Source of the DNA: Candidatus Hodarchaeota archaeon | GTDB taxonomy: Archaea; Asgardarchaeota; Heimdallarchaeia; Hodarchaeales; Hodarchaeaceae | DNA: 64,000 nt | Direction: 5' to 3' | Assembly: GCA_016840035.1 (NCBI GenBank) | Contig: JAEOTC010000154.1 | Coordinates: 1 to 64,000 of the forward strand | Shown here: positions 1-64,000 of the stretch, one piece after another | Position numbering within the stretch: position 1 is the first letter of the stretch | Layout: the number at the start of each line of letters is the position of its first letter | Position numbers and translations under genes: made by a program | Notes under the pieces: generated by a model | What the model was told of the DNA's origin: nothing | Seen by the model: only the letters and a program-made list of their open reading frames with translations | Databases searched by the model: none

Positions 1-986
1 CCATTTTCTGCTTCGTCTACATACATTATTCGTCCTTTAATGAAATAAGCCCCCATATCTTTTGCCTGTTGATAGAATTCTTCGAAGCCTTTTCCTTGTG
101 CTCGGATATCTATATAGAAAGAAAATACATCGGCTAGTGGTAGGGCACCTAGTATCAATTGAGACTGTTTGATTGAGTACATACAACAAATTTGAGAACA
201 TAGTTCATTTCCAACAGTTTTATCACGACTTCCTACACAGTAAAGATAGGCAATTTTCCCTGGCTCCTTCCCATCTGACGGGCGTAATACTGCATTATAA
301 GGTCTAGTTGGAGCTAATAAACGATCCATTTGCATAGCCGTTATGATATTCTTACTTTGTCCAAATCCAAATTCTGGTTTTAATGTGGCATCAAATAATT
401 CAAATCCAGTTGCAAGTAAGACTGATTTGACACGGACATTCTTAATAACAGGCTTTTGAAGGAAATTGATCGCGGAGGTTGGACATACTTTTTCACATTG
501 ACCACAAAATATACAATTTTCGATATCGATCACTGATTTCTTTGGGACTGCAATATCAAAGGCGATATACACTGCTTTCCTTCCCCTCATATGATATTGA
601 AATTCATCACTAACTATTACAGGACATTCCATCTCGCAGAGTGAACAACCTGTACAATCATCCCATTCGACATATTTTGGTTTTTGAATAATTTTTCCCC
701 GAAAATCGGCTTCATCATGTTTGACGACTTCTTCAATTTCAGAGTAAGCCGAAAGTGTAATATTTGGGTGATATACAGCACTTGCCATTTTTGGAGTCGC
801 AATACAAGCCGAACAATCAAGAGTAGGGAAAACTTTACTTAATTGTGCCATTATTCCTCCAACAGTTGGGGATTTATCCACAAGTAAGACATTTCGACCT
901 GCATCACCTAATGTGAGGGCTGCTTCTATTCCAGCAATTCCTGCTCCAATAATCAATGTATCATAATCTTCACAATCTTCATTCAT
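1..986 (-). CDS. hdrA: Heterodisulfide reductase subunit A-like FAD/4Fe-4S protein (runs off the window's left edge)
   Basis: Absent from the ORF track; hand-translated from ATG at 986: MNEDCEDYDTLIIGAGIAGIEAAL..., KVFPTLDCSAC, CTGCSLCEMECP, CIFCGQCEKVCP, CVGSRD..CSQICCMYSIK, FYIDIRAQGKGFEEFY. Open to the window edge. Confidence 0.93.
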   Translation of the reverse strand, partial: MNEDCEDYDTLIIGAGIAGIEAALTLGDAGRNVLLVDKSPTVGGIMAQLSKVFPTLDCSACIATPKMASAVYHPNITLSAYSEIEEVVKHDEADFRGKIIQKPKYVEWDDCTGCSLCEMECPVIVSDEFQYHMRGRKAVYIAFDIAVPKKSVIDIENCIFCGQCEKVCPTSAINFLQKPVIKNVRVKSVLLATGFELFDATLKPEFGFGQSKNIITAMQMDRLLAPTRPYNAVLRPSDGKEPGKIAYLYCVGSRDKTVGNELCSQICCMYSIKQSQLILGALPLADVFSFYIDIRAQGKGFEEFYQQAKDMGAYFIKGRIMYVDEAEN

Positions 987-997
987 AACAGCTACTC

Positions 998-1405
998 CTA
1001 AGTAGTAGATAATTCCTGTAATTTTTCAGAAAAGGTTTTAACATGATTTAAAAATGGTTCAACACAGACAGAGCATATTGCTGCCATTTTCAATCTATTC
1101 ACATCAATTTCATGACTTTCTAAAAGTTCAACTGCCTCACGTACTCGATCAGAAGTTTTTTGAGGACATTCCTCTGTAAAAGGACAATCTCCCCCATCTG
1201 CGGTGATGAATACACCATCAAAACCACTCTGAAGTGCAAGGAGAACATAATCGGCTCTTACCATACTCGAACATGGAACCCGAATTATTGAAGTTGAAGG
1301 AGAATAATGCTTGTGCAATAATCCAGTCTGATCAACAGCTGGATCAGAGATTAAAGTTGTTGTAAATATAAGAATTTTGGGTTTTACTTTCTCACTACTG
1401 GTCAT
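998..1405 (-). CDS. MvhD/FlpD-like iron-sulfur subunit, atypical Cys pattern
   Basis: KPKILIF...IIRVPCSSMV...GFDGVF...NRLK pattern parallels MvhD; sits directly upstream of hdrA. Confidence 0.8.
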   Translation of the reverse strand: MTSSEKVKPKILIFTTTLISDPAVDQTGLLHKHYSPSTSIIRVPCSSMVRADYVLLALQSGFDGVFITADGGDCPFTEECPQKTSDRVREAVELLESHEIDVNRLKMAAICSVCVEPFLNHVKTFSEKLQELSTT

Positions 1406-1473
1406 CTACATCACATAAATCGTCTAATAAGAGAAACTTTGACTCTTTCTAAATTTTCTTTGGATTTAATAAT

Positions 1474-1506
1474 AAAAAAAGAAAGGGGAAGGTAACCACC
1501 TCTTTC
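1474..1506 (-). terminator. Imperfect hairpin plus T-tract after dsrE-tusA
   Basis: Minus strand reads GAAAGAGG-TGGTTACCTT-CCCCTTTC-TTTTTTT. Confidence 0.5.
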
Positions 1507-1517
1507 GTTAAATATAA

Positions 1518-1766
1518 TCAACGTTTTCGTTTAACAAATATCTTGAAGTAACCCTTGTCTTCAACGTCACCTAAATATTCATGGCCAATCTTTTTACACC
1601 ATAGAGGGATATCTCTTTTTGTACCTGCATCTGCAGACCAAACTTCAAGAACACCATCCATAGGAACCTTTGTCATCGCTTTTTTTGCAGCTAATAAAGG
1701 GCCTGGACAACTCTCAGCGCGCGCATCAACCAAGTGGTCTGATTTTATATTATCTACATCTGACAT
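1518..1766 (-). CDS. tusA: TusA/SirA-family sulfur carrier
   Basis: DARAESCPGPLL motif, ~82 aa. Start moved to ATG 1766 (MSDVDN) to avoid overlap with dsrE. Confidence 0.9.
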   Translation of the reverse strand: MSDVDNIKSDHLVDARAESCPGPLLAAKKAMTKVPMDGVLEVWSADAGTKRDIPLWCKKIGHEYLGDVEDKGYFKIFVKRKR

Positions 1767-1794
1767 TTTTATCACCATTTCAATTACTTTGTAT

Positions 1795-2220
1795 TCAAAT
1801 AAAGTAAGTTGCTTTTGATTGTGTACTGGTCCATACGATTTCTCCAGCACCAACAATATCATCGACGAATTCTAAATTCTCTAAATCGGCGCTCCATGCT
1901 TTTCCACAAGCAGCGCAAACATAAATCTTTACTTGACCCATTTCTTTTGCTTGTTTGATCATTTCGTACCAAGGAGAAATTCCACCTTTCATAATAAGAT
2001 CTTTGAACTTCTCATCGGTATATTCGAGATGTTCACTTAACGTGTTATCTTTTCCAATTACATCCTTTTTAAAGGCATAAGTTCCCCATAGCATAAGATA
2101 TATGTCAACAGAATAATCCATCGCTATAGCAGCATTCGTCAAAATCGCCATACCAATTAGTCGATCTATTGTTCCAGAAAATACGACCATAGTTATCTTT
2201 TCTTCTTCTTCTGACTCCAT
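1795..2220 (-). CDS. DsrE/DsrF/DrsH-like (DsrE2-type) sulfurtransferase
   Basis: ITMVVFSGTIDRL...YLMLWG...KIYVCAAC...DDIVGAG; adjacent to tusA. Confidence 0.85.
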   Translation of the reverse strand: MESEEEEKITMVVFSGTIDRLIGMAILTNAAIAMDYSVDIYLMLWGTYAFKKDVIGKDNTLSEHLEYTDEKFKDLIMKGGISPWYEMIKQAKEMGQVKIYVCAACGKAWSADLENLEFVDDIVGAGEIVWTSTQSKATYFI

Positions 2221-2450
2221 TTTCTACAACTCTTATCGGTTTAACAAGAAAAAATACTTTGTTTCAGAAAATTACGTTGTTAATTATGCGCTAATAACTC
2301 TCCGTTTTTAACTTTTCGTATAAAGTCACAATATAATTACTTGTGGATGAATTAAGAGTAGCTACTACTCATTTCATCTATACTAGTAGTAAGTATCATA
2401 AAAGAATAATCTATTGTGAATAATTATGTAAAATTGAAGACGGAAGGTTT

Positions 2451-2477
2451 TTAACAACATTTATTTTCCGTTGTTAA
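2451..2477. promoter_or_regulatory. Candidate operator inverted repeat overlapping a TATA-like box
   Basis: Perfect TTAACAAC-N11-GTTGTTAA abutting GGAAGG-TTTTTAA, in the divergent dsrE/tusA intergenic region. Confidence 0.4.
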
Positions 2478-2662
2478 CTTGACGTAAATAACTTGGGGTT
2501 ATTAGCATATTGCGCTATTACTCTTATTTCTCTGTTTGGAGCTAGTATTAACCATTTAAATATGTCAGTAATCCTAAAAGCTATTTACTTTGGATAATTA
2601 AAAAACAAACCAATAAATTAGATAATTAGAAACAAATCAATTAATTAAAGGATAGATATAGA

Positions 2663-2896
2663 ATGGTTGATATTGACATGACATTGGACTGCCAAGGTTT
2701 ATCTTGTCCAATGCCGATCGTAAAATTAAACGCAACAATCAAGAAGATAGAAGTAGGACAGGTTCTAGAGATGATTGGAACTGATCCTGGATCAAAGAAG
2801 GACGTACCTTTGTGGTGCAAACGAAAAGGCAATGAATTACTAGAGACAATCGAAGAAGGCGGTATTTTCAGATTTATTATCCAACGTAAAAAATGA
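2663..2896 (+). CDS. tusA: TusA/YeeD-family sulfur carrier
   Basis: LDCQGLSCPMPIV motif; D-P-G-S-x-x-D. Confidence 0.92.
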   Translation: MVDIDMTLDCQGLSCPMPIVKLNATIKKIEVGQVLEMIGTDPGSKKDVPLWCKRKGNELLETIEEGGIFRFIIQRKK

Positions 2897-2905
2897 GGAA
2901 TTTTT

Positions 2906-4156
2906 ATGTCAGAAGATGGAATGTTTTCAGAAGTAAAGGAAGTTCTGTTTGGCGATTCATGGAAGATGTGGGTCGGGGCAATTGTACTATCTTTTTTGAG
3001 TATATGCCTCTTCATTATCATATCCCCATGGGGTGCCTCTGGCGGTGTTCTTAACTGGGGTGAACAAATAATTAAACCCATAATGAACGAAACTGCTACA
3101 GAAATTACCAAACATCGATACGCAATGCTGAATATTATGATCGTGATCGGTGCGCTTTCGAGTGCATTGATGGCGAAACAATTTGCGATTCGAATTCCTC
3201 CACTCGGTGAACTCGTAAAAGGGTTAGTCGGTGGTGTATTAATTGGAGTTGGAGCCATCATTGGAAGCTCCTGTACTCTAGGTGGTTTCTACAGTGGATG
3301 GCCAGCCATGTCATTTGGTGCCTTTATCTTTACCCTTGGGTTAGCAGTTGGAACTTTCATTGCTGTTCTCTACCTAATGTGGGAAGCAGATAAATACCCA
3401 GGGATTAGTGGTGGTGCAACTAAAACTTTCTTAGGTGCTGCTGGTTGGCAACCAATTGTTGGAGTTTTAGTCTTCATCGTGGGACTGCTAATGCTATTCT
3501 TATTCCCCACAACCCCTGAAAAGCTTCTTGAAGGGTCAGCAGTGATGTTAGGTTTTGCATTCATTGGTTTACTGATCGGCTGGGTACTCCAACGATCACG
3601 ATTCTGCATTGTCAGAGCCTTGAGAGAACCTTTTATGACTGGTGAAACCTCTGCAGCTAAAGCAGTCATGGTAGGAATTATTGTAGGTCTAATTGGGTTT
3701 GTTACCATTAAGTTCTTTGGAGTATTCTTCCCCTTAAGCTTTGGAGGTACTGGAACAACTGGTTATGCTCAATCCATGTTTGTTTTTGGTAATGTTTGGA
3801 TCTCTGGTTTACTTGGTGGTATCATTTTCGGAATTGGTATGACTATTGCAGGTGGATGCGTTGTCGGTTCTCTTTGGAGATCAGGCGAAGGCCAAGTAAA
3901 ACTTTGGTTCTCTGTCATTGGAATGACTATCGCTATGCCCCTAACAAACTCCTTTAAGAACCAATTCTTAGAGTGGACTGGTGGACAAGCCAATATTACT
4001 GATGCAATGTACCTTCCTACTATTATTGGTGACTTTGTTGATAATGATCTCTTCCTTAGTTACCTTGGTGGTGTTCTTTTCGTTTTAGTTGCTATTGCTA
4101 TCTGGTATGTAATTATCAAATGGAACGAAAAATCAGGTAAATTGTCCCGAATGTAA
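2906..4156 (+). CDS. YeeE/YedE (TsuA/SoxT-like) sulfur-compound transporter
   Basis: Multi-TM and Gly-rich, with three family Cys motifs GSSCTLGG, RSRFCIV and AGGCVVGSLW; follows tusA by 9 bp. Confidence 0.88.
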   Translation: MSEDGMFSEVKEVLFGDSWKMWVGAIVLSFLSICLFIIISPWGASGGVLNWGEQIIKPIMNETATEITKHRYAMLNIMIVIGALSSALMAKQFAIRIPPLGELVKGLVGGVLIGVGAIIGSSCTLGGFYSGWPAMSFGAFIFTLGLAVGTFIAVLYLMWEADKYPGISGGATKTFLGAAGWQPIVGVLVFIVGLLMLFLFPTTPEKLLEGSAVMLGFAFIGLLIGWVLQRSRFCIVRALREPFMTGETSAAKAVMVGIIVGLIGFVTIKFFGVFFPLSFGGTGTTGYAQSMFVFGNVWISGLLGGIIFGIGMTIAGGCVVGSLWRSGEGQVKLWFSVIGMTIAMPLTNSFKNQFLEWTGGQANITDAMYLPTIIGDFVDNDLFLSYLGGVLFVLVAIAIWYVIIKWNEKSGKLSRM

Positions 4157-4180
4157 GAATTTTCCAAAAAAATACAGTAA

Positions 4181-4216
4181 GAAAGGAGGGTTTCAATCCT
4201 CCTTTCACCTTTTTTT
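4181..4216 (+). terminator. Stem-loop plus T-tract terminator
   Basis: GAAAGGAGG-N8-CCTCCTTTC then ACCTTTTTTT. Confidence 0.65.
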
Positions 4217-4335
4217 CAGAAAGAGTGAGTATTTTTAGTAAAGTAAGGTAAATATATTCTAAATTCAAATCAATAAAATATCAAATACCAAAATCGAATT
4301 GTAATAATAAAAATCGGAATTTGTGGAAATAATAA

Positions 4336-5121
4336 ATGGACAACTTTAGTTGCAGTCTTGATCATCCGATATTCGAAATCCTTTCGAATAAAACTCGTTT
4401 AGAAATTCTACGGATGATTGCATGTGAACAAAATTATGGGAGTAGAATTGCATCAATTCTAAATATCTCTGCTCCAGCTATCCATCGTCATCTGAAATTT
4501 CTCTCTCAAGAAATTAAAGATGATAATATGGAGGATTTTAGTTATATAAAACCGTCATATACAACAAGCGAAAGTTATTCTGGACATAAAGGTGCCGAAG
4601 CCACAGTTTATGAAATTGGAACTAAAATGTATTTTTCCTTTGCGTTATACCCAAATTTTATTCAATCTCATGCCTTTCTTGTAGGCGCTGAAGCATCTTT
4701 AAATGAAAATACTTCCAATAACCTCGATGATGACATACAGGGACGTGAGAAACATAAAAACCTAAGTTCTAATAGAAGTATAGAAGAATATTCCAAGCTT
4801 TTCAACAAAATACAGGAAAAAAACGAAAAAATCAGAGATCTTGAAACCCAGATAATGAATATTCTTGAAGAAAAAAACGACTTAATGAAAGATATCGATT
4901 CCTCCATCCAGAAAAGTTCCTCACTTTCATTCGACGAACGAGTTAGCCTACGTCTGATGGCGTGTCAAGGACCAGTATGCATTCCCAACTTACCTGAACT
5001 TCTTCGTCAGGATGTTGAAGTTACAAAGAAAAATCTTATCAACCTTAAACTCAGAGGTTGGTTCTCAAAATTTGAAGATGAAGTTCAGAATGGAATCAAA
5101 AATATCCCAGAGGTTGAATAG
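4336..5121 (+). CDS. ArsR-family HTH regulator with coiled-coil C-terminal part
   Basis: IFEILSNKTRLEILRMI...IASILNISAPAIHRHLKFL. Confidence 0.8.
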   Translation: MDNFSCSLDHPIFEILSNKTRLEILRMIACEQNYGSRIASILNISAPAIHRHLKFLSQEIKDDNMEDFSYIKPSYTTSESYSGHKGAEATVYEIGTKMYFSFALYPNFIQSHAFLVGAEASLNENTSNNLDDDIQGREKHKNLSSNRSIEEYSKLFNKIQEKNEKIRDLETQIMNILEEKNDLMKDIDSSIQKSSSLSFDERVSLRLMACQGPVCIPNLPELLRQDVEVTKKNLINLKLRGWFSKFEDEVQNGIKNIPEVE

Positions 5122-5165
5122 TTCTTTTCTGTGAAATACGACTAAAAAAAAAGAGAGGGGGAAGA

Positions 5166-6038
5166 TTAAGCAGTTAGCTTATCTAATACTTCTTGGACCT
5201 TAATTGTGTGCATCTTGAAGCCAGCACTGAAATCAAGACCTATTGCAAGTCCTAAAAGTTCAGCATAGAAGAAAACGGGAAGAGTAGTCTTTTCAAAATG
5301 CTTAGTCATAAGTCTTTGACCGATATCATATGATACATAACAGGTGGGACAGACAGTTACAAGTGCATCTGCATTTGCTAACTCAGCACCTACGATTTTC
5401 TCATGAGCAATCTTGAGAGCTGCATCCATATCTGTTGTTCGCGTACCAGCCCCACAACAGGCCAGTTTGTTAAGATATGGAACTGTTTCAGCACCTAATG
5501 CCTCTAATAAGTGATCCAATTTTTGAGGAAGTTCAGGATTATCAACCTGCATGATATCTGTGGGTTTTAGGAAATGACAACCATTGTGGGAAGCTATTTT
5601 AATCCCTGAAAGAGGATTAGTAACTTTTTGTGCAATCTTGTCAATACCAATCTCAGTGTATAGAAATTCGGCAAAATGGTTAATTTTTATTGTTCCTTTA
5701 AATTCCCGATCTACATCCTTTAAATGCTCATTCACCTTAGATTTAAGGTCCGGGTCATTTTTCAAGTGAGTATTTATAATTTTTAGCGATTCAAAACACC
5801 CACTACAAGCTGTAAGAATGTCCAGACCTTCTTCTTCAGCTAAACATAGATTTCGTGCTCCTAAAGTATGCCAAGCCACACTATCGAATGCTTGAACACC
5901 ACCAGGATCTGGACAACAAGCAAACGGTAAGTCTACAAGTTCTACGTCGAATATTGGTAAAGTTTTACGCAAAGAGGTTTCAATGAACGGTACACGATAG
6001 GGAATAGTACATCCAACAAAAAAAGCATATTTAGACAT
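5166..6038 (-). CDS. hdrB: Heterodisulfide reductase subunit B
   Basis: FFVGC, CCPDP, ACSGCF, HNGCH, CCGAG, VCPTCY (two CCG domains). Confidence 0.93.
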   Translation of the reverse strand: MSKYAFFVGCTIPYRVPFIETSLRKTLPIFDVELVDLPFACCPDPGGVQAFDSVAWHTLGARNLCLAEEEGLDILTACSGCFESLKIINTHLKNDPDLKSKVNEHLKDVDREFKGTIKINHFAEFLYTEIGIDKIAQKVTNPLSGIKIASHNGCHFLKPTDIMQVDNPELPQKLDHLLEALGAETVPYLNKLACCGAGTRTTDMDAALKIAHEKIVGAELANADALVTVCPTCYVSYDIGQRLMTKHFEKTTLPVFFYAELLGLAIGLDFSAGFKMHTIKVQEVLDKLTA

Positions 6039-6535
6039 TATTTTGCATCCTCCTTTAGAGCATTGAGTTTAGCTATCACTCCTGTAACTTCCATAAGCTT
6101 TTGAATTTCAGTCATATCAGGAGGAGGTATTTCTGGCAGTTCAAGCTTGTCCCTTTTCCTCAGAGCTGATGTTGATTTTGCTGCAGTAATCCCAGTTTCC
6201 AATATTGCAGTCATTTCAGTGATAATCCCAGGTGGAGCATTTTTGATTTTCACAGCGATATTTTTCATGTCGTTTATAACATGACAAATATCAATCCCTT
6301 GTGGACAACGGGTACTGCAAGTATAGCATCCTGTGCAGTACCAAATTTGTTGTTCATCGAATATTTCCGCAGAAATGTCCCCTGCAAGTAATTTTTCCAT
6401 AACTCGACGGGGATTAAAACTTGAGTACTGCTTAAACACAGGACAACCACCAGCGCAAGTTCCACATTGGTAACACAGCTTTACTTTGTCATAGAGGTCT
6501 TTAAATTCTTCTTTGAGTTCAGTTGTTAAAGTCAT
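6038..6535 (-). CDS. hdrC: Heterodisulfide reductase subunit C
   Basis: CYQCGTCAGGCP and CTGCYTCSTRCPQG. Confidence 0.93.
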   Translation of the reverse strand: MTLTTELKEEFKDLYDKVKLCYQCGTCAGGCPVFKQYSSFNPRRVMEKLLAGDISAEIFDEQQIWYCTGCYTCSTRCPQGIDICHVINDMKNIAVKIKNAPPGIITEMTAILETGITAAKSTSALRKRDKLELPEIPPPDMTEIQKLMEVTGVIAKLNALKEDAK

Positions 6536-6565
6536 TTCTTTTTCTCACCAAGCCTTTCTATGTAC

Positions 6566-8986
6566 TTACCGCTCCAACTTTCCTAGTTCTTCGAGTCGTT
6601 TAGCCATCTTTCTTGCAGTTTCAACAAATCGATTTGAGCTCTCTGTATAAACTGTTTCTTTTTCCAATCTGTCTGGGTTGATTCCACTATATTCCAGCAT
6701 CTGTTTCATAAGATGTACTCGAATTGTAGAAGCTTTTGAACCTGAATCATAATGACATTTATCCTCAAAGCAACCCAATACAATAATACCATCGGCTCCT
6801 TTTTCAAATGTCTTCTGAATTAACCTCGCAGAAACATTCCCAGTACATTGAACAGGTAAAATTCGAACATTATCAGGATACTTAAATTCAGGATCCGTTA
6901 AACACCCTTGACCTATGAAATCTGTAGATGCGTAGGCACATTCCCAACAGGCCAACGTGATAATTATCGGATCTGGAGTTTCTCCGTTATCATAAAGGAG
7001 GCCCTCGACTTGGCTCAGAATTTGATCCTCTCTATAGTAATCAATGTCTATACACGCTGCAGGACAGCTTGATACACATTGACCGCATCCTAAACAAGAT
7101 AAAGGATTCACCTGCATCTTGACCCCAGGATTTTCTACAGGTACGACATCTATGGCTCCAAATGGACATGCTCCTACACAAATCTCACATAACGTACAAC
7201 GATCGTTATCGATCTCAGCAATTGGAAATCTCTTCTCAACCGAACCTTTTGTTAGGAGTAGATCCAAATGACTCGCTGCATGTGCAGCCTTTGTTATAGT
7301 TGTAGGAATATCAGCGGGAGCTATTGCGGTTCCAGCTACAAAAATCCCAGCTTGATTGGTCTCAGATGTTCTAAATTTCGAATAGAGACCTTTGAAGTAG
7401 CCAGTTACATCAACATTTACGTTTAACAGTTCGGCTATTTTCTGGACTCCTGATGAAGGAACCATACTCATAGATAGTGCAACCATATCCGTTTTTAGAG
7501 TCAACATCGTATCAGCTTGAGAATCCTCAACCTGTACATAGAGGTTTGTTCCATCAGTCTCCACTTCAGCAGGCCGTCCTCGGATGAATTTTATTCCAAG
7601 ATCACGCGCTTTATTATAAAATTCTTCATAATTTGCACCTACGGCACGAATATCTATGTAACAGCAATAAACATCAATTTCAGGATTTTTCTCTTTAATC
7701 GTTATTGCATGTTTTATTCCAATCATACAACAAATATTACTACACCAGATATTGTAATTTTGAGAGCGAGATCCAACACAATTGATTATTACAAGTCTTT
7801 TTACAGGATCACCATTTTTCTTTTGTAATTTACCATGATATGGACCTGTTAAAGCTAATAGACGAGCTAATTCGGACTGTGTGATGACGTTCTCGTATCC
7901 TGGTACTCCATAGTGATATTCTTCCACAATTGCTGGGTCAAATTCTTGAAAGCCAGTTGCTAAGATAATTCCACCAGCTGTTACCGTAGTTGTCGTCTCT
8001 CGTTCGTTCAGATCGATAGCATTGACAGGACAAACTTTAACGCACTCTGTACATCCTTCAGGACATTCATCACGATTAACAACATATTTTGTAGGGGAAC
8101 AAGTAATATTGGGAAGATATATTGCTTTTCTTGTACTTAAACCTAGATTCATCTCATCTGGTTTTTCCACTGGACATGCCTGACTACATAAATCACAATT
8201 TACACATCTATCCATTTTTACATATGTTGGTTGAGATTTGATTGTTACATTGTAACCCCCTAACCTACCTGTAACATTTTCTACCTCAGATCTTATGTAT
8301 AAATTAATTTTCGGATGCAAGTCAAAACCTGACCGATAGAAACAACGTCTAACACTTGATTGATGAACTCCTCTGACACCAGTACTGGTTTGACATGCCG
8401 CACAGTCTTCACTCGGGAAAAAAGCACCTAATTTTACTGCGTTTCCACCGATGTAAGGTTGTCGGTCAATTATATGCACTTCATGTCCTTTTTCAGCTAA
8501 ATCCTGAGCAGCTTGAAGTCCTGCGGGTCCTGCTCCGATTATAACTGCTGATTGGCTTATATTAATTTTCTGTACTTCTACAGGTGCTTGATATCCTGCT
8601 CTATTATGTGCTCCTAGTAAAACCGCCTTGGCTTTTTTAGTTGCTGAATCTTTATCTGAACTAACCCATCCTACGTGTTCACGTAAATTCGCACCGGTTA
8701 CCTGGTAAGGGGAAATATTCAATCCTTTTAATTCCTGTTCAAATAGATAACCTGCTGTTTTAGGGGTACATCCACCAAAAACAATTGCATCAGGTTGTTC
8801 TCTACCTACAACTTCCTTCAGGTAATTTTTACCCTCTTCAGAGCAAAGACTCTCGTGATATACACAGAAATTATCATTCTCAGCCGTCTTTTCCTCGATG
8901 AATGCTTTGAGATTGTCCCAATCAATGTTTCTGATTGATCCACCACAATTACATAAAAAAGTCCCAATTTTCATTGCTTTTGCCAC
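6566..8986 (-). CDS. hdrA: HdrA-MvhD fusion protein
   Basis: GTG start. LCNCG N-domain, GAGPAG FAD motif, ferredoxin motifs, CVGSR..CSNICC; C-terminal MvhD domain ACWECAY..QCTG..GCFEDKCHY. Confidence 0.9.
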   Translation of the reverse strand: MAKAMKIGTFLCNCGGSIRNIDWDNLKAFIEEKTAENDNFCVYHESLCSEEGKNYLKEVVGREQPDAIVFGGCTPKTAGYLFEQELKGLNISPYQVTGANLREHVGWVSSDKDSATKKAKAVLLGAHNRAGYQAPVEVQKINISQSAVIIGAGPAGLQAAQDLAEKGHEVHIIDRQPYIGGNAVKLGAFFPSEDCAACQTSTGVRGVHQSSVRRCFYRSGFDLHPKINLYIRSEVENVTGRLGGYNVTIKSQPTYVKMDRCVNCDLCSQACPVEKPDEMNLGLSTRKAIYLPNITCSPTKYVVNRDECPEGCTECVKVCPVNAIDLNERETTTTVTAGGIILATGFQEFDPAIVEEYHYGVPGYENVITQSELARLLALTGPYHGKLQKKNGDPVKRLVIINCVGSRSQNYNIWCSNICCMIGIKHAITIKEKNPEIDVYCCYIDIRAVGANYEEFYNKARDLGIKFIRGRPAEVETDGTNLYVQVEDSQADTMLTLKTDMVALSMSMVPSSGVQKIAELLNVNVDVTGYFKGLYSKFRTSETNQAGIFVAGTAIAPADIPTTITKAAHAASHLDLLLTKGSVEKRFPIAEIDNDRCTLCEICVGACPFGAIDVVPVENPGVKMQVNPLSCLGCGQCVSSCPAACIDIDYYREDQILSQVEGLLYDNGETPDPIIITLACWECAYASTDFIGQGCLTDPEFKYPDNVRILPVQCTGNVSARLIQKTFEKGADGIIVLGCFEDKCHYDSGSKASTIRVHLMKQMLEYSGINPDRLEKETVYTESSNRFVETARKMAKRLEELGKLER

Positions 8987-8989
8987 CTT

Positions 8990-10450
8990 TTAGTCCTCCT
9001 TCCAATTTCTAAGGGTATGCGTTGTATTCCCTTTGTGGTCAACAATTTGTACTTCTGTAGCCACAGCACCCGATTTCAAGACGTGAGTTGCACAGCTGAA
9101 ACATGGATCATACGCTCGTACAATCATTTCTAGTCTATTGAGCAACCCTTCGGCTGGTTCAGCATCAACAATTAGTTCCTTAGCGGAAACATTTACTGAA
9201 CGATTTATTGCTTCATTATTACTTACAGTTGCAACAATTAAATTGACATCAGTTGTGATCCCTTTTCTATCTGTTACATAATGATGGAAAAGAGTTCCTC
9301 TGTGTGCTTCAAGAATACCAATACCTTCTTCTTCACGAGCTTCGACAGGTGTACGGAGTTTAGTTCCGAGTATATCTGGATCTTCTAGAAGTTCTAGCGT
9401 TGCCTCAACTCCATGGGCTAATTCAATAATCCGGGAATAATTATATAGTAACGATTGTGGTGCTGGACGACCGAATTTATTTCTAAATTCCGTGAGAAGT
9501 TCTTGTGCTATAGGGGTATCGATTTTATCGGCAGCATTCACTCTAGCTAAAGGACCCACACGATAACAACCTTCTTCAAAGGATTTCTTTTTGTAATAGG
9601 GGAATTTTAGATAGGAATAATCCTTAACACGTTCAGAAATCACATCTCTATATGACGGATCTGAACTTGAGAATTCCTCTAGAACTTCTGAATTATGACC
9701 AAGTAACCTGACTTTTCCATTATAAAATCTCAGTTCTCCTTGATTTCCAACCATACCCATATGCATGGTAGGTAAAACACCTAAAGATCCAATTGCATCT
9801 GCATATTGATCAAAAAGGGCCATTGCAGTATCTTTAGCTTCGGGTAGGAAATTTGTTGCAATATCCTTTACATCTCTCACGATAGAATCCCGATCTTCTT
9901 GAGAAAGCCCTTGGGCTTGTCCTCCAGGAACTGCAGTTACAGGATGAACAGTTCTTCCTCCAAGAATCTTTGTTATTTTCTGACCAACTTTTCTAGCAGC
10001 AATTACTTTCTTTACTAAATCAGGATTTGCTTCAAGAACTCCGAACACGTTCCTCTTTGCTGGATCCGAGTCGGGTCCCAAAACTAAATCTGGTGCAGCA
10101 AGATAGAAGAAGTGCAAAACGTGGGAATGGATAAAAGACCCCATGAGCATAAGTCTTCTTAATTTAAACGCTGTAGGGGGAAGATCCAAGGGATCTAATC
10201 CAAAAGCTCTGTCAACCGCTTTACCAGAACATAAATGATGAGGAGAATGACAGATTCCACACATTCGGGGTGTGAGTAGAGGCATTTCCTCAACAGGTCT
10301 ACCAATGAGGAATTTCTCAAAGCCACGAAATTCCACTACTTTCACTTGAGAGTCTATTAAATGATTATTTTCATCTAAAAAAAGCTTAATCTCTGCATGG
10401 CCTTCGATCCGAGTGACAGGATCTACTTTAATAATTTTTGATGCTTCCAT
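8990..10450 (-). CDS. mvhA: [NiFe] hydrogenase large subunit, MvhA/group 3c type
   Basis: TRIEGHA, L1 RMCGICHSPHH, L2 DPCFSCATH followed by a cleavable C-terminal tail. Confidence 0.93.
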   Translation of the reverse strand: MEASKIIKVDPVTRIEGHAEIKLFLDENNHLIDSQVKVVEFRGFEKFLIGRPVEEMPLLTPRMCGICHSPHHLCSGKAVDRAFGLDPLDLPPTAFKLRRLMLMGSFIHSHVLHFFYLAAPDLVLGPDSDPAKRNVFGVLEANPDLVKKVIAARKVGQKITKILGGRTVHPVTAVPGGQAQGLSQEDRDSIVRDVKDIATNFLPEAKDTAMALFDQYADAIGSLGVLPTMHMGMVGNQGELRFYNGKVRLLGHNSEVLEEFSSSDPSYRDVISERVKDYSYLKFPYYKKKSFEEGCYRVGPLARVNAADKIDTPIAQELLTEFRNKFGRPAPQSLLYNYSRIIELAHGVEATLELLEDPDILGTKLRTPVEAREEEGIGILEAHRGTLFHHYVTDRKGITTDVNLIVATVSNNEAINRSVNVSAKELIVDAEPAEGLLNRLEMIVRAYDPCFSCATHVLKSGAVATEVQIVDHKGNTTHTLRNWKED

Positions 10451-10452
10451 GA

Positions 10453-11370
10453 TTATTTCTTCTCCTTTAATTTTCCTAGCTTTGAGTAAGCAAACTGATG
10501 TTGATACATTATCGAAACCGGGTCATTTCCCATAGCTTCCATTACCTGTTCAACTCCTACTTGACTAGCTAACGTCCCCAAGAAGGATGTTGTATCTAAA
10601 CCTGGATCTGTACCTTCTACAGGATCAGGATTCAAAGGTCCATGACAACCTCTACACGGTACACCAACTTTTGTGCATCGCGCATCACACAAACCCCAAG
10701 TGACAGGTCCTACACAAACATAACCCTGTTCTAGGAAACACTTGTCAGGATCTATTTCTTCACCAGCAGATTTATACCAGCGTTTAAGTTCAGTAATTTT
10801 TTCATGACTTTTCTCTCTAGGACATGGTTCACATACAGATTGATTTGGTAAGTTCAATGGTTCTCCGTTTAATAATGCCATAACTCCTGTAGCAATTAAT
10901 TCAGGTACAGGAGGACAGCCAGGAACTACTACATCGACATCAATAACTGATGAAAGGGGAAGTACCTTTTCTGTTAACGGAGGTACATCATCCCTTGGTT
11001 CTCGTCCTAACGGATTGTCTACTCCCATACAATTTCCAGGATAGTAAACTTTATCGAAAATTTCTTCTCGAGTATACAGGTTACCAAGTCCTGGGGTCCC
11101 GCCAAAACAGGCGCAAGACCCAAGAGAGACGATTATCTTACAGTTTTTACGCATTTCCTTAGCTACGTGGATATTGTGCTCATTCCTTATTCCTCCTGTG
11201 ATAATTCCCACATCTGCAGGAACAAATTCCTTTACATCAGCAAGAACAGGAGATCGTACAATATCTGCTTTAGCTAGTACATCGAGAATAGCTTCATGAA
11301 TATCCAGTAGCGATATGTGACACCCACTGCATACCATCAACCATTCAGTCGCGATTCTTGCTTTTGACAT
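10453..11370 (-). CDS. mvhG: [NiFe] hydrogenase small subunit, MvhG type
   Basis: CSGCHISLLD, GSCACFGG, PGCPP, VCEPCPR, CFLEQGYVCVGP, PCRGC. Confidence 0.92.
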   Translation of the reverse strand: MSKARIATEWLMVCSGCHISLLDIHEAILDVLAKADIVRSPVLADVKEFVPADVGIITGGIRNEHNIHVAKEMRKNCKIIVSLGSCACFGGTPGLGNLYTREEIFDKVYYPGNCMGVDNPLGREPRDDVPPLTEKVLPLSSVIDVDVVVPGCPPVPELIATGVMALLNGEPLNLPNQSVCEPCPREKSHEKITELKRWYKSAGEEIDPDKCFLEQGYVCVGPVTWGLCDARCTKVGVPCRGCHGPLNPDPVEGTDPGLDTTSFLGTLASQVGVEQVMEAMGNDPVSIMYQHQFAYSKLGKLKEKK

Positions 11371-11617
11371 TGTTTCATATCCTCTTACTAGTTAATATTG
11401 ATAAACGATCGATCTAAGATTAAAAATAGTATTAAGATCTAAATAGATGGCCAATCTATGGAATTTTTACATCAGAAAATTTTTTTTAAGCATATCCTAT
11501 ACTATTGTGAAAACCAAAAATCAATCAGATTGTAATTATATTGTCAAGGCCAACTCTAACGACTTATTTCCGATTCTTAGGAAAAGTAAAAGTCTATCTT
11601 TGTACCATTCTGGTGTC

Positions 11618-12109
11618 CTAAAAGAGGCTTAAAATGTGTGATTTTAACTTCGGAACTAACTTTTCTACTCCCTTTGTCACTTCAGGTGTCAACTCCTCTC
11701 CTATAAATCCGATTTCTTTAATCTGAACGCCATAAACTTCAATGGGATTAGGTACTTCATATCCTCCCATTTTTGCATACTTTAGGACAGGTAACACCCC
11801 AACCCCATGAGAAGAGATCCCCCCAGAGTCTTTAACATCAATTTCATTCAAATTTTCTAAATAGAAGATTTCTCCAGGTTTTAAGCCCTGATGAGCCATA
11901 GATGCTGCATCCACTATGATTGCATGGTCGAATCCGTCTATTGCATCTAGGATATCTAATCCTCCAGTATTAAGATATTGAAAAGAGATTCCAAGTTGTA
12001 TTAAATCTTCATCCTTCTCTAATTGCTCGACTGCACGAATTCCAGCTCCATCATCCATTCTAATAGAGTTACCAACTCCTAGAACAACTAATTTCTTCGA
12101 TCCAATCAT
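11618..12109 (-). CDS. Hydrogenase maturation protease
   Basis: VLGVGNSIRMDDGAG, IIVDA, SSHG. Confidence 0.92.
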   Translation of the reverse strand: MIGSKKLVVLGVGNSIRMDDGAGIRAVEQLEKDEDLIQLGISFQYLNTGGLDILDAIDGFDHAIIVDAASMAHQGLKPGEIFYLENLNEIDVKDSGGISSHGVGVLPVLKYAKMGGYEVPNPIEVYGVQIKEIGFIGEELTPEVTKGVEKLVPKLKSHILSLF

Positions 12110-12242
12110 ATTATCTTAACTCTTCATATATGTGTAATTATCACGTGAAAATCGAGAGAAAGTATACTAACTTCTACTAATAGTACCACATTCAAAGGTT
12201 TAATATCCTATTGGATAATGAAACGTTTCGAGTGGATTTAGT

Positions 12243-13139
12243 ATGGTCAGTTCTGTTCATTTGTTATTCACATATACTTGTCTTTTTGAATGTGATCACT
12301 GCTTTTTATATTGCAGTCCTTCATCCAAGGGAACGTTTACTTACCAACAAATGGTAAAAGTATTTAACGATCTTAAAAAAATAGATACTCTATCCTTTGT
12401 ATATTTTGAGGGAGGAGAACCCTTCTTGTACTATGCTCAGATGGTTGAAGGGTTGAAAATGGTACAAAAACTAGGTGTTAAGACAGGAATTGTAACAAAT
12501 GGATATTGGGCAACTTCTGTGGCAGATGCGGAACTATGGCTTCAACCTCTAATAGAACTAGGTATTTCGGATATAAGTATAAGTGATGATTTGTTTCATT
12601 ATGGAGAAGAACAGGAGAATCTTGCAAAGAATGCTTATCAAGCAGCAAAGAATCTTAGTCTCCCAGGAGACACGATTTGTATTAATAAACCAACAATTAC
12701 AGATAAGAAAGAGCAAGAAAAAGGTGCCCCCGTAATTGGAGGAGGAGTGATGTTTAGAGGAAGAGCTACAGAGACATTAACAGAGGGATTGCCAACAAAA
12801 CATTGGAGTGAATTTTTAGAATGTCCCTATGAGGATCTGAAAAATCCGAAGCGAGTACACCTAGATGCATATGGACATGTCCATATTTGTCAAGGATTAA
12901 GCATGGGCAATATTGGGAAGACACCTCTTTCAATTCTTGCAAAAGAATATGATGGAACTTCTCATCCCATCTGTGGACCTTTGTTAAAAGGTGGTCCAGC
13001 CCAACTTGCACGAGAAAATAACTTATTTACTGATGAAGAGTTTATCGATCATTGTCACGCGTGTTTTATAGCGCGGAAGGCCCTTCTTGATAAATTTCCA
13101 GAGGTTTTAGCACCAAGACAAGTTTATGGTCTTAAGTAA
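12243..13139 (+). CDS. Radical SAM protein, function unknown
   Basis: CLFECDHC (CxxxCxxC), FEGGEPF, VTNGYWA; extra C-terminal Cys (HICQG, PICG, CHAC). Confidence 0.88.
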   Translation: MVSSVHLLFTYTCLFECDHCFLYCSPSSKGTFTYQQMVKVFNDLKKIDTLSFVYFEGGEPFLYYAQMVEGLKMVQKLGVKTGIVTNGYWATSVADAELWLQPLIELGISDISISDDLFHYGEEQENLAKNAYQAAKNLSLPGDTICINKPTITDKKEQEKGAPVIGGGVMFRGRATETLTEGLPTKHWSEFLECPYEDLKNPKRVHLDAYGHVHICQGLSMGNIGKTPLSILAKEYDGTSHPICGPLLKGGPAQLARENNLFTDEEFIDHCHACFIARKALLDKFPEVLAPRQVYGLK

Positions 13140-13393
13140 TATTCAGATTAATCGTCTGTTGTTTATGAAATCCTGCTTTTTATAAAAGTGAAAAACCTTA
13201 AGTACAAGTAATAATTGTAATTACAGGTTTCAATGAAATTCGAATGAGTTGATTTGAAACAGATTTTCTTGAGACTGGAGATTCTAAAAGTAAAGGAATA
13301 TCCTTTATTCTAGCCTATCTAGCCTCGGGATAAAAAAAATTAAGAGGGGCGAATTAGATCGTCTTTCTAACATAAAAAGGAGGAAATATACGA

Positions 13394-13921
13394 ATGCGAA
13401 AGAAGCTACTTGTTTTTGTATTAATGTTTTCAGTGCTAACATTGGTTCCAATAGTTTCAGTATCAGCTGAGAAACCTCATTTGATAGGTTCAATGACATT
13501 ATCATTATTACCTGAGTTTGATTTACCCCCTTCATATCCTGAAGGTTCGTTTGTTACTTGGCAAGGAACAATATATTTCGAAGGAATTGATGAATATGAA
13601 ATGCGGTTCATCTTGATTGGAGCAGGGATTCCACGAGAAGGACCAACAGGAAAAGCTGGTCACTTTGGAGAAATCTGGGAAATATACGATGGAAGTCTTT
13701 GCAATATGATCCTATGGGGTTATGACAAAGGTGTAACTAACCAGAAAAAGGATTGGACTCATTGGCCGTATCGAATGAACGGACATGTGGAAGGTGCTGC
13801 TGATACAGCTGGTTGGACAGAATACCTTGGTAGAAATGTTCACATGAGTGGAATAATTACGTGGCTTGGCCAACCATATTCCCCTCCAGCCATTGCACCA
13901 GGAGAATTCCGAATAAACTAG
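13394..13921 (+). CDS. Secreted hypothetical protein
   Basis: AGGAGG RBS; signal peptide MRKKLLVFVLMFSVLTLVPIVSVSA. Confidence 0.7.
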   Translation: MRKKLLVFVLMFSVLTLVPIVSVSAEKPHLIGSMTLSLLPEFDLPPSYPEGSFVTWQGTIYFEGIDEYEMRFILIGAGIPREGPTGKAGHFGEIWEIYDGSLCNMILWGYDKGVTNQKKDWTHWPYRMNGHVEGAADTAGWTEYLGRNVHMSGIITWLGQPYSPPAIAPGEFRIN

Positions 13922-13925
13922 TTAT

Positions 13926-13969
13926 AAAAAGGGGTTTTCTTGGACACCCCAAGAAAATCCCGTTTTTTT
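13926..13969. terminator. Bidirectional stem-loop terminator between convergent genes
   Basis: AAAAA-GGGGTTTTCTTGG-ACAC-CCCAAGAAAATCCC-GTTTTTTT. Confidence 0.65.
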
Positions 13970-13986
13970 CTATATCCTTACCATAT

Positions 13987-14427
13987 TTAGGGTTTTAAGG
14001 GCCCTAAGCTCCTGATTTTTTCTGTAAATTCAGTCATAATTTGAGCAAAGCGTTTTCCCTCACTCGCAGAAATCCATTCAAGTCGGAACCGTTCAACTTT
14101 AAATCCAAGAACTTGCATAGCTTCTACCATTTTATCTATGCGTTCTTTTGCTCTTAGATTTCCTTCTAAATAGTGACAATCCCCAGGATGGCATCCGGCA
14201 ACCATGACACCATCAGCACCTTTCAAGAAGGCTTTCATAACGAAAGCTGGATCTACTCTACCAGAACACATCACACGCACTATTCGTACATTACTCGGAT
14301 ATTTTAATCGTGAAACACCGGCTAAATCCGCACCTGCGTATGAACACCAATTACAGGCAAACACTAAAATTGTTGGTTCAAAATTTTCTATTTGAGGTTT
14401 AGTTTCTACTTGTGTCACTTTTGTCAT
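13987..14427 (-). CDS. mvhD: Hydrogenase/Hdr iron-sulfur subunit MvhD
   Basis: Canonical FACNWCSYAGAD, RVMCSGRVD, GCHPGDCHY, WISASEG. Confidence 0.95.
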   Translation of the reverse strand: MTKVTQVETKPQIENFEPTILVFACNWCSYAGADLAGVSRLKYPSNVRIVRVMCSGRVDPAFVMKAFLKGADGVMVAGCHPGDCHYLEGNLRAKERIDKMVEAMQVLGFKVERFRLEWISASEGKRFAQIMTEFTEKIRSLGPLKP

Positions 14428-14437
14428 CCTCCTTAAA

Positions 14438-17400
14438 TTAAGGTGCCTCCACTGAGGGTGTATCAGCTTCCACTTTTTCTGTTAGTTCTGGTCTAGTCAG
14501 GATAGATTCGAATTGAGATTCGATGAGTTTGTCTGGGAAGTGTTTAATTGTGATTGCAGATACTGGACATGTTACCACACAGGTACCACACCCTTTACAG
14601 ACCCCTTCATTAACCACAGCTTTAACCATTTTTAGGTCTTGAGTTTCCATTCTAATAGTCTTTGTCTCAAGTTCTATTGCCTTGAAAGGACATACTTGTT
14701 CACAACGTCCGCATCCACGGCAAATGTCTTGATTAACATTTGCAATTGCTCCTTCTGATAGAATGAATCCTTTTGCAAGGAGAGCCATAACTCTGACTGC
14801 TGCTCCGCTACCCTGGTATATTGCTTCAGTGCTGAATTTTGGAAATTGACTTGTTCCTGCTAAGAAGATTCCATCTGTGGCAAAATCTATTGGACGAAGT
14901 TTTACGTGTGCTTCTAAGAAAAAGTTATCAGCACCTCGTGCACATTTGAACATCTGCCCCAATTCCTCATTTGGTTTAGGTACTAGGGGAACACTTAGGA
15001 CTACTAAATCAGGAGTGACTTGTAGATTGACACCTAGCATTTCATCAAAAACAGTTACGGTTCCATTTGAATCGACACTTGGTTCATTATCATCTGTATA
15101 ACGGATGAAAACTGTCCCAAGCTCTCTTGCTTTTAGATATAATTCCTCTAAGTCTCCATATGTTCTAATATCCTTATACAGAACAAACACATTAGCGTTG
15201 GGATTGCGTTCTTTAATACGAATGCTGTTCTTTATGGCTGCAGTACAACAAATCCTTGAACAATACGTACGTGGTGCTTCTTCCTCTCGAGAACCCACAC
15301 ATTGAATCATGACCACGTTTTGAGGGTCTAGTTCATCGAATCGCTCTTCTAACTCTCTTTGAGTAACCACATTCGAAGCGTTTCCATAATTATAATATCC
15401 GTTCGGTGTGAAGGGTTCTGCTCCTGTGGCAAGAATCACGGCTCCAAACTGTATTTCTTCTCCTTGTACTACACCTTTAAATTTTCCAACAGCCCCACTG
15501 AGCTCTTCCAGTTCGGAATTAGTGTAAACTGTGATTTCAGGCTCATTTTCGATCTCTTTTCGCATTTGAGCCACAACTTCAGGGCCCTTTAGTCCGTTAT
15601 GTAATTCGGGAATCTTGAGAAGTTCGCCCCCTAGTTGATCTTCTTTTTCTATCAAGTAGACAGGATAGCCTGCTCTTGCCAGATCAAGGGCGCTTGTCAT
15701 TCCAGCAACTCCACCACCAATTACAAGAGCTTTTTTGATAATGGGGATCTTTTCTTTGAATAAAGGTTCAAGACCACAGGCACGGGTTATTGCACCACGA
15801 ATTAGATCTTTAGCTTTCTCGTTTGCTTCATCCTCCTGATGAGGGTGAACCCATGAAACCTGTTCTCGGAAATTCACTAGATCAAACAAAAATTCGTTTA
15901 ACCCCGCTTCCTGGAGTGTACTTCTAAACAGAGGTTCGTGAGTACGAGGAGTACATGAGGCAACTATTACTCGATTTAATTTATGCTCTTTGATTGCATC
16001 CTTAATCACAACTTGGGAATCCGCTGCGCATGCATACATTGGATCACTGGCGTACACAACATTATCGAACTGTTTAGAGTATTCTGCAACTTCAGCACAA
16101 TCTACAACAGAACCGATATTATGACCACAGTGACATACGAGCACTCCAATACGAGGTTCATCAGCAGGACTGACCTTGATTTCACGAGGCAGTTTTTTCT
16201 CCTCGATTTCTGTTCCTCTAACATCTTTCAGTAAAATAGATGCTTTTGCTGCCGCTCCACTTGCCTCAGCAACAGTATCAGGAATATCCTTTGGACTTGA
16301 GGCAACTCCACATACATAAACTCCTTCTTGATTGGTCTCCAAAGGTTTCAGAGGATCTGTGACAACAAAACCTGTGTCCGATAACTCTAGTTTAAGATCT
16401 CTCTTTAAAAATTCTGCATGTGAAGAAGGATCCAATCCTGTGGATAAAACCACCATATCCATTTCCTCGGTAGAAATTCCTGGTGTACCTTTGAAGTCTT
16501 CGTATTTGACAATTAAATTCCTGTTTTCAGGATTTTCTCTAATTTCACTAATTCTTGATTTAATAAAATGGATGTTAAATTCATTAATAGCCCGTTGGTA
16601 GAACTCTTCAAATCCTTTACCGAATGCACGGATGTCCATGTAATAAATATATGCTTCTACATCGGGATCATGTTCTTTAGCCATTATCGCCTCCTTTATG
16701 GCATACATACAACAGGCAGCAGAGCAATAATTTCTATTTAATTGGGGATTTCGTGAACCCACACACTGCAAAAACGCAATCTTTTTGGGATGTTTTTGGT
16801 CAGAAGGACGAATAACCTCACCTCCGGTTGGACCAGAGGCATTAAGTAACCGTTCAAATTGTAATGTTGTTACTACATTTGGGAACTGACCATAATGAAG
16901 ACTTGAAATTTCCTTAGCATCAAAAGGATCAAAACCAGTGGTTACAATGACCGCACCGACATTAATCTCCTTGACTTCATCCTTTTGTTCATAATTTATA
17001 GCTCCAGGACCGCATTTTTTCTTACAGATTCCACATTTCCCCTTCTTGAGGTATGCACAATTATGAGCTTGAATATATGCGACTTTTGGTACTGCTTGAG
17101 GAAACGGAATAGAAACTGTTTTTCTCCCTGGTTTATCTCGACCTTTTTTGTCCTTTCTCATTAAATGCTCATTGAATTCGTCATCCACCCAGTAAGGGCA
17201 GTTCTCCTCACACTCTCCGCATCCTGTACACTTATCCTCGTCAACATAGCGAGCTTTCTTAAGATATTTTAGAGTAAAGTTTCCAGGAGATCCTGAAAGG
17301 TCCTGTGGGTCACAGTAGGTTAATAACCGAATATTCGGGTGTCGTTGTACATCGACCAATTTTGGTCCAAGGATACACATGGCACAGTCTAAAGTCGGAA

Positions 17401-17554
17401 AGGTCTTATCAAGCTGGACCATTCTTCCCCCAATTGAAGGATTGCTCTCAATAAGATGAACAAGAAATCCTTGATCAGCCATATCTAAACTCGCTTGTAT
17501 TCCGGCAATTCCTCCTCCGATTACAGCTACAGATCCTAACATTGTTTCAGCCAT
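14438..17554 (-). CDS. hdrA: Large two-FAD-module HdrA-like protein
   Basis: Two GGGxAG FAD motifs, two CVGSR..C..CC motifs, internal VCHCG domain, terminal ferredoxin domain. Start moved to ATG 17554 (MAETML), behind a GAGG RBS. Confidence 0.92.
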   Translation of the reverse strand: MAETMLGSVAVIGGGIAGIQASLDMADQGFLVHLIESNPSIGGRMVQLDKTFPTLDCAMCILGPKLVDVQRHPNIRLLTYCDPQDLSGSPGNFTLKYLKKARYVDEDKCTGCGECEENCPYWVDDEFNEHLMRKDKKGRDKPGRKTVSIPFPQAVPKVAYIQAHNCAYLKKGKCGICKKKCGPGAINYEQKDEVKEINVGAVIVTTGFDPFDAKEISSLHYGQFPNVVTTLQFERLLNASGPTGGEVIRPSDQKHPKKIAFLQCVGSRNPQLNRNYCSAACCMYAIKEAIMAKEHDPDVEAYIYYMDIRAFGKGFEEFYQRAINEFNIHFIKSRISEIRENPENRNLIVKYEDFKGTPGISTEEMDMVVLSTGLDPSSHAEFLKRDLKLELSDTGFVVTDPLKPLETNQEGVYVCGVASSPKDIPDTVAEASGAAAKASILLKDVRGTEIEEKKLPREIKVSPADEPRIGVLVCHCGHNIGSVVDCAEVAEYSKQFDNVVYASDPMYACAADSQVVIKDAIKEHKLNRVIVASCTPRTHEPLFRSTLQEAGLNEFLFDLVNFREQVSWVHPHQEDEANEKAKDLIRGAITRACGLEPLFKEKIPIIKKALVIGGGVAGMTSALDLARAGYPVYLIEKEDQLGGELLKIPELHNGLKGPEVVAQMRKEIENEPEITVYTNSELEELSGAVGKFKGVVQGEEIQFGAVILATGAEPFTPNGYYNYGNASNVVTQRELEERFDELDPQNVVMIQCVGSREEEAPRTYCSRICCTAAIKNSIRIKERNPNANVFVLYKDIRTYGDLEELYLKARELGTVFIRYTDDNEPSVDSNGTVTVFDEMLGVNLQVTPDLVVLSVPLVPKPNEELGQMFKCARGADNFFLEAHVKLRPIDFATDGIFLAGTSQFPKFSTEAIYQGSGAAVRVMALLAKGFILSEGAIANVNQDICRGCGRCEQVCPFKAIELETKTIRMETQDLKMVKAVVNEGVCKGCGTCVVTCPVSAITIKHFPDKLIESQFESILTRPELTEKVEADTPSVEAP

Positions 17555-17573
17555 TGTTTCTTCCTCGCATTCA

Positions 17574-18707
17574 CTACTTTGGACTCGACCTCTCATCTAC
17601 AATCATACCAAGCTCTTTCACTTTTATTTTAAAGTCGTGCTGAGGTTTTTTATCCTCTAAAACACAGTTTAAGTGGGCATAGCATTTTGAACATGCCACA
17701 GTAAGCGTTCCTTCTTCCCCAACGGCTCGTGTTGCATCCTCTAGCTTCCGTAACATAATTGATCTAGAGACATCATCACACTTTAACCATGCAGACACTC
17801 CACAACACTTTGAAAATTGTTTATTCAATGAAATTTCTTTAATTGATGCACCTGTTGCCTCTAGGACCTTTCTTGGACTTTCATACTCATTCATGAATCG
17901 TCCTAATCTGCATGGATCGTGATAAGTAAGAGTTGTAGCTTCTGCATTGAAATCCAACTTGTCTTTATTTTCCTCTACAAAATGAGAAATGTGTTGAATG
18001 TCAACACCCTCTAAATTATATAAGTCCATAAAGGAGTAATAGCATTCAGCACATGAAACCACAAGTGTTGAAATACCAGAATCCTTGATTACTTGTGTAT
18101 TAAATTCTCTAACCTGTTCATAGGCATCCATATCACCTGTCCAGTAAGCATCATGGCCACAGCACTTTAGAGATAATAGATTGGGATTAACACCTATTTT
18201 ATTCATTACATTAATTGCACTCTGACCTATTTCGTGAAAACTCGTTTCCTTTAAATCTAGGAATTTATCATATAGATCAATGCATCCTGGGAAATAAGCA
18301 ACAGAGGATTCGGGATTTAACTTTCCTTCATACTCAAATTTCATCCCAGAATCAGTTATTTCATTCATGAACACTTGCATAATATTGAAGATATTGTGAT
18401 GTGCAAAGAGATCTTCATTGACACCTTGTTGTTCCCGTTTTAGTCGTATAAATTCCGGAAAATCGATTTGATGTGGACATACTTCTAAGCAGAGGCCACA
18501 GGTTAAACATGAAGTTAAATCATCTTCAGATACTCCATAATCGTATAAATATTTGTGGATGATTTTCCTTGGATTAAATTTAGAATACCTACGGACTGGA
18601 CATACACTGGTACAGGAGGAGCATTGATAACATGCCTGTAACATAGTCTTTAGGTCATCAGTTTTAATTTCTACATCGTATTGAATGGGACTTTCAGACA
18701 TTACCAT
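17574..18707 (-). CDS. HdrD-like Fe-S oxidoreductase (2x4Fe-4S plus CCG domains)
   Basis: CYQCSSCTSVCP, CLTCGLCLEVCP, CCGHD, YHDPCRLGR, CCGVSAW. Confidence 0.88.
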   Translation of the reverse strand: MVMSESPIQYDVEIKTDDLKTMLQACYQCSSCTSVCPVRRYSKFNPRKIIHKYLYDYGVSEDDLTSCLTCGLCLEVCPHQIDFPEFIRLKREQQGVNEDLFAHHNIFNIMQVFMNEITDSGMKFEYEGKLNPESSVAYFPGCIDLYDKFLDLKETSFHEIGQSAINVMNKIGVNPNLLSLKCCGHDAYWTGDMDAYEQVREFNTQVIKDSGISTLVVSCAECYYSFMDLYNLEGVDIQHISHFVEENKDKLDFNAEATTLTYHDPCRLGRFMNEYESPRKVLEATGASIKEISLNKQFSKCCGVSAWLKCDDVSRSIMLRKLEDATRAVGEEGTLTVACSKCYAHLNCVLEDKKPQHDFKIKVKELGMIVDERSSPK

Positions 18708-18719
18708 TTTCTCATCTCC

Positions 18720-19604
18720 TCATGTTTTGACAGGTTTCATCAACTTTTTCGGTGAAACATAATTTGAGCCGAGTCCTAATGACTTATAACTCAGACCCAT
18801 TCCTATTCCAAGTAATTGGCTGAAATAAAGAACAGGAATTTTAAAATCTCCTCCTCCCACCCTATCTATCGCCTGTTTCTGTTGTCCATCTAAAGCTAAG
18901 GCGCACATTTGACAAGCTACAACAATGAATTCGGCTCCGACTTCTTTAGCATTAACAACAATATTTCCAGTTAGGGTTTCTACTGTTGGTTTTGCCACTA
19001 ATAGCTGAGTTGCACCACAGCACTTAGTTTTCATAGGAAAATGTGGAGTTTCAGCCCCAACAAGGTTAATTAGCTCATCCATAAATGTAGGATTATCTGG
19101 ATCCTCAAATTGTACAATATCTCCAGGACGAACACATAAACAGCCATAATAAGAGACACCTTTCCGTCCTGCGAGAGGATTATCTGGAAGAATGTGCTCC
19201 TTAATTTTATTTAATCCAATATTATCCCGTAATAATTGAAGAAAATGAACAGGTTTCACACTTCCAGGTGTGTAATCATGTTTATCCATCAGAGAATTGA
19301 GGATATCTGCTTGTTCTTTGTCTTCTTCCATTATACGATTTACATGAATCAATTGATATGCACATGCAGGACATACGGCTGTTAACAAATCAAAATCCTG
19401 TTCTTCTGCTAGAGCCAAATTCCTTGCAACAATACCTTTTGCTGCAAGGGGATTTACAGCTTCGACTTCTAACGCTCCACAACAATTCCAATCCTTTATC
19501 TCCTTCATATCCACTCCTAATTTCTCTGCAATCTTATAGGTGGATTTATTGTATTCTTTAGCTACTTTATGGAGTGAGCATCCTGGATAATAACCGACTT
19601 TCAT
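18720..19604 (-). CDS. hdrB: Heterodisulfide reductase subunit B (second copy)
   Basis: YYPGCSL, WNCCGA, CPAC, YYGC, KCCGA, ACQMC. Confidence 0.93.
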   Translation of the reverse strand: MKVGYYPGCSLHKVAKEYNKSTYKIAEKLGVDMKEIKDWNCCGALEVEAVNPLAAKGIVARNLALAEEQDFDLLTAVCPACAYQLIHVNRIMEEDKEQADILNSLMDKHDYTPGSVKPVHFLQLLRDNIGLNKIKEHILPDNPLAGRKGVSYYGCLCVRPGDIVQFEDPDNPTFMDELINLVGAETPHFPMKTKCCGATQLLVAKPTVETLTGNIVVNAKEVGAEFIVVACQMCALALDGQQKQAIDRVGGGDFKIPVLYFSQLLGIGMGLSYKSLGLGSNYVSPKKLMKPVKT

Positions 19605-20236
19605 GCTTTGGCCTCCTTTTCATATTTCTTTGCGTTTTTGAAAATCCCTCGGACTTCCTTTCTGGCTTTAGAATTCCAAGGAGGGAAAAATTCGATTTTG
19701 AATTTCCTCAGCATCCCCAAAATCATTGAGATGTATTTAAAACCGATTAATGCTCCAAAAGGAAAACCTCTCCCATACATCATATACCGACCAATCATCT
19801 CAGGTTCCCAAGAACGACCCCAAAGCCAGACACTTTCTTTGAATCTCTTATCAAATGAATGTTTTAATTTTCCTTCCTTAGACAATGAAATACGTCTTGA
19901 TTTGTCTTTACTTTTTGTATCACGAACAGCTATTGTACGTAAAGCTTCGATAACTTCTGTAAATCTGACATTTTGCGGGCATCTATCTGTACACTCAAAA
20001 CATCCAACACATTGCCAGATAGCCTTTGATTCCAACACTTCCTTACGCATACCAACTAACACTTGTCGGATTACTTTTCTTGGATTTAGATCCAAGCCTA
20101 CATCGGTGATAGGACATGTTAAGGTACACGAAGAACATTGAAAACACTTTTTTAGATGTTCACCACCCTCCTCGGCAACGACTTCATTTTTAAAATTCAA
20201 ATCGGCAGTATTTAGATTAAAGGTCTGTATGGCCAT
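19601..20236 (-). CDS. hdrC: Heterodisulfide reductase subunit C (second copy)
   Basis: CFQCSSCTLTCP and CVGCFECTDRCPQ; start probably ATG 20236. Confidence 0.9.
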   Translation of the reverse strand: MAIQTFNLNTADLNFKNEVVAEEGGEHLKKCFQCSSCTLTCPITDVGLDLNPRKVIRQVLVGMRKEVLESKAIWQCVGCFECTDRCPQNVRFTEVIEALRTIAVRDTKSKDKSRRISLSKEGKLKHSFDKRFKESVWLWGRSWEPEMIGRYMMYGRGFPFGALIGFKYISMILGMLRKFKIEFFPPWNSKARKEVRGIFKNAKKYEKEAKA

Positions 20237-20449
20237 GAAAATCACATTTACTAGCCCTAATGCTAACTAAAGGGAACTCTACGACAAATTTGACATTAAT
20301 ATATATATATTCTTTGATAAGTGATCGTTTTGTAGCCTCTACACAATTAAAGATAACAATAGAAAAGAATTTAGGAATGAAAAAATGTTTTAAGCACTTA
20401 TTCTCTCCCCCTTTCATATACATCAGTTTTTGAAATGAAGTGAAAGATT

Positions 20450-20836
20450 ATGTCCCCCAAAGTTGATGACTCCTGCAAATACTACAAAGAACATCAATGG
20501 GTTAGAGTGGAAGATGATCGTACATGTTTGATCGGAATCTCTGACTTTGCCCAAGATTCACTAAAAGATATAGTAATGGTAGAGCTACCAGAAGTAGGTG
20601 ATACTGTTACTCAAGGTGAAGTGTTTACTTCCATCGAAAGTGTAAAAGCTGTTAGTGATGTTTTTAGTCCTGTTTCTGGTGAAATAGTTGAAGTTAATGA
20701 AGAGTTGGAAGATACACCTGAAAATTGTAATGAAGATCCATTTGGATCTTGGCTTGTAAAAGTCAAGCCGTCTAATCTTGATGGTGATCTTGCTAATCTT
20801 ATGAGCCCTGCGGAATATGAAGAATTCTGCGGATAA
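20450..20836 (+). CDS. gcvH: Glycine cleavage H-type lipoyl carrier protein
   Basis: HQWVRVE, GISDFAQ, lipoyl-Lys motif IESVKAVSDVFSPVSGEI. Confidence 0.92.
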   Translation: MSPKVDDSCKYYKEHQWVRVEDDRTCLIGISDFAQDSLKDIVMVELPEVGDTVTQGEVFTSIESVKAVSDVFSPVSGEIVEVNEELEDTPENCNEDPFGSWLVKVKPSNLDGDLANLMSPAEYEEFCG

Positions 20837-20912
20837 ATAGGACTCAATAGAGATCAATAAGCATCTAAGGAGAAATATCTCCTTAGAAACATTTTTCTTT
20901 TCAGATCTCTTT

Positions 20913-21595
20913 CTATTCGGAGATCAAATCTTCTACTGCAAGAAGTGTGATTACTGAAAACATGATTGCGTGAAGTAAGAGTATTACACCACTTATAAGT
21001 GCTGCAGAAGGATCGTAATAAAAAGTAAGATTCTTTGTGGCATCTGCTGCTATAATTATTGAGGGGATGATCAAGGGGAAGAAAAGAATTGGGATTGCTA
21101 GAGTTTTTGATTTGGCATAAATGGTCAAAAGTGAGACGATACATCCTGCTACAGCCAGATCTATGGTTCCACATATCAATACAATCATAAAAACTATAAT
21201 ACTCCCTTGAATTGAGATATTTAGAAATATAATTGCCACTAGAAACGCGAAAATTTCAACCACACCCACAATCACTAATAAATACAATAATTTTGCTAAA
21301 AAAATAGCCTGAGGCTTTACAGGTAAAGAGAGAAGCGAGTATATTGAATTTTTCTGGGTTTCCCGAGAAAAAACTGATTAACCCCGATTATAATTGTAAA
21401 GGCAGTAATAAACTACATGGCAACCGTCGAAATAGTATACTGGGCTTCTAGAGTGATATCATCAATCAAAATGATCAGGGATGAGAAAATCAGCACTGCT
21501 GCTAAAGAAAAAATTCCCATAGATAATTATATCTCTTTTGTACGAAATTCTAAAGTCAGATCCTATCTCATCATAAAATAAGTATCTGCAAGCAT
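20913..21595 (-). pseudogene. ccmB: Decayed heme exporter permease CcmB
   Basis: MLADTYFMMR*DLTLEFRTKEI*LSMGIFSL...AM*FIT... then a frameshift near 21380 into SVFSRETQKNSIYSLLSLPV...LAKL...PILFFPLIIP. Stops at 21563-65, 21527-29 and 21413-15. Confidence 0.8.
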
Positions 21596-21821
21596 ATTCT
21601 TTCATTCTGTCTAATCTTTTTCTTTTCTTAAACTTAGGAATTGGTCATCTTCCTTATTGTAGAGACCTTACATATTGTGTATATGAAATAAATTAAAAAC
21701 TTAAAAACAATAAATAGTTTTTAATACATAGTAGACTTTGAAGAGAGTCAATCGTTTCAACCTCTGTATCGAGTGTGTTTCAAGATTCATTTCATGAATT
21801 AAGTATAAGGTCCTATTTAAC

Positions 21822-22505
21822 TTGGTTTCAGAAGTAGCTACATCATCAAAAGATAAAATATTGCAGTACTTACTACTCAGTGGTTCAACGGCTGAGGATT
21901 CATGTACTGTGAAAGAAATTGCTGATCATCTTAAAATCAGTATTAATGCCACTCGCCAGTACCTTATCGTATTGGAGAAAGAAGGATTAGTGATCCGTAC
22001 AACTCAAAAAAGCACGACTGGTAGACCTGCAATTCTCTACTCATTACATCCCGATGCCATCGAGGAATTTCCTAAACAATATCGTGACTTTTCCATTAAA
22101 TTGCTAGCAGAGGTTCAAGAAAAGCTAGGGGTTCGAGCTACGATTGAAGTTCTAAGAAAAGTAGGTAAACAAATTGCTGATGAATTACAACCCTACGTCA
22201 AAACAAATATTGAACCTGGTGGTTCTTATAATTCTTTAAGGGATAGACTGCATGCTGTTGTAAAAGTTTATCACCAGTACGGCAAATTCCCGGAATTATT
22301 AGAAGATGATGTTTCTTTTGCTCTCAAAAACTATAATTGTCTTATATTTGGAGTGGCAAAAGAAAATAGCCTTGCTTGTACAGTTGATGAGTCTATAGTA
22401 AGTGAACTAGTGAACACCCCAGCTGTAAAGGAAAAATGCATTCGTAAAGGAGATGAATGCTGTTTATATCGGATAAAGAAATCTGAATTCCAGGATACTA
22501 GTTGA
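21822..22505 (+). CDS. HTH transcriptional regulator (ArsR/SufR-like, Cys-containing C-terminal sensor)
   Basis: TVKEIADHLKISINATRQYLIVLEKEGLV, GRPAILYSL, YNCLI..AC..C..GDECC. Confidence 0.82.
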   Translation: MVSEVATSSKDKILQYLLLSGSTAEDSCTVKEIADHLKISINATRQYLIVLEKEGLVIRTTQKSTTGRPAILYSLHPDAIEEFPKQYRDFSIKLLAEVQEKLGVRATIEVLRKVGKQIADELQPYVKTNIEPGGSYNSLRDRLHAVVKVYHQYGKFPELLEDDVSFALKNYNCLIFGVAKENSLACTVDESIVSELVNTPAVKEKCIRKGDECCLYRIKKSEFQDTS

Positions 22506-23030
22506 TTAGAGCGATTTCTTGGCAGCATTATGACTAATTAAGAACTCTCTTTATTTTTTCTACATTAAAGATAGTTTATTTCTGTTTTTTCTCCTATATT
22601 CCGAAAAAACCCAAGTTTGTCCCCCGAATCTGATATATTAAACGAAATGCTATTTTTTCATGGATTAGTAGGATTTCCAAAGAGTTTTTTGTTAATTTTC
22701 CAATTTTTAAACGATTAATTATGTTTAAAAAGAAATTCATAATCTTAATCATTTTTATTCTCCCTATTCTCTAGGTAGATTCTTATTTGATGTTCTAATT
22801 CATCCTATGAGGAAACTGCAAAAACTTTCCACCCCTACTACTTCCATCTAGTGTTCTAAAGCAATGAACACTTTTCGGAAAAGAATATTTTTCAGCTTAT
22901 AGGAGAATTCAATCTATTGAGCTAGCTTCCCTCATTTTAGAACCTAGATCAACAAAACTGGTCTATTTTCTGAAGGAACTCCAATCTCTTAACAAATATG
23001 ATAATTCAGACACCAAATTGGGGATAAACC

Positions 23031-23507
23031 ATGACTCAAGAAGATTATATTATATCTATGTTCCGCAAAGATGATTGTAAACGTCTTATTCGTTCTGAAC
23101 TGAATGCTTTACCTGAAACGGCAACTATTAGAGAAGCAATTGATGCTCTAAGATCCAAATGGTCTAGCTATGTATGTATCTTAGGGGAGGGGAAGCAATT
23201 ACGCGGTATTATTACCGAGCGAGATATCTTGCGAAATATAGCAGCTGGAAGTCTCGATGAAAATGCTGCTGCTGTCTCAATTATGAATACTGAATTTCAT
23301 ACCATTGAATGCCGAGAATCAATAGCCCAGATTGCATTAACTTTGTATAAGAATACGTTCATGCATTTACCAATTCTCGATGAAGGTAAACTAGTTGGAA
23401 TAGTTTCTGCCAGAGATTTCATTCACTATTTAGTAGAATATTTTGCTGAGAGTGTCCATACGTTAAAACCCGTACAACCGACACAAGACAGGAGAGAGGG
23501 TGCATAA
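23031..23507 (+). CDS. CBS-pair protein
   Basis: LRGIITERDIL and HLPILDEGKLVGIVSARDF. Confidence 0.88.
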   Translation: MTQEDYIISMFRKDDCKRLIRSELNALPETATIREAIDALRSKWSSYVCILGEGKQLRGIITERDILRNIAAGSLDENAAAVSIMNTEFHTIECRESIAQIALTLYKNTFMHLPILDEGKLVGIVSARDFIHYLVEYFAESVHTLKPVQPTQDRREGA

Positions 23508-23544
23508 ATCCTAGGAAAACCCTAACATTATCCGAGGTAAACTA

Positions 23545-25446
23545 ATGGAAAATCCTCAACAGATCAAGAATGATGATGAAAATATCGTCCGGAAACCTAT
23601 AGAAGAGCTAGAACGTGTAGTAATTCGTTTAGCGGGTGATAGTGGGGATGGAATGCAACTTGCTGGATTGAAATTTACTTCTTCATCAGTAATACTCGGG
23701 AACGATGTCTCAACATTTCCTGATTATCCTGCAGAAATCCGTGCTCCCCAAGGAACGCTCGCAGGAGTCTCTGGATTTCAAATTCATTTTTCTTCAACTG
23801 AAATTTACACCCCTGGAGATCAACTGGACGCACTTGTGGCAATGAATCCAGCGGCTTTAAAGGTAAACATTTCTGATTTAAAACCGAACGGAATTCTAAT
23901 AGTAAACGAGGATTCTTTTACCTCTCGAACTCTTTCAAAAGCTGGTTACTCTTCTAACCCATTAGAAGACAATTCATTAGCCAAATATCGACTAATCCCA
24001 GTTAAAATTACAAAATTAAACCGAGAAGCAGTTAGCTCTATTGAGGGTATGTCAAGTAAACAGGTCAATCTTACTCGTAACTTTTTCGCTTTGGGATTGA
24101 TCTCATGGTTATATGATAGGCACCTAAAATCTACAATATCTTGGATTAAACAAAAATTCAAGAACCGTCCGATGATTGTTAAGGCTAATACTAAAACCCT
24201 CAAAGCAGGATATTATTACGGTGAAACTAATGAACTATTATCTATCCAATATTCTGTACCTAAAGCAGAAATGGATCCGGGAAAATATCGTTATATTTCT
24301 GGTACTCAAGCTTTAGCCTTAGGCTTAGCCACGTCTTCCCAACTCGCAAAAAAAGAGCTATTTTTTGGTGCATATCCAATAACACCTGCAAGTGATTTAT
24401 TACATGAACTTGTAAAACTCCGTGGTTATGGAGTGAAGACTTTTCAAGCTGAAGATGAGATAGCAGCAATTGGTTCAATCATTGGAGCTTCTTTTGGTGG
24501 TTCAATTGCTGTAACCGGTACATCTGGACCTGGATTAGCCTTAATGAGTGAAGCTTTAGGTCTTGCGGTTATTACCGAACTTCCATTGTTGGTAGTCAAT
24601 GTCCAACGTGCTGGTCCTAGTACCGGCATGCCTACTAAACCTGAGCAGAGTGATTTGTTACAGGTACTCTTTGGTAGGAATGGAGAATCACCTTTACCAA
24701 TATTAGCTCCTCAAAGTCCAGGTGATTGTTTTGACCTAGCTATTGAGGCTCTTCGCATTGCTTTGAAATATATGACTCCAGTAGTACTAATTTCTGACGC
24801 ATTCTTGGCAAACAATATCGATCCGTGGAAAATCCCTTTACTAGAGGAATTAAAAACGATGGAAGTCGTACACCCCACAACTGCACCAATGAGTTCTGAT
24901 GGCAGATACAATCCGTACTCCCGTAATGAAAATCTGGTAAGACCATATGTCATACCAGGAACAAAAGGACTCGAACATAGAGTTGGAGGATTGGAGAAAG
25001 AAAGAGTTACCGGAAATGTGAGTTATGATCCTCTCAATCATGAAGAAATGGTGAATATAAGAGAAAAGAAGATATCTGGTATCGTGAAAGATATTCCACT
25101 ACAACGCGTTCATGGACCATCAGAAGGGGATGTACTTGTATTATCGTGGGGGTCCACTTTTGGTGCTGCTCATACCGCTTGTAAGAATTTACGGAAAGAA
25201 GGACTCTCAGTTGCTGATACTAATTTGCGGTACTTGAATCCTTTACCCGCTAATCTCAAAGATATCCTTAATTCTTACAAATATGTTCTAATTCCTGAAA
25301 TGAATAAAGGACAGCTCCATTTTATCATTCAAGCTCAATTTGCAATCAAGACTCAGAGTCTTACAAAGATTCAAGGGAGACCGTTCCATGTCATTGAAAT
25401 CGAGGAGGAAGTCAGACAGATTATTGGAGGTTTATTTGATGAGTGA
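23545..25446 (+). CDS. korA: 2-oxoacid:ferredoxin oxidoreductase, gamma-alpha subunit
   Basis: AGDSGDGMQL, YPAEIRAPQG, YPITPAS, QAEDEIAA, QRAGPSTGMPTK. Confidence 0.93.
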   Translation: MENPQQIKNDDENIVRKPIEELERVVIRLAGDSGDGMQLAGLKFTSSSVILGNDVSTFPDYPAEIRAPQGTLAGVSGFQIHFSSTEIYTPGDQLDALVAMNPAALKVNISDLKPNGILIVNEDSFTSRTLSKAGYSSNPLEDNSLAKYRLIPVKITKLNREAVSSIEGMSSKQVNLTRNFFALGLISWLYDRHLKSTISWIKQKFKNRPMIVKANTKTLKAGYYYGETNELLSIQYSVPKAEMDPGKYRYISGTQALALGLATSSQLAKKELFFGAYPITPASDLLHELVKLRGYGVKTFQAEDEIAAIGSIIGASFGGSIAVTGTSGPGLALMSEALGLAVITELPLLVVNVQRAGPSTGMPTKPEQSDLLQVLFGRNGESPLPILAPQSPGDCFDLAIEALRIALKYMTPVVLISDAFLANNIDPWKIPLLEELKTMEVVHPTTAPMSSDGRYNPYSRNENLVRPYVIPGTKGLEHRVGGLEKERVTGNVSYDPLNHEEMVNIREKKISGIVKDIPLQRVHGPSEGDVLVLSWGSTFGAAHTACKNLRKEGLSVADTNLRYLNPLPANLKDILNSYKYVLIPEMNKGQLHFIIQAQFAIKTQSLTKIQGRPFHVIEIEEEVRQIIGGLFDE

Positions 25447-26470
25447 AAAGGACAATTCAATATCCACACCAGTTTTAACACCAAAAGATTTTGATTCAGG
25501 ATTTGATGTACGGTGGTGTCCCGGATGTGGTGACTATGCTATCTTAGCGAATTTGAAACGCGTGTTACCTACGTTAGGCATTCCAAAAGAGAATTTCGTG
25601 GTCGTTAGTGGTATCGGCTGTAGTAGTCGATTTCCATATTATATGGATACTTATGGAATGCACACTATTCATGGTAGAGCTCCTACAATCGCCACTGGTC
25701 TGAAATGCAGTCGTCCTGATCTGTCTATCTGGGTCGTTACAGGTGATGGCGATGGACTTTCTATCGGGGGAAATCATTTAATGCATGCCATTCGGAGAAA
25801 TGTCGATATCAAGATATTGCTCTTCAACAATCAAATTTATGGTCTTACAAAAGGGCAATATTCCCCTACGACAAAGCAATCCAAAAGAACAAAATCTTCA
25901 CCTACAGGATCCATAGATTATCCAGTTAATCCTATTTCTTGGGCGTTAGGAGCTGAAGCTACTTTCATTGCCCGGACAATTTTCCAATACCCTGACCACA
26001 TGCAAACTGTCCTCCGTCGCGCTGCAGAACATCGAGGAGTAAGCTTTGTTGAAATCTATCAGAATTGTGTTATTTTTAATGACGGAGCTTATCGTTATGC
26101 TACTGATAAAGAGATGCGATATGATAATATTTTTGAGCTAGAACATGGAAAACCGATGAAATTTGGTCGAGACCAAGAAAAAGGGATATTCCTTCATGGT
26201 CTCACTCCAAAAGTGATAAATTATAAACAGGCTGGATTTGAGGAATCCGATTTATTGCATCATGATGAAAATGCTCAAGAATCAACACTTGCATTCTTCT
26301 TATCACGAATGCGTTATCCTGAGTTCCCTGAACCAATAGGAATATTCAGAGCTATTCAAAAACCCACTTATAACGATATGCTTGATCAACAAATGGAAGA
26401 AGCCAAAAGAAACGTCACAAAACCACTACAAGAAATAGTAAATGGAGAAGAGAATTGGATAGTAACTTGA
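25439..26470 (+). CDS. korB: 2-oxoacid:ferredoxin oxidoreductase beta subunit
   Basis: WCPGCGDY, SGIGCSSR, HGRA, GDGD..NNQIYGLTKGQYSPT. Start moved to ATG 25439, behind GGAGG. Confidence 0.93.
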   Translation: MSEKDNSISTPVLTPKDFDSGFDVRWCPGCGDYAILANLKRVLPTLGIPKENFVVVSGIGCSSRFPYYMDTYGMHTIHGRAPTIATGLKCSRPDLSIWVVTGDGDGLSIGGNHLMHAIRRNVDIKILLFNNQIYGLTKGQYSPTTKQSKRTKSSPTGSIDYPVNPISWALGAEATFIARTIFQYPDHMQTVLRRAAEHRGVSFVEIYQNCVIFNDGAYRYATDKEMRYDNIFELEHGKPMKFGRDQEKGIFLHGLTPKVINYKQAGFEESDLLHHDENAQESTLAFFLSRMRYPEFPEPIGIFRAIQKPTYNDMLDQQMEEAKRNVTKPLQEIVNGEENWIVT

Positions 26471-26484
26471 ATGAGGAGATAATT

Positions 26485-26997
26485 ATGAATTGCCCAGCGT
26501 GCGGATCTGAAAATATACCTGGAGTCTCAGTATGCGATAATTGTGGTACAGATTTGACATTCTTTGAAGAACCAAAACCAGTAACTGAATCCAAAATTGA
26601 AAAAGCAATTATGAAGGATAAACTCAGTGAAATTTGTGGAGAAAAGACAATTGCCATCAAAGTTCCTCCTTCCATGCATATTCGTGAAGTGATCACTATT
26701 ATGATTAAGAATCAAAAATGTTCAGTAGTTATTATGGAGGATGATCAAATCAAAGGCATTTTTACTGAAAGATCGTTACTTAAACGTGTTTGTGGTGACT
26801 CTCCAATCAATGTTGATAGGCCTGTTGCTGAAGCAATGCTGTGGGATCCAGAGATTCTGGCATCTTCTAACAGTGTAGCAGACGCACTTCATATGATGGA
26901 GGCTGGAGGTTATACTTATGCAATAATAGAGGGAGATCCTTTACGTGTTCTGAATATTAAAAATATTCTGGAGTACATTATTGAACTCGAGTTGTAA
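26485..26997 (+). CDS. Zinc-ribbon plus CBS-pair protein
   Basis: CPACG..CDNCG then IKGIFTERSLL; start ATG 26485 after GAGGAG. Confidence 0.85.
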   Translation: MNCPACGSENIPGVSVCDNCGTDLTFFEEPKPVTESKIEKAIMKDKLSEICGEKTIAIKVPPSMHIREVITIMIKNQKCSVVIMEDDQIKGIFTERSLLKRVCGDSPINVDRPVAEAMLWDPEILASSNSVADALHMMEAGGYTYAIIEGDPLRVLNIKNILEYIIELEL

Positions 26998-27012
26998 TTA
27001 TTTAGGAGATCT

Positions 27013-27420
27013 TTGATGACGGACAAAGTAACATTATCTAAAGAGGAGTGGAAAAAGAAGCTCTCTCTAGAGCAATTTCGTATCTTAAGGGAAAAAGGAA
27101 CAGAGCGAGCGTTTACTGGGGAGTACTGGAATCATTTTGAAACTGGTAAATACAAGTGTTCAGGTTGTGGGGAAGTATTGTTCACCTCGAAAGATAAATT
27201 TACCTCTGACTGTGGTTGGCCGAGTTTTTCAGCTCCTGCTGATGATATAATCGAAGAGAAGCAGGATCTCAGTTATGGAATGATCCGTACTGAAGTTCTT
27301 TGTAAGAAATGTGGAGGACATCTGGGACATGTGTTTAATGATGGTCCTAGAGACAAGGGAGGATTACGCTATTGCATTAATTCCCTTTCACTTAAGTTTG
27401 AAAAAAAGAGTGACCTATAA
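27013..27420 (+). CDS. msrB: Methionine-R-sulfoxide reductase
   Basis: GTERAFTG, CSGC, GWPSF, CKKCGGHLGHVF, RYCINS. Confidence 0.96.
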   Translation: MMTDKVTLSKEEWKKKLSLEQFRILREKGTERAFTGEYWNHFETGKYKCSGCGEVLFTSKDKFTSDCGWPSFSAPADDIIEEKQDLSYGMIRTEVLCKKCGGHLGHVFNDGPRDKGGLRYCINSLSLKFEKKSDL

Positions 27421-27480
27421 GTTTCTAAAATCAAACATCCTTAAATTCGGGATAGAGAGAAGATAAGAACACTAGTGATC

Positions 27481-28839
27481 TTACTTTCCTATTCGCTTTC
27501 GTTTTTCTAGGTAACTAATTACCATAACAAGGAAAATACTAGGAAATAAAAATCCTTGAGTTAATAACGCTGTAGTATCGGTATTGTTCGATTCAGTTAA
27601 TGAATCAGAGTCTGTATCTCTGGGTGTTAAACCATAAGTAGAACTGAAGGGATAAGCTAAAGGAAATGGATCAAAGTTACCTGATTCTCCATCAATTGCA
27701 TAGGGAAAATCAATAAAAAGATCTCCATCGTCATTAGGTGAAGTCCAATCACTCCAAAAATTATGACTGAAGTTATTCAAGAATCCCGAATCAAATGATT
27801 GAGAGGAAGAGGGTAATGAATTGTCAACAAAATTATTGAAAACTAGAGTGTTGTTTATAGCAGATCCACTAAGGATTAAACCATAACCTCCACTAAGCGA
27901 GATGTTATTCCCCTGGATTGTCAGATTATGACAATCCTCACCAAGAAAAATACCATTTTGTTGATGATTCTCTATTGAATTGTTTATAATTTGAAAATTA
28001 CTGGCTAGGAAGACCTCTAATCCATTAAAGCCATTATCAAAGATATAATTCCAATTTATCAAAGACCCTCCAAATGCGAACTCATATTGGATGCCATTCA
28101 GAGTATTTTGATAGATTCGATTATAAGTAATATTTACAAGGAAATTATCCCCTAAGAAAATACCATTAAGAGTATTATCATAGATTTCATTATCAAAAAC
28201 AAGTGTACCCCGTGTATACATTAGAAATTCTAATCCCTCTCCATTCTCATGAATTTTATTTCTAACAATCTTTACTTGGTCAAAATCTTCGATACCAATT
28301 CCCTTCCATTGATTTTTGAAGATATCATTTTCAAAAATGTATGCATTTGCACGCCCAAACAGATTGATACCATATTCATTCTCTGAAATGAAGTTATGAG
28401 AAATTGTGCTATTGTAACCTTGTAGATCAATTCCAACTGAATTATGTAAAATATGATTCCCAGATATTATTACATTATAGGTGTTCCATAGAGAAATCCC
28501 TGTTGTCCCACCAATCAATGTACAGTTCTCAATTGATAAATATAATGAAGTTTCTTCTATCCAAATGAGTCTATCACTTGTATTTGTTATCAAAAGATTT
28601 GAAATCAGAAAAGGTTTATTGGGTGATCCATCACGAGTACCATTTAAGTCCCAGTTTTCAATTCGAGATTGATTTCTAAGATCTTCGTCAGTAAAAATAC
28701 GTATCGATCCATACTCCTGCAATTCAGTCAGATTAGACTGAGATTGACCTTTAATGTCGAAAGCTCTGATCGAAGGATTCGAACTGAATATTATTAAAAC
28801 AATTATCCCAATAATTCCGAATATAATCCCCTTTCTCAT
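27481..28839 (-). CDS. Secreted parallel beta-helix (NosD/CASH-like) surface protein
   Basis: Signal peptide, repeated N-x-I-x-x-N-x-x-GI units, NFWSD..DPFPL cap, S/T linker, TM and basic tail. Confidence 0.8.
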   Translation of the reverse strand: MRKGIIFGIIGIIVLIIFSSNPSIRAFDIKGQSQSNLTELQEYGSIRIFTDEDLRNQSRIENWDLNGTRDGSPNKPFLISNLLITNTSDRLIWIEETSLYLSIENCTLIGGTTGISLWNTYNVIISGNHILHNSVGIDLQGYNSTISHNFISENEYGINLFGRANAYIFENDIFKNQWKGIGIEDFDQVKIVRNKIHENGEGLEFLMYTRGTLVFDNEIYDNTLNGIFLGDNFLVNITYNRIYQNTLNGIQYEFAFGGSLINWNYIFDNGFNGLEVFLASNFQIINNSIENHQQNGIFLGEDCHNLTIQGNNISLSGGYGLILSGSAINNTLVFNNFVDNSLPSSSQSFDSGFLNNFSHNFWSDWTSPNDDGDLFIDFPYAIDGESGNFDPFPLAYPFSSTYGLTPRDTDSDSLTESNNTDTTALLTQGFLFPSIFLVMVISYLEKRKRIGK

Positions 28840-28981
28840 TTCATTATCTCCTGAATAACTTAAATTGTTATTCTGTTTTAAATTTATAAGAATTTTATTG
28901 ACGGAAAATCTTCTGTTCCTTCCTGGGTGATTTTTGATTTTTTTTTTAAGAAAAATTGAGTAAGCAAAGAAACTCGATCAT

Positions 28982-29794
28982 CTAAACAGGTTTTCGAGCT
29001 TTTAAAGTAAACATCATAGGAATTTGTTGATATTCCTTAGGAAGATACCACCAGCCATCTTTTTCCTGGAGAAAAGGAAACATTTCCCAAGAGATGAAAG
29101 GATATTCATGAATAAACTCTATCTGCAAACCAGCAGCAATTAAATTATTCACAATGTAACCAAGATCATGTACCCATCCATATTCTCGTGTATTTTTGAT
29201 TTTCACATCTCCACTCGCATATGATGAGTCATAATCAAACGCAAGAGGTTCGTCTTGATGGAAGTAGGGGAATCGCACTCGTAACTCAGATTCATGTTCA
29301 TCATCAAAAATTAACGCAAAAGGATGGCCTTCCGCGATATAGAAAAACCCACCTGGTTTTAAATAATAAGCAATCATTTCAGCCCATTTTTTCAATTCTG
29401 GAAGCCAAAAAATTGCTCCATGGCTAGTAAAAACTATGTCAAATGACTTTTCTGCAAGATTTGTTTGATCTAATTTACCTATTTCTGTTTGAATGAAAGT
29501 AGCATCTAATCCAATTTCTTCACTTAATTGAGAGGCGAGTTTTATTGCTTGGGATGAAAAATCAACACCTGTTACTTTAGCACCAAGTCTTGCCCATGAT
29601 AAGGTATCTTTTCCAAAATGACATTGTAAATGAAGTAATGTTTTACCTGTAACGTCTCCAACTTCTTTAACTTCAAGATCACTTATGGATATTCCTCCTT
29701 CTCGAAATTTTTTGACATCATAAAATTCACTTCCAAAATGAACCTTGGCTAGCTCGTCCCAGCGATTCTTATTCTTTTCTATATAGTCTTTCAT
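28982..29794 (-). CDS. Class I SAM-dependent methyltransferase
   Basis: LLHLQCHFGKDT, GVDFS, FDIVFTS, LKPGG. Confidence 0.88.
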   Translation of the reverse strand: MKDYIEKNKNRWDELAKVHFGSEFYDVKKFREGGISISDLEVKEVGDVTGKTLLHLQCHFGKDTLSWARLGAKVTGVDFSSQAIKLASQLSEEIGLDATFIQTEIGKLDQTNLAEKSFDIVFTSHGAIFWLPELKKWAEMIAYYLKPGGFFYIAEGHPFALIFDDEHESELRVRFPYFHQDEPLAFDYDSSYASGDVKIKNTREYGWVHDLGYIVNNLIAAGLQIEFIHEYPFISWEMFPFLQEKDGWWYLPKEYQQIPMMFTLKARKPV

Positions 29795-29827
29795 GCTGAT
29801 TCATCCATCATTTCTTCTAAGCTGGAA

Positions 29828-30382
29828 TTAAAGGATAGGCTTCAATTTGTGACTGAAATTCTGATGAACCTTTGATATTTTGGGTGAGATTACAAATGAG
29901 CAATATGATTGAGTGGGATTCTTCTCATAATAATTCTGATGATACTCTTCAGCAATATAATATTCTTCAAATGGAGAAATTTCAGTTACAATTGGATTCT
30001 TCCATATCTTCTCTTGTTCTAAGCGTTTAATTGCATAAAGGGCACTTTCTTCTTGTTCTTCAGAATGACAGAAAATGACTGATCGATACTGCGAACCGAC
30101 ATCTGCCCCCTGCCTATTCAATTGTGTAGGATCATGAATAGCAAAGAAGATTTCTAAAAGCTCATCAAAAGAGATTACACTAGGGTCAAATGTGATTTGC
30201 ACAACTTCAGCATGGCCGGTGATTCCTGAGCAAACTTGTTCGTATGAAGGGTTTTTAATCTTTCCACCAGAATAACCAGATGTGACCTTTGAAATACCTT
30301 CAATATAATTAAATACTGCGTCTAAACACCAGAAACAACCTCCTCCTAAAGTAGCAATAGAATGAGTCTTACTTTTTGTCAT
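29828..30382 (-). CDS. msrA: Methionine-S-sulfoxide reductase
   Basis: GGGCFWC, GHAEVV, HDPT..RQGADVGSQYRS, AEEYHQNY. Confidence 0.96.
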   Translation of the reverse strand: MTKSKTHSIATLGGGCFWCLDAVFNYIEGISKVTSGYSGGKIKNPSYEQVCSGITGHAEVVQITFDPSVISFDELLEIFFAIHDPTQLNRQGADVGSQYRSVIFCHSEEQEESALYAIKRLEQEKIWKNPIVTEISPFEEYYIAEEYHQNYYEKNPTQSYCSFVISPKISKVHQNFSHKLKPIL

Positions 30383-30549
30383 AAATATCAATTCCTCTTT
30401 GATCCTTTATCTAAGAAGTCTATTGATGTCGATTAAGGTTTTCTATATTTGAAATCGTAATTTCTTCTAAGGGAGCTCAGGAGGAAATTCACAATTTTCT
30501 CTAAAAATGTATTTAGAGTGGACTAAGTATAAGTAGGAGTCAATAGAGG

Positions 30550-31599
30550 ATGACTCTTATGCGAGAAAAGACAATCCTAGAACTTTATGAAGCCATGTAC
30601 ACAAGTCGATACTTAGAAAAAATAGTCACACAGCTTTGGGAGAAGGGAAATATTTATGGAGAAATGCATCTAGGAATTGGAGAAGAAGCAATTATTGCAG
30701 GAGTTCTATCTCACCTAATTCCTGGTGATGCAATTTCTACTGATCATAGGAGCACACCACCATTTGTGATGAGAGGGGTTGACATTGAGTCACTATTATT
30801 GGAATTCCTAGGTCATCCAAAGGGATTATGTTCGGGATTGGGAGGGCATATGCACTTATTCTGTAAAGAACTATTACTTACCTCCTCAGGAATTGTTGGT
30901 TCTTCAGGTCCTTCGGCTGTTGGTTTTGCGCTAGCTACAAAATATCAAAAAACGAAAAATATTGCGGTAGCTTTCTTTGGTGAGGGGAGTATGAATCAAG
31001 GAATGCTCCTTGAATCTCTAAATCTCGCTTCATCACTCAACTTACCAGTCTTATTTATCTGTAAAGATAATAACTGGGCGATTACTACCCGATCCAACGA
31101 GGTTACTGGAGGGGTCTTATTAGATCGAGTGAGAGGATTTGGAATCGAAGCTCGTGAAGTCGATGGATCGGATTGTATGGCCGTATGGCAAGCTGTTGAA
31201 ACTGCCATTCCGAGATTAAGAAAAAGAAATCCAGCTCCCTATTTTATACAAGCTAGTTGTACGCATAACGAAGGACATTTTTTGGGAGACCCATTATTAC
31301 GGTTCCACCGATCCCCCAAGAAGGAATTGGGTGCAGTAACAGGTCCTTTAACTAAATCAGTACTCCATTACAAAGGGGGTCGATTAGATAAGAGAATCAG
31401 TAGTGTGTCCAATGTACTCGCTCTGATTGCTAAGGCAAGAGCACAATTAAGTTTTTCCAATGATCCAATCAGACGTTTAGAGAAGACTCAAACCCACCTC
31501 AAGGACCAATTCGCGCAGATTAAGCTTAAAGTGGAAAAGAAGATTAATTCTATTTCAGAACGGGTTCTAAACCTTGTTCAGGAGGAGGCTTCATTATGA
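30550..31599 (+). CDS. TPP-dependent dehydrogenase E1 alpha (AcoA/PdhA-like)
   Basis: HLGIGEEA, GLGGHMH, FFGEGSMNQG...DNNWAI. Confidence 0.88.
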   Translation: MTLMREKTILELYEAMYTSRYLEKIVTQLWEKGNIYGEMHLGIGEEAIIAGVLSHLIPGDAISTDHRSTPPFVMRGVDIESLLLEFLGHPKGLCSGLGGHMHLFCKELLLTSSGIVGSSGPSAVGFALATKYQKTKNIAVAFFGEGSMNQGMLLESLNLASSLNLPVLFICKDNNWAITTRSNEVTGGVLLDRVRGFGIEAREVDGSDCMAVWQAVETAIPRLRKRNPAPYFIQASCTHNEGHFLGDPLLRFHRSPKKELGAVTGPLTKSVLHYKGGRLDKRISSVSNVLALIAKARAQLSFSNDPIRRLEKTQTHLKDQFAQIKLKVEKKINSISERVLNLVQEEASL

Positions 31600-32609
31600 G
31601 AAAGATGGAATTTGCCGAAGCGATTGAAAGTGCTTTGAAGCATGCCATGACCAACGATCCAGACATCTTTCTAATGGGAGAGGATGTCCATACATTACGA
31701 ATAAATCTCTTAGCTCAGTTTGGAAAAGAAAGAGTAATTTCTACCTCTATCAGCGAAAGTGCATTTCTTGGAGCAGGGGTCACAGCCGCAATGGCAGGTC
31801 TTCGACCGATTATTGAAATTATGCTGATCGATTTTATTGGCGTAGCAATAGATGCATTACTTAATCACGCTTCTAAAATTCTTACTTTTTCAGGTGGCAA
31901 GTGGAATGTCCCATTAGTCGTAAGAACAAGCTGTGGAGGAGGGTATGGCGATGGAGGACAGCATGAACAGTCTTTATGGGGATGGCTAGCCCATATTCCA
32001 GGATTACATGTTGTGGTTCCTTCAAATCCTAGCGATGCAGGCCAGTTATTGCTTTCTGCAATTGAATCAGACCATCCCGTAATTTATCTTGAACACAAAT
32101 TACTAGCTGACTATTGGTTAGATTATATGGGAACTGGCGGTCGAGAAAATGTTTCTTTTGATGTACCCGAAAAAGGAGCCATTGGAGAAGTCCCTGAGAA
32201 ATGGGAATCATTACCAATAGGCAAAGCTAACATTCTTCGTGAGGGGGATGATATTACCTTAATTAGTCTTGGGGTTTCTGTCCATAGATGTCTTGAAGCT
32301 GCAAATATTTTATCTGAGGATGAAATTTCGGTTGAAGTTCTTGATCTACGCTGGGTTTCTCCGCTTGATAAGGAAGCGATAATTACCTCCGTATCAAAAA
32401 CCAAACGAGTAATCGTAGTTGACGAAGATTACATGCGATTTGGACTATCAGGAGAAATTGCTGCCATTCTTGCAGAAGAAAATATCTCACCTATCCAGTT
32501 TGGTAGGGTTTGCACAGAACACACAATTCCATTTAACCGGCATTTGGAGGACAATGTTCTCCCAAATGTAAATCGTATCCTTGCCCTTGCGAGAAAATTT
32601 AAAAGTTAG
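31596..32609 (+). CDS. TPP-dependent dehydrogenase E1 beta (AcoB/PdhB-like)
   Basis: MGEDV, ISESAF, GQHEQ, IYLEHK, VLDLRWVSPLD; ATGA overlap with alpha. Confidence 0.9.
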   Translation: MRKMEFAEAIESALKHAMTNDPDIFLMGEDVHTLRINLLAQFGKERVISTSISESAFLGAGVTAAMAGLRPIIEIMLIDFIGVAIDALLNHASKILTFSGGKWNVPLVVRTSCGGGYGDGGQHEQSLWGWLAHIPGLHVVVPSNPSDAGQLLLSAIESDHPVIYLEHKLLADYWLDYMGTGGRENVSFDVPEKGAIGEVPEKWESLPIGKANILREGDDITLISLGVSVHRCLEAANILSEDEISVEVLDLRWVSPLDKEAIITSVSKTKRVIVVDEDYMRFGLSGEIAAILAEENISPIQFGRVCTEHTIPFNRHLEDNVLPNVNRILALARKFKS

Positions 32610-32646
32610 AAAACAGACCTCCTAGGCATAAATGTCATGAATAGTA

Positions 32647-33297
32647 GTGATTCCAATGGAAAATACTTCATACTCAATCTATAATCCAATTAAATGGCCT
32701 TTAATATGTATAGCAGGAGTATTAGCAATTATCCAATACCTTATCTTTAGCTATCTCGCGTTTCTTGCTTTTCCAGAGAGTTTTGATCCGTTTAATAATT
32801 ACTTGAGTCAATTAGGAAATAGTGTAAGAAATCCCGAGGGGGCAATTTTTTATTTTCTTGCGATAATCTTCTCAGGAATCCTTACTGTATTTTTCTATAG
32901 TGGATTCTACTATTATTACTCAAAGAAAAAAATGAATCGAACGTTACAAGTAATCCTGATCTTGGGAATATTGAACGGTATTGCTATTTTTTTAAGTGGA
33001 GTATTTTCAGAATCAGTAAATAACGATCTACACTATATATCCTCCTTTCTGATATTTGTAACCCTCCTTCCATTAGTAATACTGATGAATATTTACATTT
33101 GGAGTGTACAGAATGAACCGAAGATCACAATAGGATTAGGTTTGTTAATCATCATTATAGATTTAATTTTCATAGCAATAGTGATTATAGGAGGAGATTT
33201 ATTTGAAAACGGAGCGATTTGGGAATGGTTATCTTTAGGTAGCTACTTTATCTGGATGTTATCCCTAATTTCCAATATCCTACGAGAGATTGAATAG
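32647..33297 (+). CDS. Membrane protein, DUF998-like
   Basis: About five TM segments; NYLSQLGN, GVFSE, LHYISS, WEW. Confidence 0.6.
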   Translation: MIPMENTSYSIYNPIKWPLICIAGVLAIIQYLIFSYLAFLAFPESFDPFNNYLSQLGNSVRNPEGAIFYFLAIIFSGILTVFFYSGFYYYYSKKKMNRTLQVILILGILNGIAIFLSGVFSESVNNDLHYISSFLIFVTLLPLVILMNIYIWSVQNEPKITIGLGLLIIIIDLIFIAIVIIGGDLFENGAIWEWLSLGSYFIWMLSLISNILREIE

Positions 33298-33404
33298 AGT
33301 CATTTAGACTTTCTAAATCTCGAAAACTGATTCCAAAGTAAATCCATTTTTTTAAATAGGAAGAAGATATCGGATTATTTAATAAAACATAGAAGTGATT
33401 GAAC

Positions 33405-33614
33405 ATGGAACCTATCGATTACGAAGCAGAATATGAAGAGATTAAGCGTGTTCTAAAAGAGCATGGAGGGGAATTGGATTATCGAACCTTAAATGAAATC
33501 TTGGCTGATAAATTTGAAGGAATTCGGCTACGACTCAAAACCATGAAGGAAAAAGGATTAGTAGAGTTTGAGGGTGTGGTCCCTTCATTTGATTCTCAAA
33601 TACGATTAATCTAG
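33405..33614 (+). CDS. Small hypothetical protein, possibly winged-helix
   Basis: 69 aa, helical pattern ending LKTMKEKGLVEFEG. Confidence 0.55.
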   Translation: MEPIDYEAEYEEIKRVLKEHGGELDYRTLNEILADKFEGIRLRLKTMKEKGLVEFEGVVPSFDSQIRLI

Positions 33615-33622
33615 TGTTCAAT

Positions 33623-34651
33623 TTAGATTTCTGGTTCTTCAGATATTTTCACAATAAGTTTTCCTTTGTTTGATCCGTCAAATAACTTATTAAGAGATTT
33701 CGGTGCGTTTTCCAATCCTTTTACGATTTCTTCTCGGTAAATTAGTTTCTTGGATGTATACCAGAGATGTAAATCCTTGAATGCTTCGTCCATTCTCTTA
33801 AAGTAATCAGTTACAATGAATCCCGAAACGGTAGCTCGTTTGACTAAAATATTAGCAAAATTGTAAGGACCCGCAATTCTTTCTGTTGCATTATATTGAG
33901 AAATTAATCCACAGATTACCACACGAGAATGAAGATTCAAATTTCCAAGAGCTGCATCCAATATTTTTCCTCCCACATTCGCAAAATAAATGTCTATACC
34001 ATCAGGTGCTAGTTCCTTTAAACGATTGAAAACAGATTCTGTCTTATAATTGATAGCTGCATCAAATCCTAATTCCTGTGTTAACCAATCACATTTATCA
34101 TTAGTACCTGCAATTCCGATCACCCGACAGCCTTTGATTTTTCCAATTTGACCAACCAAGGAACCCACTGCCCCTGCAGCTGCCGATACGACAAGAGTGT
34201 CATCTTCTTTAGGCTTACCAATATCTAATAGACCAAAATAAGCAGTTAATCCAATCATTCCAAATAAATTAAGAAAATTAGGTAGAGGAACACCAGGAAA
34301 TGAAGGAAGAATATTCATCCAACCTGAACCATCACTAATGAAATAGTCTTGCCAACCAAGCAACCCTGTAACCATAATCCCTTCCTTAAACCGTGGATTC
34401 TTGCTTTTTATAACTACCCCAATTCCAATCCCTCTCATCACACCTCCTATCTTTACTGGTGGTACATAAGTTTCAACAGGATTCATCCAACCTCTATTGG
34501 TTGGATCAAGAGATAAATAGATATTCTTAACAAGAAATTCTCCTGATTGTAACTCAGGAATGTCGGTTTCAGCCAGTTCAAAATCGGATTCCTTCGTTAA
34601 ACCTATTGGCCGTTGCTTCAAAAGCCACTGACGATTGATTTTAGCGGTCAT
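33623..34651 (-). CDS. NADP-dependent alkenal/prostaglandin reductase-like oxidoreductase
   Basis: YLSLDP..RGWM, GLTAYFGL, VSAAAGAVG, CGLISQYN, GSNKGKL. Confidence 0.92.
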   Translation of the reverse strand: MTAKINRQWLLKQRPIGLTKESDFELAETDIPELQSGEFLVKNIYLSLDPTNRGWMNPVETYVPPVKIGGVMRGIGIGVVIKSKNPRFKEGIMVTGLLGWQDYFISDGSGWMNILPSFPGVPLPNFLNLFGMIGLTAYFGLLDIGKPKEDDTLVVSAAAGAVGSLVGQIGKIKGCRVIGIAGTNDKCDWLTQELGFDAAINYKTESVFNRLKELAPDGIDIYFANVGGKILDAALGNLNLHSRVVICGLISQYNATERIAGPYNFANILVKRATVSGFIVTDYFKRMDEAFKDLHLWYTSKKLIYREEIVKGLENAPKSLNKLFDGSNKGKLIVKISEEPEI

Positions 34652-34854
34652 CTTTATTACTTCAATTAGATAGATATGAAGAGATTTCGAAGAATTATCT
34701 ATATCTATTCCTGAGATTTTCCCCTGAAAACCCCAGGGCTAGTATTGCCGTATAATTTGCTAGAATGTGGTGTGTGGGGTTCCTTTTCCCAGAAGTAAAG
34801 ATTAATAAATATACAAAATCTGTATTTAATTACGTAGTATTGGAGTGATATACA

Positions 34855-34959
34855 ATGCCTCGACCAGTTAAAAGAGTAGACACAGAATCAAAAGAAAAAG
34901 CAACGGAAGATGCAGAAAAGAATAAAGACACAGTTCCCATTTCGAAACATTATTCTTAA
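34855..34959 (+). CDS. Unannotated 34-aa peptide at the head of the JAB-E1-E2-E2 operon
   Basis: GGAGTGA RBS, then MPRPVKRVDTESKEKATEDAEKNKDTVPISKHYS*. Below the ORF-track size cutoff; 41 bp before the JAB gene. Confidence 0.7.
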   Translation: MPRPVKRVDTESKEKATEDAEKNKDTVPISKHYS

Positions 34960-35000
34960 CTTAGACTTTTATCTATTTTTAATCCACATAGGGGATTTAT

Positions 35001-35942
35001 TTGTTGTATTCGCATCAAGAGGAGTCCATTTTCATCCAAATTGATCAGAATACATATGATGAGATGATTAATGAAGGCCTTCTTTGGCCACAAATTGAAA
35101 CAGGTGGAATGCTATTCGGGAATATCATCGAAGAGGAACAGAATCTTGTCATCAAGATTCAAAGAACTTATATCCCTTCAAGTGAAGATTGCATACGTGA
35201 AGCTGCGTATTTTGAAATAGAACCTGAATTTGCAAAAATGATTCTCTCTCAGGAGAGTCTTAAGTATTTGGGCAACTGGCACAAACATCCTGGATATGGG
35301 GGGCCTTCTCAAGGTGATCGAAGGCAAATTCAAGATTTTTTTGGGAATAATCCCCATCTAGATTTTGTTTTAACATTTATCCTTAACTTCCATTCCGATG
35401 CTTTTATTGAACCTATAATTGAGACATATTTTCGGACAGATGAGAATCTAAACTCGGGCCATTCATTTCTAACTCGCTATATCCCTCAAAGCAATCTCAT
35501 ATTCATTCCTTCACAATTAGATGAGCCTAAACCAATAATCCAAACCAGTGGTATTCCAAATGCATTAATATCTCGAATAAAACAAGAACTTGTAAATCTT
35601 TTTGATCATCTTTCTTCCATTGAAGAAATCCAAGAATTTCCTGGGCAAACTCCCGATGAGAAAGTTATTTCCTTTCCCTATACGGTTTTAATTCAGCAAG
35701 AAAAAGTAAACATTTTAATACTGATCTCATTTCCTCCTGAATTTCCTAAAGGAAAAATATATTTTGATATCTCCTCAGAGGATATGTCTAAAGACATTAC
35801 ATTTAAGACTCATCCAGCAGAGACGTTAACCGATCTAGAACTTGTGAGTCCATTCTTAGAAGTGCTTAAATCTGATATCGAGCATGATATCCCAGTGCTA
35901 TTGGAAAAACCTCTCTGGAGAGTTATGCGAGAGAAACTGTGA
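35001..35942 (+). CDS. JAB/MPN+ (JAMM) metalloprotease with C-terminal E2/RWD-like domain
   Basis: IETGGMLFG...WHKHPGYGGPSQGD; C-terminal RIKQELVNL...ISFPPEFPKG. Confidence 0.85.
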   Translation: MLYSHQEESIFIQIDQNTYDEMINEGLLWPQIETGGMLFGNIIEEEQNLVIKIQRTYIPSSEDCIREAAYFEIEPEFAKMILSQESLKYLGNWHKHPGYGGPSQGDRRQIQDFFGNNPHLDFVLTFILNFHSDAFIEPIIETYFRTDENLNSGHSFLTRYIPQSNLIFIPSQLDEPKPIIQTSGIPNALISRIKQELVNLFDHLSSIEEIQEFPGQTPDEKVISFPYTVLIQQEKVNILILISFPPEFPKGKIYFDISSEDMSKDITFKTHPAETLTDLELVSPFLEVLKSDIEHDIPVLLEKPLWRVMREKL

Positions 35943-37189
35943 ATAAAATGAAATTCTTACTTTACCCAGAACTGGAGACTGAATTAGCTAATCTTCCGCT
36001 CAAGGAAAAGATTTTTCCATTATTTGGAAGAGTTTTTGATGATTTTACCGTATTTCACTTTGTTAGTATAACATCTGATATGAAATCTCTTCGACAAATT
36101 GGATATATCTCGAATAGGGAAACTATTACTGATTTTACACTTGATTTTCCATTCATTCACCTGATAGTTGATACAAAACGTCTTGAAGTTACGAAGATTG
36201 CCATCCATAAGAGTCAAGATGATATTGAAATTATAAGAGAATTTGATATTGAAAAAGTAGATTTAAACAGATTATTTGTTCGAGTTGATAAAGCAGAAAC
36301 TCCATTAAATTTACTTCAAACAAAAACTGTAGCTATTATCGGTATGGGGTCGGGTGGTTCTTTACTCGCTTTATATCTTGCGAAAACGGGAGTTAAGAAA
36401 TTTATCCTCATCGATGATGATCGTCTTGAGGTTCACAATATCATTCGCCATATCTCTGACCTTTCACACCTCGGGAGATTTAAGACTAAGGTAGTGGAAG
36501 AATATATTGGTGCAAGAATACCAGATATTGAAATTCAAACCCTAGAACAAAAATTCGTGATACATACTCGAAAAGATGCAGAGTTTTTTTTGAATTTACT
36601 CTCCGATGTGAATCTGCTAATTGCGGTTTCAGGAGAACACGATGTTAATTTTGCTATAAATGATTTTGTACACATTAATAACTTAACCTTACCAGTTATT
36701 TATGCTGGTACATTTGATGGGGTGAAAGGGGGCTTAATGTTTAAAGTGGATCCACGGAAAGATGATATCTGCTATCATTGTGTATATGCCGATTCTTTTG
36801 CTTATCCCTTGACAGACAAAGAGTTAAAAAGCGATATTCCGACAACTACTGAGTTAGAAAAGAAAATTGTTTACGACCGAACCATGCAGGAACAATTAGC
36901 ACAACCAGGATTGGGATTAGATATTGATAATTTGACGATTTTTCTTTCGAAATTCTGCATAGCTACTCTATTAGACGGACAAGAACACGGTTTATACCGT
37001 TTTCCTTTTAATTTTTATCTCTGGTATAATAGAAACGTATTCCAACCGGATTCAGATGAAATTAAGTTTGAAGGCCTTGAACTTCTCTATTATGAGGACT
37101 TAGAGAAAAATGCTGAATGCCCCTTCCATGGAGAGCAGGTTAAAGCAACTTTGAAGGACAGTGATGAAGGGAACTCCCCCTCATTATAG
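35939..37189 (+). CDS. ThiF/MoeB/E1-family adenylyltransferase
   Basis: IIGMGSGG, IDDDRLEVHNIIRH, GRFKT, CYHC...CPFH; GTGA overlap with the JAB gene. Confidence 0.9.
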   Translation: MNKMKFLLYPELETELANLPLKEKIFPLFGRVFDDFTVFHFVSITSDMKSLRQIGYISNRETITDFTLDFPFIHLIVDTKRLEVTKIAIHKSQDDIEIIREFDIEKVDLNRLFVRVDKAETPLNLLQTKTVAIIGMGSGGSLLALYLAKTGVKKFILIDDDRLEVHNIIRHISDLSHLGRFKTKVVEEYIGARIPDIEIQTLEQKFVIHTRKDAEFFLNLLSDVNLLIAVSGEHDVNFAINDFVHINNLTLPVIYAGTFDGVKGGLMFKVDPRKDDICYHCVYADSFAYPLTDKELKSDIPTTTELEKKIVYDRTMQEQLAQPGLGLDIDNLTIFLSKFCIATLLDGQEHGLYRFPFNFYLWYNRNVFQPDSDEIKFEGLELLYYEDLEKNAECPFHGEQVKATLKDSDEGNSPSL

Positions 37190-37212
37190 TTTATAATTAA
37201 GGAGAAAGTTTC

Positions 37213-37647
37213 ATGTCACTTCGTGGGAATTTAATCGATAGGGAAATAGAAAAATTAAGCAAAATCTTTCCCGACATTCAAAAAAGAGACTTTCTACAAC
37301 TTAAGAATAAAAATAAGTGTGTTCAGGTTAGTTTTCTCACAACTGGGAAATATGCATGTGGGCATTTTGATGTTCTCATTGAGTTCCCATACAATTATCC
37401 AGTTGGTTCACCACTCGTCTGGGTTCAAAAACCCAAAATTCCTAAGAATACTCCACATGTATACGGGTGGGATAAAGAGGGACACGCAAGTATTTGTTAT
37501 CTCCGACCTAAGAAAGACTGGCGTTTAAACTATAGCTCATATGAAACGGCACTGATGGTAGAAATTTGGCTTAAAACTTATTGTAGATGGACTAAAACTA
37601 ATGTTTGGGATTGGCCAGAAGCAGGGGTACTTGATCATATATTTTGA
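37213..37647 (+). CDS. Prokaryotic E2/UBC-fold conjugating enzyme
   Basis: EFPYNYPVGSP, TPHVY, ICYL (Cys95), downstream W, W-rich C-terminus. Confidence 0.8.
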   Translation: MSLRGNLIDREIEKLSKIFPDIQKRDFLQLKNKNKCVQVSFLTTGKYACGHFDVLIEFPYNYPVGSPLVWVQKPKIPKNTPHVYGWDKEGHASICYLRPKKDWRLNYSSYETALMVEIWLKTYCRWTKTNVWDWPEAGVLDHIF

Positions 37648-37659
37648 GCTTAAAGATGG

Positions 37660-38073
37660 ATGAATTTAATGAGACGAACCGTCGAAAACGAATTACATGA
37701 ATTAAAGGGTGTATTTCCAGGTTTAACACGTAAGGATTTCTATTATTTAGACAATGGAAATATTGCGGTTCAAGTCAAGTATGCAACAACTGGACAGTAC
37801 GCCCACGGTACATTCACCGTGCTCATTGAATTTCCCCATAATTATCCGAACGCTCCTCCGCGAGCATGGATTATGGAACCAAATATTTCAAGTCGTACAC
37901 ACCACATATACGGTCGGGATGAATACGGACATACTGAAATCTGTTATCTTCGTCCTCAGAAAGACTGGCACTTCACATTTACCTCTTATGATGCTGCAAT
38001 CATGATTCAGACTTGGATTTGGGCTTATTGTCGATGGCGTAAGGTTGGTATTTGGGATTGGAAGGAAGCCTAG
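37660..38073 (+). CDS. Prokaryotic E2/UBC-fold conjugating enzyme (paralogue)
   Basis: EFPHNYPNAPP, THHIY, ICYL (Cys95); aligns without gaps to the upstream gene. Confidence 0.8.
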   Translation: MNLMRRTVENELHELKGVFPGLTRKDFYYLDNGNIAVQVKYATTGQYAHGTFTVLIEFPHNYPNAPPRAWIMEPNISSRTHHIYGRDEYGHTEICYLRPQKDWHFTFTSYDAAIMIQTWIWAYCRWRKVGIWDWKEA

Positions 38074-38217
38074 CTTATCATATACTGAGATTAGTATTCT
38101 TGATAGATAAATGACCTTTTGGTTTCATCTACCAAATTATTCTGCTATTTAAGTAAAAATAGAATTAAGGAAGTTTAAAATAACTAAGGGCATATTTTTA
38201 TTTCCTGAGGATTGCTG

Positions 38218-39069
38218 ATGAAGGAAAAACGTAAATTCGGAAAAATTATGACTACTACGATATTTCTTTTCTTAATTTTCAATGTGATTTATTCTCATCA
38301 AGTTGGTGCTTTCGATGCTTCTCATTTTCAAATTGGAATTAATATTGGTGACACCCATACTTTGGAAATTTACTATATGTACGCTCCAGACTCCCCATTA
38401 GAAAGCGGAGCAAAAATGTACTACAATGTCACTAATATTACTGTGGATACCTGTTATATTACAGAAACCATATTTTTTGCTAATGGTTCTTTATACCAGA
38501 TACAAGACTATAATGATTCTCGAAGTGCTATTAATATGCCATTTTTCTATACCACTATCAATGTTAGTCTTCTATATGAGAACTTTATGGCACCTGATTA
38601 TTTTGTCTCAGTTGATTCAGAATTTATTTACATAGAACAATATACTAATTCATCTGGACTCGTAACTGATGGAATTTATACTTTTCATGCAGCGACAGGA
38701 TGGCTATATTCCTATGTAATGACAATGACCAACGATGGGACTCTCATGATGGAGATAGATATGAGAGATATCAACTATGATGAACCAGTAACCACAACTA
38801 CAATACCGTTTACAACGACTACTGACCCAGAAACCTCAACTGAATATTCAACATCAACAACTGAATATCCGACAACAACAGTCGAGGAAACAACCACTAG
38901 TGATGCTGAGACAACAGAAGAACCCACATCTGACGATTCAGATACAACCAGTGAGGAGAAAACCACATCTTTACCCACTACAATCCCAAGTATAAGTCCA
39001 AGTTCAGGAATTGTCAGCCTAGTAGTCATTGGAATCTTAGGTTTTGTTAATAGAAGAAAGAGAGGATAA
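38218..39069 (+). CDS. Secreted/surface protein with Thr/Ser-rich stalk and C-terminal anchor
   Basis: Signal peptide, T/S/E-rich linker, SPSSG + TM + RRKRG. Confidence 0.78.
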   Translation: MKEKRKFGKIMTTTIFLFLIFNVIYSHQVGAFDASHFQIGINIGDTHTLEIYYMYAPDSPLESGAKMYYNVTNITVDTCYITETIFFANGSLYQIQDYNDSRSAINMPFFYTTINVSLLYENFMAPDYFVSVDSEFIYIEQYTNSSGLVTDGIYTFHAATGWLYSYVMTMTNDGTLMMEIDMRDINYDEPVTTTTIPFTTTTDPETSTEYSTSTTEYPTTTVEETTTSDAETTEEPTSDDSDTTSEEKTTSLPTTIPSISPSSGIVSLVVIGILGFVNRRKRG

Positions 39070-39255
39070 ATAATTATCAAGTCTGCGTAGAAACCCAATC
39101 TATCCAGTCTTTTTTCTTATTTCTTTTTAAATCTAATTTTATTGAATATTGTATTTGAGAATTTCTCCCATTTTCTCCCTTTTTCATCAATGCATCGGCC
39201 GAAATCCTATAAATGTACTATCAGTAAACGCCTAATATAGGAGGATCCTACGCTA

Positions 39256-40215
39256 ATGAATATCCAAGAAGCTGTTGAAGCTTGTGATTCAATTTTAACC
39301 GAGATTAAGAAATTTATTATCGGGAAAGATGATGTTTTAAAGCATGTTATGTTGTGTTTACTCGCAGATGGTCATATTCTATTTGAAGATTATCCAGGAT
39401 TAGCTAAAACAATGATTTCTAGATCATTTGCTTCTGTTCTTGGATGTGACTTTAATAGAATCCAATTCACCCCAGATCTACTCCCTGCTGATCTTACTGG
39501 ATCTGAAATTTACAATCAAAAATCAAACGACTTTGAATTTAAACCAGGTCCCTTGTTCGCTGATATTATATTAGCAGATGAAATTAATCGCGCTACTCCT
39601 AAGACTCAAAGTGCCCTATTAGAAGCAATGGGAGAATATCAAGTTTCTATTGGTGGTAAGACATATGAACTGATCAGCACGGAAAAACCATTTTTAGTAA
39701 TCGCAACGCAAAATCCACTAGAGTTAGAGGGAACTTTTGCTCTTCCTGAGGCTCAAGTTGATCGATTTCTAGCTAAAGTCAGAGTAGGCTATCCTTCCAA
39801 ATCAGACGAGGCAAAAATCCTTACTAATAGAATAAATCGGAAACAAAAGTTATTTTCATTACCACAAATTATAACGAAGAAAACCTTTCGAGAAATGCAG
39901 AAAGCAGTTGAGATTATTTCCGTATCTGATGAATTGAAGGATTATATTGTTGATATCGTTAATTATACTCGACACGCTCCACAAGTTCGAGTAGGAGCTT
40001 CTCCAAGAGGATCTCTAGATCTAATGTCTTTAGCACGTGCAAACGCGTTACTAGATGGTCGTGACTACGTTATACCGCAGGATGTTAAAGAGTTAGCTTC
40101 GCTCACATTATCTCATAGAATTATTTTGGATGTTGGATCTTATATCGCAGGTGCATCGTCTGAAGAGATAATTACAAGGATTTTAACGAAAGTTAAGGCT
40201 CCTAGGAAAGAATAA
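39256..40215 (+). CDS. moxR: MoxR-family AAA+ ATPase
   Basis: EDYPGLAKT, RIQFTPDLLPAD, ADEINRA, ATQNPLELEGTFALPEAQVDRF, GASPR. Confidence 0.95.
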   Translation: MNIQEAVEACDSILTEIKKFIIGKDDVLKHVMLCLLADGHILFEDYPGLAKTMISRSFASVLGCDFNRIQFTPDLLPADLTGSEIYNQKSNDFEFKPGPLFADIILADEINRATPKTQSALLEAMGEYQVSIGGKTYELISTEKPFLVIATQNPLELEGTFALPEAQVDRFLAKVRVGYPSKSDEAKILTNRINRKQKLFSLPQIITKKTFREMQKAVEIISVSDELKDYIVDIVNYTRHAPQVRVGASPRGSLDLMSLARANALLDGRDYVIPQDVKELASLTLSHRIILDVGSYIAGASSEEIITRILTKVKAPRKE

Positions 40216-40217
40216 GG

Positions 40218-41102
40218 TTGATTTCGAAAAGGATTAACCCCCTAAAACGAAAAGAGATTATTCTCATCGTATTCTTACTCTTTAGTTTAGCGATATTTCA
40301 AATTACAATGGAATTAATTCATGGGAGAAGACAGGAAAGTCCAATCTTGAGGGTAAATTTTCCTTTTTTCGAATTATTTGCAATAGCGATTCCACTTTTC
40401 CTTTTGATTTGGATTCTCTTCAAGCTAGAGTTTCCTTTCCGTATATTTAAGCCCCTTTCAATTTGGGCTGTCTCGATGTTACTTATAATTGTTGTGACTT
40501 CATTTCTAACCAATGCTAATTATTCCCCAGGAAATTTTAATCCTGGTAACACAACTACTATCGATACTACAATGATACCGCAGACCCTAACCAACCCCGA
40601 AACTGTCCTAACAGAATCCATTCCAGAACATATTGTACGGGATCCTCTTTTTAATTTGCCAGTTTTGCAGGATGTCCGGAATTTGTTACTTGTTTTTCTT
40701 ATTCTAATATCTACTATCATAATTATTCGAACAGAAAGGAGAAAATCTATTAAGCAGTCTAAAGAGTCAGAGTCGGCCGAAAACGGTCAAAAGATACCCA
40801 AGGAGTTTGAAGGAGGACTAAAAAATATAATTGAATGCTATTATCAGACTTCGGATCACTTAGAAGGTCAGGGCGCGGATGATTCAGATCATTTAACTCC
40901 AAAAGAATTTCAGAACGATGTAAGTATTAGGCAATTAACTTCTGAAAATGACTTCAATGATCTAACAAGCCTTTTTAATGAGGCTAAATTTTCAGAACAT
41001 GATATTTCAGCGGATTCAGTCCAAAGAGCTAAATTTCTCTCCCAGAAAATCATCTTTCAATCTTCTCACACAGAATTTGAACGAATGGAGGAAGAAGAAT
41101 GA
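40218..41102 (+). CDS. Membrane protein with DUF4129-like C-terminal domain
   Basis: N-terminal TMs; IIECYYQ..LTPKEF..LTSLFNEAKFSEH; MoxR context. Confidence 0.7.
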   Translation: MISKRINPLKRKEIILIVFLLFSLAIFQITMELIHGRRQESPILRVNFPFFELFAIAIPLFLLIWILFKLEFPFRIFKPLSIWAVSMLLIIVVTSFLTNANYSPGNFNPGNTTTIDTTMIPQTLTNPETVLTESIPEHIVRDPLFNLPVLQDVRNLLLVFLILISTIIIIRTERRKSIKQSKESESAENGQKIPKEFEGGLKNIIECYYQTSDHLEGQGADDSDHLTPKEFQNDVSIRQLTSENDFNDLTSLFNEAKFSEHDISADSVQRAKFLSQKIIFQSSHTEFERMEEEE

Positions 41103-41698
41103 CTTTAGTAGATGAACTTCTTAAATATCTGTTCTCATTCAATTTTTATATTTTTTTATGGATCCTATTAGTTATTCTGACCTTCTTTCTTCTAAGAAGG
41201 CTTCTTAGTGATTATAAACATAAAAAGATGGTTGAAAATTCAAGAAAACTTTTTGAATCTGAAAATCCCGATATGAGACTATCTGAAATCCAGTTTTATT
41301 TAGAGAGAGAAAACAATTTATTGGAAGAACGCTTTAAAAAGGGCAAAACAGAACTGAAAGATGATTCAGCAAAAAATAGTTTGTTGTTTCGAAGAATGTT
41401 TAGCCTCACAAACTCCCAAACTCCTAAGAGAGAGTTTGTTTTCCTATTAGCCTCTGAAATGAATAAAGTACGGAAAAGAAAAGAATTTTTGACTGATTCT
41501 CTAAGCTATGAGCTTAGTACATTTATTGATAATCCTGAAGACTGGGCTGAACGTTTTATTATCTTTACGCCTGACAAAAACCAACAAATCGCACAAAACC
41601 TCAAAGTCAGGGAGCTATTGCATGAATATCTGCATGAATTCATTGAAGTTATGCAAATCCCCGAATTAAAGTTCTTTTCACTATTAAAACAGTCGTGA
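41099..41698 (+). CDS. Single-TM hypothetical protein in the MoxR operon
   Basis: One N-terminal TM; ATGA overlap with the preceding gene. Confidence 0.65.
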   Translation: MTLVDELLKYLFSFNFYIFLWILLVILTFFLLRRLLSDYKHKKMVENSRKLFESENPDMRLSEIQFYLERENNLLEERFKKGKTELKDDSAKNSLLFRRMFSLTNSQTPKREFVFLLASEMNKVRKRKEFLTDSLSYELSTFIDNPEDWAERFIIFTPDKNQQIAQNLKVRELLHEYLHEFIEVMQIPELKFFSLLKQS

Positions 41699-41707
41699 GA
41701 TCATTCC

Positions 41708-42994
41708 ATGAACAATTACAAACAGATTTTATTCTTAACAACATCGTTACTAATAATAATTCTGCTTTCTTTGTTAACAGGAGTATCTGCTTTGACGGGA
41801 ATCGCTTTACCAGTTTTATGTTATATTTTCTTCTTTCTACTGACTGAAGAAGTGGATATTGAACCGATCAAAGTATCAAGAATAATTTCATCTGATCGGG
41901 GTACTATAGGAGAAGAGATTGAAGTAACTTTAGTTATCAATAATACCGGGTCTGCTATCCCTCTTCTTGAGATTGTAGATTTAATTGATGATAAATGCAC
42001 CATTTCTGCCGGTAGTAATCATTTGCAGGTTCAAATAGAGAAGAACCAGACTATTGAGCGGAAATATTCATTGAAACTCCACCATAGGGGGAGGTACAAG
42101 CTGGGCCCTATCTTTCTAAAGGGAAGTGATCTTTTCGACAAAAAAACCAGTTACAGAGGAATCGATTTGGTTCAAGAAGTCACGTGTGTTCCTACTTTTA
42201 TAAAACTTCAAACCCTCCCCATCTCGCGTGAGAAATTAGTTCCTCTGGGTGGATCAATTCCTTCGCGGATCTATAAAGGAAGAGATTTTGAATTTCAAGG
42301 AATTCGTCCGTATCAACCCAGTGATGAATTACGTTCAATTAATTGGAGGGTCACTGCAAAATATAATACATTAGCCACAAATGAGTATGCTCTAAATCAA
42401 CAATCCCATATCACCATATTACTTGATCACACCCTGTCAACAGAACATCTACTAGAAGTTTCAATAAAAGCAACACTTTCTATCGCAGAGTGGGGAATTC
42501 GACAGAGATCAAAAGTTGAACTGATTGCAATTGGAGATTATGTTATGTATCTTAAACCATCTGCGGATAAACGACAACTTCTATTAATTACTGAACGTTT
42601 GATTGATCTAGAGGCAATTTCTCCCCAATCAAAAGAGATATTAGAAGCCCGGATCAAAAACCGTGTTTATCACCGTCTGAATCATCCAGGAATGCTCTTC
42701 ATAATCTCTCCCCTTTTAGATAAGACAATCAATGCATCTTGTAAAAAGATTATAGAGTCACGAAATCGGGTAGTATGGGTCAACCCAACTCTCGATCGTG
42801 AATATGAACATATAAATTTGAAGAAATTATCCAAAAACCTCTCAAAGGAAAGAATTGAGGGATTTACGAATGTTCTTACTACACTTGTGAAAGTTAATAC
42901 GATCTTTGATTTTGAAAAAGTCCCTAGATTCAATTGGTATCCAGAAGGCCCTGATTATGCGTCCTTGGGATCTCTGAAAAAGGTGAGCGTTTAA
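41708..42994 (+). CDS. DUF58 (vWA-like) MoxR partner
   Basis: RGRYKLGP, EFQGIRPYQPSDELRSINWRVTAK, ILLD. Confidence 0.9.
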   Translation: MNNYKQILFLTTSLLIIILLSLLTGVSALTGIALPVLCYIFFFLLTEEVDIEPIKVSRIISSDRGTIGEEIEVTLVINNTGSAIPLLEIVDLIDDKCTISAGSNHLQVQIEKNQTIERKYSLKLHHRGRYKLGPIFLKGSDLFDKKTSYRGIDLVQEVTCVPTFIKLQTLPISREKLVPLGGSIPSRIYKGRDFEFQGIRPYQPSDELRSINWRVTAKYNTLATNEYALNQQSHITILLDHTLSTEHLLEVSIKATLSIAEWGIRQRSKVELIAIGDYVMYLKPSADKRQLLLITERLIDLEAISPQSKEILEARIKNRVYHRLNHPGMLFIISPLLDKTINASCKKIIESRNRVVWVNPTLDREYEHINLKKLSKNLSKERIEGFTNVLTTLVKVNTIFDFEKVPRFNWYPEGPDYASLGSLKKVSV

Positions 42995-42996
42995 CA

Positions 42997-43593
42997 ATGA
43001 AATTATCAACAAAATTAATGATGAGTAGGTTACTATTACTGACTACTTGGTTACCTTATGGATATTTCCCTCTCTTCATTGATCTAAGTAACTACATCTG
43101 GGTTCGTGGTTCTGGGCAACTCTCTGTACTGCTTGCTGAAGCATTTTTAATTGCATTAGGAGTTATTGGAGTTTATGGTATTCTCTCATTCAATAAAAAG
43201 TATTATTCCAAAGAAATAGGACTCATAATCCTACTATTTGGAATTGTTACAAATCTACAAACTTCCATACTAGCAGCTTTGAATATTACATTGGTCTTCT
43301 TTTTCTGGAACATTTGGGCTTTAGGAGAAAAATATGACCAATTGAATCGTGAGTACAATTATCCAGTCGATAGTGTTGACAGGCGAGACATTAATGTGGC
43401 TTATCAAAGACAACTCCAAGGGTTTTTCATTATCGGATGGTTAATCTTTCTAGGATCTATCTTGATCATTTTTATCACAGAAAGATTAGTTATAGACTTT
43501 GGTACAACGATGACAATATCTGTATTCTTAGGTGCGATCATAATTCTACTAATTCTACTTGCGGAACGTCTAGCTATTCTGCCAAAATTCTAG
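42997..43593 (+). CDS. Multi-TM hypothetical protein
   Basis: Hydrophobic segments; 2 bp after DUF58. Confidence 0.65.
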   Translation: MKLSTKLMMSRLLLLTTWLPYGYFPLFIDLSNYIWVRGSGQLSVLLAEAFLIALGVIGVYGILSFNKKYYSKEIGLIILLFGIVTNLQTSILAALNITLVFFFWNIWALGEKYDQLNREYNYPVDSVDRRDINVAYQRQLQGFFIIGWLIFLGSILIIFITERLVIDFGTTMTISVFLGAIIILLILLAERLAILPKF

Positions 43594-43685
43594 TTTTCTC
43601 TTCCTGAAGTTTAGTTATATTTTTATCAGAATAGCTTTGGGTTATAGGTAATCTCATTGGGTGAATGACTTAGTAGGTTTTTAGA

Positions 43686-45059
43686 ATGTCTTGGTTATTA
43701 GAAAAAGTAAGTGAATTCCAAGTCCTTGCTTATGTGCAAACAGAAGAAGGGAAGTTAACTCTTTCACGGCATAAATTACTCATTTTAGTGATGTATATAG
43801 GAGCTTTTTTACTCACATTCCTTCATTTTGTCAACCTTTCCCCTCAAGTGGTTCAGGAGATTAAAACTGCATCCATCGAAGGTAATACCATCACCATTCC
43901 CTCTTCCTCTCGATTAGGATTAGCTATGCTCTTTTATATCTATATTTCACTTATTGCTTTTATTACTATGTTCAAAAGTGGATCTGTTCCGAACTTTTTC
44001 ACCCGTCCTAGATTTCCTGAAATGAGAAGACGCTATAAAATTTTAACTGTACTTTTAGTCTTTATTTTTATTAATACGATTTTATTTGTTATTATCGTTG
44101 CTCTTTTCTGGTCTTCGATAGTAATAATCTTTGCTGGTCCAGTCTTGTACGTCCTCTGGACAGTTTTAGAACCATTCTTCCTCTTAAGTGGACTGATGGC
44201 AATCATAAGAATTATTGAGGCGGATTACCCCCAATCTGGATTCTCTTCTAGGGGAAAGCGTTCTCTTCTTCTAGTTTTTATCCTAGGATATTTAACCCCT
44301 ATTATTTTCACAATATTTCTCATTATAACTGCCACAGGTACAGAATTCAGTGAAATAAGTCTTTTTGGGCAGACCTTCTCCTTCTACATTCCTGCAGTTG
44401 ACTCTTTTTCACGAACATTCACCTCTGTCCTTTCAATAACAATTCTCTTTCTCGTTGTTTGGTGGCTAAAAGATCGATTTAGAGGCCCTTCCTCTGTCCG
44501 TGAGAGGAAGAAAGGTATGTTACCTTGGTTTCTAGGATTAACGTTGGTTTTAATCATAATAACAGTCGTTCCACTAATTGCCTCAACTCGAGGTTCACTT
44601 CAAGATCTTACAAGTATCCTTGATTTACTTGGATTGTTTACTGCAGTAATTATGGGAGTGTGGAATGCGGTAGGTGTGGAAAGAGTAGTTGAACCTTTAC
44701 GAGGGATAAAACGATTAAATCCTCTTGAGTATATCAGCCGATTACATCCATACACAAAAGCTCTATTTCTTCTGATCATTTCTATGTTTGCTTTCTATTC
44801 TTCAATCGAAAGTAGTACAATCGCTTTTATAACAGACAATCCAGATGAATTGAAACTTCAGAAATTAAACTTACTCGCAGCTTTTGTGGGTACTGCTTAT
44901 CTGATAATACTATGGAGATATAAAGGACAACCTCGTTCAACCACACCTGGATTACTTAGAAGTACACAACATCAACTAGAAGGAGGAATATCAAGGATTC
45001 GTTCATATATAAGTGGAGAAACTCCGTCTCCTATTCATCAATCAATCGAAGAAGAGTAA
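43686..45059 (+). CDS. Polytopic membrane protein, unknown function
   Basis: 457-aa ORF with roughly ten hydrophobic segments. Confidence 0.7.
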   Translation: MSWLLEKVSEFQVLAYVQTEEGKLTLSRHKLLILVMYIGAFLLTFLHFVNLSPQVVQEIKTASIEGNTITIPSSSRLGLAMLFYIYISLIAFITMFKSGSVPNFFTRPRFPEMRRRYKILTVLLVFIFINTILFVIIVALFWSSIVIIFAGPVLYVLWTVLEPFFLLSGLMAIIRIIEADYPQSGFSSRGKRSLLLVFILGYLTPIIFTIFLIITATGTEFSEISLFGQTFSFYIPAVDSFSRTFTSVLSITILFLVVWWLKDRFRGPSSVRERKKGMLPWFLGLTLVLIIITVVPLIASTRGSLQDLTSILDLLGLFTAVIMGVWNAVGVERVVEPLRGIKRLNPLEYISRLHPYTKALFLLIISMFAFYSSIESSTIAFITDNPDELKLQKLNLLAAFVGTAYLIILWRYKGQPRSTTPGLLRSTQHQLEGGISRIRSYISGETPSPIHQSIEEE

Positions 45060-45086
45060 TTTTCAAACCGCTTGATATCTCTTGGA

Positions 45087-45677
45087 TCACTTTTTCTTAG
45101 AAATTGTAAGATATGTTCCATTATCGACGAAAGCTTGTCTAAGAATGTGCAAATTCGCTTTTCTATGTAATCTACGCATTTCTTTTGGTGTAAAAAACTT
45201 TGAACCCATCCAAAAGAATTTTTCCATGGATTTGATATAGTGGCCTAAAGCTCGTGATGGATCAAATTCAACTATCACAGAAAAGCCCTTCTTCGGTTCA
45301 AGAACTCTTTCAACTTCTCGTAATCCTTCTAATTGATTGTCCCAGTGATGGAGAGAGTCAATCGCAATTACTCGATCAAAATGTATGCCATCTTTAAATG
45401 GCAAATTTTCAGCATAACCCAGAACAGGTTTTGCTGTAGGAAATTTTTGTATTGCTTGTTGAAGCATGGGTTGAGAGGGATCTAATAACCATACTCGTCG
45501 TGCTAATGCAATTATGGATGCAATACTTCTTCCAGTTCCTGCTCCAATTTCTAGGACACGTTCTTGTCCAGTTAAATTAAGGGATTCAACAATACTCTTT
45601 GTAGGGTCATCTCTTATGATGAAGTCGTAGAGTGGGCTAATTAAATCGAAAAAACGTTTAGGAATCCTTATTACCAT
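45087..45677 (-). CDS. Class I SAM-dependent methyltransferase
   Basis: VLEIGAGTG, DPSQPML, AENLPF, DSLHHW. Confidence 0.88.
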   Translation of the reverse strand: MVIRIPKRFFDLISPLYDFIIRDDPTKSIVESLNLTGQERVLEIGAGTGRSIASIIALARRVWLLDPSQPMLQQAIQKFPTAKPVLGYAENLPFKDGIHFDRVIAIDSLHHWDNQLEGLREVERVLEPKKGFSVIVEFDPSRALGHYIKSMEKFFWMGSKFFTPKEMRRLHRKANLHILRQAFVDNGTYLTISKKK

Positions 45678-45715
45678 CCAAAAGAGGAGTGAATTCTGAA
45701 TAAAACCTTAGATTT

Positions 45716-47032
45716 TTACTCAGATTTAGTAGTTTCTAGTAAGCGATCAGTAACTCTCTGAGCTTCATCTTTAATCTTTTCGATGTCTAATGTCATGAAT
45801 TTACCCTCATGATAAACGATTGACCCATCGACAACAGTCATAACTACATTGTCACGACCAATTGCATAACAAAGATGACTTACAGGATCGATTACAGGTG
45901 TAGTTGCTGGAGAATCAAGATCTAGAACTATAAGGTCTGCTCGCGTGTTTTCAAGCAAGGTTCCCGAGTAACTATTCTGGGGAAAGAGAGCACTTGCATT
46001 GCTAGTAGTCATTTTCACCACATCTGTAGAAGTAACAACTGTCGAATCTTTATGGAAAGCTTTCTGAATTAATGCTTCAAAGGACATCTCTTCAAACATA
46101 TCTAGCTTATTGTTGCTAGCTTGACCATCTGTGGCTAAGCATATATTAATTCCTTCCTTAAGAAAACGAGGCGTATCAGCTACGCCAGTACCAATCTTTG
46201 CGTTGCTTTTGGGACAATGTAAGGCATTAACGTTGTATTTCTTGAGTATTTCATACTCTCCATCTGAAAGATGAACACAGTGAGCTGCACTGTTAATTGT
46301 ATCAAGAACACCAATTTTTTCCATGTATTCAATAGGTCTAAGAGAATGAGTCTTTTGCGATTCATTGACTTCATATTCGGTCTCATTCAAATGAGTATGA
46401 ATTGTTGTTCCTCTATCTCTTGCTTCGTCGGCAATAGTTTGTAACCAATCTTTCCCTACTGTATAGGGAGCATGAGGACCAAATGAAATCCACAAACGGT
46501 TATTATCACCATTCCATTTGTCATGAACCGATTTTGCATGGTTAAAGGCCTCTTCCATGGTATTTGATTCAGGATTTCCGGTGAAGAATATACTGGGTGC
46601 CAGAACAGCTTTAATTCCAGTTTCGTGAACTGCTTGTGCGATTTGATCTGAATAGAAATATTGATCATTAAACCCAACAGTCCCACTGGCAAACATTTCA
46701 GCAATACCTAACATAGATCCCCAGTACGCATCTTTAGGCCGTAAATGGGGTTCAATGCTCCAAATATACTCCAACCATGTTTGAAGTGGTTTATTTTCAG
46801 ATATTCCTCTCTGTAAAGTCATAGGAATGTGAGTATGTGCATTAACTAATCCTGGGATGATTAATCCTTTCTCGTAATTATAATACTCATGTCCTGATTG
46901 CTTCACACTTTCTGGACTTTTCCTTTGGCCAGAATAAACAATTCTATCTCCCTCGACAATTATCCGCCCATCAGTGATAAGCTTACCAGAATGAGGATAG
47001 TAAAGCCATTTACCATCTATTACTAAGTCCAT
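45716..47032 (-). CDS. Amidohydrolase, MTA/SAH deaminase-like
   Basis: PGLVNAHTH, PHAPYT, HTHLNET, AHCVHL, HCPKSN, ATDGQASNN. Confidence 0.88.
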   Translation of the reverse strand: MDLVIDGKWLYYPHSGKLITDGRIIVEGDRIVYSGQRKSPESVKQSGHEYYNYEKGLIIPGLVNAHTHIPMTLQRGISENKPLQTWLEYIWSIEPHLRPKDAYWGSMLGIAEMFASGTVGFNDQYFYSDQIAQAVHETGIKAVLAPSIFFTGNPESNTMEEAFNHAKSVHDKWNGDNNRLWISFGPHAPYTVGKDWLQTIADEARDRGTTIHTHLNETEYEVNESQKTHSLRPIEYMEKIGVLDTINSAAHCVHLSDGEYEILKKYNVNALHCPKSNAKIGTGVADTPRFLKEGINICLATDGQASNNKLDMFEEMSFEALIQKAFHKDSTVVTSTDVVKMTTSNASALFPQNSYSGTLLENTRADLIVLDLDSPATTPVIDPVSHLCYAIGRDNVVMTVVDGSIVYHEGKFMTLDIEKIKDEAQRVTDRLLETTKSE

Positions 47033-47156
47033 GATCGAGCTATGGACTCAGGATTATTTTCTCTTCATAAGATGTATGTGACATTTTTGCCTCTTTCTTC
47101 TTGTTTAAAAAAGCTTGAGAATTATGTGAACTAAATTTTATTGGGTGTACGCAATA

Positions 47157-48518
47157 ATGAATAAAAAAAATTGTGCGATGGGTGTGCTAATTACCCTTCT
47201 AATGTTCTTAAGTGTTAGTTCAGTTGTGGGATATTCTGATAAAAATCTAGAAACTGATAGTTATCTTATATGGAAATATACAGATCCTACTTACCCCATA
47301 TACCATGTAATCTCCGGTGATATTAATGGTGATGGAATAGATGATTGTTTTGCAAGAGATCATCAAACACATGTGTATGCGATTAATGGGAAAACAGGTG
47401 ACGCACTCTGGACCTATTCAGCCCCTACTGATTTAGTGCGTTCGATATCCATGGGTGACTTCAATAATGATGGAGTAGATGATGGACTAGTCGGGGAACT
47501 AGGAGGTAAAGTGTACGCCATTGATGGGATTACTGGAAATATCTTATGGAATAATACTGATACAGATCAAAAAATTTTCTCGCTAGCGGCGGGAAACTTT
47601 AATAATGATGGATATGATGATGTTCTAGCCGGGACCTGGGAAAAATCAATGCTAGCAATCGATGGTCAGACTGGTGAAACCATCTGGAACTATACAAGTG
47701 CATCTGACTATATTTTACCTGTTACAACAGGAGATATTACTGGTGATGGTCTGGATGATGCTTTTGCTGGTTCTCTTGATGGAAAAATTTATGCCCTTAA
47801 CGGAAGTAATGGTGACTCTTTATGGATTAATACTAATCAAACTGAATCTAATGAGGTAATTACACTCGGTAATTTTAATAACGACTCAGTTTCAGACCTA
47901 TTAGTTGGATGTTTAGGTGATTTAAAACTTTATACAGTGGATGGTGAGACAGGAACAATACTGTGGAGTAATTCAGAGATTGGATCGGTTCGTTCTGTTG
48001 CAGCAAAGGATATGAATAACGATGGAATTGATGATCCAATCGTAGGCTGTTCAGATTCAAATATTTACGTCTTTGACGGATTAGATGGGTCTCAATTATG
48101 GAATAATACAAATCCCCAAAATGAAGTACTTTCAGTTACAGTGGGAGATTTTGATAATGACGGGATGCAAGATGTTCTAGCGGGATCCTATGACACAAAT
48201 CTTTATGTTTTTAGGGGAACAGATGGAGAGCTAATATGTGTAATAGACGATCCTACTGATTGGGTAGTCTCAGTCGATGTTGGAGACTTTAATGGTGACC
48301 AAGTTGATGATATATTGGCAGGAGGGTACGATAAGACAATCTATGCTTTCACACTAATAGAACCTGTGTTGACTACAGAAACCAGTTCATCAGCTATAGT
48401 TACAACAACAAGTGAGATTAGTTCCACTACTGAAGCATCCTCTACATCTAGTTGGTCTATTCTTATCCTTTGTACCAGCCTTGTAGTACTAAATGCTATA
48501 AAACGCAAGTATGTATAA
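47157..48518 (+). CDS. FG-GAP/PQQ-like beta-propeller surface protein
   Basis: Signal peptide; eight G(D/N)xxxDGxxD-type repeats alternating with DGxTGxxLW; S/T stalk, TM, KRK. Confidence 0.85.
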   Translation: MNKKNCAMGVLITLLMFLSVSSVVGYSDKNLETDSYLIWKYTDPTYPIYHVISGDINGDGIDDCFARDHQTHVYAINGKTGDALWTYSAPTDLVRSISMGDFNNDGVDDGLVGELGGKVYAIDGITGNILWNNTDTDQKIFSLAAGNFNNDGYDDVLAGTWEKSMLAIDGQTGETIWNYTSASDYILPVTTGDITGDGLDDAFAGSLDGKIYALNGSNGDSLWINTNQTESNEVITLGNFNNDSVSDLLVGCLGDLKLYTVDGETGTILWSNSEIGSVRSVAAKDMNNDGIDDPIVGCSDSNIYVFDGLDGSQLWNNTNPQNEVLSVTVGDFDNDGMQDVLAGSYDTNLYVFRGTDGELICVIDDPTDWVVSVDVGDFNGDQVDDILAGGYDKTIYAFTLIEPVLTTETSSSAIVTTTSEISSTTEASSTSSWSILILCTSLVVLNAIKRKYV

Positions 48519-48651
48519 AATACTAATCAATCAGTTGCTCCAACATTCAGTTCGATCAAAGTTATAAGGTTATAACTAGAAATTAGAATTATATTTCATT
48601 GGGCGAAATTTATTCAGTCGCTGAATACATTCTAATATCTAGTCCTATTGT

Positions 48652-49218
48652 ATGTGGAATTATATTATGATCGGTCGACAAAAACTTGAATCAATGTCAG
48701 AATCTGAACTTGATGAGCTTTATCAAGAGAAGAAAGCTGAATATGACAATCGCCTTAACAAGTATAAGCGGATCCAAGATTTATTACGACGGAAGGTCAC
48801 TACTCGACAAAAAAGTGTAGAAAAATACCAATCTGAGGTTGATGTGCTTCAGAAAAAGCATCCTGATGTTAAGGTCGTCAAACAAGACTTTGACGACGAT
48901 CCCAAGTTCCTACGCGAGAATATTCAAAAACTCACAACAACCCTTCTAAATCTTCAAACTCAGCAGATTCAACTTAAAAAAGAATTAAAAGAACTTGATA
49001 TGGAATTTGTAAAGCTACAAGCTCAAGAAAAATTTGTACAACAAGAAGTAGACGATTTAATTAAAGAAAGCAATGAACTGGAACAGAACACAGGCGACTC
49101 ATCTGAAAAAATGCAATTGGCCGTTATAACTTCAGAATATCAAACAACGCACGATCTATTAGACACAATTACCCTGGAGATAGAACATCTTCACAAGAAA
49201 CTACATGATAGGAGCTGA
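48652..49218 (+). CDS. Coiled-coil hypothetical protein
   Basis: E/K/Q/L-rich heptad pattern throughout. Confidence 0.7.
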   Translation: MWNYIMIGRQKLESMSESELDELYQEKKAEYDNRLNKYKRIQDLLRRKVTTRQKSVEKYQSEVDVLQKKHPDVKVVKQDFDDDPKFLRENIQKLTTTLLNLQTQQIQLKKELKELDMEFVKLQAQEKFVQQEVDDLIKESNELEQNTGDSSEKMQLAVITSEYQTTHDLLDTITLEIEHLHKKLHDRS

Positions 49219-49224
49219 ATAAAC

Positions 49225-50205
49225 ATGGTTGGAAAAATTGATGACATTCTTTCGCTCCTTTCACGGATGGAGAAATTAACAACCAACCATCTTCAAACCA
49301 AGCATGACCTCTCACAGGAACTTAAGGAGACCTCAGAAAAGGAGAAAAAATTTAAAATAGAGGTCACTGAATTAAAAAAGGCTGTAGATCAATCAACAGG
49401 TGAATCAAAACCAGAACGAAAGATGGAAGATATCACAAAACTTATTACGACTATAAACGATCTGGAAAATGAAATCGCAAACAATGAATTACAGAATTCT
49501 GAAATAGAATCAGAACTAACTCTGAAAAAGACCGAACAGGGTATTTTGGCAAATAAAATTCAAATGCTCCAAAATGAGAAAGAACAACTTGAAATCACAT
49601 GTACCCAGAAGAAAGCTGAACGTTCCCGTGCAAAGAAAGACAGTGCAAAAGTTCAAAGAGAACGAGGAAAACTAAATAGATTGAGAAAGCAAATAGAAGT
49701 TAAAGAAGAACAAAAAAAGAACTTAGAATCAGCTACACAAACGATAAACTTAATTGAGCAAGTAATAATCGCCTCTTCACCTATTTCAGGAGACAAATCA
49801 GGAGAATTCCCCCAAGAGGTTTCTCAGGAATTACAAGAACAGATAATCTCCTCAAGGCAGAAATTTGATGAGGCACAAACAAAATTTTCTTCTACAGATC
49901 TCACTCCCTATTTACTTGATGCAGATAAATCATTTAGAATAGCTGTAAAGGCATTTATATTGTTAGATAGTAGGTTGAGGGATGAAATCACTGAACAACC
50001 ATTCAATGAGCAAGTTTTCGAACTAGTAAGTTTTGGGTTGGTTCTCAATACCCGTCATTTGAATGCTGTCGAAGCGATGTTACAAAAATTAGAAAAAGGG
50101 GTGGAAATTGCTCCCCTTGCGAGTTTTGCAAATGAAGTAAGAGATTATTTCAACGAAAATCTATCTCTGATTGGGATTAGTGGAGTATTACTTGAATTTG
50201 AGTAA
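49225..50205 (+). CDS. Coiled-coil hypothetical protein with helical C-terminal domain
   Basis: Long heptad region; 6 bp after the previous gene. Confidence 0.7.
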   Translation: MVGKIDDILSLLSRMEKLTTNHLQTKHDLSQELKETSEKEKKFKIEVTELKKAVDQSTGESKPERKMEDITKLITTINDLENEIANNELQNSEIESELTLKKTEQGILANKIQMLQNEKEQLEITCTQKKAERSRAKKDSAKVQRERGKLNRLRKQIEVKEEQKKNLESATQTINLIEQVIIASSPISGDKSGEFPQEVSQELQEQIISSRQKFDEAQTKFSSTDLTPYLLDADKSFRIAVKAFILLDSRLRDEITEQPFNEQVFELVSFGLVLNTRHLNAVEAMLQKLEKGVEIAPLASFANEVRDYFNENLSLIGISGVLLEFE

Positions 50206-50269
50206 AGAAAAAACAGTATTTTACTCATACTGCTTCTTCCTACACTTTATGTTTGTTATTATGTCGTCC

Positions 50270-53200
50270 TTACTCTTTTTTCGGTCGTTTTCGATAACCT
50301 AAGATTGTCACAAGTAATGCGAGAGTGATCAGTGTAAAACCAGGGAAATATCCCCCTTTGGCCGTCGTAGTAGTTGTAGAGGTGTCAGAAGGCGTAGTGG
50401 TGGTAGTAGTTATAGTGGTGTCAACGGTAAAGACTATTGTCATCTGTCCACTATTCCCTGCTGTATCCACAGCAACTATGGTGATATTATTTTCACCCTC
50501 AGGAAGGGATGTAAGAACATTTCCACTGGGTAGGGCTGTAGTATTCGCCACACCATTGAGAAATATTGTTGTTACACCTTCTGATATGGTATAGGTTAAG
50601 GTCACACTGTTGCTAGTATAGGTTATATCATTTGGACTGGAAATTTCAACGACTGGATTTGTATCATCTGTTGTAAAGATTAAGTCCATAGATACTCCAT
50701 TTCCTGCACTATCTATTGCTAGTAGATATAAGGTATGGATGCCGTCTCCTGCTGGTAAAGGTGTTTGATACGGTGGTTCTAATAGCTGATATGGACCTAT
50801 ATCCCAATAGTACCTTAAGACGTCTAAATGAATCTCTGTTACACTCAGGTCAATAAGAGTCCCACTGTTATGATTAGTATTATTCGCTGGATATTCTAAT
50901 ATGATTACTGGGTCAATATCGTCAGTGATAAAGCTGTATATTTGAGAGACCAGATGACCAGCCGTATCATTCGCATATACATGTAACCAGTGGGTTCCTT
51001 CCCCAGTCGGTAGGGGAGTCTGATATGGTTCATTCCATGTCTGGTTTGTGTTGTCATCCCAATTGTACCAGACAGTATCCAGATATTCATCGAATACAGC
51101 AATATTCACGAGGATTCCTGAAGGGTAGATAGAATTGTTTTGATGTGAAGCTAATGTGATACTAGGGAGAATTTCATCTATTGTAAATTTCGTAACAAAA
51201 ACATCCGTATAGAATTCTGTTCCTCCATAAGTATCATTAGCTGCACGATAAGTTGGAAAATCGCTTGACTCGGTGAATCCAGCGATATAACTATTGTTGT
51301 ACTCGTCTATTGTTATGGTTTTACCTTCATCATCTTCAGACCCGCCTAAGTAAGTACTAAATATTAATCCGTTGCCTGAGCTATTGAATTTCGTTATGAA
51401 TGCATCTTCATCATTGAGTCCACCATTATTACTGCTATCATAAGCATTAACCGTTGGTAAATCATAGGATCTCGTTGTTCCCACTATATACGTATTGTTG
51501 TATACATCTACTACAATATCATTTGGAATATCAGAGAAATTGCCTCCAAAGAGTGTACTGAATACAAAGCCTGTGCCTGTGCTATTTAATTTCGTAATAA
51601 ATCCTTCAAGTCCATCAAAACTGCTGTCATAGGCATTAACTAATGGATAATCTGCTGAATTCGTTGTTCCACATATATAACTATTATTATAGATATCGAC
51701 AGCCAGCGCTGTTGGATTGTCGTAGTTATTACCTCCGAGATAGGTACTAAACACTAATCCATTCCCAGCTGCATTGATTTTACTTACGAAATAGTCTTTT
51801 GGTCCTGAAAGAGTGTCATTGATGGCATTTACTAGTGGGAAATCTGTAGAGCTATAGGTGTCACCTGTCAAGTACGTATTGTTGTATGCATCAATTGCAA
51901 TAGCCCTAAAGTAATCCTGCCCATCACCTCCTAAATAAGAGCTGAATATTAGTCCCGTTCCAGTAGCATTGAGTTTGGTAACAAAAGCCTCTGATCCCCC
52001 AGCAATAACGGTATCAAAAGCATTTACTTTAGGAAAATTAGCAGAAAATGTCGTACCCGCGACATAAATATTGTCATAGGAATCAACAGCTATTTTTACG
52101 GTATTTTCGTTTGATGAACCCCCTAAATAGGTGCTAAAAATGAGTCCATTCCCCGTACTATTCAACTTTGCAATGAATCCGTCATCCCCTCCATTACGAC
52201 TGGCATTCAATCCTTTATAGGTTGGAAAGTTGTCTGAACCCGTGGTCCCTGAAAGATAGATATTATTATTCGAATCAATTGAGAGTCCATCCGCTGTGTC
52301 ATAGCTACTTCCACCCAGAAATGAACTGAAAACAATTCCTGTCCCAGTAGTGTTTAGTTTTGTTATAAAAGCATCTTGAGAGCCATTATGAGTACTTTCA
52401 AAAGCGTTAACGCTTGGAAAATTTATCGAATATGTGTAACCACAAATATAGGCATTATTATCCTGATCGACTACCACTTCTGCTGGATATTCATTATCAT
52501 TCCCTCCTAAGAACGTACTGTAAGATAATACCAGAGGATCGATAACTAATACTTGAGATGAATCATAAGTATCAATGAGATATCCATAACTGTTTGAGGA
52601 TTTCGCTAAGAATGTAGCAGGGATTTCTGTTCCATCAAATTGAAAAACACGTAGGTGTGTATCTTGAATAACAGGGAATATTTGTGAAAAAGTGTTGAAA
52701 GCAACTCTATCCGGTTTTACGTTAAGCTGAATCGAATTACTTGTTTGAAGAATAATATTATTTAGATCAGCCCCTGGATGAACCAGAAACTCGTATTTTA
52801 ATCCATTTACTGACATATAATAACGTAGATCAATGTTCTCGTAGAGATTATAGTACCACACCTCTTTAAATGTAGGAACATTTGCTGCCTGGAAATCTGA
52901 ATAAAAATAATTGACATAATTTTTTTGTCGATGTATTCCAACTGGGGTTATTTTTTCGGCATGGGGAAATGTAATGGAAAACGTAGTTAAACTAGATCCT
53001 CCTCCTGAGTCTGTAACAAACTTTATCTCTGATGTACTAAAACCAATACTCATTCCTTGGGTTGAAAAATAATATTTTATCGACCCATCACTTATCTGCC
53101 CTTGGTTCTGGATAAAACCACTAAATGGCATATCTATTGGTGTGCTTATCGCAGGTACATTGGTTATTGGAATAAGTTTGGAAAAATCTTCTTCTGTTGA

Positions 53201-53311
53201 GACTTGGTCTACTCTCTTTTCTATATAGTTAGTTTTGTTAATTATACCATGAATTGTGAATATAATCATGGAAATTATTATTATTGTTTGTAGTTTTCTC
53301 TGGTTCACCAT
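50270..53311 (-). CDS. SBBP-repeat beta-propeller surface protein with Ig-like modules and PGF-type anchor
   Basis: Repeats of FSTYLGG..D..NN.YI.G.T.S.NFP..NA; Thr stalk; FPGF + TM + RKRPKKE. Confidence 0.88.
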   Translation of the reverse strand: MVNQRKLQTIIIISMIIFTIHGIINKTNYIEKRVDQVSTEEDFSKLIPITNVPAISTPIDMPFSGFIQNQGQISDGSIKYYFSTQGMSIGFSTSEIKFVTDSGGGSSLTTFSITFPHAEKITPVGIHRQKNYVNYFYSDFQAANVPTFKEVWYYNLYENIDLRYYMSVNGLKYEFLVHPGADLNNIILQTSNSIQLNVKPDRVAFNTFSQIFPVIQDTHLRVFQFDGTEIPATFLAKSSNSYGYLIDTYDSSQVLVIDPLVLSYSTFLGGNDNEYPAEVVVDQDNNAYICGYTYSINFPSVNAFESTHNGSQDAFITKLNTTGTGIVFSSFLGGSSYDTADGLSIDSNNNIYLSGTTGSDNFPTYKGLNASRNGGDDGFIAKLNSTGNGLIFSTYLGGSSNENTVKIAVDSYDNIYVAGTTFSANFPKVNAFDTVIAGGSEAFVTKLNATGTGLIFSSYLGGDGQDYFRAIAIDAYNNTYLTGDTYSSTDFPLVNAINDTLSGPKDYFVSKINAAGNGLVFSTYLGGNNYDNPTALAVDIYNNSYICGTTNSADYPLVNAYDSSFDGLEGFITKLNSTGTGFVFSTLFGGNFSDIPNDIVVDVYNNTYIVGTTRSYDLPTVNAYDSSNNGGLNDEDAFITKFNSSGNGLIFSTYLGGSEDDEGKTITIDEYNNSYIAGFTESSDFPTYRAANDTYGGTEFYTDVFVTKFTIDEILPSITLASHQNNSIYPSGILVNIAVFDEYLDTVWYNWDDNTNQTWNEPYQTPLPTGEGTHWLHVYANDTAGHLVSQIYSFITDDIDPVIILEYPANNTNHNSGTLIDLSVTEIHLDVLRYYWDIGPYQLLEPPYQTPLPAGDGIHTLYLLAIDSAGNGVSMDLIFTTDDTNPVVEISSPNDITYTSNSVTLTYTISEGVTTIFLNGVANTTALPSGNVLTSLPEGENNITIVAVDTAGNSGQMTIVFTVDTTITTTTTTPSDTSTTTTTAKGGYFPGFTLITLALLVTILGYRKRPKKE

Positions 53312-53716
53312 TTTTTATCCTCAGCTTTCAGTTTTTATTCCAAGTAAAAAATTCTTCATTATTCGTTTTAGAATTTAGAAATAACAAGTTTTATTGATTG
53401 TATTTTAGAATTAACATAAATTATCGATGTTGTCTGAAAGACACCTATTCCACACTGTCAGTTAATAAACGTGCCTGTTGTAACTGAATCTAATCATAAT
53501 AACTGTCTTTCCCTTCCTCTCTGGTTTCTTTTCAACCTGAAGATTGTGACAAAAACCGTGATTACTCCTCCTATAAACCTCTCTCCTGATTAATTTTCAG
53601 CAATAGACAATTCTAAGTTAACTATTTTTGGCATAGCTATCAGAAAAGGTACTAGCTATTTCATTTACTTCCCCGCAATTCTAATCATAAGTGTATAAAA
53701 AAAAGGGGGAGGAAGG

Positions 53717-54808
53717 CTAGATAAGCGACTTTCTATCACTTCCCTTCCAAGCTCCAAACTTAAAGATATCATAGAGCGCTGAAAGAAATGAGATAACTGT
53801 CACAATTCCAAAGATCACTAATAAAAACAGATCTGCATTTTGAATAAACCAAAATACATCAGGATCTGCTAATACATCAGCTGGAGCATAAGCAGTTATT
53901 GCTTCTGTGAGAGTGAATGGGAAGTAAATTAATACAATTATCCCAGAAACTCCACTAGCAATATTTTTCACTGCTGAAGCTAACCGAGTAACCCTGATTC
54001 GTCCAAATAGCACGAGAAATGCATTGTATCCAATACTAATAATAAGTGAAAGATATATAGCAAGACCACTGATTAAATACCAGTTATCATTAAATATTGG
54101 AATGTCAGAAATCTCTAAATAAAGGAAAAAAGCAATAGCTAAGACGGTAAATATACCTCCAAAGAATCCACCAAGGTGTTGTCCGAATGCTGACCAAAAG
54201 CTAACTTCAGGTTTTCGGGGATCTTCCCGTACATAATAAACATCTAAAGATTTTTTTGGTACAGGTGTCGTCTTTTTATTAAATTCTGCCTTGATCTCTT
54301 CATACGACTTCTGGAATGAGACACGGAGTTTCAATATCTGTTCTTTAAAGGTTTTCTCATCAGAGATATATAAAGCCATCATAAAGAAGGCAATTCCAAT
54401 CAATCCCATGACGAAGGATAGAAATGAGACAAAGGGATCATTTGTAGCCATTTGAATGATCCATGCGATAGCCATAATCCCGATAAAACCAGCTAAAGCA
54501 AGTATTATGAATTGTTCATTCTGTATCTTAGATTCAGGTCTAGTTAATGGAGTTTTCCATTCATTAGCGATGTTAGATTCTTCTTCCAAAAATTTTGATG
54601 CGAGAGTTTTGGGATCTTCCATGATCATTAAAGCTTGTTCAAATGATTCATGAATAGTTAAACCTTTTTGCTTTTCAGAGATATTGTGAGCAAGATCCCA
54701 GATGTGTGCTTGCAGTTCTTTTAAAATTTGGTCCTTATCTGCTAAAGGGTCAAGATATCTTCCAACTTCAGCAAGATAGTCATCAATTTCTTTATATGTC
54801 GTATTCAT
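53717..54808 (-). CDS. Membrane protein with N-terminal HAAS-like domain
   Basis: IDDYLAEVGRYL..ILKELQAHI..MEDPKTLA followed by TMs; downstream of padR. Confidence 0.7.
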   Translation of the reverse strand: MNTTYKEIDDYLAEVGRYLDPLADKDQILKELQAHIWDLAHNISEKQKGLTIHESFEQALMIMEDPKTLASKFLEEESNIANEWKTPLTRPESKIQNEQFIILALAGFIGIMAIAWIIQMATNDPFVSFLSFVMGLIGIAFFMMALYISDEKTFKEQILKLRVSFQKSYEEIKAEFNKKTTPVPKKSLDVYYVREDPRKPEVSFWSAFGQHLGGFFGGIFTVLAIAFFLYLEISDIPIFNDNWYLISGLAIYLSLIISIGYNAFLVLFGRIRVTRLASAVKNIASGVSGIIVLIYFPFTLTEAITAYAPADVLADPDVFWFIQNADLFLLVIFGIVTVISFLSALYDIFKFGAWKGSDRKSLI

Positions 54809-55191
54809 AATATGTTCATCTCATTATTTTCAATTAAATTTTCAAGGATTTCATAATAATGAATCCAGTTCTGCCAAAGAGCTCGATAAGCCTGTTCTCC
54901 TTTGGAAGTTAAGTGATAATGCTTTCGTGCAGGACCCGATGTGGAAACTTTAAGTTTATGTTCAACCAATCCTTCTTTTTCGAATCTTCTTAGGATGGCA
55001 TAGAAAGTTGCTTTTGAGGCATCGAGCTCTCCGTGCGTAGTTTCAACTAGTTTTTCTCCAATAAGGTAACCATAAATCCCTTCATCCTGGTACTGCTTGA
55101 TGATAGCGAGTAATGCCAGACGATTAGCCGAGTTTATGAGACTAGTGATCTCCTTAGTCACCCATTGGGTAATTTCATCAGTTTGTGTCAA
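54805..55191 (-). CDS. PadR-family transcriptional regulator
   Basis: YGYLI, ATFYAILRRFEKEGLV, GPARKHYHLTSKG; TTG start. Confidence 0.9.
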   Translation of the reverse strand: MTQTDEITQWVTKEITSLINSANRLALLAIIKQYQDEGIYGYLIGEKLVETTHGELDASKATFYAILRRFEKEGLVEHKLKVSTSGPARKHYHLTSKGEQAYRALWQNWIHYYEILENLIENNEMNIL

Positions 55192-55307
55192 TTATAATAC
55201 CTCAAATAGTATTATCATCTACTAATAGCAGAAGTAGTATATGACTTAAGAATACTTCGGTTGGGGTATTTCCCCGTACTTAAATACTCACACTCAATAA
55301 TTAGTAT

Positions 55308-56624
55308 GTGAAGCTTCATTCGTTCGGTAAGTTCCATCAACCGACGTTCCTTCTAGTTGTGACTATTTTTTTATCCCAAAATAGTCTATATCTACTTTCT
55401 GCCCCCTCTGACATTGACAACACAATTTTTGACCTTTCCTTCAGAGGAGTTGATATTTCTTACCTACCAGAAATTGAAGATAATGGTGGGATATATTATT
55501 CAAATGGCCAAGCACAAAATCTCCTTCATATCTTAAAAAATAACGGTATTAACTCAATTCGTCTTCGAATTTGGAATGATCCCTTAGATCAGTACTGTGG
55601 TAAGAATCAAACATTATCATTTGCAAAAAGGATTTCAAACCTTGATCTAAAACTTCTTCTTGATTTTCATTATTCAGATACTTGGGCTGATCCTGGACAT
55701 CAACTAAAACCCGAAGCTTGGAGTAATCTATCCTTCAATGACCTTAAAATTGCTATTTATGATTATACCTTTGAAATTATTTCTGATTTAGGTACCCAAG
55801 GGTCATTACCAAGCATAGTTCAGATAGGAAACGAAATTACTGGGGGTATGCTATGGGATGAGGGCAAGGTAGGAGGGGCATATAATACGGTTCCTCAATG
55901 GACTCAATTTACAGACCTTCTTAAAAGTGCTATTCAAGCGGTACATGACGCCGCAGAGGACGAAAGTATTCAGATTATGATTCATTCTGATCGAGGGGGG
56001 GACAATGCGGGATGTAGATGGTTTTATGATAATCTTCTCTTGTACAATGTTTCGTTTGATATCATTGGATTGTCCTACTACCCTTGGTGGCATGGTACCT
56101 TGCAAGATCTTAAGGAAAATTTGGTTAATCTATCAACAAGGTATGATCATAATCTGTGCGTCGTAGAAACCGCGTATCCTTGGACTTTGGACTGGTATGA
56201 TAATACTACCAATAGGATTGGTCTACAATCCCAACTCCATGAGGGGTATCCCGCAACCGTTCAAGGGCAATTAATGTTTCTAAAAGACTTATTTAAAATT
56301 GTAAAGAATTCAACATACTCGAAGGGAATCGGAGTTTATTATTGGGCACCAGAAGTCATTTCTACAGCTACTCGTGGGTCATCAAGAGAAAATCTTGGGT
56401 TTTTTGATTTTTCAGGAAATCTGCTTAACTCAATAAGTGCTTTTTCTCCGACTCTGCCCGTAAGTTCTTCTCAAACGTTCACTGAAAGTCAAACTTCTAT
56501 ACAAAGTTATACAACCCAGTCCTCTGAAAATCTATCAACGAATGGAGAAGTTTCTTTTAGGGTTAGCTTAATCAGCTTGATTTTTGGGTTGTACATCATC
56601 TCTTATTATCGAAAACAAAATTAA
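55308..56624 (+). CDS. GH53 endo-beta-1,4-galactanase with C-terminal membrane anchor
   Basis: GVDISY, IRLRIWNDP, DFHYSDTWADPGHQ, QIGNEI, GLSYYPWWHG, VETAYPW. Confidence 0.92.
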   Translation: MKLHSFGKFHQPTFLLVVTIFLSQNSLYLLSAPSDIDNTIFDLSFRGVDISYLPEIEDNGGIYYSNGQAQNLLHILKNNGINSIRLRIWNDPLDQYCGKNQTLSFAKRISNLDLKLLLDFHYSDTWADPGHQLKPEAWSNLSFNDLKIAIYDYTFEIISDLGTQGSLPSIVQIGNEITGGMLWDEGKVGGAYNTVPQWTQFTDLLKSAIQAVHDAAEDESIQIMIHSDRGGDNAGCRWFYDNLLLYNVSFDIIGLSYYPWWHGTLQDLKENLVNLSTRYDHNLCVVETAYPWTLDWYDNTTNRIGLQSQLHEGYPATVQGQLMFLKDLFKIVKNSTYSKGIGVYYWAPEVISTATRGSSRENLGFFDFSGNLLNSISAFSPTLPVSSSQTFTESQTSIQSYTTQSSENLSTNGEVSFRVSLISLIFGLYIISYYRKQN

Positions 56625-56678
56625 ATCTAGGAAGAATTTACAGGATAGCTTTGATTTTAACATTTTAATGGGATTTAT

Positions 56679-57317
56679 ATGAACCTTTCTCCTCCTAAAC
56701 TTGCCCCAAAAATCATTCTGGAAGGAACACGGCTGACACAAAAGACTGAGATAGCATTTATGTTAAATGAACATCCACGTATTGTAGGCCCTCGTAAATA
56801 TCGGTATCATTCTCCTATCATATCTGCGGAATGGTGTGGATTTACAAATTATCCCTGGGGAAGAGGATTAATAAATTTTAATCCATCAGAGAAAAATTTA
56901 GCACTAGAAACATATCAAACCTGGATTAAAATGTTTGAACTTCAAAGATATTATTCTTGGATAATTGATAGATTTCATATCAGCACAACGGTTTACCAGA
57001 AGCAACAGGGAAGAACGATAAATTTCGACTGGTTAGAAAAAAGACTAAAACCTCTTGGTTTTTGTATAATCCTCTGTACTAGAAGTAAAAACAGCTTCTT
57101 TAACGCGAGAAAAGAACGATTAAAAATTTCTGGCAATCCTCAGCAATATGATGATCTAACTGTCTTTATTGAAGAACAAGAGCTATTTAAGTACGTTATT
57201 TCTACGTCTACTCTTCCACATCTGGAAGTAGATGTATCTAACGATGATCTCGAAGCATCTTGTATCAAAGTTGCTGATTTCCTTGAAAGTAATAACCTCC
57301 TTGGACTTTATGATTAG
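56679..57317 (+). CDS. Nucleoside/nucleotide-kinase-like protein with degenerate P-loop
   Basis: IILEGTRLTQKT and WIIDRFHIS. Confidence 0.55.
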   Translation: MNLSPPKLAPKIILEGTRLTQKTEIAFMLNEHPRIVGPRKYRYHSPIISAEWCGFTNYPWGRGLINFNPSEKNLALETYQTWIKMFELQRYYSWIIDRFHISTTVYQKQQGRTINFDWLEKRLKPLGFCIILCTRSKNSFFNARKERLKISGNPQQYDDLTVFIEEQELFKYVISTSTLPHLEVDVSNDDLEASCIKVADFLESNNLLGLYD

Positions 57318-57389
57318 AATACACAAAGACGTACAAATGTGAAAACCAATGTTTATTATAAAGTGACAATCCTTTTTCAATGACCACCC

Positions 57390-59699
57390 GTGCGAGTTCG
57401 AAAACCTTCTCTAAACGTTGTTACTATCATTTTACTTGGTACAATTTTACCAATTGTTTTAGGAACATTATTTGGAGTTGTTGTTTATTCTGGAACAATT
57501 AATCGAGCAAATTCACTTGCCAGTGACTCTCTTTCTCAAACTGCTTACAATGAGCTGAAAACAACATTAAATACCCAAACTCAAATTCTTGACGATTTCT
57601 TCCTTGATCATGAACTGGATATTATTCATGCTCAAAACTACCTAGAAAATCTCTTAGAGTTCACAAATACTAATTCTAATTGGAATTTCTCCCTTATTAG
57701 TCAAAATGAGGATGGAATTAAAGGTTTGGAAACAGACATCGGTTTCGGAGATGTATTTGTTTTCCCTGATACTGAAATGAATAGTACGATAAATAATACC
57801 ATTGAATATCTCTCATTAGGGGCACCATACTTTAATTCCATTGTTAATTCCACCTCCATAGTACATGCATATTTCTCAACCCAAAATGGAGTGAATTGGG
57901 TTTATCCTTTCATAAATGCTTTAAGTTTTCTTGATCCTGAAACTGGAGCGCAACAACGACCATGGTATCAGGAAGCAATTCAAACAAACACTATTGGCTG
58001 GTCAATTTATACAGATGCTTTTACTGGAAATTTAATAGCGACAGTTTCTATACCATTCTATAATGGATCAGAGCTTTTCGGGGTGGTAGGTTTTGATATT
58101 TCTCTAGCATCAATAGAAATTGAACTTAGTGCATTTTCTTTTAGTGAAACAAGCTATGCTCTGCTAATTAATCGTACTCTTGCCATTATTGCCCGATCTG
58201 ATGTTCTAATTACTGATCCAGGGTATGATGAGCTTACAAATGCAACCAAAGTTACAAATACTTCATTCTCAGCCCTCTACACCTCATTAATGCAGGCTTT
58301 TGATTATAAATATGGAATTATTGAGTTAGACTTACAAGCTGGGGTTGACTTTTCAGAAGTAGAATCAAAGCTTATTTTCTATAAGTCACTAGAATTTGTA
58401 GATCTATTATTTTGTATCGTGATAAGCGAGACTGATATTAATATTATGGCAGCTTCCATTTTAAATCTTTATAATTCATCAGCAGGCCAATTTGTATTGA
58501 GTCAAATACTAACGATTATAGTAATTTTCTTCTTAACCTTTCTAATAGCGTTTTTAGCCTATAGTTATGGAATTAGAGGGATTTTTAGATCACGGACGCG
58601 AATCACAGAAGCTAAACTTGAAAAATCCGAAAGAGATTATCAAGATTTATTCGAAGAAACTCCCATTGGATTGTATAGGTCAACTCCTGACGGTAAATTT
58701 ATTGCAGCCAACGAGGCCTTTGTTAAGTTAATCGGAGCAAAATCCTTTGACGAACTCCAAGATTGGAACATTAATGACTTGACAAAAGAGATTGAATATC
58801 CACGTGCCGATTTCACTCTGAAATTGGCAAGTAGTAGAGAAACGAAAACTTTTGAATACAGAATTAAGCGATTAGATGGATCTTACATTTTCATTCGCGA
58901 ACACTCCAAAGTAGTCCGTGATGAGGATGGAAACATCTTATTTTACGAGGGGTCCATGGAGGATATTTCTAAACAACGAGCCGCGGAATTTGCAAAAACA
59001 GTATTAGAACAGAAACGATCAGATTTTATTTCCATGACGACTCATGAGCTGAGAACACCCTTAACTGCAATTAAGGGATTTACCGATATATTGGAAAGAT
59101 CAAGTGATCAAGATATTGAAGTCGATAAAAGGGTGCAGATTTATTCCCTAATTAAGAAAAATGTGTTACGCCTAGAAAGACTCGTGCAAGGAGTCAGTGA
59201 TCTTACTAGAATGGAGCAAGGGATGTTCGATTTACGACTAGAAGAGTTTAAGTTATGCGATTATCTTAAAAATCTACTTCCTATGTTTGAAACATTACTA
59301 GGACATCCTATGCAAATCATCCAACATTCTCCTGAAAAAAGCTGTAGGGTCAATGCAGATAAAGTCAGAATTGAGCAAATTCTAACGAATTTAATTGATA
59401 ATGCCATAAAACACACACCAGAAGATAATCGACAAATAACGCTCGAAACTGAGATCTTTGATGAGATAATTCAGCTAAGAATTATCGATAATGGTTGTGG
59501 TATTTCAACGGAAAATTTGGAAATTATCTTTAACCAATTTGTTTCCTTACCAACTCAATATTCAGTGGGGGGTACTGGCATTGGTTTGTATGTATCCAGA
59601 TTACTAGCTGAAGCCCAAGGTGGTACGCTTCGAGCAGAAAGTGATGGATCTGGATTGGGATCAACTTTTATCTTAGAATTACCTCTTTTAAATTCATAA
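57390..59699 (+). CDS. Membrane sensor histidine kinase (Cache-PAS-HisKA-HATPase)
   Basis: RPWYQEA Cache motif, PAS, THELRTPL, NLIDNAIK, DNGCG, GTGIGL. No adjacent response regulator. Confidence 0.93.
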   Translation: MRVRKPSLNVVTIILLGTILPIVLGTLFGVVVYSGTINRANSLASDSLSQTAYNELKTTLNTQTQILDDFFLDHELDIIHAQNYLENLLEFTNTNSNWNFSLISQNEDGIKGLETDIGFGDVFVFPDTEMNSTINNTIEYLSLGAPYFNSIVNSTSIVHAYFSTQNGVNWVYPFINALSFLDPETGAQQRPWYQEAIQTNTIGWSIYTDAFTGNLIATVSIPFYNGSELFGVVGFDISLASIEIELSAFSFSETSYALLINRTLAIIARSDVLITDPGYDELTNATKVTNTSFSALYTSLMQAFDYKYGIIELDLQAGVDFSEVESKLIFYKSLEFVDLLFCIVISETDINIMAASILNLYNSSAGQFVLSQILTIIVIFFLTFLIAFLAYSYGIRGIFRSRTRITEAKLEKSERDYQDLFEETPIGLYRSTPDGKFIAANEAFVKLIGAKSFDELQDWNINDLTKEIEYPRADFTLKLASSRETKTFEYRIKRLDGSYIFIREHSKVVRDEDGNILFYEGSMEDISKQRAAEFAKTVLEQKRSDFISMTTHELRTPLTAIKGFTDILERSSDQDIEVDKRVQIYSLIKKNVLRLERLVQGVSDLTRMEQGMFDLRLEEFKLCDYLKNLLPMFETLLGHPMQIIQHSPEKSCRVNADKVRIEQILTNLIDNAIKHTPEDNRQITLETEIFDEIIQLRIIDNGCGISTENLEIIFNQFVSLPTQYSVGGTGIGLYVSRLLAEAQGGTLRAESDGSGLGSTFILELPLLNS

Positions 59700-59884
59700 A
59701 TCTCTTCTACCACTTAACCACTCAGATAGTGTTTCAGATTTAGATATTCAGTACGAATTATCACGCTACTGTTAAAAATCATTTTTATACATGTAGATCC
59801 TTTACCGACATCTTCATTTTTTTAAACTCAGCTTTGAATGTTTCTCTTATTGGAATATTATTCCACTTTTTCGGTGTAATAACG

Positions 59885-60814
59885 ATGAGCACAGAAATTA
59901 TCACAACAAATCAGCTTTCAAAATTTTATGGGTCAATTCGCGGTATCCATGAGGTTTCTATTAAGGTTCCAGCTGGAGGCGTGGGGTTTCTCGGCCCTAA
60001 CGGGGCAGGAAAAACAACTCTAATTCGTACATTGTTAGGGATCCTAAGGCCTACTAAAGGAACAGCCAATGTTCTGGGTTATGACATTAAATCCAGGATC
60101 AATGAAGTACGAGACCGTATCGGGTACATCCCCGAATTTAATACCTCCTTTATTCCCGATATGACCGCAATGAAATTTGTGGCATTCTGTGGGCGTATGA
60201 ATGGACTGGCGCATTCTGAATCTAAACAACGTGCTAGTGACTCTTTATATTATGTGGGACTTGGAGAGGAAAGATATCGAAAACTAGGAACCTTTTCTTT
60301 AGGAATGAAGCAAAAAGTAAAATTAGCGTCTGCTTTGGTTCATGATCCCGAAATTATCATTGCTGATGAGCCAACAAATGGTTTAGACCCAACTGGTCGA
60401 AATCAAATGCTGGAACTCATTCGTAATTTGCAAACAGATCAAGGTAAACATGTTATTTTAAGCTCTCATTTATTAAGAGATGTTGAACAAACTACAGATT
60501 ATGCAATCGTCTTCTCTGAAGGAGAAATACTTGCTCAGGGTAATATCAAGCAACTAACTTCTGGCCGACGCAGTTCTATCAGTGTCAAGGTGAAATTTAA
60601 TGAGGAACATTTCTTGAATAATTTGAAGGATAAAGGGTTCGAAGTATGGGAGGAAGGAGGGTTTATTGAGGTGAAGAGAGTAAATGATACTGAAAATGCC
60701 ATTTTTAGAGCCGCAAATGAAACAAGTACGGAAATTAGGTATTTAGGAAGTAGATCCAGTACACTGGAAGATGTCTTTGTTGATCTTTTCCGCAATAAGG
60801 AGGGAATTCAATGA
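59885..60814 (+). CDS. ABC-2 type transporter ATP-binding protein
   Basis: GPNGAGKT, FSLGMKQK, ADEPTNGLD; start ATG 59885. Confidence 0.93.
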   Translation: MSTEIITTNQLSKFYGSIRGIHEVSIKVPAGGVGFLGPNGAGKTTLIRTLLGILRPTKGTANVLGYDIKSRINEVRDRIGYIPEFNTSFIPDMTAMKFVAFCGRMNGLAHSESKQRASDSLYYVGLGEERYRKLGTFSLGMKQKVKLASALVHDPEIIIADEPTNGLDPTGRNQMLELIRNLQTDQGKHVILSSHLLRDVEQTTDYAIVFSEGEILAQGNIKQLTSGRRSSISVKVKFNEEHFLNNLKDKGFEVWEEGGFIEVKRVNDTENAIFRAANETSTEIRYLGSRSSTLEDVFVDLFRNKEGIQ

Positions 60815-61827
60815 CTATTGAATCAAATGAAAATGGAGCATACGTTAAGAAATTTTCTTTTCGTCCATTTGCAGGTATACGCCGAGGAAGACTTTATCGA
60901 ATTTGGTCCATTTCCTGGCAGTGGTGGACTCACGAATGGTCTCGATCTCGTGCTGTGAAGTTTCTCATTGGTTTCCAGCTATTCACCTTGTTAATAACCA
61001 ATATATTTATTCTTACAACGAAAGATTTCCTCCTTTTGGGTGGTTTATATGAGTCAACCGAACAGATTCTTGAACAAACTTTGATTTCATTAGTGAGAGG
61101 GATTGTGAGCTTCCAAACTGAAATCAGAGGTGAATCTCATGGGAGTGGGGATAATGGTTTTGATGGTTCTTTCACTATCGGAGGTACTAGTCTCTTTATC
61201 CTAATACTCGCAGTACTTGTCGGGTCAGGTCTGATTGCAGACGATATTTCTAATAAAACAAATGAAATTTATTACGCTAAATTAGAAAAATATGAATATA
61301 TTCTTGGTAAATTTGGTGCATTCTTCATTTTTGGCAATGTGATTATCACCCTTCCCTATGTTATAGAATTCGGTTTGTTATTCGTAGGATTAGGAGATAT
61401 TGACTTACTTGCTGTGTTACCCCTTCTTTTCCAAGTGATTCTCTTTACTGAATTAGTCAATTTAACATATGCAGCTATCATATTGGCATTCTCTTCTTTG
61501 ACTAGTAGAAAGTTATATGCTGGGCTTACAACATTTATGATTCTATTTCTAGCAAGTATGATCGTCCCAGCACTTGCGTTCAAAGATAACCTGGTCATTG
61601 GTTTAGAACTTTTGAGCGATGTCTTAACCCTTCTATTAATCAGCTCTTATATAATAATGGGAGAAGTAGAATTCCAGTTAGTATCTATGGATGGGATTCC
61701 ATATCCAGTACACCTTGCTGATGGTGTAGGAATTGAAGGTTGGATGGTATTGGGTGGAATCGGTGCTATAGTTCTCGTGGGGATACTAGTTGTAATTATA
61801 CAAGTTTATCGGAGGCATAGTACATAA
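60811..61827 (+). CDS. ABC-2 type permease
   Basis: Multi-TM; GSGLIADD..YILGK. Confidence 0.82.
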   Translation: MTIESNENGAYVKKFSFRPFAGIRRGRLYRIWSISWQWWTHEWSRSRAVKFLIGFQLFTLLITNIFILTTKDFLLLGGLYESTEQILEQTLISLVRGIVSFQTEIRGESHGSGDNGFDGSFTIGGTSLFILILAVLVGSGLIADDISNKTNEIYYAKLEKYEYILGKFGAFFIFGNVIITLPYVIEFGLLFVGLGDIDLLAVLPLLFQVILFTELVNLTYAAIILAFSSLTSRKLYAGLTTFMILFLASMIVPALAFKDNLVIGLELLSDVLTLLLISSYIIMGEVEFQLVSMDGIPYPVHLADGVGIEGWMVLGGIGAIVLVGILVVIIQVYRRHST

Positions 61828-62747
61828 TGATCAATTTAGAAAACGTCTCAAAATCCTTTGGGGATGTAGTGGCTATATCTAACCTAAGCATGCATGTAAG
61901 AGCTGGCTCAATAACTGGATTTTTGGGCCCAAATGGAGCTGGAAAAAGTACTACTTTAAAATTGGTTATTGGAGAACTTTTCCCAGATTTAGGAACAGTT
62001 TCCGTTATGGGAGAAAATCCGATTAACAATAGTCGTCTTAAACAAAAAACAGGATATGTTTCAGAACATGACGATTTGTATCCATGGATGAAAGGTAAAC
62101 AATTCGTTACTTCTCTGGCGAAATTACTCTTACCACGTGAGGAAGCAGAAAGAGCGGCAAAAGAAGCTTTAGCGAAAGTCGGTCTTGCAGTCAAAGGGAA
62201 GAAAATTAAGGCTTATAGTAAGGGAATGAAACAGCGTTTAAAAGTAGCTGCTGCAATCGTCCATAATCCTGACTTGCTGATTCTTGATGAACCGTTTGGT
62301 GGACTAGATCCCCTTGGTCGTCGTGAGATGAAAAAATTAGTCTCAGATCTAAATCATGATGGAGTAACTGTTTTAATATCAAGTCATATCTTATATGAAC
62401 TTGACCAAATGAGTAATCGAATGAATCTCATTCACAGAGGGCAGACACTAGCCGAAGGAGCACCATCAGAGATTTTAGAGTTAATAGATCAATTTCCTCA
62501 TCAGATATTAATTCACGCACCAATCGATCAACTTCAAAGCTTATCAAAACTGATGATTGATGAATCAATTATTAGTTCGTTAAATTTTATGAAAAGAGAC
62601 AAAACTACTAATCTCGTCGCAGTAACAAATAATCCTAAGGAGTTTTATCCTAAGGTAACTAAATTAGTTGCAGAAAATGAGATTTTTATCGAACATCTGG
62701 AGAGTACAACTGACAATATTGAGGCGATCTTTGAATATTTGACATAA
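61827..62747 (+). CDS. ABC-2 type transporter ATP-binding protein
   Basis: GPNGAGKST, YSKGMKQR, LDEPFGGLD. Confidence 0.93.
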   Translation: MINLENVSKSFGDVVAISNLSMHVRAGSITGFLGPNGAGKSTTLKLVIGELFPDLGTVSVMGENPINNSRLKQKTGYVSEHDDLYPWMKGKQFVTSLAKLLLPREEAERAAKEALAKVGLAVKGKKIKAYSKGMKQRLKVAAAIVHNPDLLILDEPFGGLDPLGRREMKKLVSDLNHDGVTVLISSHILYELDQMSNRMNLIHRGQTLAEGAPSEILELIDQFPHQILIHAPIDQLQSLSKLMIDESIISSLNFMKRDKTTNLVAVTNNPKEFYPKVTKLVAENEIFIEHLESTTDNIEAIFEYLT

Positions 62748-62760
62748 AGGAGAATTAAAT

Positions 62761-63567
62761 ATGACCATGCAATATGAAAAACCAAAATCAGAGTTTTCCA
62801 CAACATATGTTGAAAGAGCGATTATTCTAATACAGTTATTCCTCAACAAGTATATCTACGATAAAAAGACATATATTCTGATTTTAATTAGTTTCCTCCC
62901 TCTATTAAGAGCTGTGAGCTTAGATAACGCTGGAATAGATGACTTTGTCGATTTAATTGGTCCAATGTCGATAGTTAGTTTCATTATTATGCCATTAATT
63001 TCTTTAATCCTTGGAGTTTCCTCAATTTCAGATGAAAAAGAAAATAAGACGATTAGTCAGTTATTGGCTCGTCCAGTAAAGCGGGAAGAAATAGTAGTGT
63101 CAAAATGGATAACAATCATGATAGTGGGCTTAATAATAATTGCTATTGATAGTTTAATATTATTTCTTGGATTTAATATCCTATTACCTGGATCCTTTGA
63201 TGTATTTAGGAATTTGTCTGTTCTTCTTGGGACTTATTTCTATCTAAGTCTATGGTATGTGGTATATGCAACAATCTTTCTATTTGTAGGAGTCTTTTTA
63301 GATAAAAACGCTTTAGGCCTAGGACTTGCTATCGCATACTTTGAAGCCTTTTTCGGACAATTCATCTTTGGGGGTTTTGGAGGAAATTCCCCTTTTTCCA
63401 TTGCCAACCATGTTAACTATGTTGCCTCAGAATATTTTCTGAGTGATTTTATGTCATATAGGGTGTCAAATTTTGACGAATTTTCCTCTTTGTTGGTTTG
63501 CGTTGGAATTGTAATCGGATTCTTAGCATTGGCAGCGGTCACAATGCGTAGAAAGAATTTCCCATGA
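62761..63567 (+). CDS. ABC-2 type permease
   Basis: ISDEKENKTISQLLARPVKR; multi-TM. Confidence 0.85.
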   Translation: MTMQYEKPKSEFSTTYVERAIILIQLFLNKYIYDKKTYILILISFLPLLRAVSLDNAGIDDFVDLIGPMSIVSFIIMPLISLILGVSSISDEKENKTISQLLARPVKREEIVVSKWITIMIVGLIIIAIDSLILFLGFNILLPGSFDVFRNLSVLLGTYFYLSLWYVVYATIFLFVGVFLDKNALGLGLAIAYFEAFFGQFIFGGFGGNSPFSIANHVNYVASEYFLSDFMSYRVSNFDEFSSLLVCVGIVIGFLALAAVTMRRKNFP

Positions 63568-63580
63568 CTCCTTTAATTTT

Positions 63581-64000
63581 CTATTTATTAATATAATCCC
63601 CTATGCGTTTAAAAGCTTCTCTGATCTCTTCTTCCGATCTAGAAAATGCAACACGGAAGTATCCTTCAGCAGATTCTCCAAAGGCCGCTCCAGGAATTGT
63701 TGCTACATTTGCGTTATTTAAAATTTCCTCAGCAATATATTCAGAGGGTTTGTCTGAATAGGTGTATTTGATAAATCCGTAAAATGCACCATCCACACTT
63801 CCAAGAGAGAGTCCGTCAATTTTTGATACTTCATCCAATAAAAGTTGTCTACGAACAGGAAAGACGTTATCAATTACCTCTTGTGCATCAAATCTATGTT
63901 CTAATGCGGTAATAGCACCATATTGACAGAAGGTTGTTGCACAACTAGTACTTGCTTGTACAAATCTTAATATTCCTTGTGATAATGTTTTGTTTGCAAT
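63581..64000 (-). CDS. Class I/II PLP aminotransferase, C-terminal part (start outside window)
   Basis: QYGAITAL..GAFYGF..VATIPGAAFG..GYFRVAF; frame open to the window edge. Confidence 0.88.
   Translation of the reverse strand: MANKTLSQGILRFVQASTSCATTFCQYGAITALEHRFDAQEVIDNVFPVRRQLLLDEVSKIDGLSLGSVDGAFYGFIKYTYSDKPSEYIAEEILNNANVATIPGAAFGESAEGYFRVAFSRSEEEIREAFKRIGDYINK

Follow-up and report, generated by a model that had tools for sequence, protein, structure and literature searches.

Gene organisation of the locus

The window analysed here is a stretch of 64,000 nucleotides from a Hodarchaeum Asgard archaeon, and the genes of interest lie at its positions 1-20836. Pfam and NCBIfam scans confirmed every gene named there in the first-pass annotation, which had described three Hdr gene sets around a dsrE, two tusA and a yeeE, and motif inspection found all catalytic motifs intact. 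Set 1 has the order mvhG-mvhA-hdrA::mvhD-hdrC-hdrB, set 2 the order hdrC-hdrB-hdrD-like-tandem hdrA-mvhD, and set 3, interrupted by the contig start, the order dsrE-tusA-mvhD-hdrA. A tusA-yeeE-arsR group and a gcvH gene are also present. Intergenic gaps in sets 1 and 2 range from -23 to +30 nt, indicating tight operons.

The Mvh-Hdr operon

Set 1 and the adjacent maturation gene comprise the following features.

5166..6038, minus strand: HdrB1, canonical type; TIGR03288 314 bits (cut-off 345); two complete CCG motifs
6038..6535, minus strand: HdrC1; TIGR03290 104.8 bits; two CxxCxxCxxxC motifs
6566..8986, minus strand: HdrA::MvhD fusion with full-length HdrA, 806 aa; NCBIfam HdrA2 657 bits, profile positions 1-774
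8990..10450, minus strand: MvhA, large subunit of a group 3c-type [NiFe] hydrogenase; NCBIfam VhuA 438 bits
10453..11370, minus strand: MvhG, small subunit; NCBIfam VhuG 263 bits
11618..12109, minus strand: hydrogenase maturation endopeptidase; TIGR00072 104.6 bits, above cut-off

Set 1 encodes a complete group 3c-type hydrogenase together with a methanogen-type HdrA::MvhD-HdrC-HdrB. All subunits of the methanogen MvhAGD-HdrABC complex (5ODC, 8RVU) are represented, with NiFe, CCG and Fe-S motifs intact. HdrB1 scores 263 bits to the methanogen HdrB (8RVU/5ODC) and the HdrA core about 370 bits to the solved methanogen proteins, while MvhA carries the motifs RMCGICHSPH and DPCFSCATH, the latter followed by a 30-aa tail. 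Unlike in the methanogen complex, HdrA and MvhD form one polypeptide, in which FlpD matches residues 675-802 with 116.8 bits, and the operon is flanked by sulfur-carrier genes instead of methanogenesis genes.

A second soluble Hdr complex and the neighbouring gcvH

The second set and its divergent neighbour are listed below.

13987..14427, minus strand: MvhD2; Pfam FlpD 191 bits; five-Cys pattern kept
14438..17596, minus strand: tandem HdrA, 1052 aa, a QmoA-like half fused to a QmoB-like half; two GxGxxG Rossmann starts, at 27 and 627
17574..18707, minus strand: HdrD-like protein, HdrC-type dicluster domain plus two CCG motifs; Pfam CCG and Fer4_8
18720..19604, minus strand: HdrB2, divergent; TIGR03288 170 bits; 146 bits to 8RVU_b; two CCG motifs
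19601..20245, minus strand: HdrC2; TIGR03290 82.5 bits; qmoC 77.7 bits
20450..20836, plus strand: GcvH, lipoyl carrier, divergent from hdrC2; TIGR00527 149.6 bits (cut-off 115.85); lipoyl-Lys in ESVKA

Judged by these domains, set 2 encodes a second soluble complex consisting of the tandem HdrA, an MvhD and three CCG/dicluster proteins. The first half of the tandem HdrA is 43.5% identical to the HdrA-like protein at 3-986, and a 1034-aa orthologue with neighbours identical in kind occurs on a Promethearchaeota contig.

The position of gcvH raises the question whether the disulfide handled by set 2 is the lipoyl group of GcvH, with the sulfur carriers being unrelated to this set. Such a role has been proposed for a GcvH within an Hdr/hydrogenase cluster of Culexarchaeia (PMC9723716), and the divergent gcvH-hdrC2 arrangement is kept in the closest relative (G004). 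However, it is kept in that relative only, and no GcvH lies near the Promethearchaeota orthologue of set 2. Besides, the genome encodes GcvT, GcvP, LplA, two dihydrolipoyl dehydrogenases (Lpd) above cut-off and two further GcvH paralogues. GcvH, scoring above the gcvH equivalog cut-off, is thus probably an ordinary glycine-cleavage H protein, which leaves the lipoate analogy with sHdr unsupported, and we consider the lipoyl explanation very unlikely.

The type II Qmo-like operon

Set 3 begins at the contig end and includes the first pair of sulfur-carrier genes.

3..986, minus strand: HdrA-like flavoprotein, first 328 aa, type II QmoA-like; runs off the contig start; without the HdrA N-terminal domain
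998..1405, minus strand: MvhD3, divergent MvhD-like; Pfam FlpD 86.7 bits
1518..1862, minus strand: TusA1 sulfur carrier; Pfam TusA 67.7 bits; CPGP active-site motif
1795..2220, minus strand: DsrE2B-type sulfurtransferase; Pfam DsrE/DrsE_2; best solved relative 2QS7, E 7e-20

The HdrA-like fragment matches NCBIfam HdrA2 with 374 bits over profile positions 141-459, and its full-length orthologue in a relative (G012) has 436 aa. MvhD3 lacks three of the five Cys common to MvhD2 and the HdrA::MvhD tail, and its family accompanies dsrE-tusA-hdrA-hdrA in Vulcanisaeta and bacteria. The dsrE gene overlaps tusA, and mvhD and hdrA are 11 nt apart. The true start of TusA1 is probably Met29 or Met33 (about 1778 or 1766), as orthologue matches begin at residues 32-35. 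The solved relative 2QS7 is the protein named DsrE2B in PMC11094781, and Cys102 of the window protein is invariant in our alignment.

The assignment of set 3 to Hdr was rejected; what the contig retains here is the 5' portion of a type II Qmo-like operon with the order dsrE-tusA-mvhD-hdrA_a-hdrA_b-orf102-qmoC-like. The remainder lies on another contig (C215) across a gap of about 0.95 kb, and in relatives the operon continues with hdrA', a small wHTH protein and a QmoC-like membrane subunit, the QmoC variant being without a CCG site. Set 3 accordingly encodes the beginning of a type II Qmo-like complex anchored in the membrane. It resembles type II QmoAB(C) (Neukirchen et al. 2023, PMC10504309) in having two HdrA-like flavoproteins that are nearer to HdrA than to the canonical QmoA/B and precede either HdrCB or a QmoC-like dicluster/membrane subunit, and in an MvhD subfamily also found in Vulcanisaeta. 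It differs in that MvhD is encoded separately and lacks three of the five cluster Cys, in the constant presence of a small wHTH-like protein and of dsrE-tusA at one end, and in that neither AprA nor Sat was found in the 87%-complete genome.

Sulfur transporter, regulator and promoter region

Between sets 3 and 1 lie a divergent promoter region and three genes.

2221..2662, no strand: divergent promoter region, dsrE/tusA2; five GTT[GT]TTAA boxes, including the palindrome TTAACAAC-N11-GTTGTTAA
2663..2896, plus strand: TusA2, YeeD/TsuB-like transporter partner; NCBIfam TusA 59 bits and YedF 48.7 bits, both below cut-off; CPMP motif
2906..4156, plus strand: YeeE/YedE, TsuA-like sulfur-compound transporter, 416 aa; Pfam Sulf_transp 132.6 bits
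4336..5121, plus strand: ArsR-family HTH regulator; Pfam HTH_5; weak SurR match, 27.6 bits

The tusA2 gene ends 9 nt upstream of yeeE, reminiscent of the YeeE(TsuA)-YeeD(TsuB) thiosulfate uptake pair (6LEO, 8J4C), and three Cys-bearing motifs are retained in the alignment to 6LEO. On the other hand, the window protein scores only 43 bits, its two halves are swapped relative to the solved S. thermophila protein, and it stays far below the NCBIfam cut-offs for TsuA and YedE. Orthologues of the ArsR-type regulator lie downstream of the Qmo-like operon in four relatives (G012, G019, G004, G020).

The box cluster recurs at the same site in the closest relative (L033) and is absent before mvhG and hdrC2; comparison of promoter motifs found no operator common to the sulfur-gene promoter and the mvh/hdr promoters. 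A strong hairpin with a T-run follows yeeE and another T-run lies between tusA1 and mvhD3, so that separate transcripts are possible.

Some archaea make Hdr and Mvh subunits as selenoproteins, and the transporter has its best NCBIfam match in YedE/FdhT (97.6 bits) while TusA2 also matches YedF. Selenium trafficking of the YedE/YedF type for such subunits, or a Tus-type tRNA-thiolation relay, might be imagined from this. Nevertheless, the YedE/FdhT and YedF scores are far below cut-offs, no SelD above cut-off and no TusE/DsrC-family protein were found in the 87%-complete genome, and no hdr or mvh gene of the window contains an in-frame stop. A tRNA-Sec was not found either, a weak negative because aragorn detected merely 11 tRNAs in the genome. 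Both possibilities appear extremely improbable.

Conservation of the linkage in relatives

Wherever enough flank was available, dsrE-tusA lies next to the mvhD-hdrA-hdrA module. The pairing of DsrE2B/TusA with a type II Qmo-like operon spans four Asgard lineages and extends to Vulcanisaeta and bacteria, being present in 4 of the 4 non-Asgard contexts sampled. The DsrE2B orthologue group itself turned up in Asgard genomes only, where the loci with enough flank show it beside tusA and mvhD-hdrA-hdrA-orf102-(qmoC or hdrC-hdrB).

The new observation is that the true Mvh-Hdr operon, too, adjoins sulfur-carrier genes. Its orthologues do so in five genomes of the genus in two non-orthologous arrangements, and at a contig-cut locus (G020). 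One arrangement, tusA-yeeE-arsR, is present in the window, at two loci of G004 and partly in G020; the other, tusA-dsrE2-dsrE-tusA-SQR, is present in G008, G003 and G013, the last with an additional tusA-yeeE. Beyond the genus, Mvh-Hdr lies beside dsrE-tusA at three of four Njord-type loci (L051, L053, L057), and one of five Loki-type loci has the order tusA-dsrE2-hdrC-hdrB-hdrA-mvhD-mvhG. The linkage supposed in the first-pass annotation thus recurs for these modules, though not throughout: YeeE orthologues occur in only 3 of the 22 genomes of the genus, no sulfur genes were found within the stretch fetched around the Mvh-Hdr orthologues of G001 and G017, and HdrB1 homologues of Thor-, Odin-, Baldr- and Promethearchaeota had no TusA, DsrE or YeeE nearby (0 of 4 contexts).

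It may be that these genes are neighbours which do not share chemistry, Mvh-Hdr using some small thiol disulfide and cycling H2 in syntrophic fermentation, with the carriers and YeeE dedicated to the Qmo-like module, to sulfur assimilation or to sulfide detoxification. Asgard Mvh-Hdr is usually treated as a syntrophy hydrogenase in published reconstructions (10.1101/2025.02.26.640444). The contexts in the four other classes, the lack of a common promoter motif, a ComDE-like gene in the genome and the occurrence of Mvh-Hdr orthologues in genomes without the DsrE2B/Qmo operon or YeeE are in line with this. Against it, two non-orthologous carrier clusters adjoin the same orthologous Mvh-Hdr in sister species, with further cases at Njord-type loci and in one Loki-type genome, whereas we estimate that chance would place such genes within a few kb of roughly 1% of loci, given about five Hdr-type loci in a genome of 4.3 Mb; McrA, ComA and DsrC were also not found. 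We regard unshared chemistry as rather unlikely, yet worth serious consideration.

Proposed role of carrier-bound sulfur

The genome searched is an 87%-complete MAG of 4.3 Mb with about five Hdr-type loci. The absence of mcr genes noted from the window extends to this MAG, in which no McrA was found. ComA was likewise not found, which makes CoM-S-S-CoB unlikely as a substrate, but a fused sulfopyruvate-decarboxylase-like (ComDE-like) gene is present and CoM-type chemistry stays conceivable. Since McrA, ComA and DsrC, which mark the usual substrates, were not found in the MAG, a sulfur carrier is favoured, as it is by the gene identities, intact motifs, operon structure and recurrent synteny. 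The feeding of an Hdr-like complex by TusA/DsrE also has a published precedent (PMC11094781). Neither sulfite reductase nor ATP sulfurylase was found in the MAG, suggesting a need for reduced sulfur.

We give about even chances to the region being a redox island in which a non-methanogenic Asgard archaeon links sulfur carriers to hydrogen and ferredoxin, and carrier-bound sulfur is a plausible Hdr/Qmo substrate. YeeE and TusA2 would import thiosulfate or sulfane sulfur, which DsrE2B and TusA1 would hold on Cys in persulfide or thiosulfonate form. The carrier S-S bond could then be cleaved at the non-cubane Fe-S sites of HdrB/HdrD-type subunits, with electrons passing from H2 through MvhAG, MvhD and the flavin of HdrA; ferredoxin would most likely be co-reduced, and sulfide would be released with or without sulfite. 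Through the Qmo-like complex, these carriers may also be connected with the quinone pool. Carrier-bound sulfur would thereby take the role of CoM-S-S-CoB in methanogens or of the DsrC trisulfide in sulfate reducers. Both the substrate and the direction, H2-driven reduction, are what we infer, and the earlier interpretation is partly supported. By textbook values, thiosulfate reduction lies near -400 mV and is thus poorly suited as the high-potential branch of an H2-driven bifurcation. The sulfur-carrier reading is further weakened by the missing shared operator, the possibly separate transcripts, the rarity of YeeE, the loci devoid of sulfur genes (G001, G017 and the four classes), the ComDE-like gene, the QmoC variant without a CCG site and the weak co-occurrence of MvhA and DsrE (a DsrE match in 7 of 9 genus genomes with an MvhA orthologue and in 7 of 13 without).

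The same genes could work oxidatively, sulfane sulfur made by SQR or imported being oxidised on TusA/DsrE by the Hdr/Qmo-like complexes, with electrons going to quinone, ferredoxin or H2, as sHdr systems do. In sister species an SQR-like flavoprotein ends the tusA-dsrE2-dsrE-tusA cluster directly upstream of mvhG, the QmoC-like membrane subunit would lead to the quinone pool, and a similar Hdr-TusA-transporter cluster of Cloacimonadota has been interpreted as oxidative (PMC8542988). DsrE2B/TusA are typical of archaeal sHdr clusters (PMC11094781). In the sHdr-LbpA system (Dahl laboratory; PMC6067878, PMC11094781), too, Hdr-like CCG proteins have genetic ties to TusA and a transferase of the DsrE2B type, with a GcvH-family protein close by. 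The sHdr analogy drawn earlier does not hold for the enzymes themselves, however. Methanogen Hdr gives HdrA and HdrB far higher scores than sHdrA does, the HdrA-like protein at 3-986 reaching 373 bits to 5ODC_A and 124 bits to sHdrA (6TJR), and the Hdr subunits are best classed as methanogen-type and not sHdr-type. HdrA is of the long, bifurcating kind and comes with MvhD and an attached hydrogenase, the order hdrC1B1A-hyp-hdrC2B2 is absent, GcvH resembles the glycine-cleavage protein, and no sulfite-handling enzyme (AprA, Sat, sulfite reductase) was found in the MAG. The oxidative direction seems improbable to us.

Reduction of carrier sulfur is already in print for an Asgard of the Loki lineage, Nerearchaeum marumarumayae, in which a group 3c hydrogenase-Hdr is proposed to reduce thiosulfate/sulfite sulfur via TusA/DsrE persulfides, with TsuA import and no sulfite reductase (10.1101/2025.07.22.663070). 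That scheme shares with ours the Mvh-Hdr/TusA-DsrE/TsuA idea in an Asgard without sulfite reductase; in the retrieved passages of the preprint it is a metabolic cartoon without gene-cluster or cross-lineage synteny evidence, whereas the window genes are physically clustered and accompanied by two further HdrA-type complexes. A Hodarchaeum Asgard archaeon without methanogenesis carries three methanogen-style H2/Fe-S enzyme gene sets beside sulfur-carrier and sulfur-importer genes, and carrier-bound sulfur is a testable candidate for the long-elusive substrate of these enzymes outside methanogens.

Gene content of the island

The window covers the opening 64 kb of contig C114 (72,951 bp) of a metagenome-assembled genome (MAG) of 4.3 Mb in 293 contigs, which is 87% complete and 4% contaminated. 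Every gene named by the first-pass annotation was recovered in Pfam and NCBIfam scans of the window, and its claim that hdr and mvh genes stand together with dsrE, two tusA genes and yeeE is borne out by these scans and by the intact motifs.

Gene sets of the island
2220 down to 3, minus strand: set 3; dsrE, tusA1, mvhD3 and an HdrA-like protein cut after residue 328 by the contig end
Between sets 3 and 1, plus strand: tusA2, yeeE (tusA2-yeeE spacing 9 nt) and an ArsR-family regulator gene
12109 down to 5166, minus strand: set 1; maturation protease, mvhG, mvhA, hdrA::mvhD (806 aa), hdrC, hdrB
20245 down to 13987, minus strand: set 2; hdrC2, hdrB2, HdrD-like dicluster and CCG protein, 1052-aa tandem HdrA, mvhD2
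Divergent from hdrC2: gcvH

Intergenic gaps are 2, 3, 30 and -1 nt from mvhG to hdrB in set 1 and -4, 12, -23 and 10 nt in set 2, and the dsrE and tusA1 ORFs of set 3 overlap. The TusA motifs are intact (CPGP and CPMP, one per protein) and Cys102 of the window DsrE is invariant in alignment A1 of its orthologues. HdrB1, HdrB2 and the HdrD-like protein have two complete CCG motifs apiece, the HdrC-type domains keep both CxxCxxCxxxC motifs, and MvhA carries RMCGICHSPH and DPCFSCATH followed by a 30-residue tail. The ESVKA lysine is present in GcvH. Of the five cysteines common to MvhD2 and the HdrA::MvhD tail, three are missing in MvhD3.

Between both hydrogenase/Hdr sets (12243-13921) lie a radical SAM gene with a weak YydG-like match and the gene of a protein of 175 aa whose start resembles a signal peptide; both are kept in another genome, G014, in reversed order. 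The island is followed at 23031-27420 by a CBS-domain gene and 2-oxoacid:ferredoxin oxidoreductase (POR) genes, and the same CBS-POR pair stands after the Qmo-like operon and regulator in a further genome (G012, locus L032).

Set 1 resembles the methanogen Mvh-Hdr complex

Set 1 is predicted to have the build of the methanogen MvhAGD-HdrABC complex. Its [NiFe] subunits are of the group 3c type (VhuA 438 bits and VhuG 263 bits, both below the equivalog cut-offs), MvhA has the Ni-Fe ligand motifs and the tail, and the gene of a maturation protease is found upstream. On the Hdr side, HdrB has two CCG motifs, HdrC has two 4Fe-4S motifs, and HdrA is full-length, with MvhD fused to its C-terminus. 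The likeness ends at the substrate, CoM-S-S-CoB, as searches of the 87%-complete genome gave neither McrA nor ComA.

A fused 383-aa protein resembling sulfopyruvate/phosphonopyruvate decarboxylases is encoded elsewhere in the genome (L092, contig C51, 1492-2643), adjoining a carboxypeptidase gene; its ComD (alpha) domain is over the cut-off and its ComE (beta) domain under it. Because of this ComDE-like decarboxylase, CoM-type chemistry is unlikely yet possible despite the missing ComA and McrA.

Sets 2 and 3 as Qmo-like enzymes

An operon orthologous to set 3 is present on a 316-kb contig of G012 (JBHLKY010000001). It comprises dsrE, tusA, mvhD, hdrA_a (436 aa, without the HdrA N-terminal domain), hdrA_b (585 aa), a basic, weakly HTH-like protein of 102 aa and a 406-aa protein whose N-terminus is an HdrC-type dicluster domain. 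Proteins of the latter type match positions 6-358 of the 360 of the qmoC model NF038018 with 163-175 bits (cut-off 300). DNA synteny with G004, the closest relative, places the rest of the window's operon on contig C215, reversed and separated by a gap of some 0.95 kb. The QmoC-like protein encoded there, outside the window, scores 174.5 bits with NF038018 against the cut-off of 300 and has hydrophobic His-bearing segments.

In set 2, the tandem HdrA has two Rossmann starts, and its first half shares 43.5% identity with the HdrA at 3-986. By sequence, it is a fusion of the same two QmoA/B-like halves as in the set 3 operon. In G014, set 2 terminates in a QmoC-like gene. Since the same halves are fused and a QmoC-like gene occurs with set 2, the two sets would be soluble and membrane-anchored forms of one enzyme type.

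Type II Qmo has QmoA/B nearer to HdrA than canonical Qmo, occurs with or without Apr/Dsr and is of unknown function (Neukirchen et al., PMC10504309). As in type II QmoAB(C), HdrA2 models are the best matches of the set 3-type HdrA and the third part is either QmoC or HdrCB, both variants being seen here. Vulcanisaeta has an identical operon with a 53%-identical MvhD. The predicted make-up of sets 2 and 3 thus fits type II Qmo, and of the three Hdr gene sets claimed initially, sets 1 and 2 stand whereas set 3 is better described as a type II Qmo-like operon. Unlike type I QmoABC of sulfate reducers and Chlorobi, the Qmo-like module has dsrE and tusA as neighbours and shows no link to AprAB/Sat. 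Dissimilatory sulfate or sulfite reduction was rejected as its partner because the 87%-complete genome yielded no AprA (best match 25 bits, below cut-off), ATP sulfurylase (Sat), NIR_SIR sulfite reductase or DsrC.

The same genome has another Qmo-like module, a more diverged one, at the end of contig C11 (L040, 9574-11977; hdrA_b-orf102-qmoC-like, 32-46% identical), the genes upstream being unassembled. A set 2 orthologue is also present in Promethearchaeota (L096, contig JBHLNX010000022, 11674-18882), with hdrB, an HdrD-like protein of 377 aa, a tandem HdrA of 1034 aa, MvhD and two extra Pyr_redox_2 flavoprotein genes; sulfur carriers are absent from it. Judging by this locus, set 2 may be an ancient and independent Asgard module.

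Spread of the Qmo-like operon with dsrE and tusA

The window DsrE belongs to the DsrE2B type; among solved proteins it is closest to 2QS7 (E 7e-20), a protein called DsrE2B in PMC11094781. A pattern scan based on alignment A1 (one genome per species, 185,579 species) gave 14 loci, all in Asgard-type MAGs: Hodarchaeota, Njordarchaeota, Heimdallarchaeum aukensis and some TPA MAGs labelled Nitrososphaerota. In all loci with enough flank, dsrE-tusA adjoins mvhD-hdrA-hdrA-orf102, after which comes either qmoC or hdrC-hdrB. The orthologue group is patchy in a profile search of 400 Asgard genomes, being found in 5 of 22 genomes of the genus, 1 of 31 of family f3 and 8 of 12 of two Njord-type families. 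Outside the Asgards, the same operon was seen in all four sampled contexts of the MvhD3 family (Vulcanisaeta sp., a Bacteroidetes MAG and two metagenome contigs with bacterial markers); it was the MvhD3 family alone that revealed this bacterial spread. Qmo-like operons with DsrE/TusA are therefore widespread, and the papers searched contained no functional study of them.

Sulfur genes recur beside Mvh-Hdr operons

MvhA orthologues (at least 73% identity) are present in 9 of the 22 genomes of the genus and YeeE orthologues in 3. The mvh-hdr operon is bordered at its 3' end by tusA-yeeE-arsR in the window, at both loci of the closest relative and, contig-cut, in G020. In three genomes of sister species (G008, G003 and G013), a tusA-dsrE2-dsrE-tusA-SQR-like flavoprotein cluster precedes the orthologous mvh-hdr operon in the same direction, and G013 additionally has tusA and a non-permuted YeeE-like gene at this operon. 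Among Njord-type loci, mvhD-mvhG-mvhA(-hdrCBA) adjoins dsrE-tusA in L051, L053 and L057, and one of five sampled Loki-type loci reads tusA-dsrE2-hdrC-hdrB-hdrA-mvhD-mvhG. In contrast, the stretch fetched around the Mvh-Hdr orthologue in G001 and G017 holds no sulfur genes, and none occur within 9 kb of the HdrB1 homologues on Thor-, Odin-, Baldr- and Promethearchaeota contigs. Hence the link between Mvh-Hdr and sulfur genes is recurrent, in independent arrangements, but not universal.

Within the genus, the presence of an MvhA orthologue barely correlates with that of any DsrE (7 of 9 genomes with MvhA versus 7 of 13 without, the genomes being incomplete), which is too weak to be used as support. 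The window's own genome has a second sulfur-carrier cluster away from mvh-hdr (L041, contig C177, 7755-10487; tusA-dsrE2(DrsE_2)-dsrE-tusA-SQR/FCSD-like flavoprotein), whose orthologue is the one located directly upstream of Mvh-Hdr in the three sister-species genomes.

Transporter and promoter elements

The YeeE-type transporter may belong to the TsuA/YeeE-TsuB/YeeD type of thiosulfate uptake: it is a Sulf_transp protein whose domain and three Cys-bearing motifs align to TsuA/YeeE, with a TusA-like partner gene adjacent. With the NCBIfam TsuA models it reaches 75 and 47 bits, the cut-offs being 400 and 645. In comparison to the solved S. thermophila YeeE, the halves of the window protein (2906-4156) are swapped, residues 219-385 corresponding to chain residues 7-162 and residues 77-158 to 246-328. 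The YeeE-like sequence of G013 has the usual order in two blocks. A selenium reading was considered with the YedE/YedF-type scores and is weakened: no SelD over cut-off was found in the 87%-complete genome and no tRNA-Sec by aragorn, the latter a weak result as only 11 tRNAs were detected.

Directly 3' of yeeE (4181-4216), an 11-bp perfect-stem hairpin precedes a T7 run (fold z-score -2.7); it resembles a terminator that would separate yeeE from the regulator gene. Five GTT[GT]TTAA boxes, including the palindrome TTAACAAC-N11-GTTGTTAA, are present in the dsrE/tusA2 spacer (2221-2662), and an AT-rich stretch (21690-21725) about 100 bp before an HTH/MetOD1 regulator gene (21822-22505) has three boxes like them. 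The boxes are conserved only in the closest relative and are a possible operator. As they cluster only in these two places, an operator common to the sulfur-gene and mvh/hdr promoters was rejected, and they lend no support to co-regulation of sulfur genes with hdr. A SurR-like redox switch was also rejected for the ArsR-family regulator, whose HTH has no CxxC.

The sHdr analogy

The proposal had further leaned on an analogy to the sHdr/lipoate system. Like sHdr-LbpA loci, the window has TusA and DsrE-type transferases linked to hdr genes. However, the HdrA_a core scores 373 bits with methanogen HdrA (5ODC_A) versus 124 bits with sHdrA (6TJR_A), and thus HdrA falls with the methanogen type in this score comparison. 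The window HdrA proteins are long, with ferredoxin inserts and MvhD, unlike the short non-bifurcating sHdrA, and the order hdrC1-hdrB1-hdrA-hyp-hdrC2-hdrB2 is not matched by the window gene orders. HdrA type and gene order rule out sHdr membership of any window set. A dedicated LbpA and in-cluster lipoate assembly genes, as in sHdr loci, were not seen in the window: the neighbouring GcvH is over the gcvH equivalog cut-off, the radical SAM gene (12243-13139) matches no lipoyl synthase model, and LplA-like genes are located on other contigs. Since the genome encodes GcvT, GcvP, two dihydrolipoyl dehydrogenases and LplA-like genes, GcvH probably has its ordinary job, and a role as LbpA is unsupported.

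Possible function of the island

It appears about as likely as not that at least the Hdr-type complexes of the island use carrier-bound sulfur as substrate. The YeeE importer and TusA2 would bring in thiosulfate or sulfane sulfur, which DsrE2B and TusA1 would keep on cysteine. Electrons from H2, passed on via the HdrA flavin, would let the CCG subunits break the S-S bond, ferredoxin probably being co-reduced, and the Qmo-like complex would link the carriers to quinone. The suggested coupling of Hdr to protein persulfides thus retains in its favour the recurrent carrier links and the fact that McrA, ComA and DsrC were not seen in the 87%-complete genome, and has lost the sHdr analogy.

The H2-driven reductive direction is the more doubtful part. 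By textbook potentials, a persulfide (about -270 mV) could accept the high-potential electrons of an H2-driven bifurcation, for which the thiosulfate/sulfite+sulfide couple (about -400 mV) is hardly usable. The neighbouring genes encourage an oxidative direction for the carriers, Hdr and the Qmo-like complexes, as SQR is a neighbour of the carrier cluster and a QmoC subunit is present, and a similar bacterial cluster has been interpreted as oxidative (PMC8542988).

Beyond carrier-bound sulfur as an Hdr substrate, it is conceivable, if improbable, that a TusA/DsrE persulfide or a TusA-DsrE protein heterodisulfide cycles as the Asgard counterpart of CoM-S-S-CoB. The bifurcating cytoplasmic Mvh-Hdr would reduce this protein-borne couple, yielding reduced ferredoxin from H2, and the Qmo-like complex and SQR would re-form it at the membrane with quinone as acceptor. 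If true, relatives of the eukaryotic ancestor would gain a hydrogen-sulfur energy loop without methanogenic cofactors.

The Hdr/TusA-DsrE idea has already been proposed for the Loki-lineage Nerearchaeum in a 2025 preprint, in a figure legend and one paragraph; the passages retrieved from it by term search offer no evidence from synteny. No other paper found in the literature search connects Hdr with either TusA or DsrE in the Asgards. The functional idea is thus not new, and what the locus contributes is that the genes are physically clustered and that this recurs across lineages. The substrate of Hdr in many non-methanogens with Mvh-Hdr, including the Asgards nearest to eukaryotes, has been in question for years and has been described as 'an unknown disulfide' (PMC9723716). 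This locus and its relatives put a candidate beside the enzyme genes in several independent arrangements, namely cysteine-bound sulfur on TusA/DsrE. As these proteins are small, soluble and easily loaded with sulfur in vitro, the idea is directly testable. It adds context to the widespread Qmo-like/TusA/DsrE operon and bears on hydrogen-sulfur syntrophy models of eukaryogenesis.

Follow-up and report, generated by a model that had tools for sequence, protein, structure and literature searches.

An archaeal E1–E2–JAB cassette that points to tagging of molecules with a bare 33-residue peptide

Cascades of E1 and E2 enzymes are thought to require a modifier with the ubiquitin fold, and the one exception known to us is CBASS, in which the tail of a whole enzyme is conjugated. 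Short disordered ribosomal peptides also serve as covalent protein tags, as Pup does in Actinobacteria, where it is ligated through a side-chain carboxylate by the glutamine-synthetase-like enzyme PafA, with neither E1 nor E2. In type II CBASS, whose Cap2/Cap3 module is family 6b of Iyer et al. 2006 (PMC1779556), Cap2 adenylates the disordered tail of a CD-NTase, which ends in GRFA in E. cloacae (Ledvina et al., 10.1101/2022.03.31.486616). In vitro, Cap2 can do without its E1 cysteine, for which the E2 cysteine can substitute, and the Cap2 linker region has been described as ATG7-NTD-like (10.1101/2022.03.31.486616). Bil operons of types I and II encode the Ubl BilA, the E2 BilB, the JAB protease BilC and the E1 BilD (PMC11601603), and known BilA proteins carry between one and three domains of the beta-grasp type.

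Here we analyse a cassette of five genes from Candidatus Hodarchaeota archaeon (GCA_016840035.1, contig JAEOTC010000154.1), using as our window a 64,000-nt stretch of that contig, read on the forward strand. The original prediction described five co-oriented genes between 34855 and 38073 with gaps of 41, -4, 23 and 12 bp, a layout that the list of open reading frames reproduces exactly, and its assignment of a JAMM protease, a ThiF/E1 and two Cys-bearing E2s is upheld by Pfam, PADLOC and motif conservation. The features of the locus are as follows (protein lengths from the list of open reading frames).

34785..34812, + strand: AT-rich promoter-like box, TTCCCAGAAGTAAAGATTAATAAATAT, lying some 45 nt upstream of the peptide start
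34842-34845, + strand: ribosome-binding site GGAG of the peptide gene
34855-34959, + strand: peptide gene, 34 aa
34960..35000, + strand: T-rich spacer separating the peptide and JAB genes
34991-34994, + strand: ribosome-binding site GGGG of the JAB gene
35001-35942, + strand: JAMM/JAB metalloprotease gene, 313 aa
35939-37189, + strand: gene for an E1-like adenylating enzyme, ThiF-type, 416 aa
37213-37647, + strand: E2a gene, 144 aa
37660-38073, + strand: E2b gene, 137 aa

By sequence and structure, the E1 is nearest to Cap2, the JAB protein is nearest to Cap3 and the E2s fall within E2-CBASS; the substrate, a disordered C-terminal tail in CBASS, is presumed to be one here too, with JAB cleavage expected at that point. 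The cassette differs from CBASS, however, in having no CD-NTase, whose C-terminus is the CBASS substrate, and no gene for a cyclic-nucleotide-activated effector. Its E1 and E2 are separate genes, with the E2 duplicated, whereas they are fused in Cap2; its E1 lacks the crossover-loop catalytic cysteine that Cap2 has; its JAB protein carries an extra Cys-less domain; and a free peptide of 33 aa with a His-Tyr end is the presumed substrate. We propose that the cassette forms a self-contained and reversible system for conjugation within the Cap2/Cap3 (CBASS-type, ATG7-like) lineage. Its modifier would be a free ribosomal peptide of 33 residues and not a ubiquitin-fold protein, and we give this reading a probability of about 0.6.

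The gene order peptide-JAB-E1-E2(-E2) is repeated in about 20 archaeal loci whose flanks are unrelated, which is far above chance, and neighbourhood clustering of these loci finds no conserved neighbour beyond the five genes. As first noted for the window, there is no ubiquitin-fold gene, E3 or cyclase in the cassette, and this holds in all homologous loci, from every one of which a beta-grasp protein, a CD-NTase, an E3 and an effector are absent; no RING gene lies in the cassette or is conserved around the loci, no CD-NTase gene lies in the window flanks, and the SMODS CD-NTase profile (PF18144) finds nothing in the 87%-complete host genome. The three other E1s of that genome each adjoin their own PF00240 (ubiquitin-family) gene, so that the possibility that the cassette E1 serves a Ubl encoded elsewhere was not borne out: the ubiquitin-family genes each sit beside a different E1. 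The best matches of all three enzyme types are CBASS components, which would suit decay of a CBASS or Bil operon after loss of its cyclase or Ubl, with the short open reading frame arising by chance. Yet the catalytic motifs are all intact and under selection, the five-gene set is kept in about 20 loci with E1 identity down to 36%, cyclase, effector and Ubl are missing from every locus, and the short frame, always there, is the most conserved gene of the set. These comparative data contradict a remnant, and we regard that explanation as barely credible.

The short open reading frame is a genuine gene. Its product in the window is MPRPVKRVDTESKEKATEDAEKNKDTVPISKHY (33 residues) followed by one additional Ser, and its close orthologues all end directly after Tyr33. 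A conserved short frame upstream of the E1 and E2 homologues, which the original prediction had proposed to look for, is found in the archaeal loci: each of those that extend far enough (about 20) has the peptide gene immediately upstream of JAB, cassettes included in which E1 identity falls to 36-47% and GC content spans 26 to 55%. Peptide identity was 91-100% in the first nine comparison loci, and among related loci it is 82-100%, against 52-71% for the E1 and 43-67% for JAB. Variable sites in the gene fall at 7 first, 1 second and 29 third codon positions (of 33 third positions), with dN of 0-0.07 against dS of 0.44-1.7, and the sense frame is always open, while the antisense frame contains stops in loci L059 and L060. 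Both peptide and E1, about 1.1 kb apart, occur in 11 of the 22 genomes of the family and neither in 8, the three mismatched genomes all having short or broken contigs there; the peptide itself is present in 12 of the 22, always with the E1 where contigs permit. A scan of metagenomes for the C-terminal motif gave four matches, and JAB-E1-E2a-E2b follows the peptide in all three sufficiently long contigs, the fourth (1 kb) stopping inside the JAB gene.

In homologous loci the small conserved gene encodes 32-52 aa, with no Pfam hit. Its distant versions begin with MPR/MPN and share, at the C-terminus, an invariant His-Tyr (in one case His-Phe), trailed by 0, 1, 4 or 6 unconserved residues, a pattern that, by analogy, resembles the precursor tail of ubiquitin, Gly-Gly-X. 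The only lysine conserved across the whole peptide family is the one preceding His-Tyr, and peptide chain formation is therefore unsupported. The peptide, probably disordered, has four traits of a modifier: extremely strong purifying selection, strict co-occurrence with the E1, the invariant His-Tyr end with its variable tail, and a promoter-like box of its own. That box, TTCCCAGAAGTAAAGATTAATAAATAT, can be aligned across ten loci, unlike the intergenic DNA around it, and is a putative archaeal TATA/BRE. T-runs occupy the spacer position in all aligned loci, and the T-rich spacer, a putative partial terminator, may leave the peptide in excess over the enzymes.

The short frame opens the operon, ends 41 nt short of the JAB gene and has a T-rich spacer behind it. 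This could also suggest a regulatory leader peptide whose translation or ribosome stalling controls JAB-E1-E2, the real substrate lying elsewhere, and arrest peptides can show amino-acid conservation near their C-terminus. In this gene, however, all 33 residues are conserved, the N-terminus included, with dN/dS near zero; distant homologues keep both termini while length and trailing residues differ, so that the distance from His-Tyr to the stop codon varies, contrary to what an arrest site needs; the short frame lies downstream of the E1 in Anaerolineae relatives; and no Rfam element is found at the locus. A leader peptide is thus very improbable.

The E1 combines a beta-rich N-terminal domain (residues 1-115) with a ThiF adenylation domain (Pfam match on residues 125-286, E 6.6e-23) that has a zinc site, Cys278/Cys281/Cys394/His397. 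In the orthologue alignment only the zinc-site cysteines are invariant, with no conserved cysteine in the crossover loop. Against PADLOC models of Cap2-type E1-E2 proteins it scores up to E 2.5e-26, and among solved structures its sequence matches Cap2 best (5.5e-12), followed by ThiF, MccB (5e-11) and PaaA (1e-10). Its model matches UBA3 (Z 22.7), MoeB (22.3), MccB (21.0) and PaaA (19.8), as well as Cap2 7to3_A with Z 21.0 over model residues 1-387, an alignment that includes the N-terminal domain and sets it against the Cap2 linker region; the assignments of this domain and of the C-terminal domain of JAB are made weakly. We also co-folded an E1 dimer with peptide residues 1-33, ATP and Mg. 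The ipSAE was 0.43 (runs 0.33, 0.48 and 0.43) against 0.00 for the best control, with a peptide pLDDT of about 40. Of 80 solved complexes 58 attain this mark, as do 2 of 110 mismatched pairs; passes at 0.60 or below number only 7 among the 80 and include both mismatches. According to the tool, a pass of this kind is wrong in most cases, except where the pairing was already probable. Runs share at least 52% of their contacts with a partner pLDDT of at least 40, and the controlled co-fold lends weak support to predicted binding of the peptide by the E1.

Among solved structures, some of the best matches to the E1 are MccB and PaaA, whose substrates are short ribosomal peptides. They share with it an extra N-terminal domain on the E1 fold; like the enzyme proposed here they work on the C-terminus of a peptide whose gene is adjacent. 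The cassette could thus be RiPP-like, with the E1 making a peptide-nucleotide or cyclised product and JAB removing a leader or tail. Against this, Cys-bearing E2 genes, one to four per locus, are always there and have no role in such chemistry, MccB and PaaA systems having neither E2 nor JAB. The C-terminal Asn needed by MccB (Asn or Glu-Glu-Asn across the two systems) contrasts with the His-Tyr end of the peptide. MccB/PaaA products are antibiotics exported by dedicated pumps, and no exporter or transporter, immunity gene or tailoring gene is conserved beside the cassette. Conservation extends over the entire peptide, with no split into constant leader and variable core. The structural alignment sets the E1 N-terminal domain against the Cap2 linker region and does not single it out as a peptide clamp. 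We consider such a pathway quite improbable.

Both E2s match the PADLOC models of CBASS E2s, PF26395 (E2-CBASS) is present on E2 orthologues, and at least 90% of the sequences keep the catalytic Cys. A profile of 20 cassette E2s matches UBE2W with E 6e-4, aligning H-V-Y...G-H-x-x-I-C with H-P-H-V-Y-S-N-G-H-I-C, the region of the catalytic Cys included. These family matches, with the cysteine aligned, support the prediction that the E2-like frames are true E2s. The motif of E2a reads H-V-Y...G-H-x-x-I-C-Y-L-R-P; E2b is 47% identical to E2a, has the catalytic Cys motif in common with it and, at 72-98% identity, is second only to the peptide among cassette products. E2a and E2b form separate orthologous groups in every complete locus, and their duplication is therefore older than the spread of the cassette within the family.

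The C-terminus of E2a is likewise conserved as a tail, PEAG-x-x-[DN]-H-x-[FL], to which one or two residues are sometimes added, and it loosely recalls the K-H-Y end of the peptide. This similarity, the weak co-fold support and the fact that the Cap2/Cap3 lineage conjugates a full-size protein through its tail favour a reading in which the E1 activates the tail of another protein, either one encoded elsewhere or a cassette product such as E2a (tail D-H-x-F), and the peptide is a cofactor, a regulator (a pseudo-substrate gating E1 or JAB) or a lysine-rich acceptor. The E2a-type tail is missing from E2b and from the single E2 of locus L059, however, and no further conserved partner gene accompanies the cassette in about 20 loci. 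An invariant His-Tyr with 0-6 trailing residues is expected of an activated C-terminus and not of a regulator, and the acceptor idea is weakened because the lysines of the peptide are not conserved in distant homologues. Another tail as substrate is, in our judgement, unlikely. The original prediction had named the peptide as the modifier, and its conservation, its linkage to the enzymes and the lack of an alternative substrate gene in the loci argue for that role.

The JAB protein, which is also matched by a PADLOC model for JAB, consists of a JAMM part (residues 1-170; Prok-JAB domain in Pfam, residues 17-112) and a Cys-less alpha/beta C-terminal domain (residues 183-313). E33, H94, H96, S103 and D106 are invariant in the orthologue alignment, and this E...HxH...S..D zinc motif, with the MPN-fold matches of the model (pLDDT 84), indicates a predicted JAMM/MPN+ protease. 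The model scores Z 15.0-15.5 against Cap3, PfJAMM1 and Rpn11, its top match being Cap3 9ild_A (Z 15.5, rmsd 2.3, 135 residues aligned). The C-terminal domain, modelled as a helix, then four to five strands, then helices, gives no Pfam hit when searched alone. Its match to the Tsg101 UEV is middling, at Z 6.2, a score that unrelated folds also reach, and its hhalign match to the cassette E2s is weak (E 0.008, probability 5%), with FPPEFP/FPYNYP motifs aligned; it is possibly UEV/RWD-like. For the protein as a whole, we propose both trimming and deconjugation.

The chemical steps that follow, conjugation itself included, are inferred from these features, and the antiviral or stress role suggested in the original prediction is likewise conjectural. 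The peptide would be transcribed from its own promoter, and JAB would remove the residues after His-Tyr where present: one Ser in the window, up to six elsewhere. As the window peptide ends in Ser and not Tyr, either trimming or a tolerant E1 is needed. The tail would then be bound in the E1 adenylation site to give a peptidyl-Tyr33 adenylate. We know of no precedent for a C-terminal Tyr in an E1 substrate, the known ones ending in Gly, or in Ala/Gly for CD-NTases. As a conserved catalytic cysteine is lacking in the E1, direct attack on the adenylate would come from the E2a or E2b catalytic Cys, with the E1 N-terminal domain positioning the E2. From the E2 thioester the peptide would pass, with no E3, to an amine on targets, most likely lysine, and JAB would reverse the mark, possibly guided by its C-terminal domain.

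Such a system would share with Bil operons the separate E1, E2 and JAB genes and a small modifier gene in one operon, but it has no counterpart of the beta-grasp BilA, and its enzymes are structurally further from Bil: Z 16.8 for the E1 against Bil 8tyz_A, compared with about 21-22 for Cap2 and other E1s, and 13.6 for JAB against Bil 8tyy_B, compared with 15.5 for Cap3. Bub systems (6E/DUF6527) differ in their DUF6527 serine protease and beta-grasp Ubl, neither conserved around the cassette, and in their oxyester (Ser) chemistry, the catalytic position of the cassette E2s being Cys. The ubiquitin operons of Caldiarchaeum and Asgard archaea are alike in archaeal host, E1, E2 and Rpn11-like JAB; however, archaeal ubiquitin, SAMP and Urm1 have the beta-grasp fold and a Gly-Gly end and are often accompanied by a RING E3, features missing from the cassette, and SAMP systems lack the E2s that it has. 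The proposed use of a short ribosomal peptide as a tag is shared with Pup, to which the peptide has no sequence similarity; the cassette relies on E1, E2 and JAB enzymes, and the peptide would react through its C-terminal Tyr carboxylate. The pairing of one ATG7-like E1 with two dedicated E2s recalls the conjugation machinery of autophagy, and the cassette enzymes are of one lineage with ATG7, ATG3 and ATG10. We found no published description of such a peptide-based cassette, which, judged from sequence comparison, points to an undescribed tagging of molecules with a bare peptide. If this is true, a free 33-residue modifier would mean that the fold is dispensable and the tail alone enough, would widen the definition of a ubiquitin-like system, and would offer a minimal, easily synthesised tag for mechanism studies and protein engineering. 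Like ubiquitin, the peptide is more conserved than its enzymes, which suggests that it contacts many partners.

Hodarchaeales are close to eukaryotes in recent phylogenies and central to debates on eukaryote origins. Within the Asgard phylum the cassette is confined to one family, in 13 of its 22 genomes, which favours lateral acquisition over ancestry. The archaeal branch (MPR...HY) spans Hodarchaeales, Nitrososphaeraceae and other archaea, and a bacterial branch includes Bacteroidales, Anaerolineae and others. At roughly even odds, we suggest a wider class of 'mini-ubiquitins', ribosomal peptides of 32-67 residues with no beta-grasp, whose aromatic C-terminus would be activated by Cap2/ATG7-like E1s and passed to E2 thioesters, with JAB both maturing and erasing the mark. 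In the Bacteroidales relatives a gene for a ClpB-like double AAA+ protein adjoins the cassette, a pairing that recalls Pup with its unfoldase Mpa and suggests tag-directed unfolding or degradation in the bacterial branch.

The putative conjugation cassette comprises five genes on the forward strand, with the ORF of the proposed modifier precursor at its 5' end:

34855-34959, +, peptide ORF, 34 aa
35001-35942, +, JAB protein, 313 aa, with Prok-JAB at residues 17-112 (Pfam)
35939-37189, +, E1, 416 aa, with ThiF at residues 125-286 (Pfam) and strong matches to Cap2-type 'E1-E2' CBASS models (PADLOC)
37213-37647, +, E2a, 144 aa, matching CBASS E2 models (PADLOC)
37660-38073, +, E2b, 137 aa, matching CBASS E2 models (PADLOC)

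The ORF listing bears out the co-oriented arrangement of the original prediction, with gaps of 41, -4, 23 and 12 bp, and the Pfam and PADLOC matches do the same for its assignment of a JAMM protease, a ThiF/E1 and two E2s. Its flanks had been called unrelated, and Pfam annotation reveals no evident tie to the cassette among the neighbouring genes, which include a quinone-oxidoreductase-like gene on the opposite strand, a DUF998 membrane protein, a Thr-rich anchored protein and a MoxR ATPase; across the cassette neighbourhoods compared, flanking genes vary from locus to locus. Immediately 3' of E2b (38212-39069), a 285-aa protein without a match in a Pfam search has a signal-like N-terminus, low-complexity sequence rich in Thr, Ser and Glu, and a hydrophobic anchor at its C-terminus. 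A relative (cluster c20) occurs in only one comparison locus (L011), some distance off, so the protein probably lies outside the cassette. The peptide and the enzymes are each single-copy, a genome search revealing no further copies elsewhere. By its best hits, the genome falls within the Hodarchaeales/Heimdall group of Asgard archaea.

Related loci were retrieved through the E1, and all their ORFs were compared with the five window proteins. The conserved short upstream ORF that had been put forward as a gene-neighbourhood check is found 5' of the JAB gene in every locus reaching that far. In the first locus set, identity to the window copy is 91-100% for the peptide, 43-67% for the JAB protein, 54-71% for the E1, 62-90% for E2a and 72-98% for E2b; with later metagenome loci the ranges reach down to 82% (peptide) and 52% (E1). 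Judged by sequence conservation, the short ORF is a real gene and the best conserved of the cassette. It is preceded by a conserved AT-rich box and GGAG and followed by a T-rich spacer, and no Rfam family matches window positions 34600-35100 at E up to 1. A leader peptide would be a very improbable reading of an ORF set among these elements whose variable sites at codon positions 1, 2 and 3 number 7, 1 and 29, with dN of 0-0.07 against dS of 0.44-1.7. A gene antisense to the peptide ORF was also considered and rejected: it has no conserved start and has internal stops in two distant loci (L059 and L060), whereas the sense frame runs uninterrupted from Met to His-Tyr-stop in every case. The antisense frame looks conserved too (18/32 invariant) because third codon positions are common to the frames of both strands.

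Distant cassettes, in which the E1 is 36-47% identical and locus GC ranges from 26 to 55%, again have a short ORF directly 5' of the JAB gene.

Peptides of distant cassettes, by comparison locus
L057: MPRPVKPIDTTEKEKAREDAEGNKKTVPISKHY
L058: MPNPHTQVDTDDPDDADRDAYDEKVDPVGKHY
L060: near-copy of the L058 peptide
L059: MPRPIPVMKIDVTDEVSPRTDAEGQTNKVPVTEHY
L065: MPRAPEKAFDPDDKDGADKDAKGETNTPRPDHY
L066: ...NTVPVTKHY, then KLIHHV
L067: MPRS...NTVPITHHY, then YYFFNR
L020 (Nitrososphaeraceae): MPRD...TIPNIKHF, then FNDS

Constant features are an N-terminal MPR or MPN, an acidic central part and, at the C-terminus, His-Tyr (in one case His-Phe), which either forms the very end or is followed by 1-6 unconserved residues. 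Among close orthologues, only the window's copy carries an extra residue, a Ser after Tyr33. An invariant, putatively reactive end with a disposable tail is the pattern of ubiquitin-like precursors. A metagenome scan with a degenerate DNA pattern for D-T-V-P-[IV]-x-K-H-Y-stop returned four contigs, in three of which JAB, E1, E2a and E2b follow 3' of the peptide; the fourth, of 1 kb, runs out inside the JAB gene. The cassettes at L058:4429-5883 and L060:1108-1996, 6002-6400 (GC 46-55%) encode a very acidic peptide, MPNPH...KHY, and have three E2-CBASS paralogues, on both strands. That the cassette yields a RiPP-like product is improbable; a large LanM-like gene (DUF4135 + LANC_like; L065:7787-9050), noted in this regard, lies about 1.5 kb 3' of the L065 cassette on the opposite strand, probably by coincidence.

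The enzymes retain the features expected of their families. Every JAMM residue of the JAB protein is invariant in the alignment, and its model (pLDDT 84) is closest to Cap3 (Z 15.5, rmsd 2.3, 135 residues), with P. furiosus JAMM1 and Rpn11 also matched. The C-terminal 130 residues are modelled as a helix, a 4-5-stranded sheet and more helices, lack cysteine and contain a conserved FPPEFPxG motif. Searched in isolation, this domain has no Pfam match; it gives middling structural matches to UEV and other folds (Z about 6) and a weak hhalign match to the cassette E2s, and is possibly UEV/RWD-like. JAB proteins with the extra domain are rare: a search of 1.84 billion representatives yields 23 clusters at E 1e-30 or better. 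The E1 has the nucleotide-binding glycines and a Cys-x-x-Cys...Cys-x-x-His zinc site; beyond that site, alignment and model reveal no conserved cysteine, and the low-confidence crossover region is cysteine-free. By sequence it is nearest to Cap2, followed by ThiF, MccB and PaaA, and its structural matches are UBA3, UBA5, MoeB, MccB, Cap2 and Atg7. In the whole-model search, alignments to Cap2 (7to3_A, residues 168-600) and Atg7 cover the N-terminal domain; the corresponding linker of Cap2 shares homology with the N-terminal domain of ATG7 and serves to position the E2 (10.1101/2022.03.31.486616). That this domain of the E1 is a dead MPN appears less likely: hhalign against the JAB domain of the same cassette gave nothing (E 0.11 over 7 columns), and the whole-model alignment points instead to Cap2 and Atg7.

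The proposed E2 identity of the two small ORFs also holds, as both retain H-[VI]-Y...G-H-x-x-I-C-Y-L-R-P, which aligns with the HPN-Cys region of UBE2W. E2a and E2b each form a separate orthologous group and are old paralogues. Distant loci have one to four E2 genes, the number differing between lineages, which suggests that E2s choose targets in the absence of an E3. Orthologues of E2a (window 37213-37647) share a C-terminal tail, PEAG-x-x-[DN]-H-x-[FL], sometimes with R or RG added, which E2b lacks. Its His-aromatic end is loosely like the K-H-Y of the peptide, and the tail could serve either as a pseudo-substrate or as another tail for conjugation.

The cassette lacks defining features of CBASS, Bil, Bub, SAMP, Pup and the eukaryote-like archaeal system and belongs to none of them, and families 6a-6e of a 2006 survey do not include it (PMC1779556). 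Full-text literature searches, in a corpus that omits most subscription journals, found no account of a peptide serving as modifier for E1, E2 and JAB enzymes, in general or in Hodarchaeales. The machinery is of a known kind; the proposed modifier is new. Homologous loci contain no beta-grasp protein, CD-NTase, E3 or effector, neighbour clustering over all loci finding no conserved gene besides the cassette's five, and SMODS has no match in the genome. A decayed CBASS or Bil remnant is rejected as very improbable on these comparative data. The genome does have four ubiquitin-family matches, which could have pointed to a modifier encoded elsewhere; they sit beside three other E1 genes. These further E1 genes (G000, the window's genome, C184:73863-75070, C3:2122-3922 and C112:99468-100516; L048-L051) each adjoin one or two PF00240 ubiquitin-family genes of 80-155 aa, with KaiC-like and Arf-like small GTPase genes near the one on C184, and probably represent this Asgard archaeon's eukaryote-like ubiquitin systems.

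In type II CBASS, Cap2 adenylates the disordered CD-NTase tail, which ends in GRFA in E. cloacae, Cap3 cuts at that tail, and in vitro the E2 cysteine of Cap2 can stand in for its E1 cysteine (10.1101/2022.03.31.486616). On the simplest reading, the cassette would be a Cap2/Cap3-type module split into separate genes, whose substrate tail would have become a free-standing peptide. We favour the peptide as the modifier, as originally proposed, with a probability of about 60%, on comparative evidence with which a co-fold agrees. An E1 dimer folded with peptide residues 1-33, ATP and Mg gave an ipSAE of 0.43 (runs 0.33, 0.48 and 0.43), the highest-scoring of three controls giving 0.00. The mark applied admits 58 of 80 solved complexes and 2 of 110 mismatched pairs; passes at 0.60 or below comprise 7 of the 80 and both mismatches. 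The runs share at least 52% of contacts, with partner pLDDT of at least 40; the predicted complex offers weak support and weighs little alone. We consider it unlikely that the peptide instead acts as a regulator or acceptor and that some other tail is the real substrate. The idea of a peptide modifier is directly testable and of high interest.

A survey of 400 genomes of the phylum finds the E1 only in the window's own family, where 13 of 22 genomes have it, the window's included. The peptide is present in 12 of the 22; both occur in 11, on the same strand about 1.1 kb apart, and neither in eight, three of them 90-94% complete. The three mismatches seem to reflect gaps in the assemblies: the E1 of G075 begins 765 bases into its contig, in G076 the E1 match is partial, and in G073 the peptide is found without E1. 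The cassette is therefore accessory, occurring within Asgard in a single lineage, where peptide and enzymes come and go as a unit. When viral_contigs was scanned with the E1 alignment for virus-borne copies, no relative turned up.

For a role in defence or stress count the descent of the enzymes from CBASS, the patchy distribution, and TIR-NACHT, SIR2 or HEPN-nucleotidyltransferase neighbours in some distant loci (a SIR2-like gene in L058, a TIR-NACHT-pentapeptide gene in L059 and a HEPN/nucleotidyltransferase pair in L057). Against it count the ordinary metabolic genes flanking the cassette in the window and its close relatives, and a constraint on the peptide far stronger than is usual in defence proteins.

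Bacteroidales, Anaerolineae, SAR202 and a cyanobacterium have more distant E1 relatives (24-33% identity), encoded together with JAB, E2 and a short hydrophilic ORF, 56-82 residues long, that ends in an aromatic motif. Comparison did not show homology of these ORFs to the archaeal peptide; the parallel suggests a wider class. The Bacteroidales short ORFs, with ends such as RPFYTN, EPYFA or DGYAA, can be aligned as a single family. Their operon, for which we found no description in the literature, looks like a tag-plus-unfoldase system:

Bacteroidales operon (L023:5906-11934; alike in L025-L044, MAGs)
JAB, ~350 aa
E2, ~150 aa
short ORF, 56-67 aa
E1, ~419 aa
ClpB-like double AAA+ ATPase, ~750 aa (PF07724)
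SH3 membrane protein, ~245 aa

Two of these loci (L034 and L035) show no separate short ORF and encode an E1 of 482-487 aa, about 65 residues above the usual length, so the two may be fused. In Anaerolineae (L024:8878-9126 and L027:1985-2329), the short ORF lies 3' of a shorter E1 (304 aa). One of the two loci has the ending ...RKRRAWY, the other ...RKRRAWYGRT, the aromatic end being again either bare or extended by a few residues.

Follow-up and report, generated by a model that had tools for sequence, protein, structure and literature searches.

A conserved 34-codon gene at the head of a ubiquitin-less E1/E2/JAB cassette in Hodarchaeales: a candidate peptide modifier

The open reading frame (ORF) at positions 34855-34959 (+) of the window, i.e. 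of the whole 64,000-nucleotide stretch of DNA analysed here, is a genuine gene, with a conservation far above chance. It opens a series of five co-oriented, tightly packed genes that encode, in this order, the peptide, a JAB protease, an E1, and two E2-like proteins. We lean slightly towards the view that its product is the modifier of a ubiquitin-less conjugation cassette, in which an unfolded peptide, some 33 residues long, would take the place of ubiquitin. E1-E2 cascades are commonly viewed as machinery for ubiquitin-fold proteins, and the Hodarchaeales count among the known archaea most closely related to eukaryotes. The cassette would add a new variant to the E1/E2/JAB conjugation systems. 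Literature searches for the motifs of the peptide and for peptide-based E1/E2/JAB systems of Asgard archaea found no description of either the peptide or the operon, and public records of the peptide carry the name "hypothetical protein" at most, or no name.

A short gene upstream of JAB and E1

The peptide gene and its upstream signals are as follows.

34855..34959, + strand: peptide gene (copy P0001), 34 codons plus stop, ATG start
Layout of P0001: conserved N-terminal motif, then a charged middle, then a Lys-His-Tyr tail with a single trailing Ser
34842..34848, + strand: GGAGTGA, Shine-Dalgarno-like, 9 nt between GGAG and the peptide ATG
34796..34810, + strand: BRE/TATA-type promoter-like motif TAAAGATTAATAAAT, 15 nt, 44 nt upstream of the peptide ATG

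An earlier note on this DNA had proposed a 34-residue ORF at this place, and our translation matches it exactly. The GGAGTGA ribosome-binding site that it reported does stand ahead of the ATG, and the AT-rich element that it saw near 34801 is a portion of the 15-nt motif. As it also stated, P0001 has no Gly-Gly and its sole aromatic residue is Tyr33; its count of seven lysines has to be corrected to six (positions 6, 13, 15, 22, 24, and 31).

That the ORF is a real gene follows from its linkage to the enzyme genes, its codon-position bias, its dN/dS ratio, a peptide identity higher than that of the E1, and the conservation of GGAG and of TAAAGATTAATAAAT. The linkage, which had been anticipated from the window alone, is borne out across loci. 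Indeed, a homologous ORF of 32-35 residues lies directly upstream of JAB/E1 in every readable related locus (about 26 loci), including all 11 congeneric loci with upstream DNA, nine of nine metagenome loci, and L035, L037, L039, L041, and L042. The nine metagenome loci were added by a metagenome scan, and a JAB gene is found about 140 nt downstream of each of their peptide ORFs. When 1.84 billion representative proteins were searched with a profile, four matched, three of them being true members of the peptide family; two are full-length, and the third (P0005) keeps the first 18 residues only. The two full-length loci have an identical gene order, with an E1 of 50% identity in L037 and a JAB of 29% identity in L035. 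Four distant E1 homologues were also looked up (47, 44, 37, and 36% identical); at three of these loci a called gene of 32-35 residues precedes JAB, and at L040 a homologous ORF is present, uncalled. With an exact-sequence cluster look-up, the peptide set reached 48 distinct sequences, from loci with E1 identity down to 36% and JAB identity down to 29%. Because the loci stem from one genus and a few unplaced metagenome contigs, this comparison is deep but phylogenetically narrow.

The pattern of substitutions is that of a coding sequence. Among the 11 congeneric loci, the variable columns are distributed 8/4/30 over the three codon positions, so that 30 of 33 third positions vary, versus 12 of 66 first and second positions. 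When the copies are compared pair by pair, 654 codon differences are synonymous and 159 non-synonymous, and dN/dS is about 0.07 (Nei-Gojobori, 19 copies; mean pS 0.65, mean pN 0.08). The coding frame is open in all copies; the other reading frames are open in at most 6 of 19. Between genomes with E1 proteins of 53-69% identity, the peptides are 85-100% identical, and the first ten residues are unchanged at a locus where JAB is only 29% identical.

The upstream signals are conserved as well. In the 11 congeneric loci, TAAAGATTAATAAAT has 11 invariant positions out of 15, and each of the four others is conserved in at least 80% of the loci; the DNA around the motif, like that just past the peptide stop codon, is unalignable. 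A GGAG is kept 7-11 nt ahead of the start codon in 11/11 congeneric loci and likewise in the nine metagenome loci. The motif itself is found before the peptide gene in L038, and variant forms are found in L035 and L037. We infer that TAAAGATTAATAAAT is an archaeal BRE/TATA promoter.

Two side observations concern the same region. The 41 nt that separate the peptide gene from the JAB gene (34960-35000) are T-rich with one run of five T, and the corresponding spacers of other loci are likewise T-rich; this spacer could be a leaky archaeal terminator that raises the peptide transcript over the enzyme transcript, or, at 36% GC, may mean nothing. On the metagenome contig of L038 (L038:2017-2257), the promoter-like motif, GGAG, and about the first 18 peptide codons are followed by a frame unrelated to the family, which gives P0005. 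This partial gene adjoins an IS605 OrfB/TnpB-type gene, and the locus is either disrupted or an assembly chimera.

Enzymes and genomic setting of the cassette

Downstream of the peptide gene, the window encodes the following proteins.

35001..35942, + strand: JAB/JAMM metalloprotease, 313 aa; Pfam Prok-JAB 2.6e-07; PADLOC JAB (Cap3-type) 2e-11
JAB residues ~183-313 (~130 residues): extra C-terminal alpha/beta domain after the MPN domain
35939..37189, + strand: E1, ThiF-type adenylating enzyme, 416 aa; Pfam ThiF 6.6e-23
37213..37647, + strand: E2-like protein a, 144 aa; PADLOC E2 models 6.7e-08, weak Pfam UQ_con/RWD matches
37660..38073, + strand: E2-like protein b, 137 aa; PADLOC E2 3.8e-09; paralogue of E2-like protein a (47% identity)

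All four enzymes match PADLOC models built from Cap2 and Cap3 of type II CBASS. The earlier suggestion that they resemble the enzymes acting on CD-NTase tails is supported, with Cap2 nearest to the E1 and Cap3 matched by the JAB. The JAMM site of the latter is intact, since Glu33, His94, His96, Ser103, and Asp106 are invariant among 16 aligned sequences. Its structural model (pLDDT 86.6) aligns with CD-NTase-bound Cap3 (9ild_A; VIA-align Z 15.2, rmsd 2.4, 136 aligned residues) and also matches archaeal JAMM1 and Rpn11 homologues. The C-terminal domain has no Pfam match and drew nothing from the Atlas feature search. A wide VIA-align search returned weak matches for it (Z ~6-7), one of them (Z 5.9) to the Tsg101 UEV domain, and our impression is of a possibly E2/RWD-like domain.

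For the E1, whose true start may be an ATG located 9 nt downstream of 35939, the best PDB profile match is Cap2 (6.5e-14), followed by MccB, ThiF, and PaaA. Cap2 (7to3_A) is also the top Foldseek match. The adenylation domain aligns with UBA5, MoeB, and ThiF at Z 22-24, and full-length Atg7 structures align loosely across both E1 domains (model residues 1-403; rmsd 11-13 Å). The glycine-rich nucleotide loop (residues 135-140) and a zinc site made up of Cys278, Cys281, Cys394, and His397 are kept. These three cysteines are the only invariant ones in 62 E1 sequences, and none of the 62 shows a conserved cysteine in the crossover loop, between the two zinc-site motifs. The N-terminal domain, beta-rich and about 110 residues long, has no Pfam match; in the Atlas feature search it gave weak leads (0.75-0.79), among them Cap2 linker clusters (0.75-0.76).

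Both E2 paralogues occur in every complete congeneric locus, with His82 and Cys95 invariant in the two of them. Orthologues of E2-like protein a in L037 and L039-L042 bear a Pfam PF26395 (E2-CBASS) match. According to Pfam and PADLOC, the cassette contains no beta-grasp, CD-NTase, effector, MBL, or RING gene. Hence, with neither a beta-grasp protein nor a CD-NTase nor an MBL protein encoded there, the cassette offers no alternative substrate.

Among 400 Asgard species representatives, an E1 orthologue (E <=1e-40) is found only in the genus of the window, in 12 of 21 other genomes. E1 orthologues sit in metagenome-assembled genomes labelled Hodarchaeota, Heimdallarchaeota, or Hodarchaeum, which places the window in a Hodarchaeales (Asgard) genome, itself assembled from a metagenome. 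Apart from the closest relatives, the genes that flank the cassette vary between genomes, which indicates that the five genes move as a unit and form an accessory module. Such a patchy module fits a role in stress or defence. In the window, the surroundings are housekeeping-like, with genes for an alcohol dehydrogenase, pyruvate dehydrogenase E1 subunits, MsrA, and a MoxR/DUF58 cluster. Scans of viral contigs with the E1 and with the peptide gave no match.

The genome of the window has no second copy of the peptide. Canonical ubiquitin genes are found on other contigs of this genome (G000:C184:74250-75070 and G000:C3:2122-2901), and one ubiquitin-family match on C184 adjoins another ThiF-type E1 match. 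The peptide cassette would thus be a second, separate system.

Several features of individual loci may be added. A cluster downstream of the cassette (39256-42994 of the window) consists of genes for a MoxR AAA ATPase and for a DUF4129 protein, an ORF of unknown nature, and a gene for a DUF58 protein. In L021 and L023, both of which end before the DUF58 position, the first three of these come directly after the cassette. The cluster is absent after the cassette in other genomes, so that it is probably unrelated to it. Between the second E2 gene and MoxR, a 285-residue ORF (38212-39069) has no Pfam or PADLOC match and a relative in L022 only. At L013 (G015:C33:3130-3969), the E1 orthologue lies at a contig end and carries an in-frame TGA; it may be a pseudogene or reflect a sequencing error. 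The most distant cassettes, L039:3365-5883 and L040:1108-6400, are GC-richer, with E1 proteins 36-37% identical. They have three or four genes of the E2-CBASS type, distributed over both strands, together with one for a protein of 324-333 residues that clusters with the E2s; in L040, an IS240-type transposase gene separates the E2 genes from JAB.

The C-terminal tail and the role of the peptide

Across the divergent set, Met1, Pro2, Pro4, Asp9, Asp19, Ala20, Pro28, His32, and Tyr33 are invariant. His-Tyr is present in 48/48 variants; it is terminal in 31 of them, and in the other 17 it is followed by 1-13 unconserved residues. The trailing residues seen are Ser, Leu, Phe, Met, Arg-Asn, Gly-Asn, Lys-Asn, Ser-Lys, and extensions of four and of 13 residues. 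In one close clade, 33 core positions are nearly fixed and the trailing positions display six or more states. A fixed His-Tyr with variable residues behind it is the pattern of a precursor whose reactive C-terminus is laid bare by trimming. In ubiquitin-like precursors, variable extensions are removed in this manner, which exposes the reactive end.

In the window copy, the residue after His-Tyr is Ser. The earlier note had singled out the KHYS tail as a recognition element, defined by an aromatic residue at position -2 and a small last residue. The C-terminal tail does prove to be the most telling conserved feature; the recognition rule does not hold. Indeed, an aromatic-(S/A/G) end does not describe the family, which ends in Lys/Glu-His-Tyr with Tyr as the last conserved residue. 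Since trailing residues are unconserved and are lacking in 31/48 variants, the terminal Ser of P0001 is not a recognition motif. Chains built on the lysines had also been envisaged. No lysine is invariant, and the distant, GC-richer clade P0111-P0116 keeps two; lysine chains are thus rejected as a conserved property.

The modifier model that we favour would operate as follows. The operon, with the peptide gene first, would be transcribed from the conserved promoter-like motif. JAB would cut off the residues past His-Tyr (Ser in P0001), baring the Tyr carboxylate; this step is proposed because the trailing residues vary and because JAB enzymes act in this way in Bil and CBASS systems. A dimeric Cap2/Atg7-like E1 would then bind the Pro-(Ile/Val)-x-x-(Lys/Glu)-His-Tyr tail and adenylate the Tyr. 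As this E1 has no crossover-loop cysteine, the adenylate would probably be attacked directly by Cys95 of an E2 paralogue. The E2 would hand the peptide to an amine on a target, and JAB may also reverse the conjugation. The N-terminal motif (Met-Pro-x-Pro ... Val/Ile-Asp-Thr/Val) might be recognised by a receptor, or serve as a further docking site. Co-folding of the E1 dimer with ATP and peptide 1-33 gave scores of 0.48, 0.01, and 0.00 (three runs, without controls), which speak neither for nor against binding. Some points count against the model. Known E1 substrates end in Gly or Ala, and a C-terminal Tyr is bulky by comparison. Moreover, the E1 lacks a catalytic cysteine, as do its non-conjugating relatives ThiF, MoeB, MccB, and PaaA, which score almost like Cap2 in the PDB comparison.

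Other roles have to be weighed against this one. Short, first in its operon, and followed by a T-rich spacer, the ORF could be taken for a translated leader or upstream ORF that serves to adjust the expression of the enzymes, with a functionless product. We give this reading next to no credence, as the low dN/dS and nine invariant positions, kept while the enzymes are only 29-36% identical, reveal selection at the amino-acid level and exclude a functionless leader. It is unlikely, with a somewhat better claim, that the peptide is a regulator or subunit, either as a pseudo-substrate lodged in the E1 or JAB site or as an adaptor for a substrate encoded elsewhere. Strict linkage and strong conservation are equally expected of an obligate subunit or inhibitor, and the N-terminal motif is left without an assigned role by the modifier model. 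However, it is difficult to see why the residues behind an invariant His-Tyr should vary if the Tyr carboxylate did not need to be exposed, and no ORF of at least 60 codons in the window's genome ends in a peptide-type tail that could designate an alternative substrate.

The E1 could also chemically alter the C-terminal residues of a RiPP-type precursor in the manner of MccB or PaaA. The conserved N-terminus would then be the leader, JAB would be the peptidase that removes a leader or a follower, and the product would be a small molecule, secreted or used in signalling. Both MccB and PaaA rank among the best matches of the E1 in sequence and in structure, and the E1 has no catalytic cysteine; the peptide has the size typical of RiPP precursors, and its conserved N-terminus resembles a leader, its conserved C-terminal part a core. 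We nonetheless find this quite unlikely. Every complete cassette encodes two E2-fold proteins with an invariant Cys, for which no role in RiPP biosynthesis is known; genes for a transporter, for immunity, or for further tailoring do not travel with the cassette; the microcin C route requires a C-terminal Asn, absent here; and the closest matches of E1 and JAB are Cap2 and Cap3. In another variant, the peptide would be activated as in the modifier model and then joined to an amine that does not belong to a protein, for instance that of a lipid head group or of a small molecule. With an E1 of the Cap2/Atg7 kind, a parallel can be drawn to the formation of Atg8-PE by Atg7 and Atg3; full-length Atg7 aligns over model residues 1-403, with a large rmsd; and the cassette contains neither an E3 nor a target gene. 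Yet nothing specific favours such an acceptor and no lipid-related gene travels with the cassette, so that we regard it as very unlikely.

Relation to known systems

The cassette is most like type II CBASS conjugation, yet it departs from that system in three of its defining features. Type II CBASS (operon class 6b, Iyer et al. 2006) contains the nearest solved relatives of E1 and JAB, and the E2s are of CBASS type. In that system, Cap2, which unites E1 and E2, adenylates the disordered extreme C-terminus of a protein without a ubiquitin fold, Cap3, a JAB, cleaves exactly behind the last residue of the substrate, and the N-terminal linker domain of Cap2 positions the E2 (10.1101/2022.03.31.486616). 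The E1 cysteine of Cap2 is dispensable in vitro, where the E2 cysteine can take over (10.1101/2022.03.31.486616). Thus, the substrate is recognised by its disordered C-terminal tail and not by a beta-grasp fold, as we propose for the peptide. In contrast with type II CBASS, a CD-NTase and an effector are neither part of the peptide cassette nor do they travel with it; E1 and two E2s are encoded by separate genes and the E1 is devoid of the cysteine, instead of an E2-E1 fusion with a crossover-loop Cys; and JAB bears an extra C-terminal domain. Finally, the CBASS substrate is an enzyme ending in Gly or Ala, whereas the presumed substrate here is a free 33-residue peptide ending in Tyr, and the host is an Asgard archaeon.

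The Bil (BilABCD) and Bub systems are likewise compact operons encoding a modifier, an E1, an E2, and a JAB, in which JAB pre-processes the modifier, exposing its C-terminus, and removes conjugates. However, their modifiers are beta-grasp ubiquitin-like proteins ending in Gly, and their E1 and E2 come from other branches. The peptide lacks the features of a beta-grasp modifier: its core counts 32-35 residues in 48/48 variants, which is too short for a fold of about 70 residues or more, it has no Pfam match, and its tail contains no Gly. Concerning the operon classes 6a-6e, the partners are an MBL protein with a triple fusion (6a), a nucleotidyltransferase (6b), a metal-binding protein (6c), and beta-grasp ubiquitin-like proteins (6d, 6e) (PMC1779556). 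None of these partner genes is present in the cassette, which matches no class.

Pup of Actinobacteria, with which the peptide had been compared in the earlier note, is also a small, disordered modifier without a beta-grasp fold, the C-terminus of which may be processed before ligation. It ends in Gly-Gly-Gln/Glu, and its side-chain carboxylate is ligated by the glutamine-synthetase-like PafA, not by E1 and E2. Pup is about twice as long as the peptide, has another tail, and shares no sequence similarity with it. No Pfam Pup_ligase match was found in the window's genome (87% complete), and a control genome was matched. The peptide is therefore not regarded as a Pup: the tail differs, no PafA/Dop ligase is matched, and the chemistry would run via E1 and E2.

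Closer to the adenylation step, MccB/MccA and PaaA/PaaP associate a cysteine-less ThiF-type enzyme, endowed with an extra N-terminal domain, with a short ribosomal peptide. The peptide cassette also encodes a ThiF-type enzyme with an extra N-terminal domain, for which the Atlas leads are weak. The microcin C and pantocin systems have no E2 or JAB, and their clusters contain export and immunity genes. MccA has seven residues and ends in Asn. Atg7, which works with Atg3 and Atg10, differs from the present E1 by its crossover-loop cysteine and by its substrates, the beta-grasp proteins Atg8 and Atg12, and the match of its N-terminal domain is loose.

Taken a step further, the model would establish a third kind of protein modifier beside the ubiquitin fold and Pup, namely a fold-less peptide of 33 residues that is trimmed to Tyr by JAB, adenylated by a cysteine-less Atg7/Cap2-like E1, and handed on by dedicated E2s. 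We consider the chances of this evenly balanced. If it is true, an E1-E2 cascade needs a short tail only and no beta-grasp domain. Type II CBASS has already shown that the disordered tail of a large enzyme can replace the ubiquitin fold, and a free 33-residue peptide would take this to its minimum. The post-translational tags would gain a new class, in the archaeal lineage to which the eukaryotic ancestor is most often compared. The model would also account for "ubiquitin-less" E1/E2/JAB operons, the substrate of which would have been missed because its gene is too small for routine annotation. If the peptide is conjugated, trypsin would leave a His-Tyr remnant on lysine, of about +300.12 Da as calculated from standard residue masses, a signal that is searchable in existing sediment metaproteomes.

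Type II CBASS loci also occur in Asgard archaea. Two such loci, L015 and L016, encode E2-E1 fusions of 578 and 608 residues, and one of the two also has a Cap3-like JAB. Each has a protein upstream of Cap2 (L015:1-642 and L016:3109-3399); that of L015 has an OAS1_C (cGAS/OAS-family) match, and that of L016 is a 95-residue fragment without a Pfam match. Both end in basic-basic-aromatic-Gly, with five more residues in L016. The resemblance of these two tails to Lys-His-Tyr is a lead, seen in two examples, and suggests how a tail-only substrate may have arisen.
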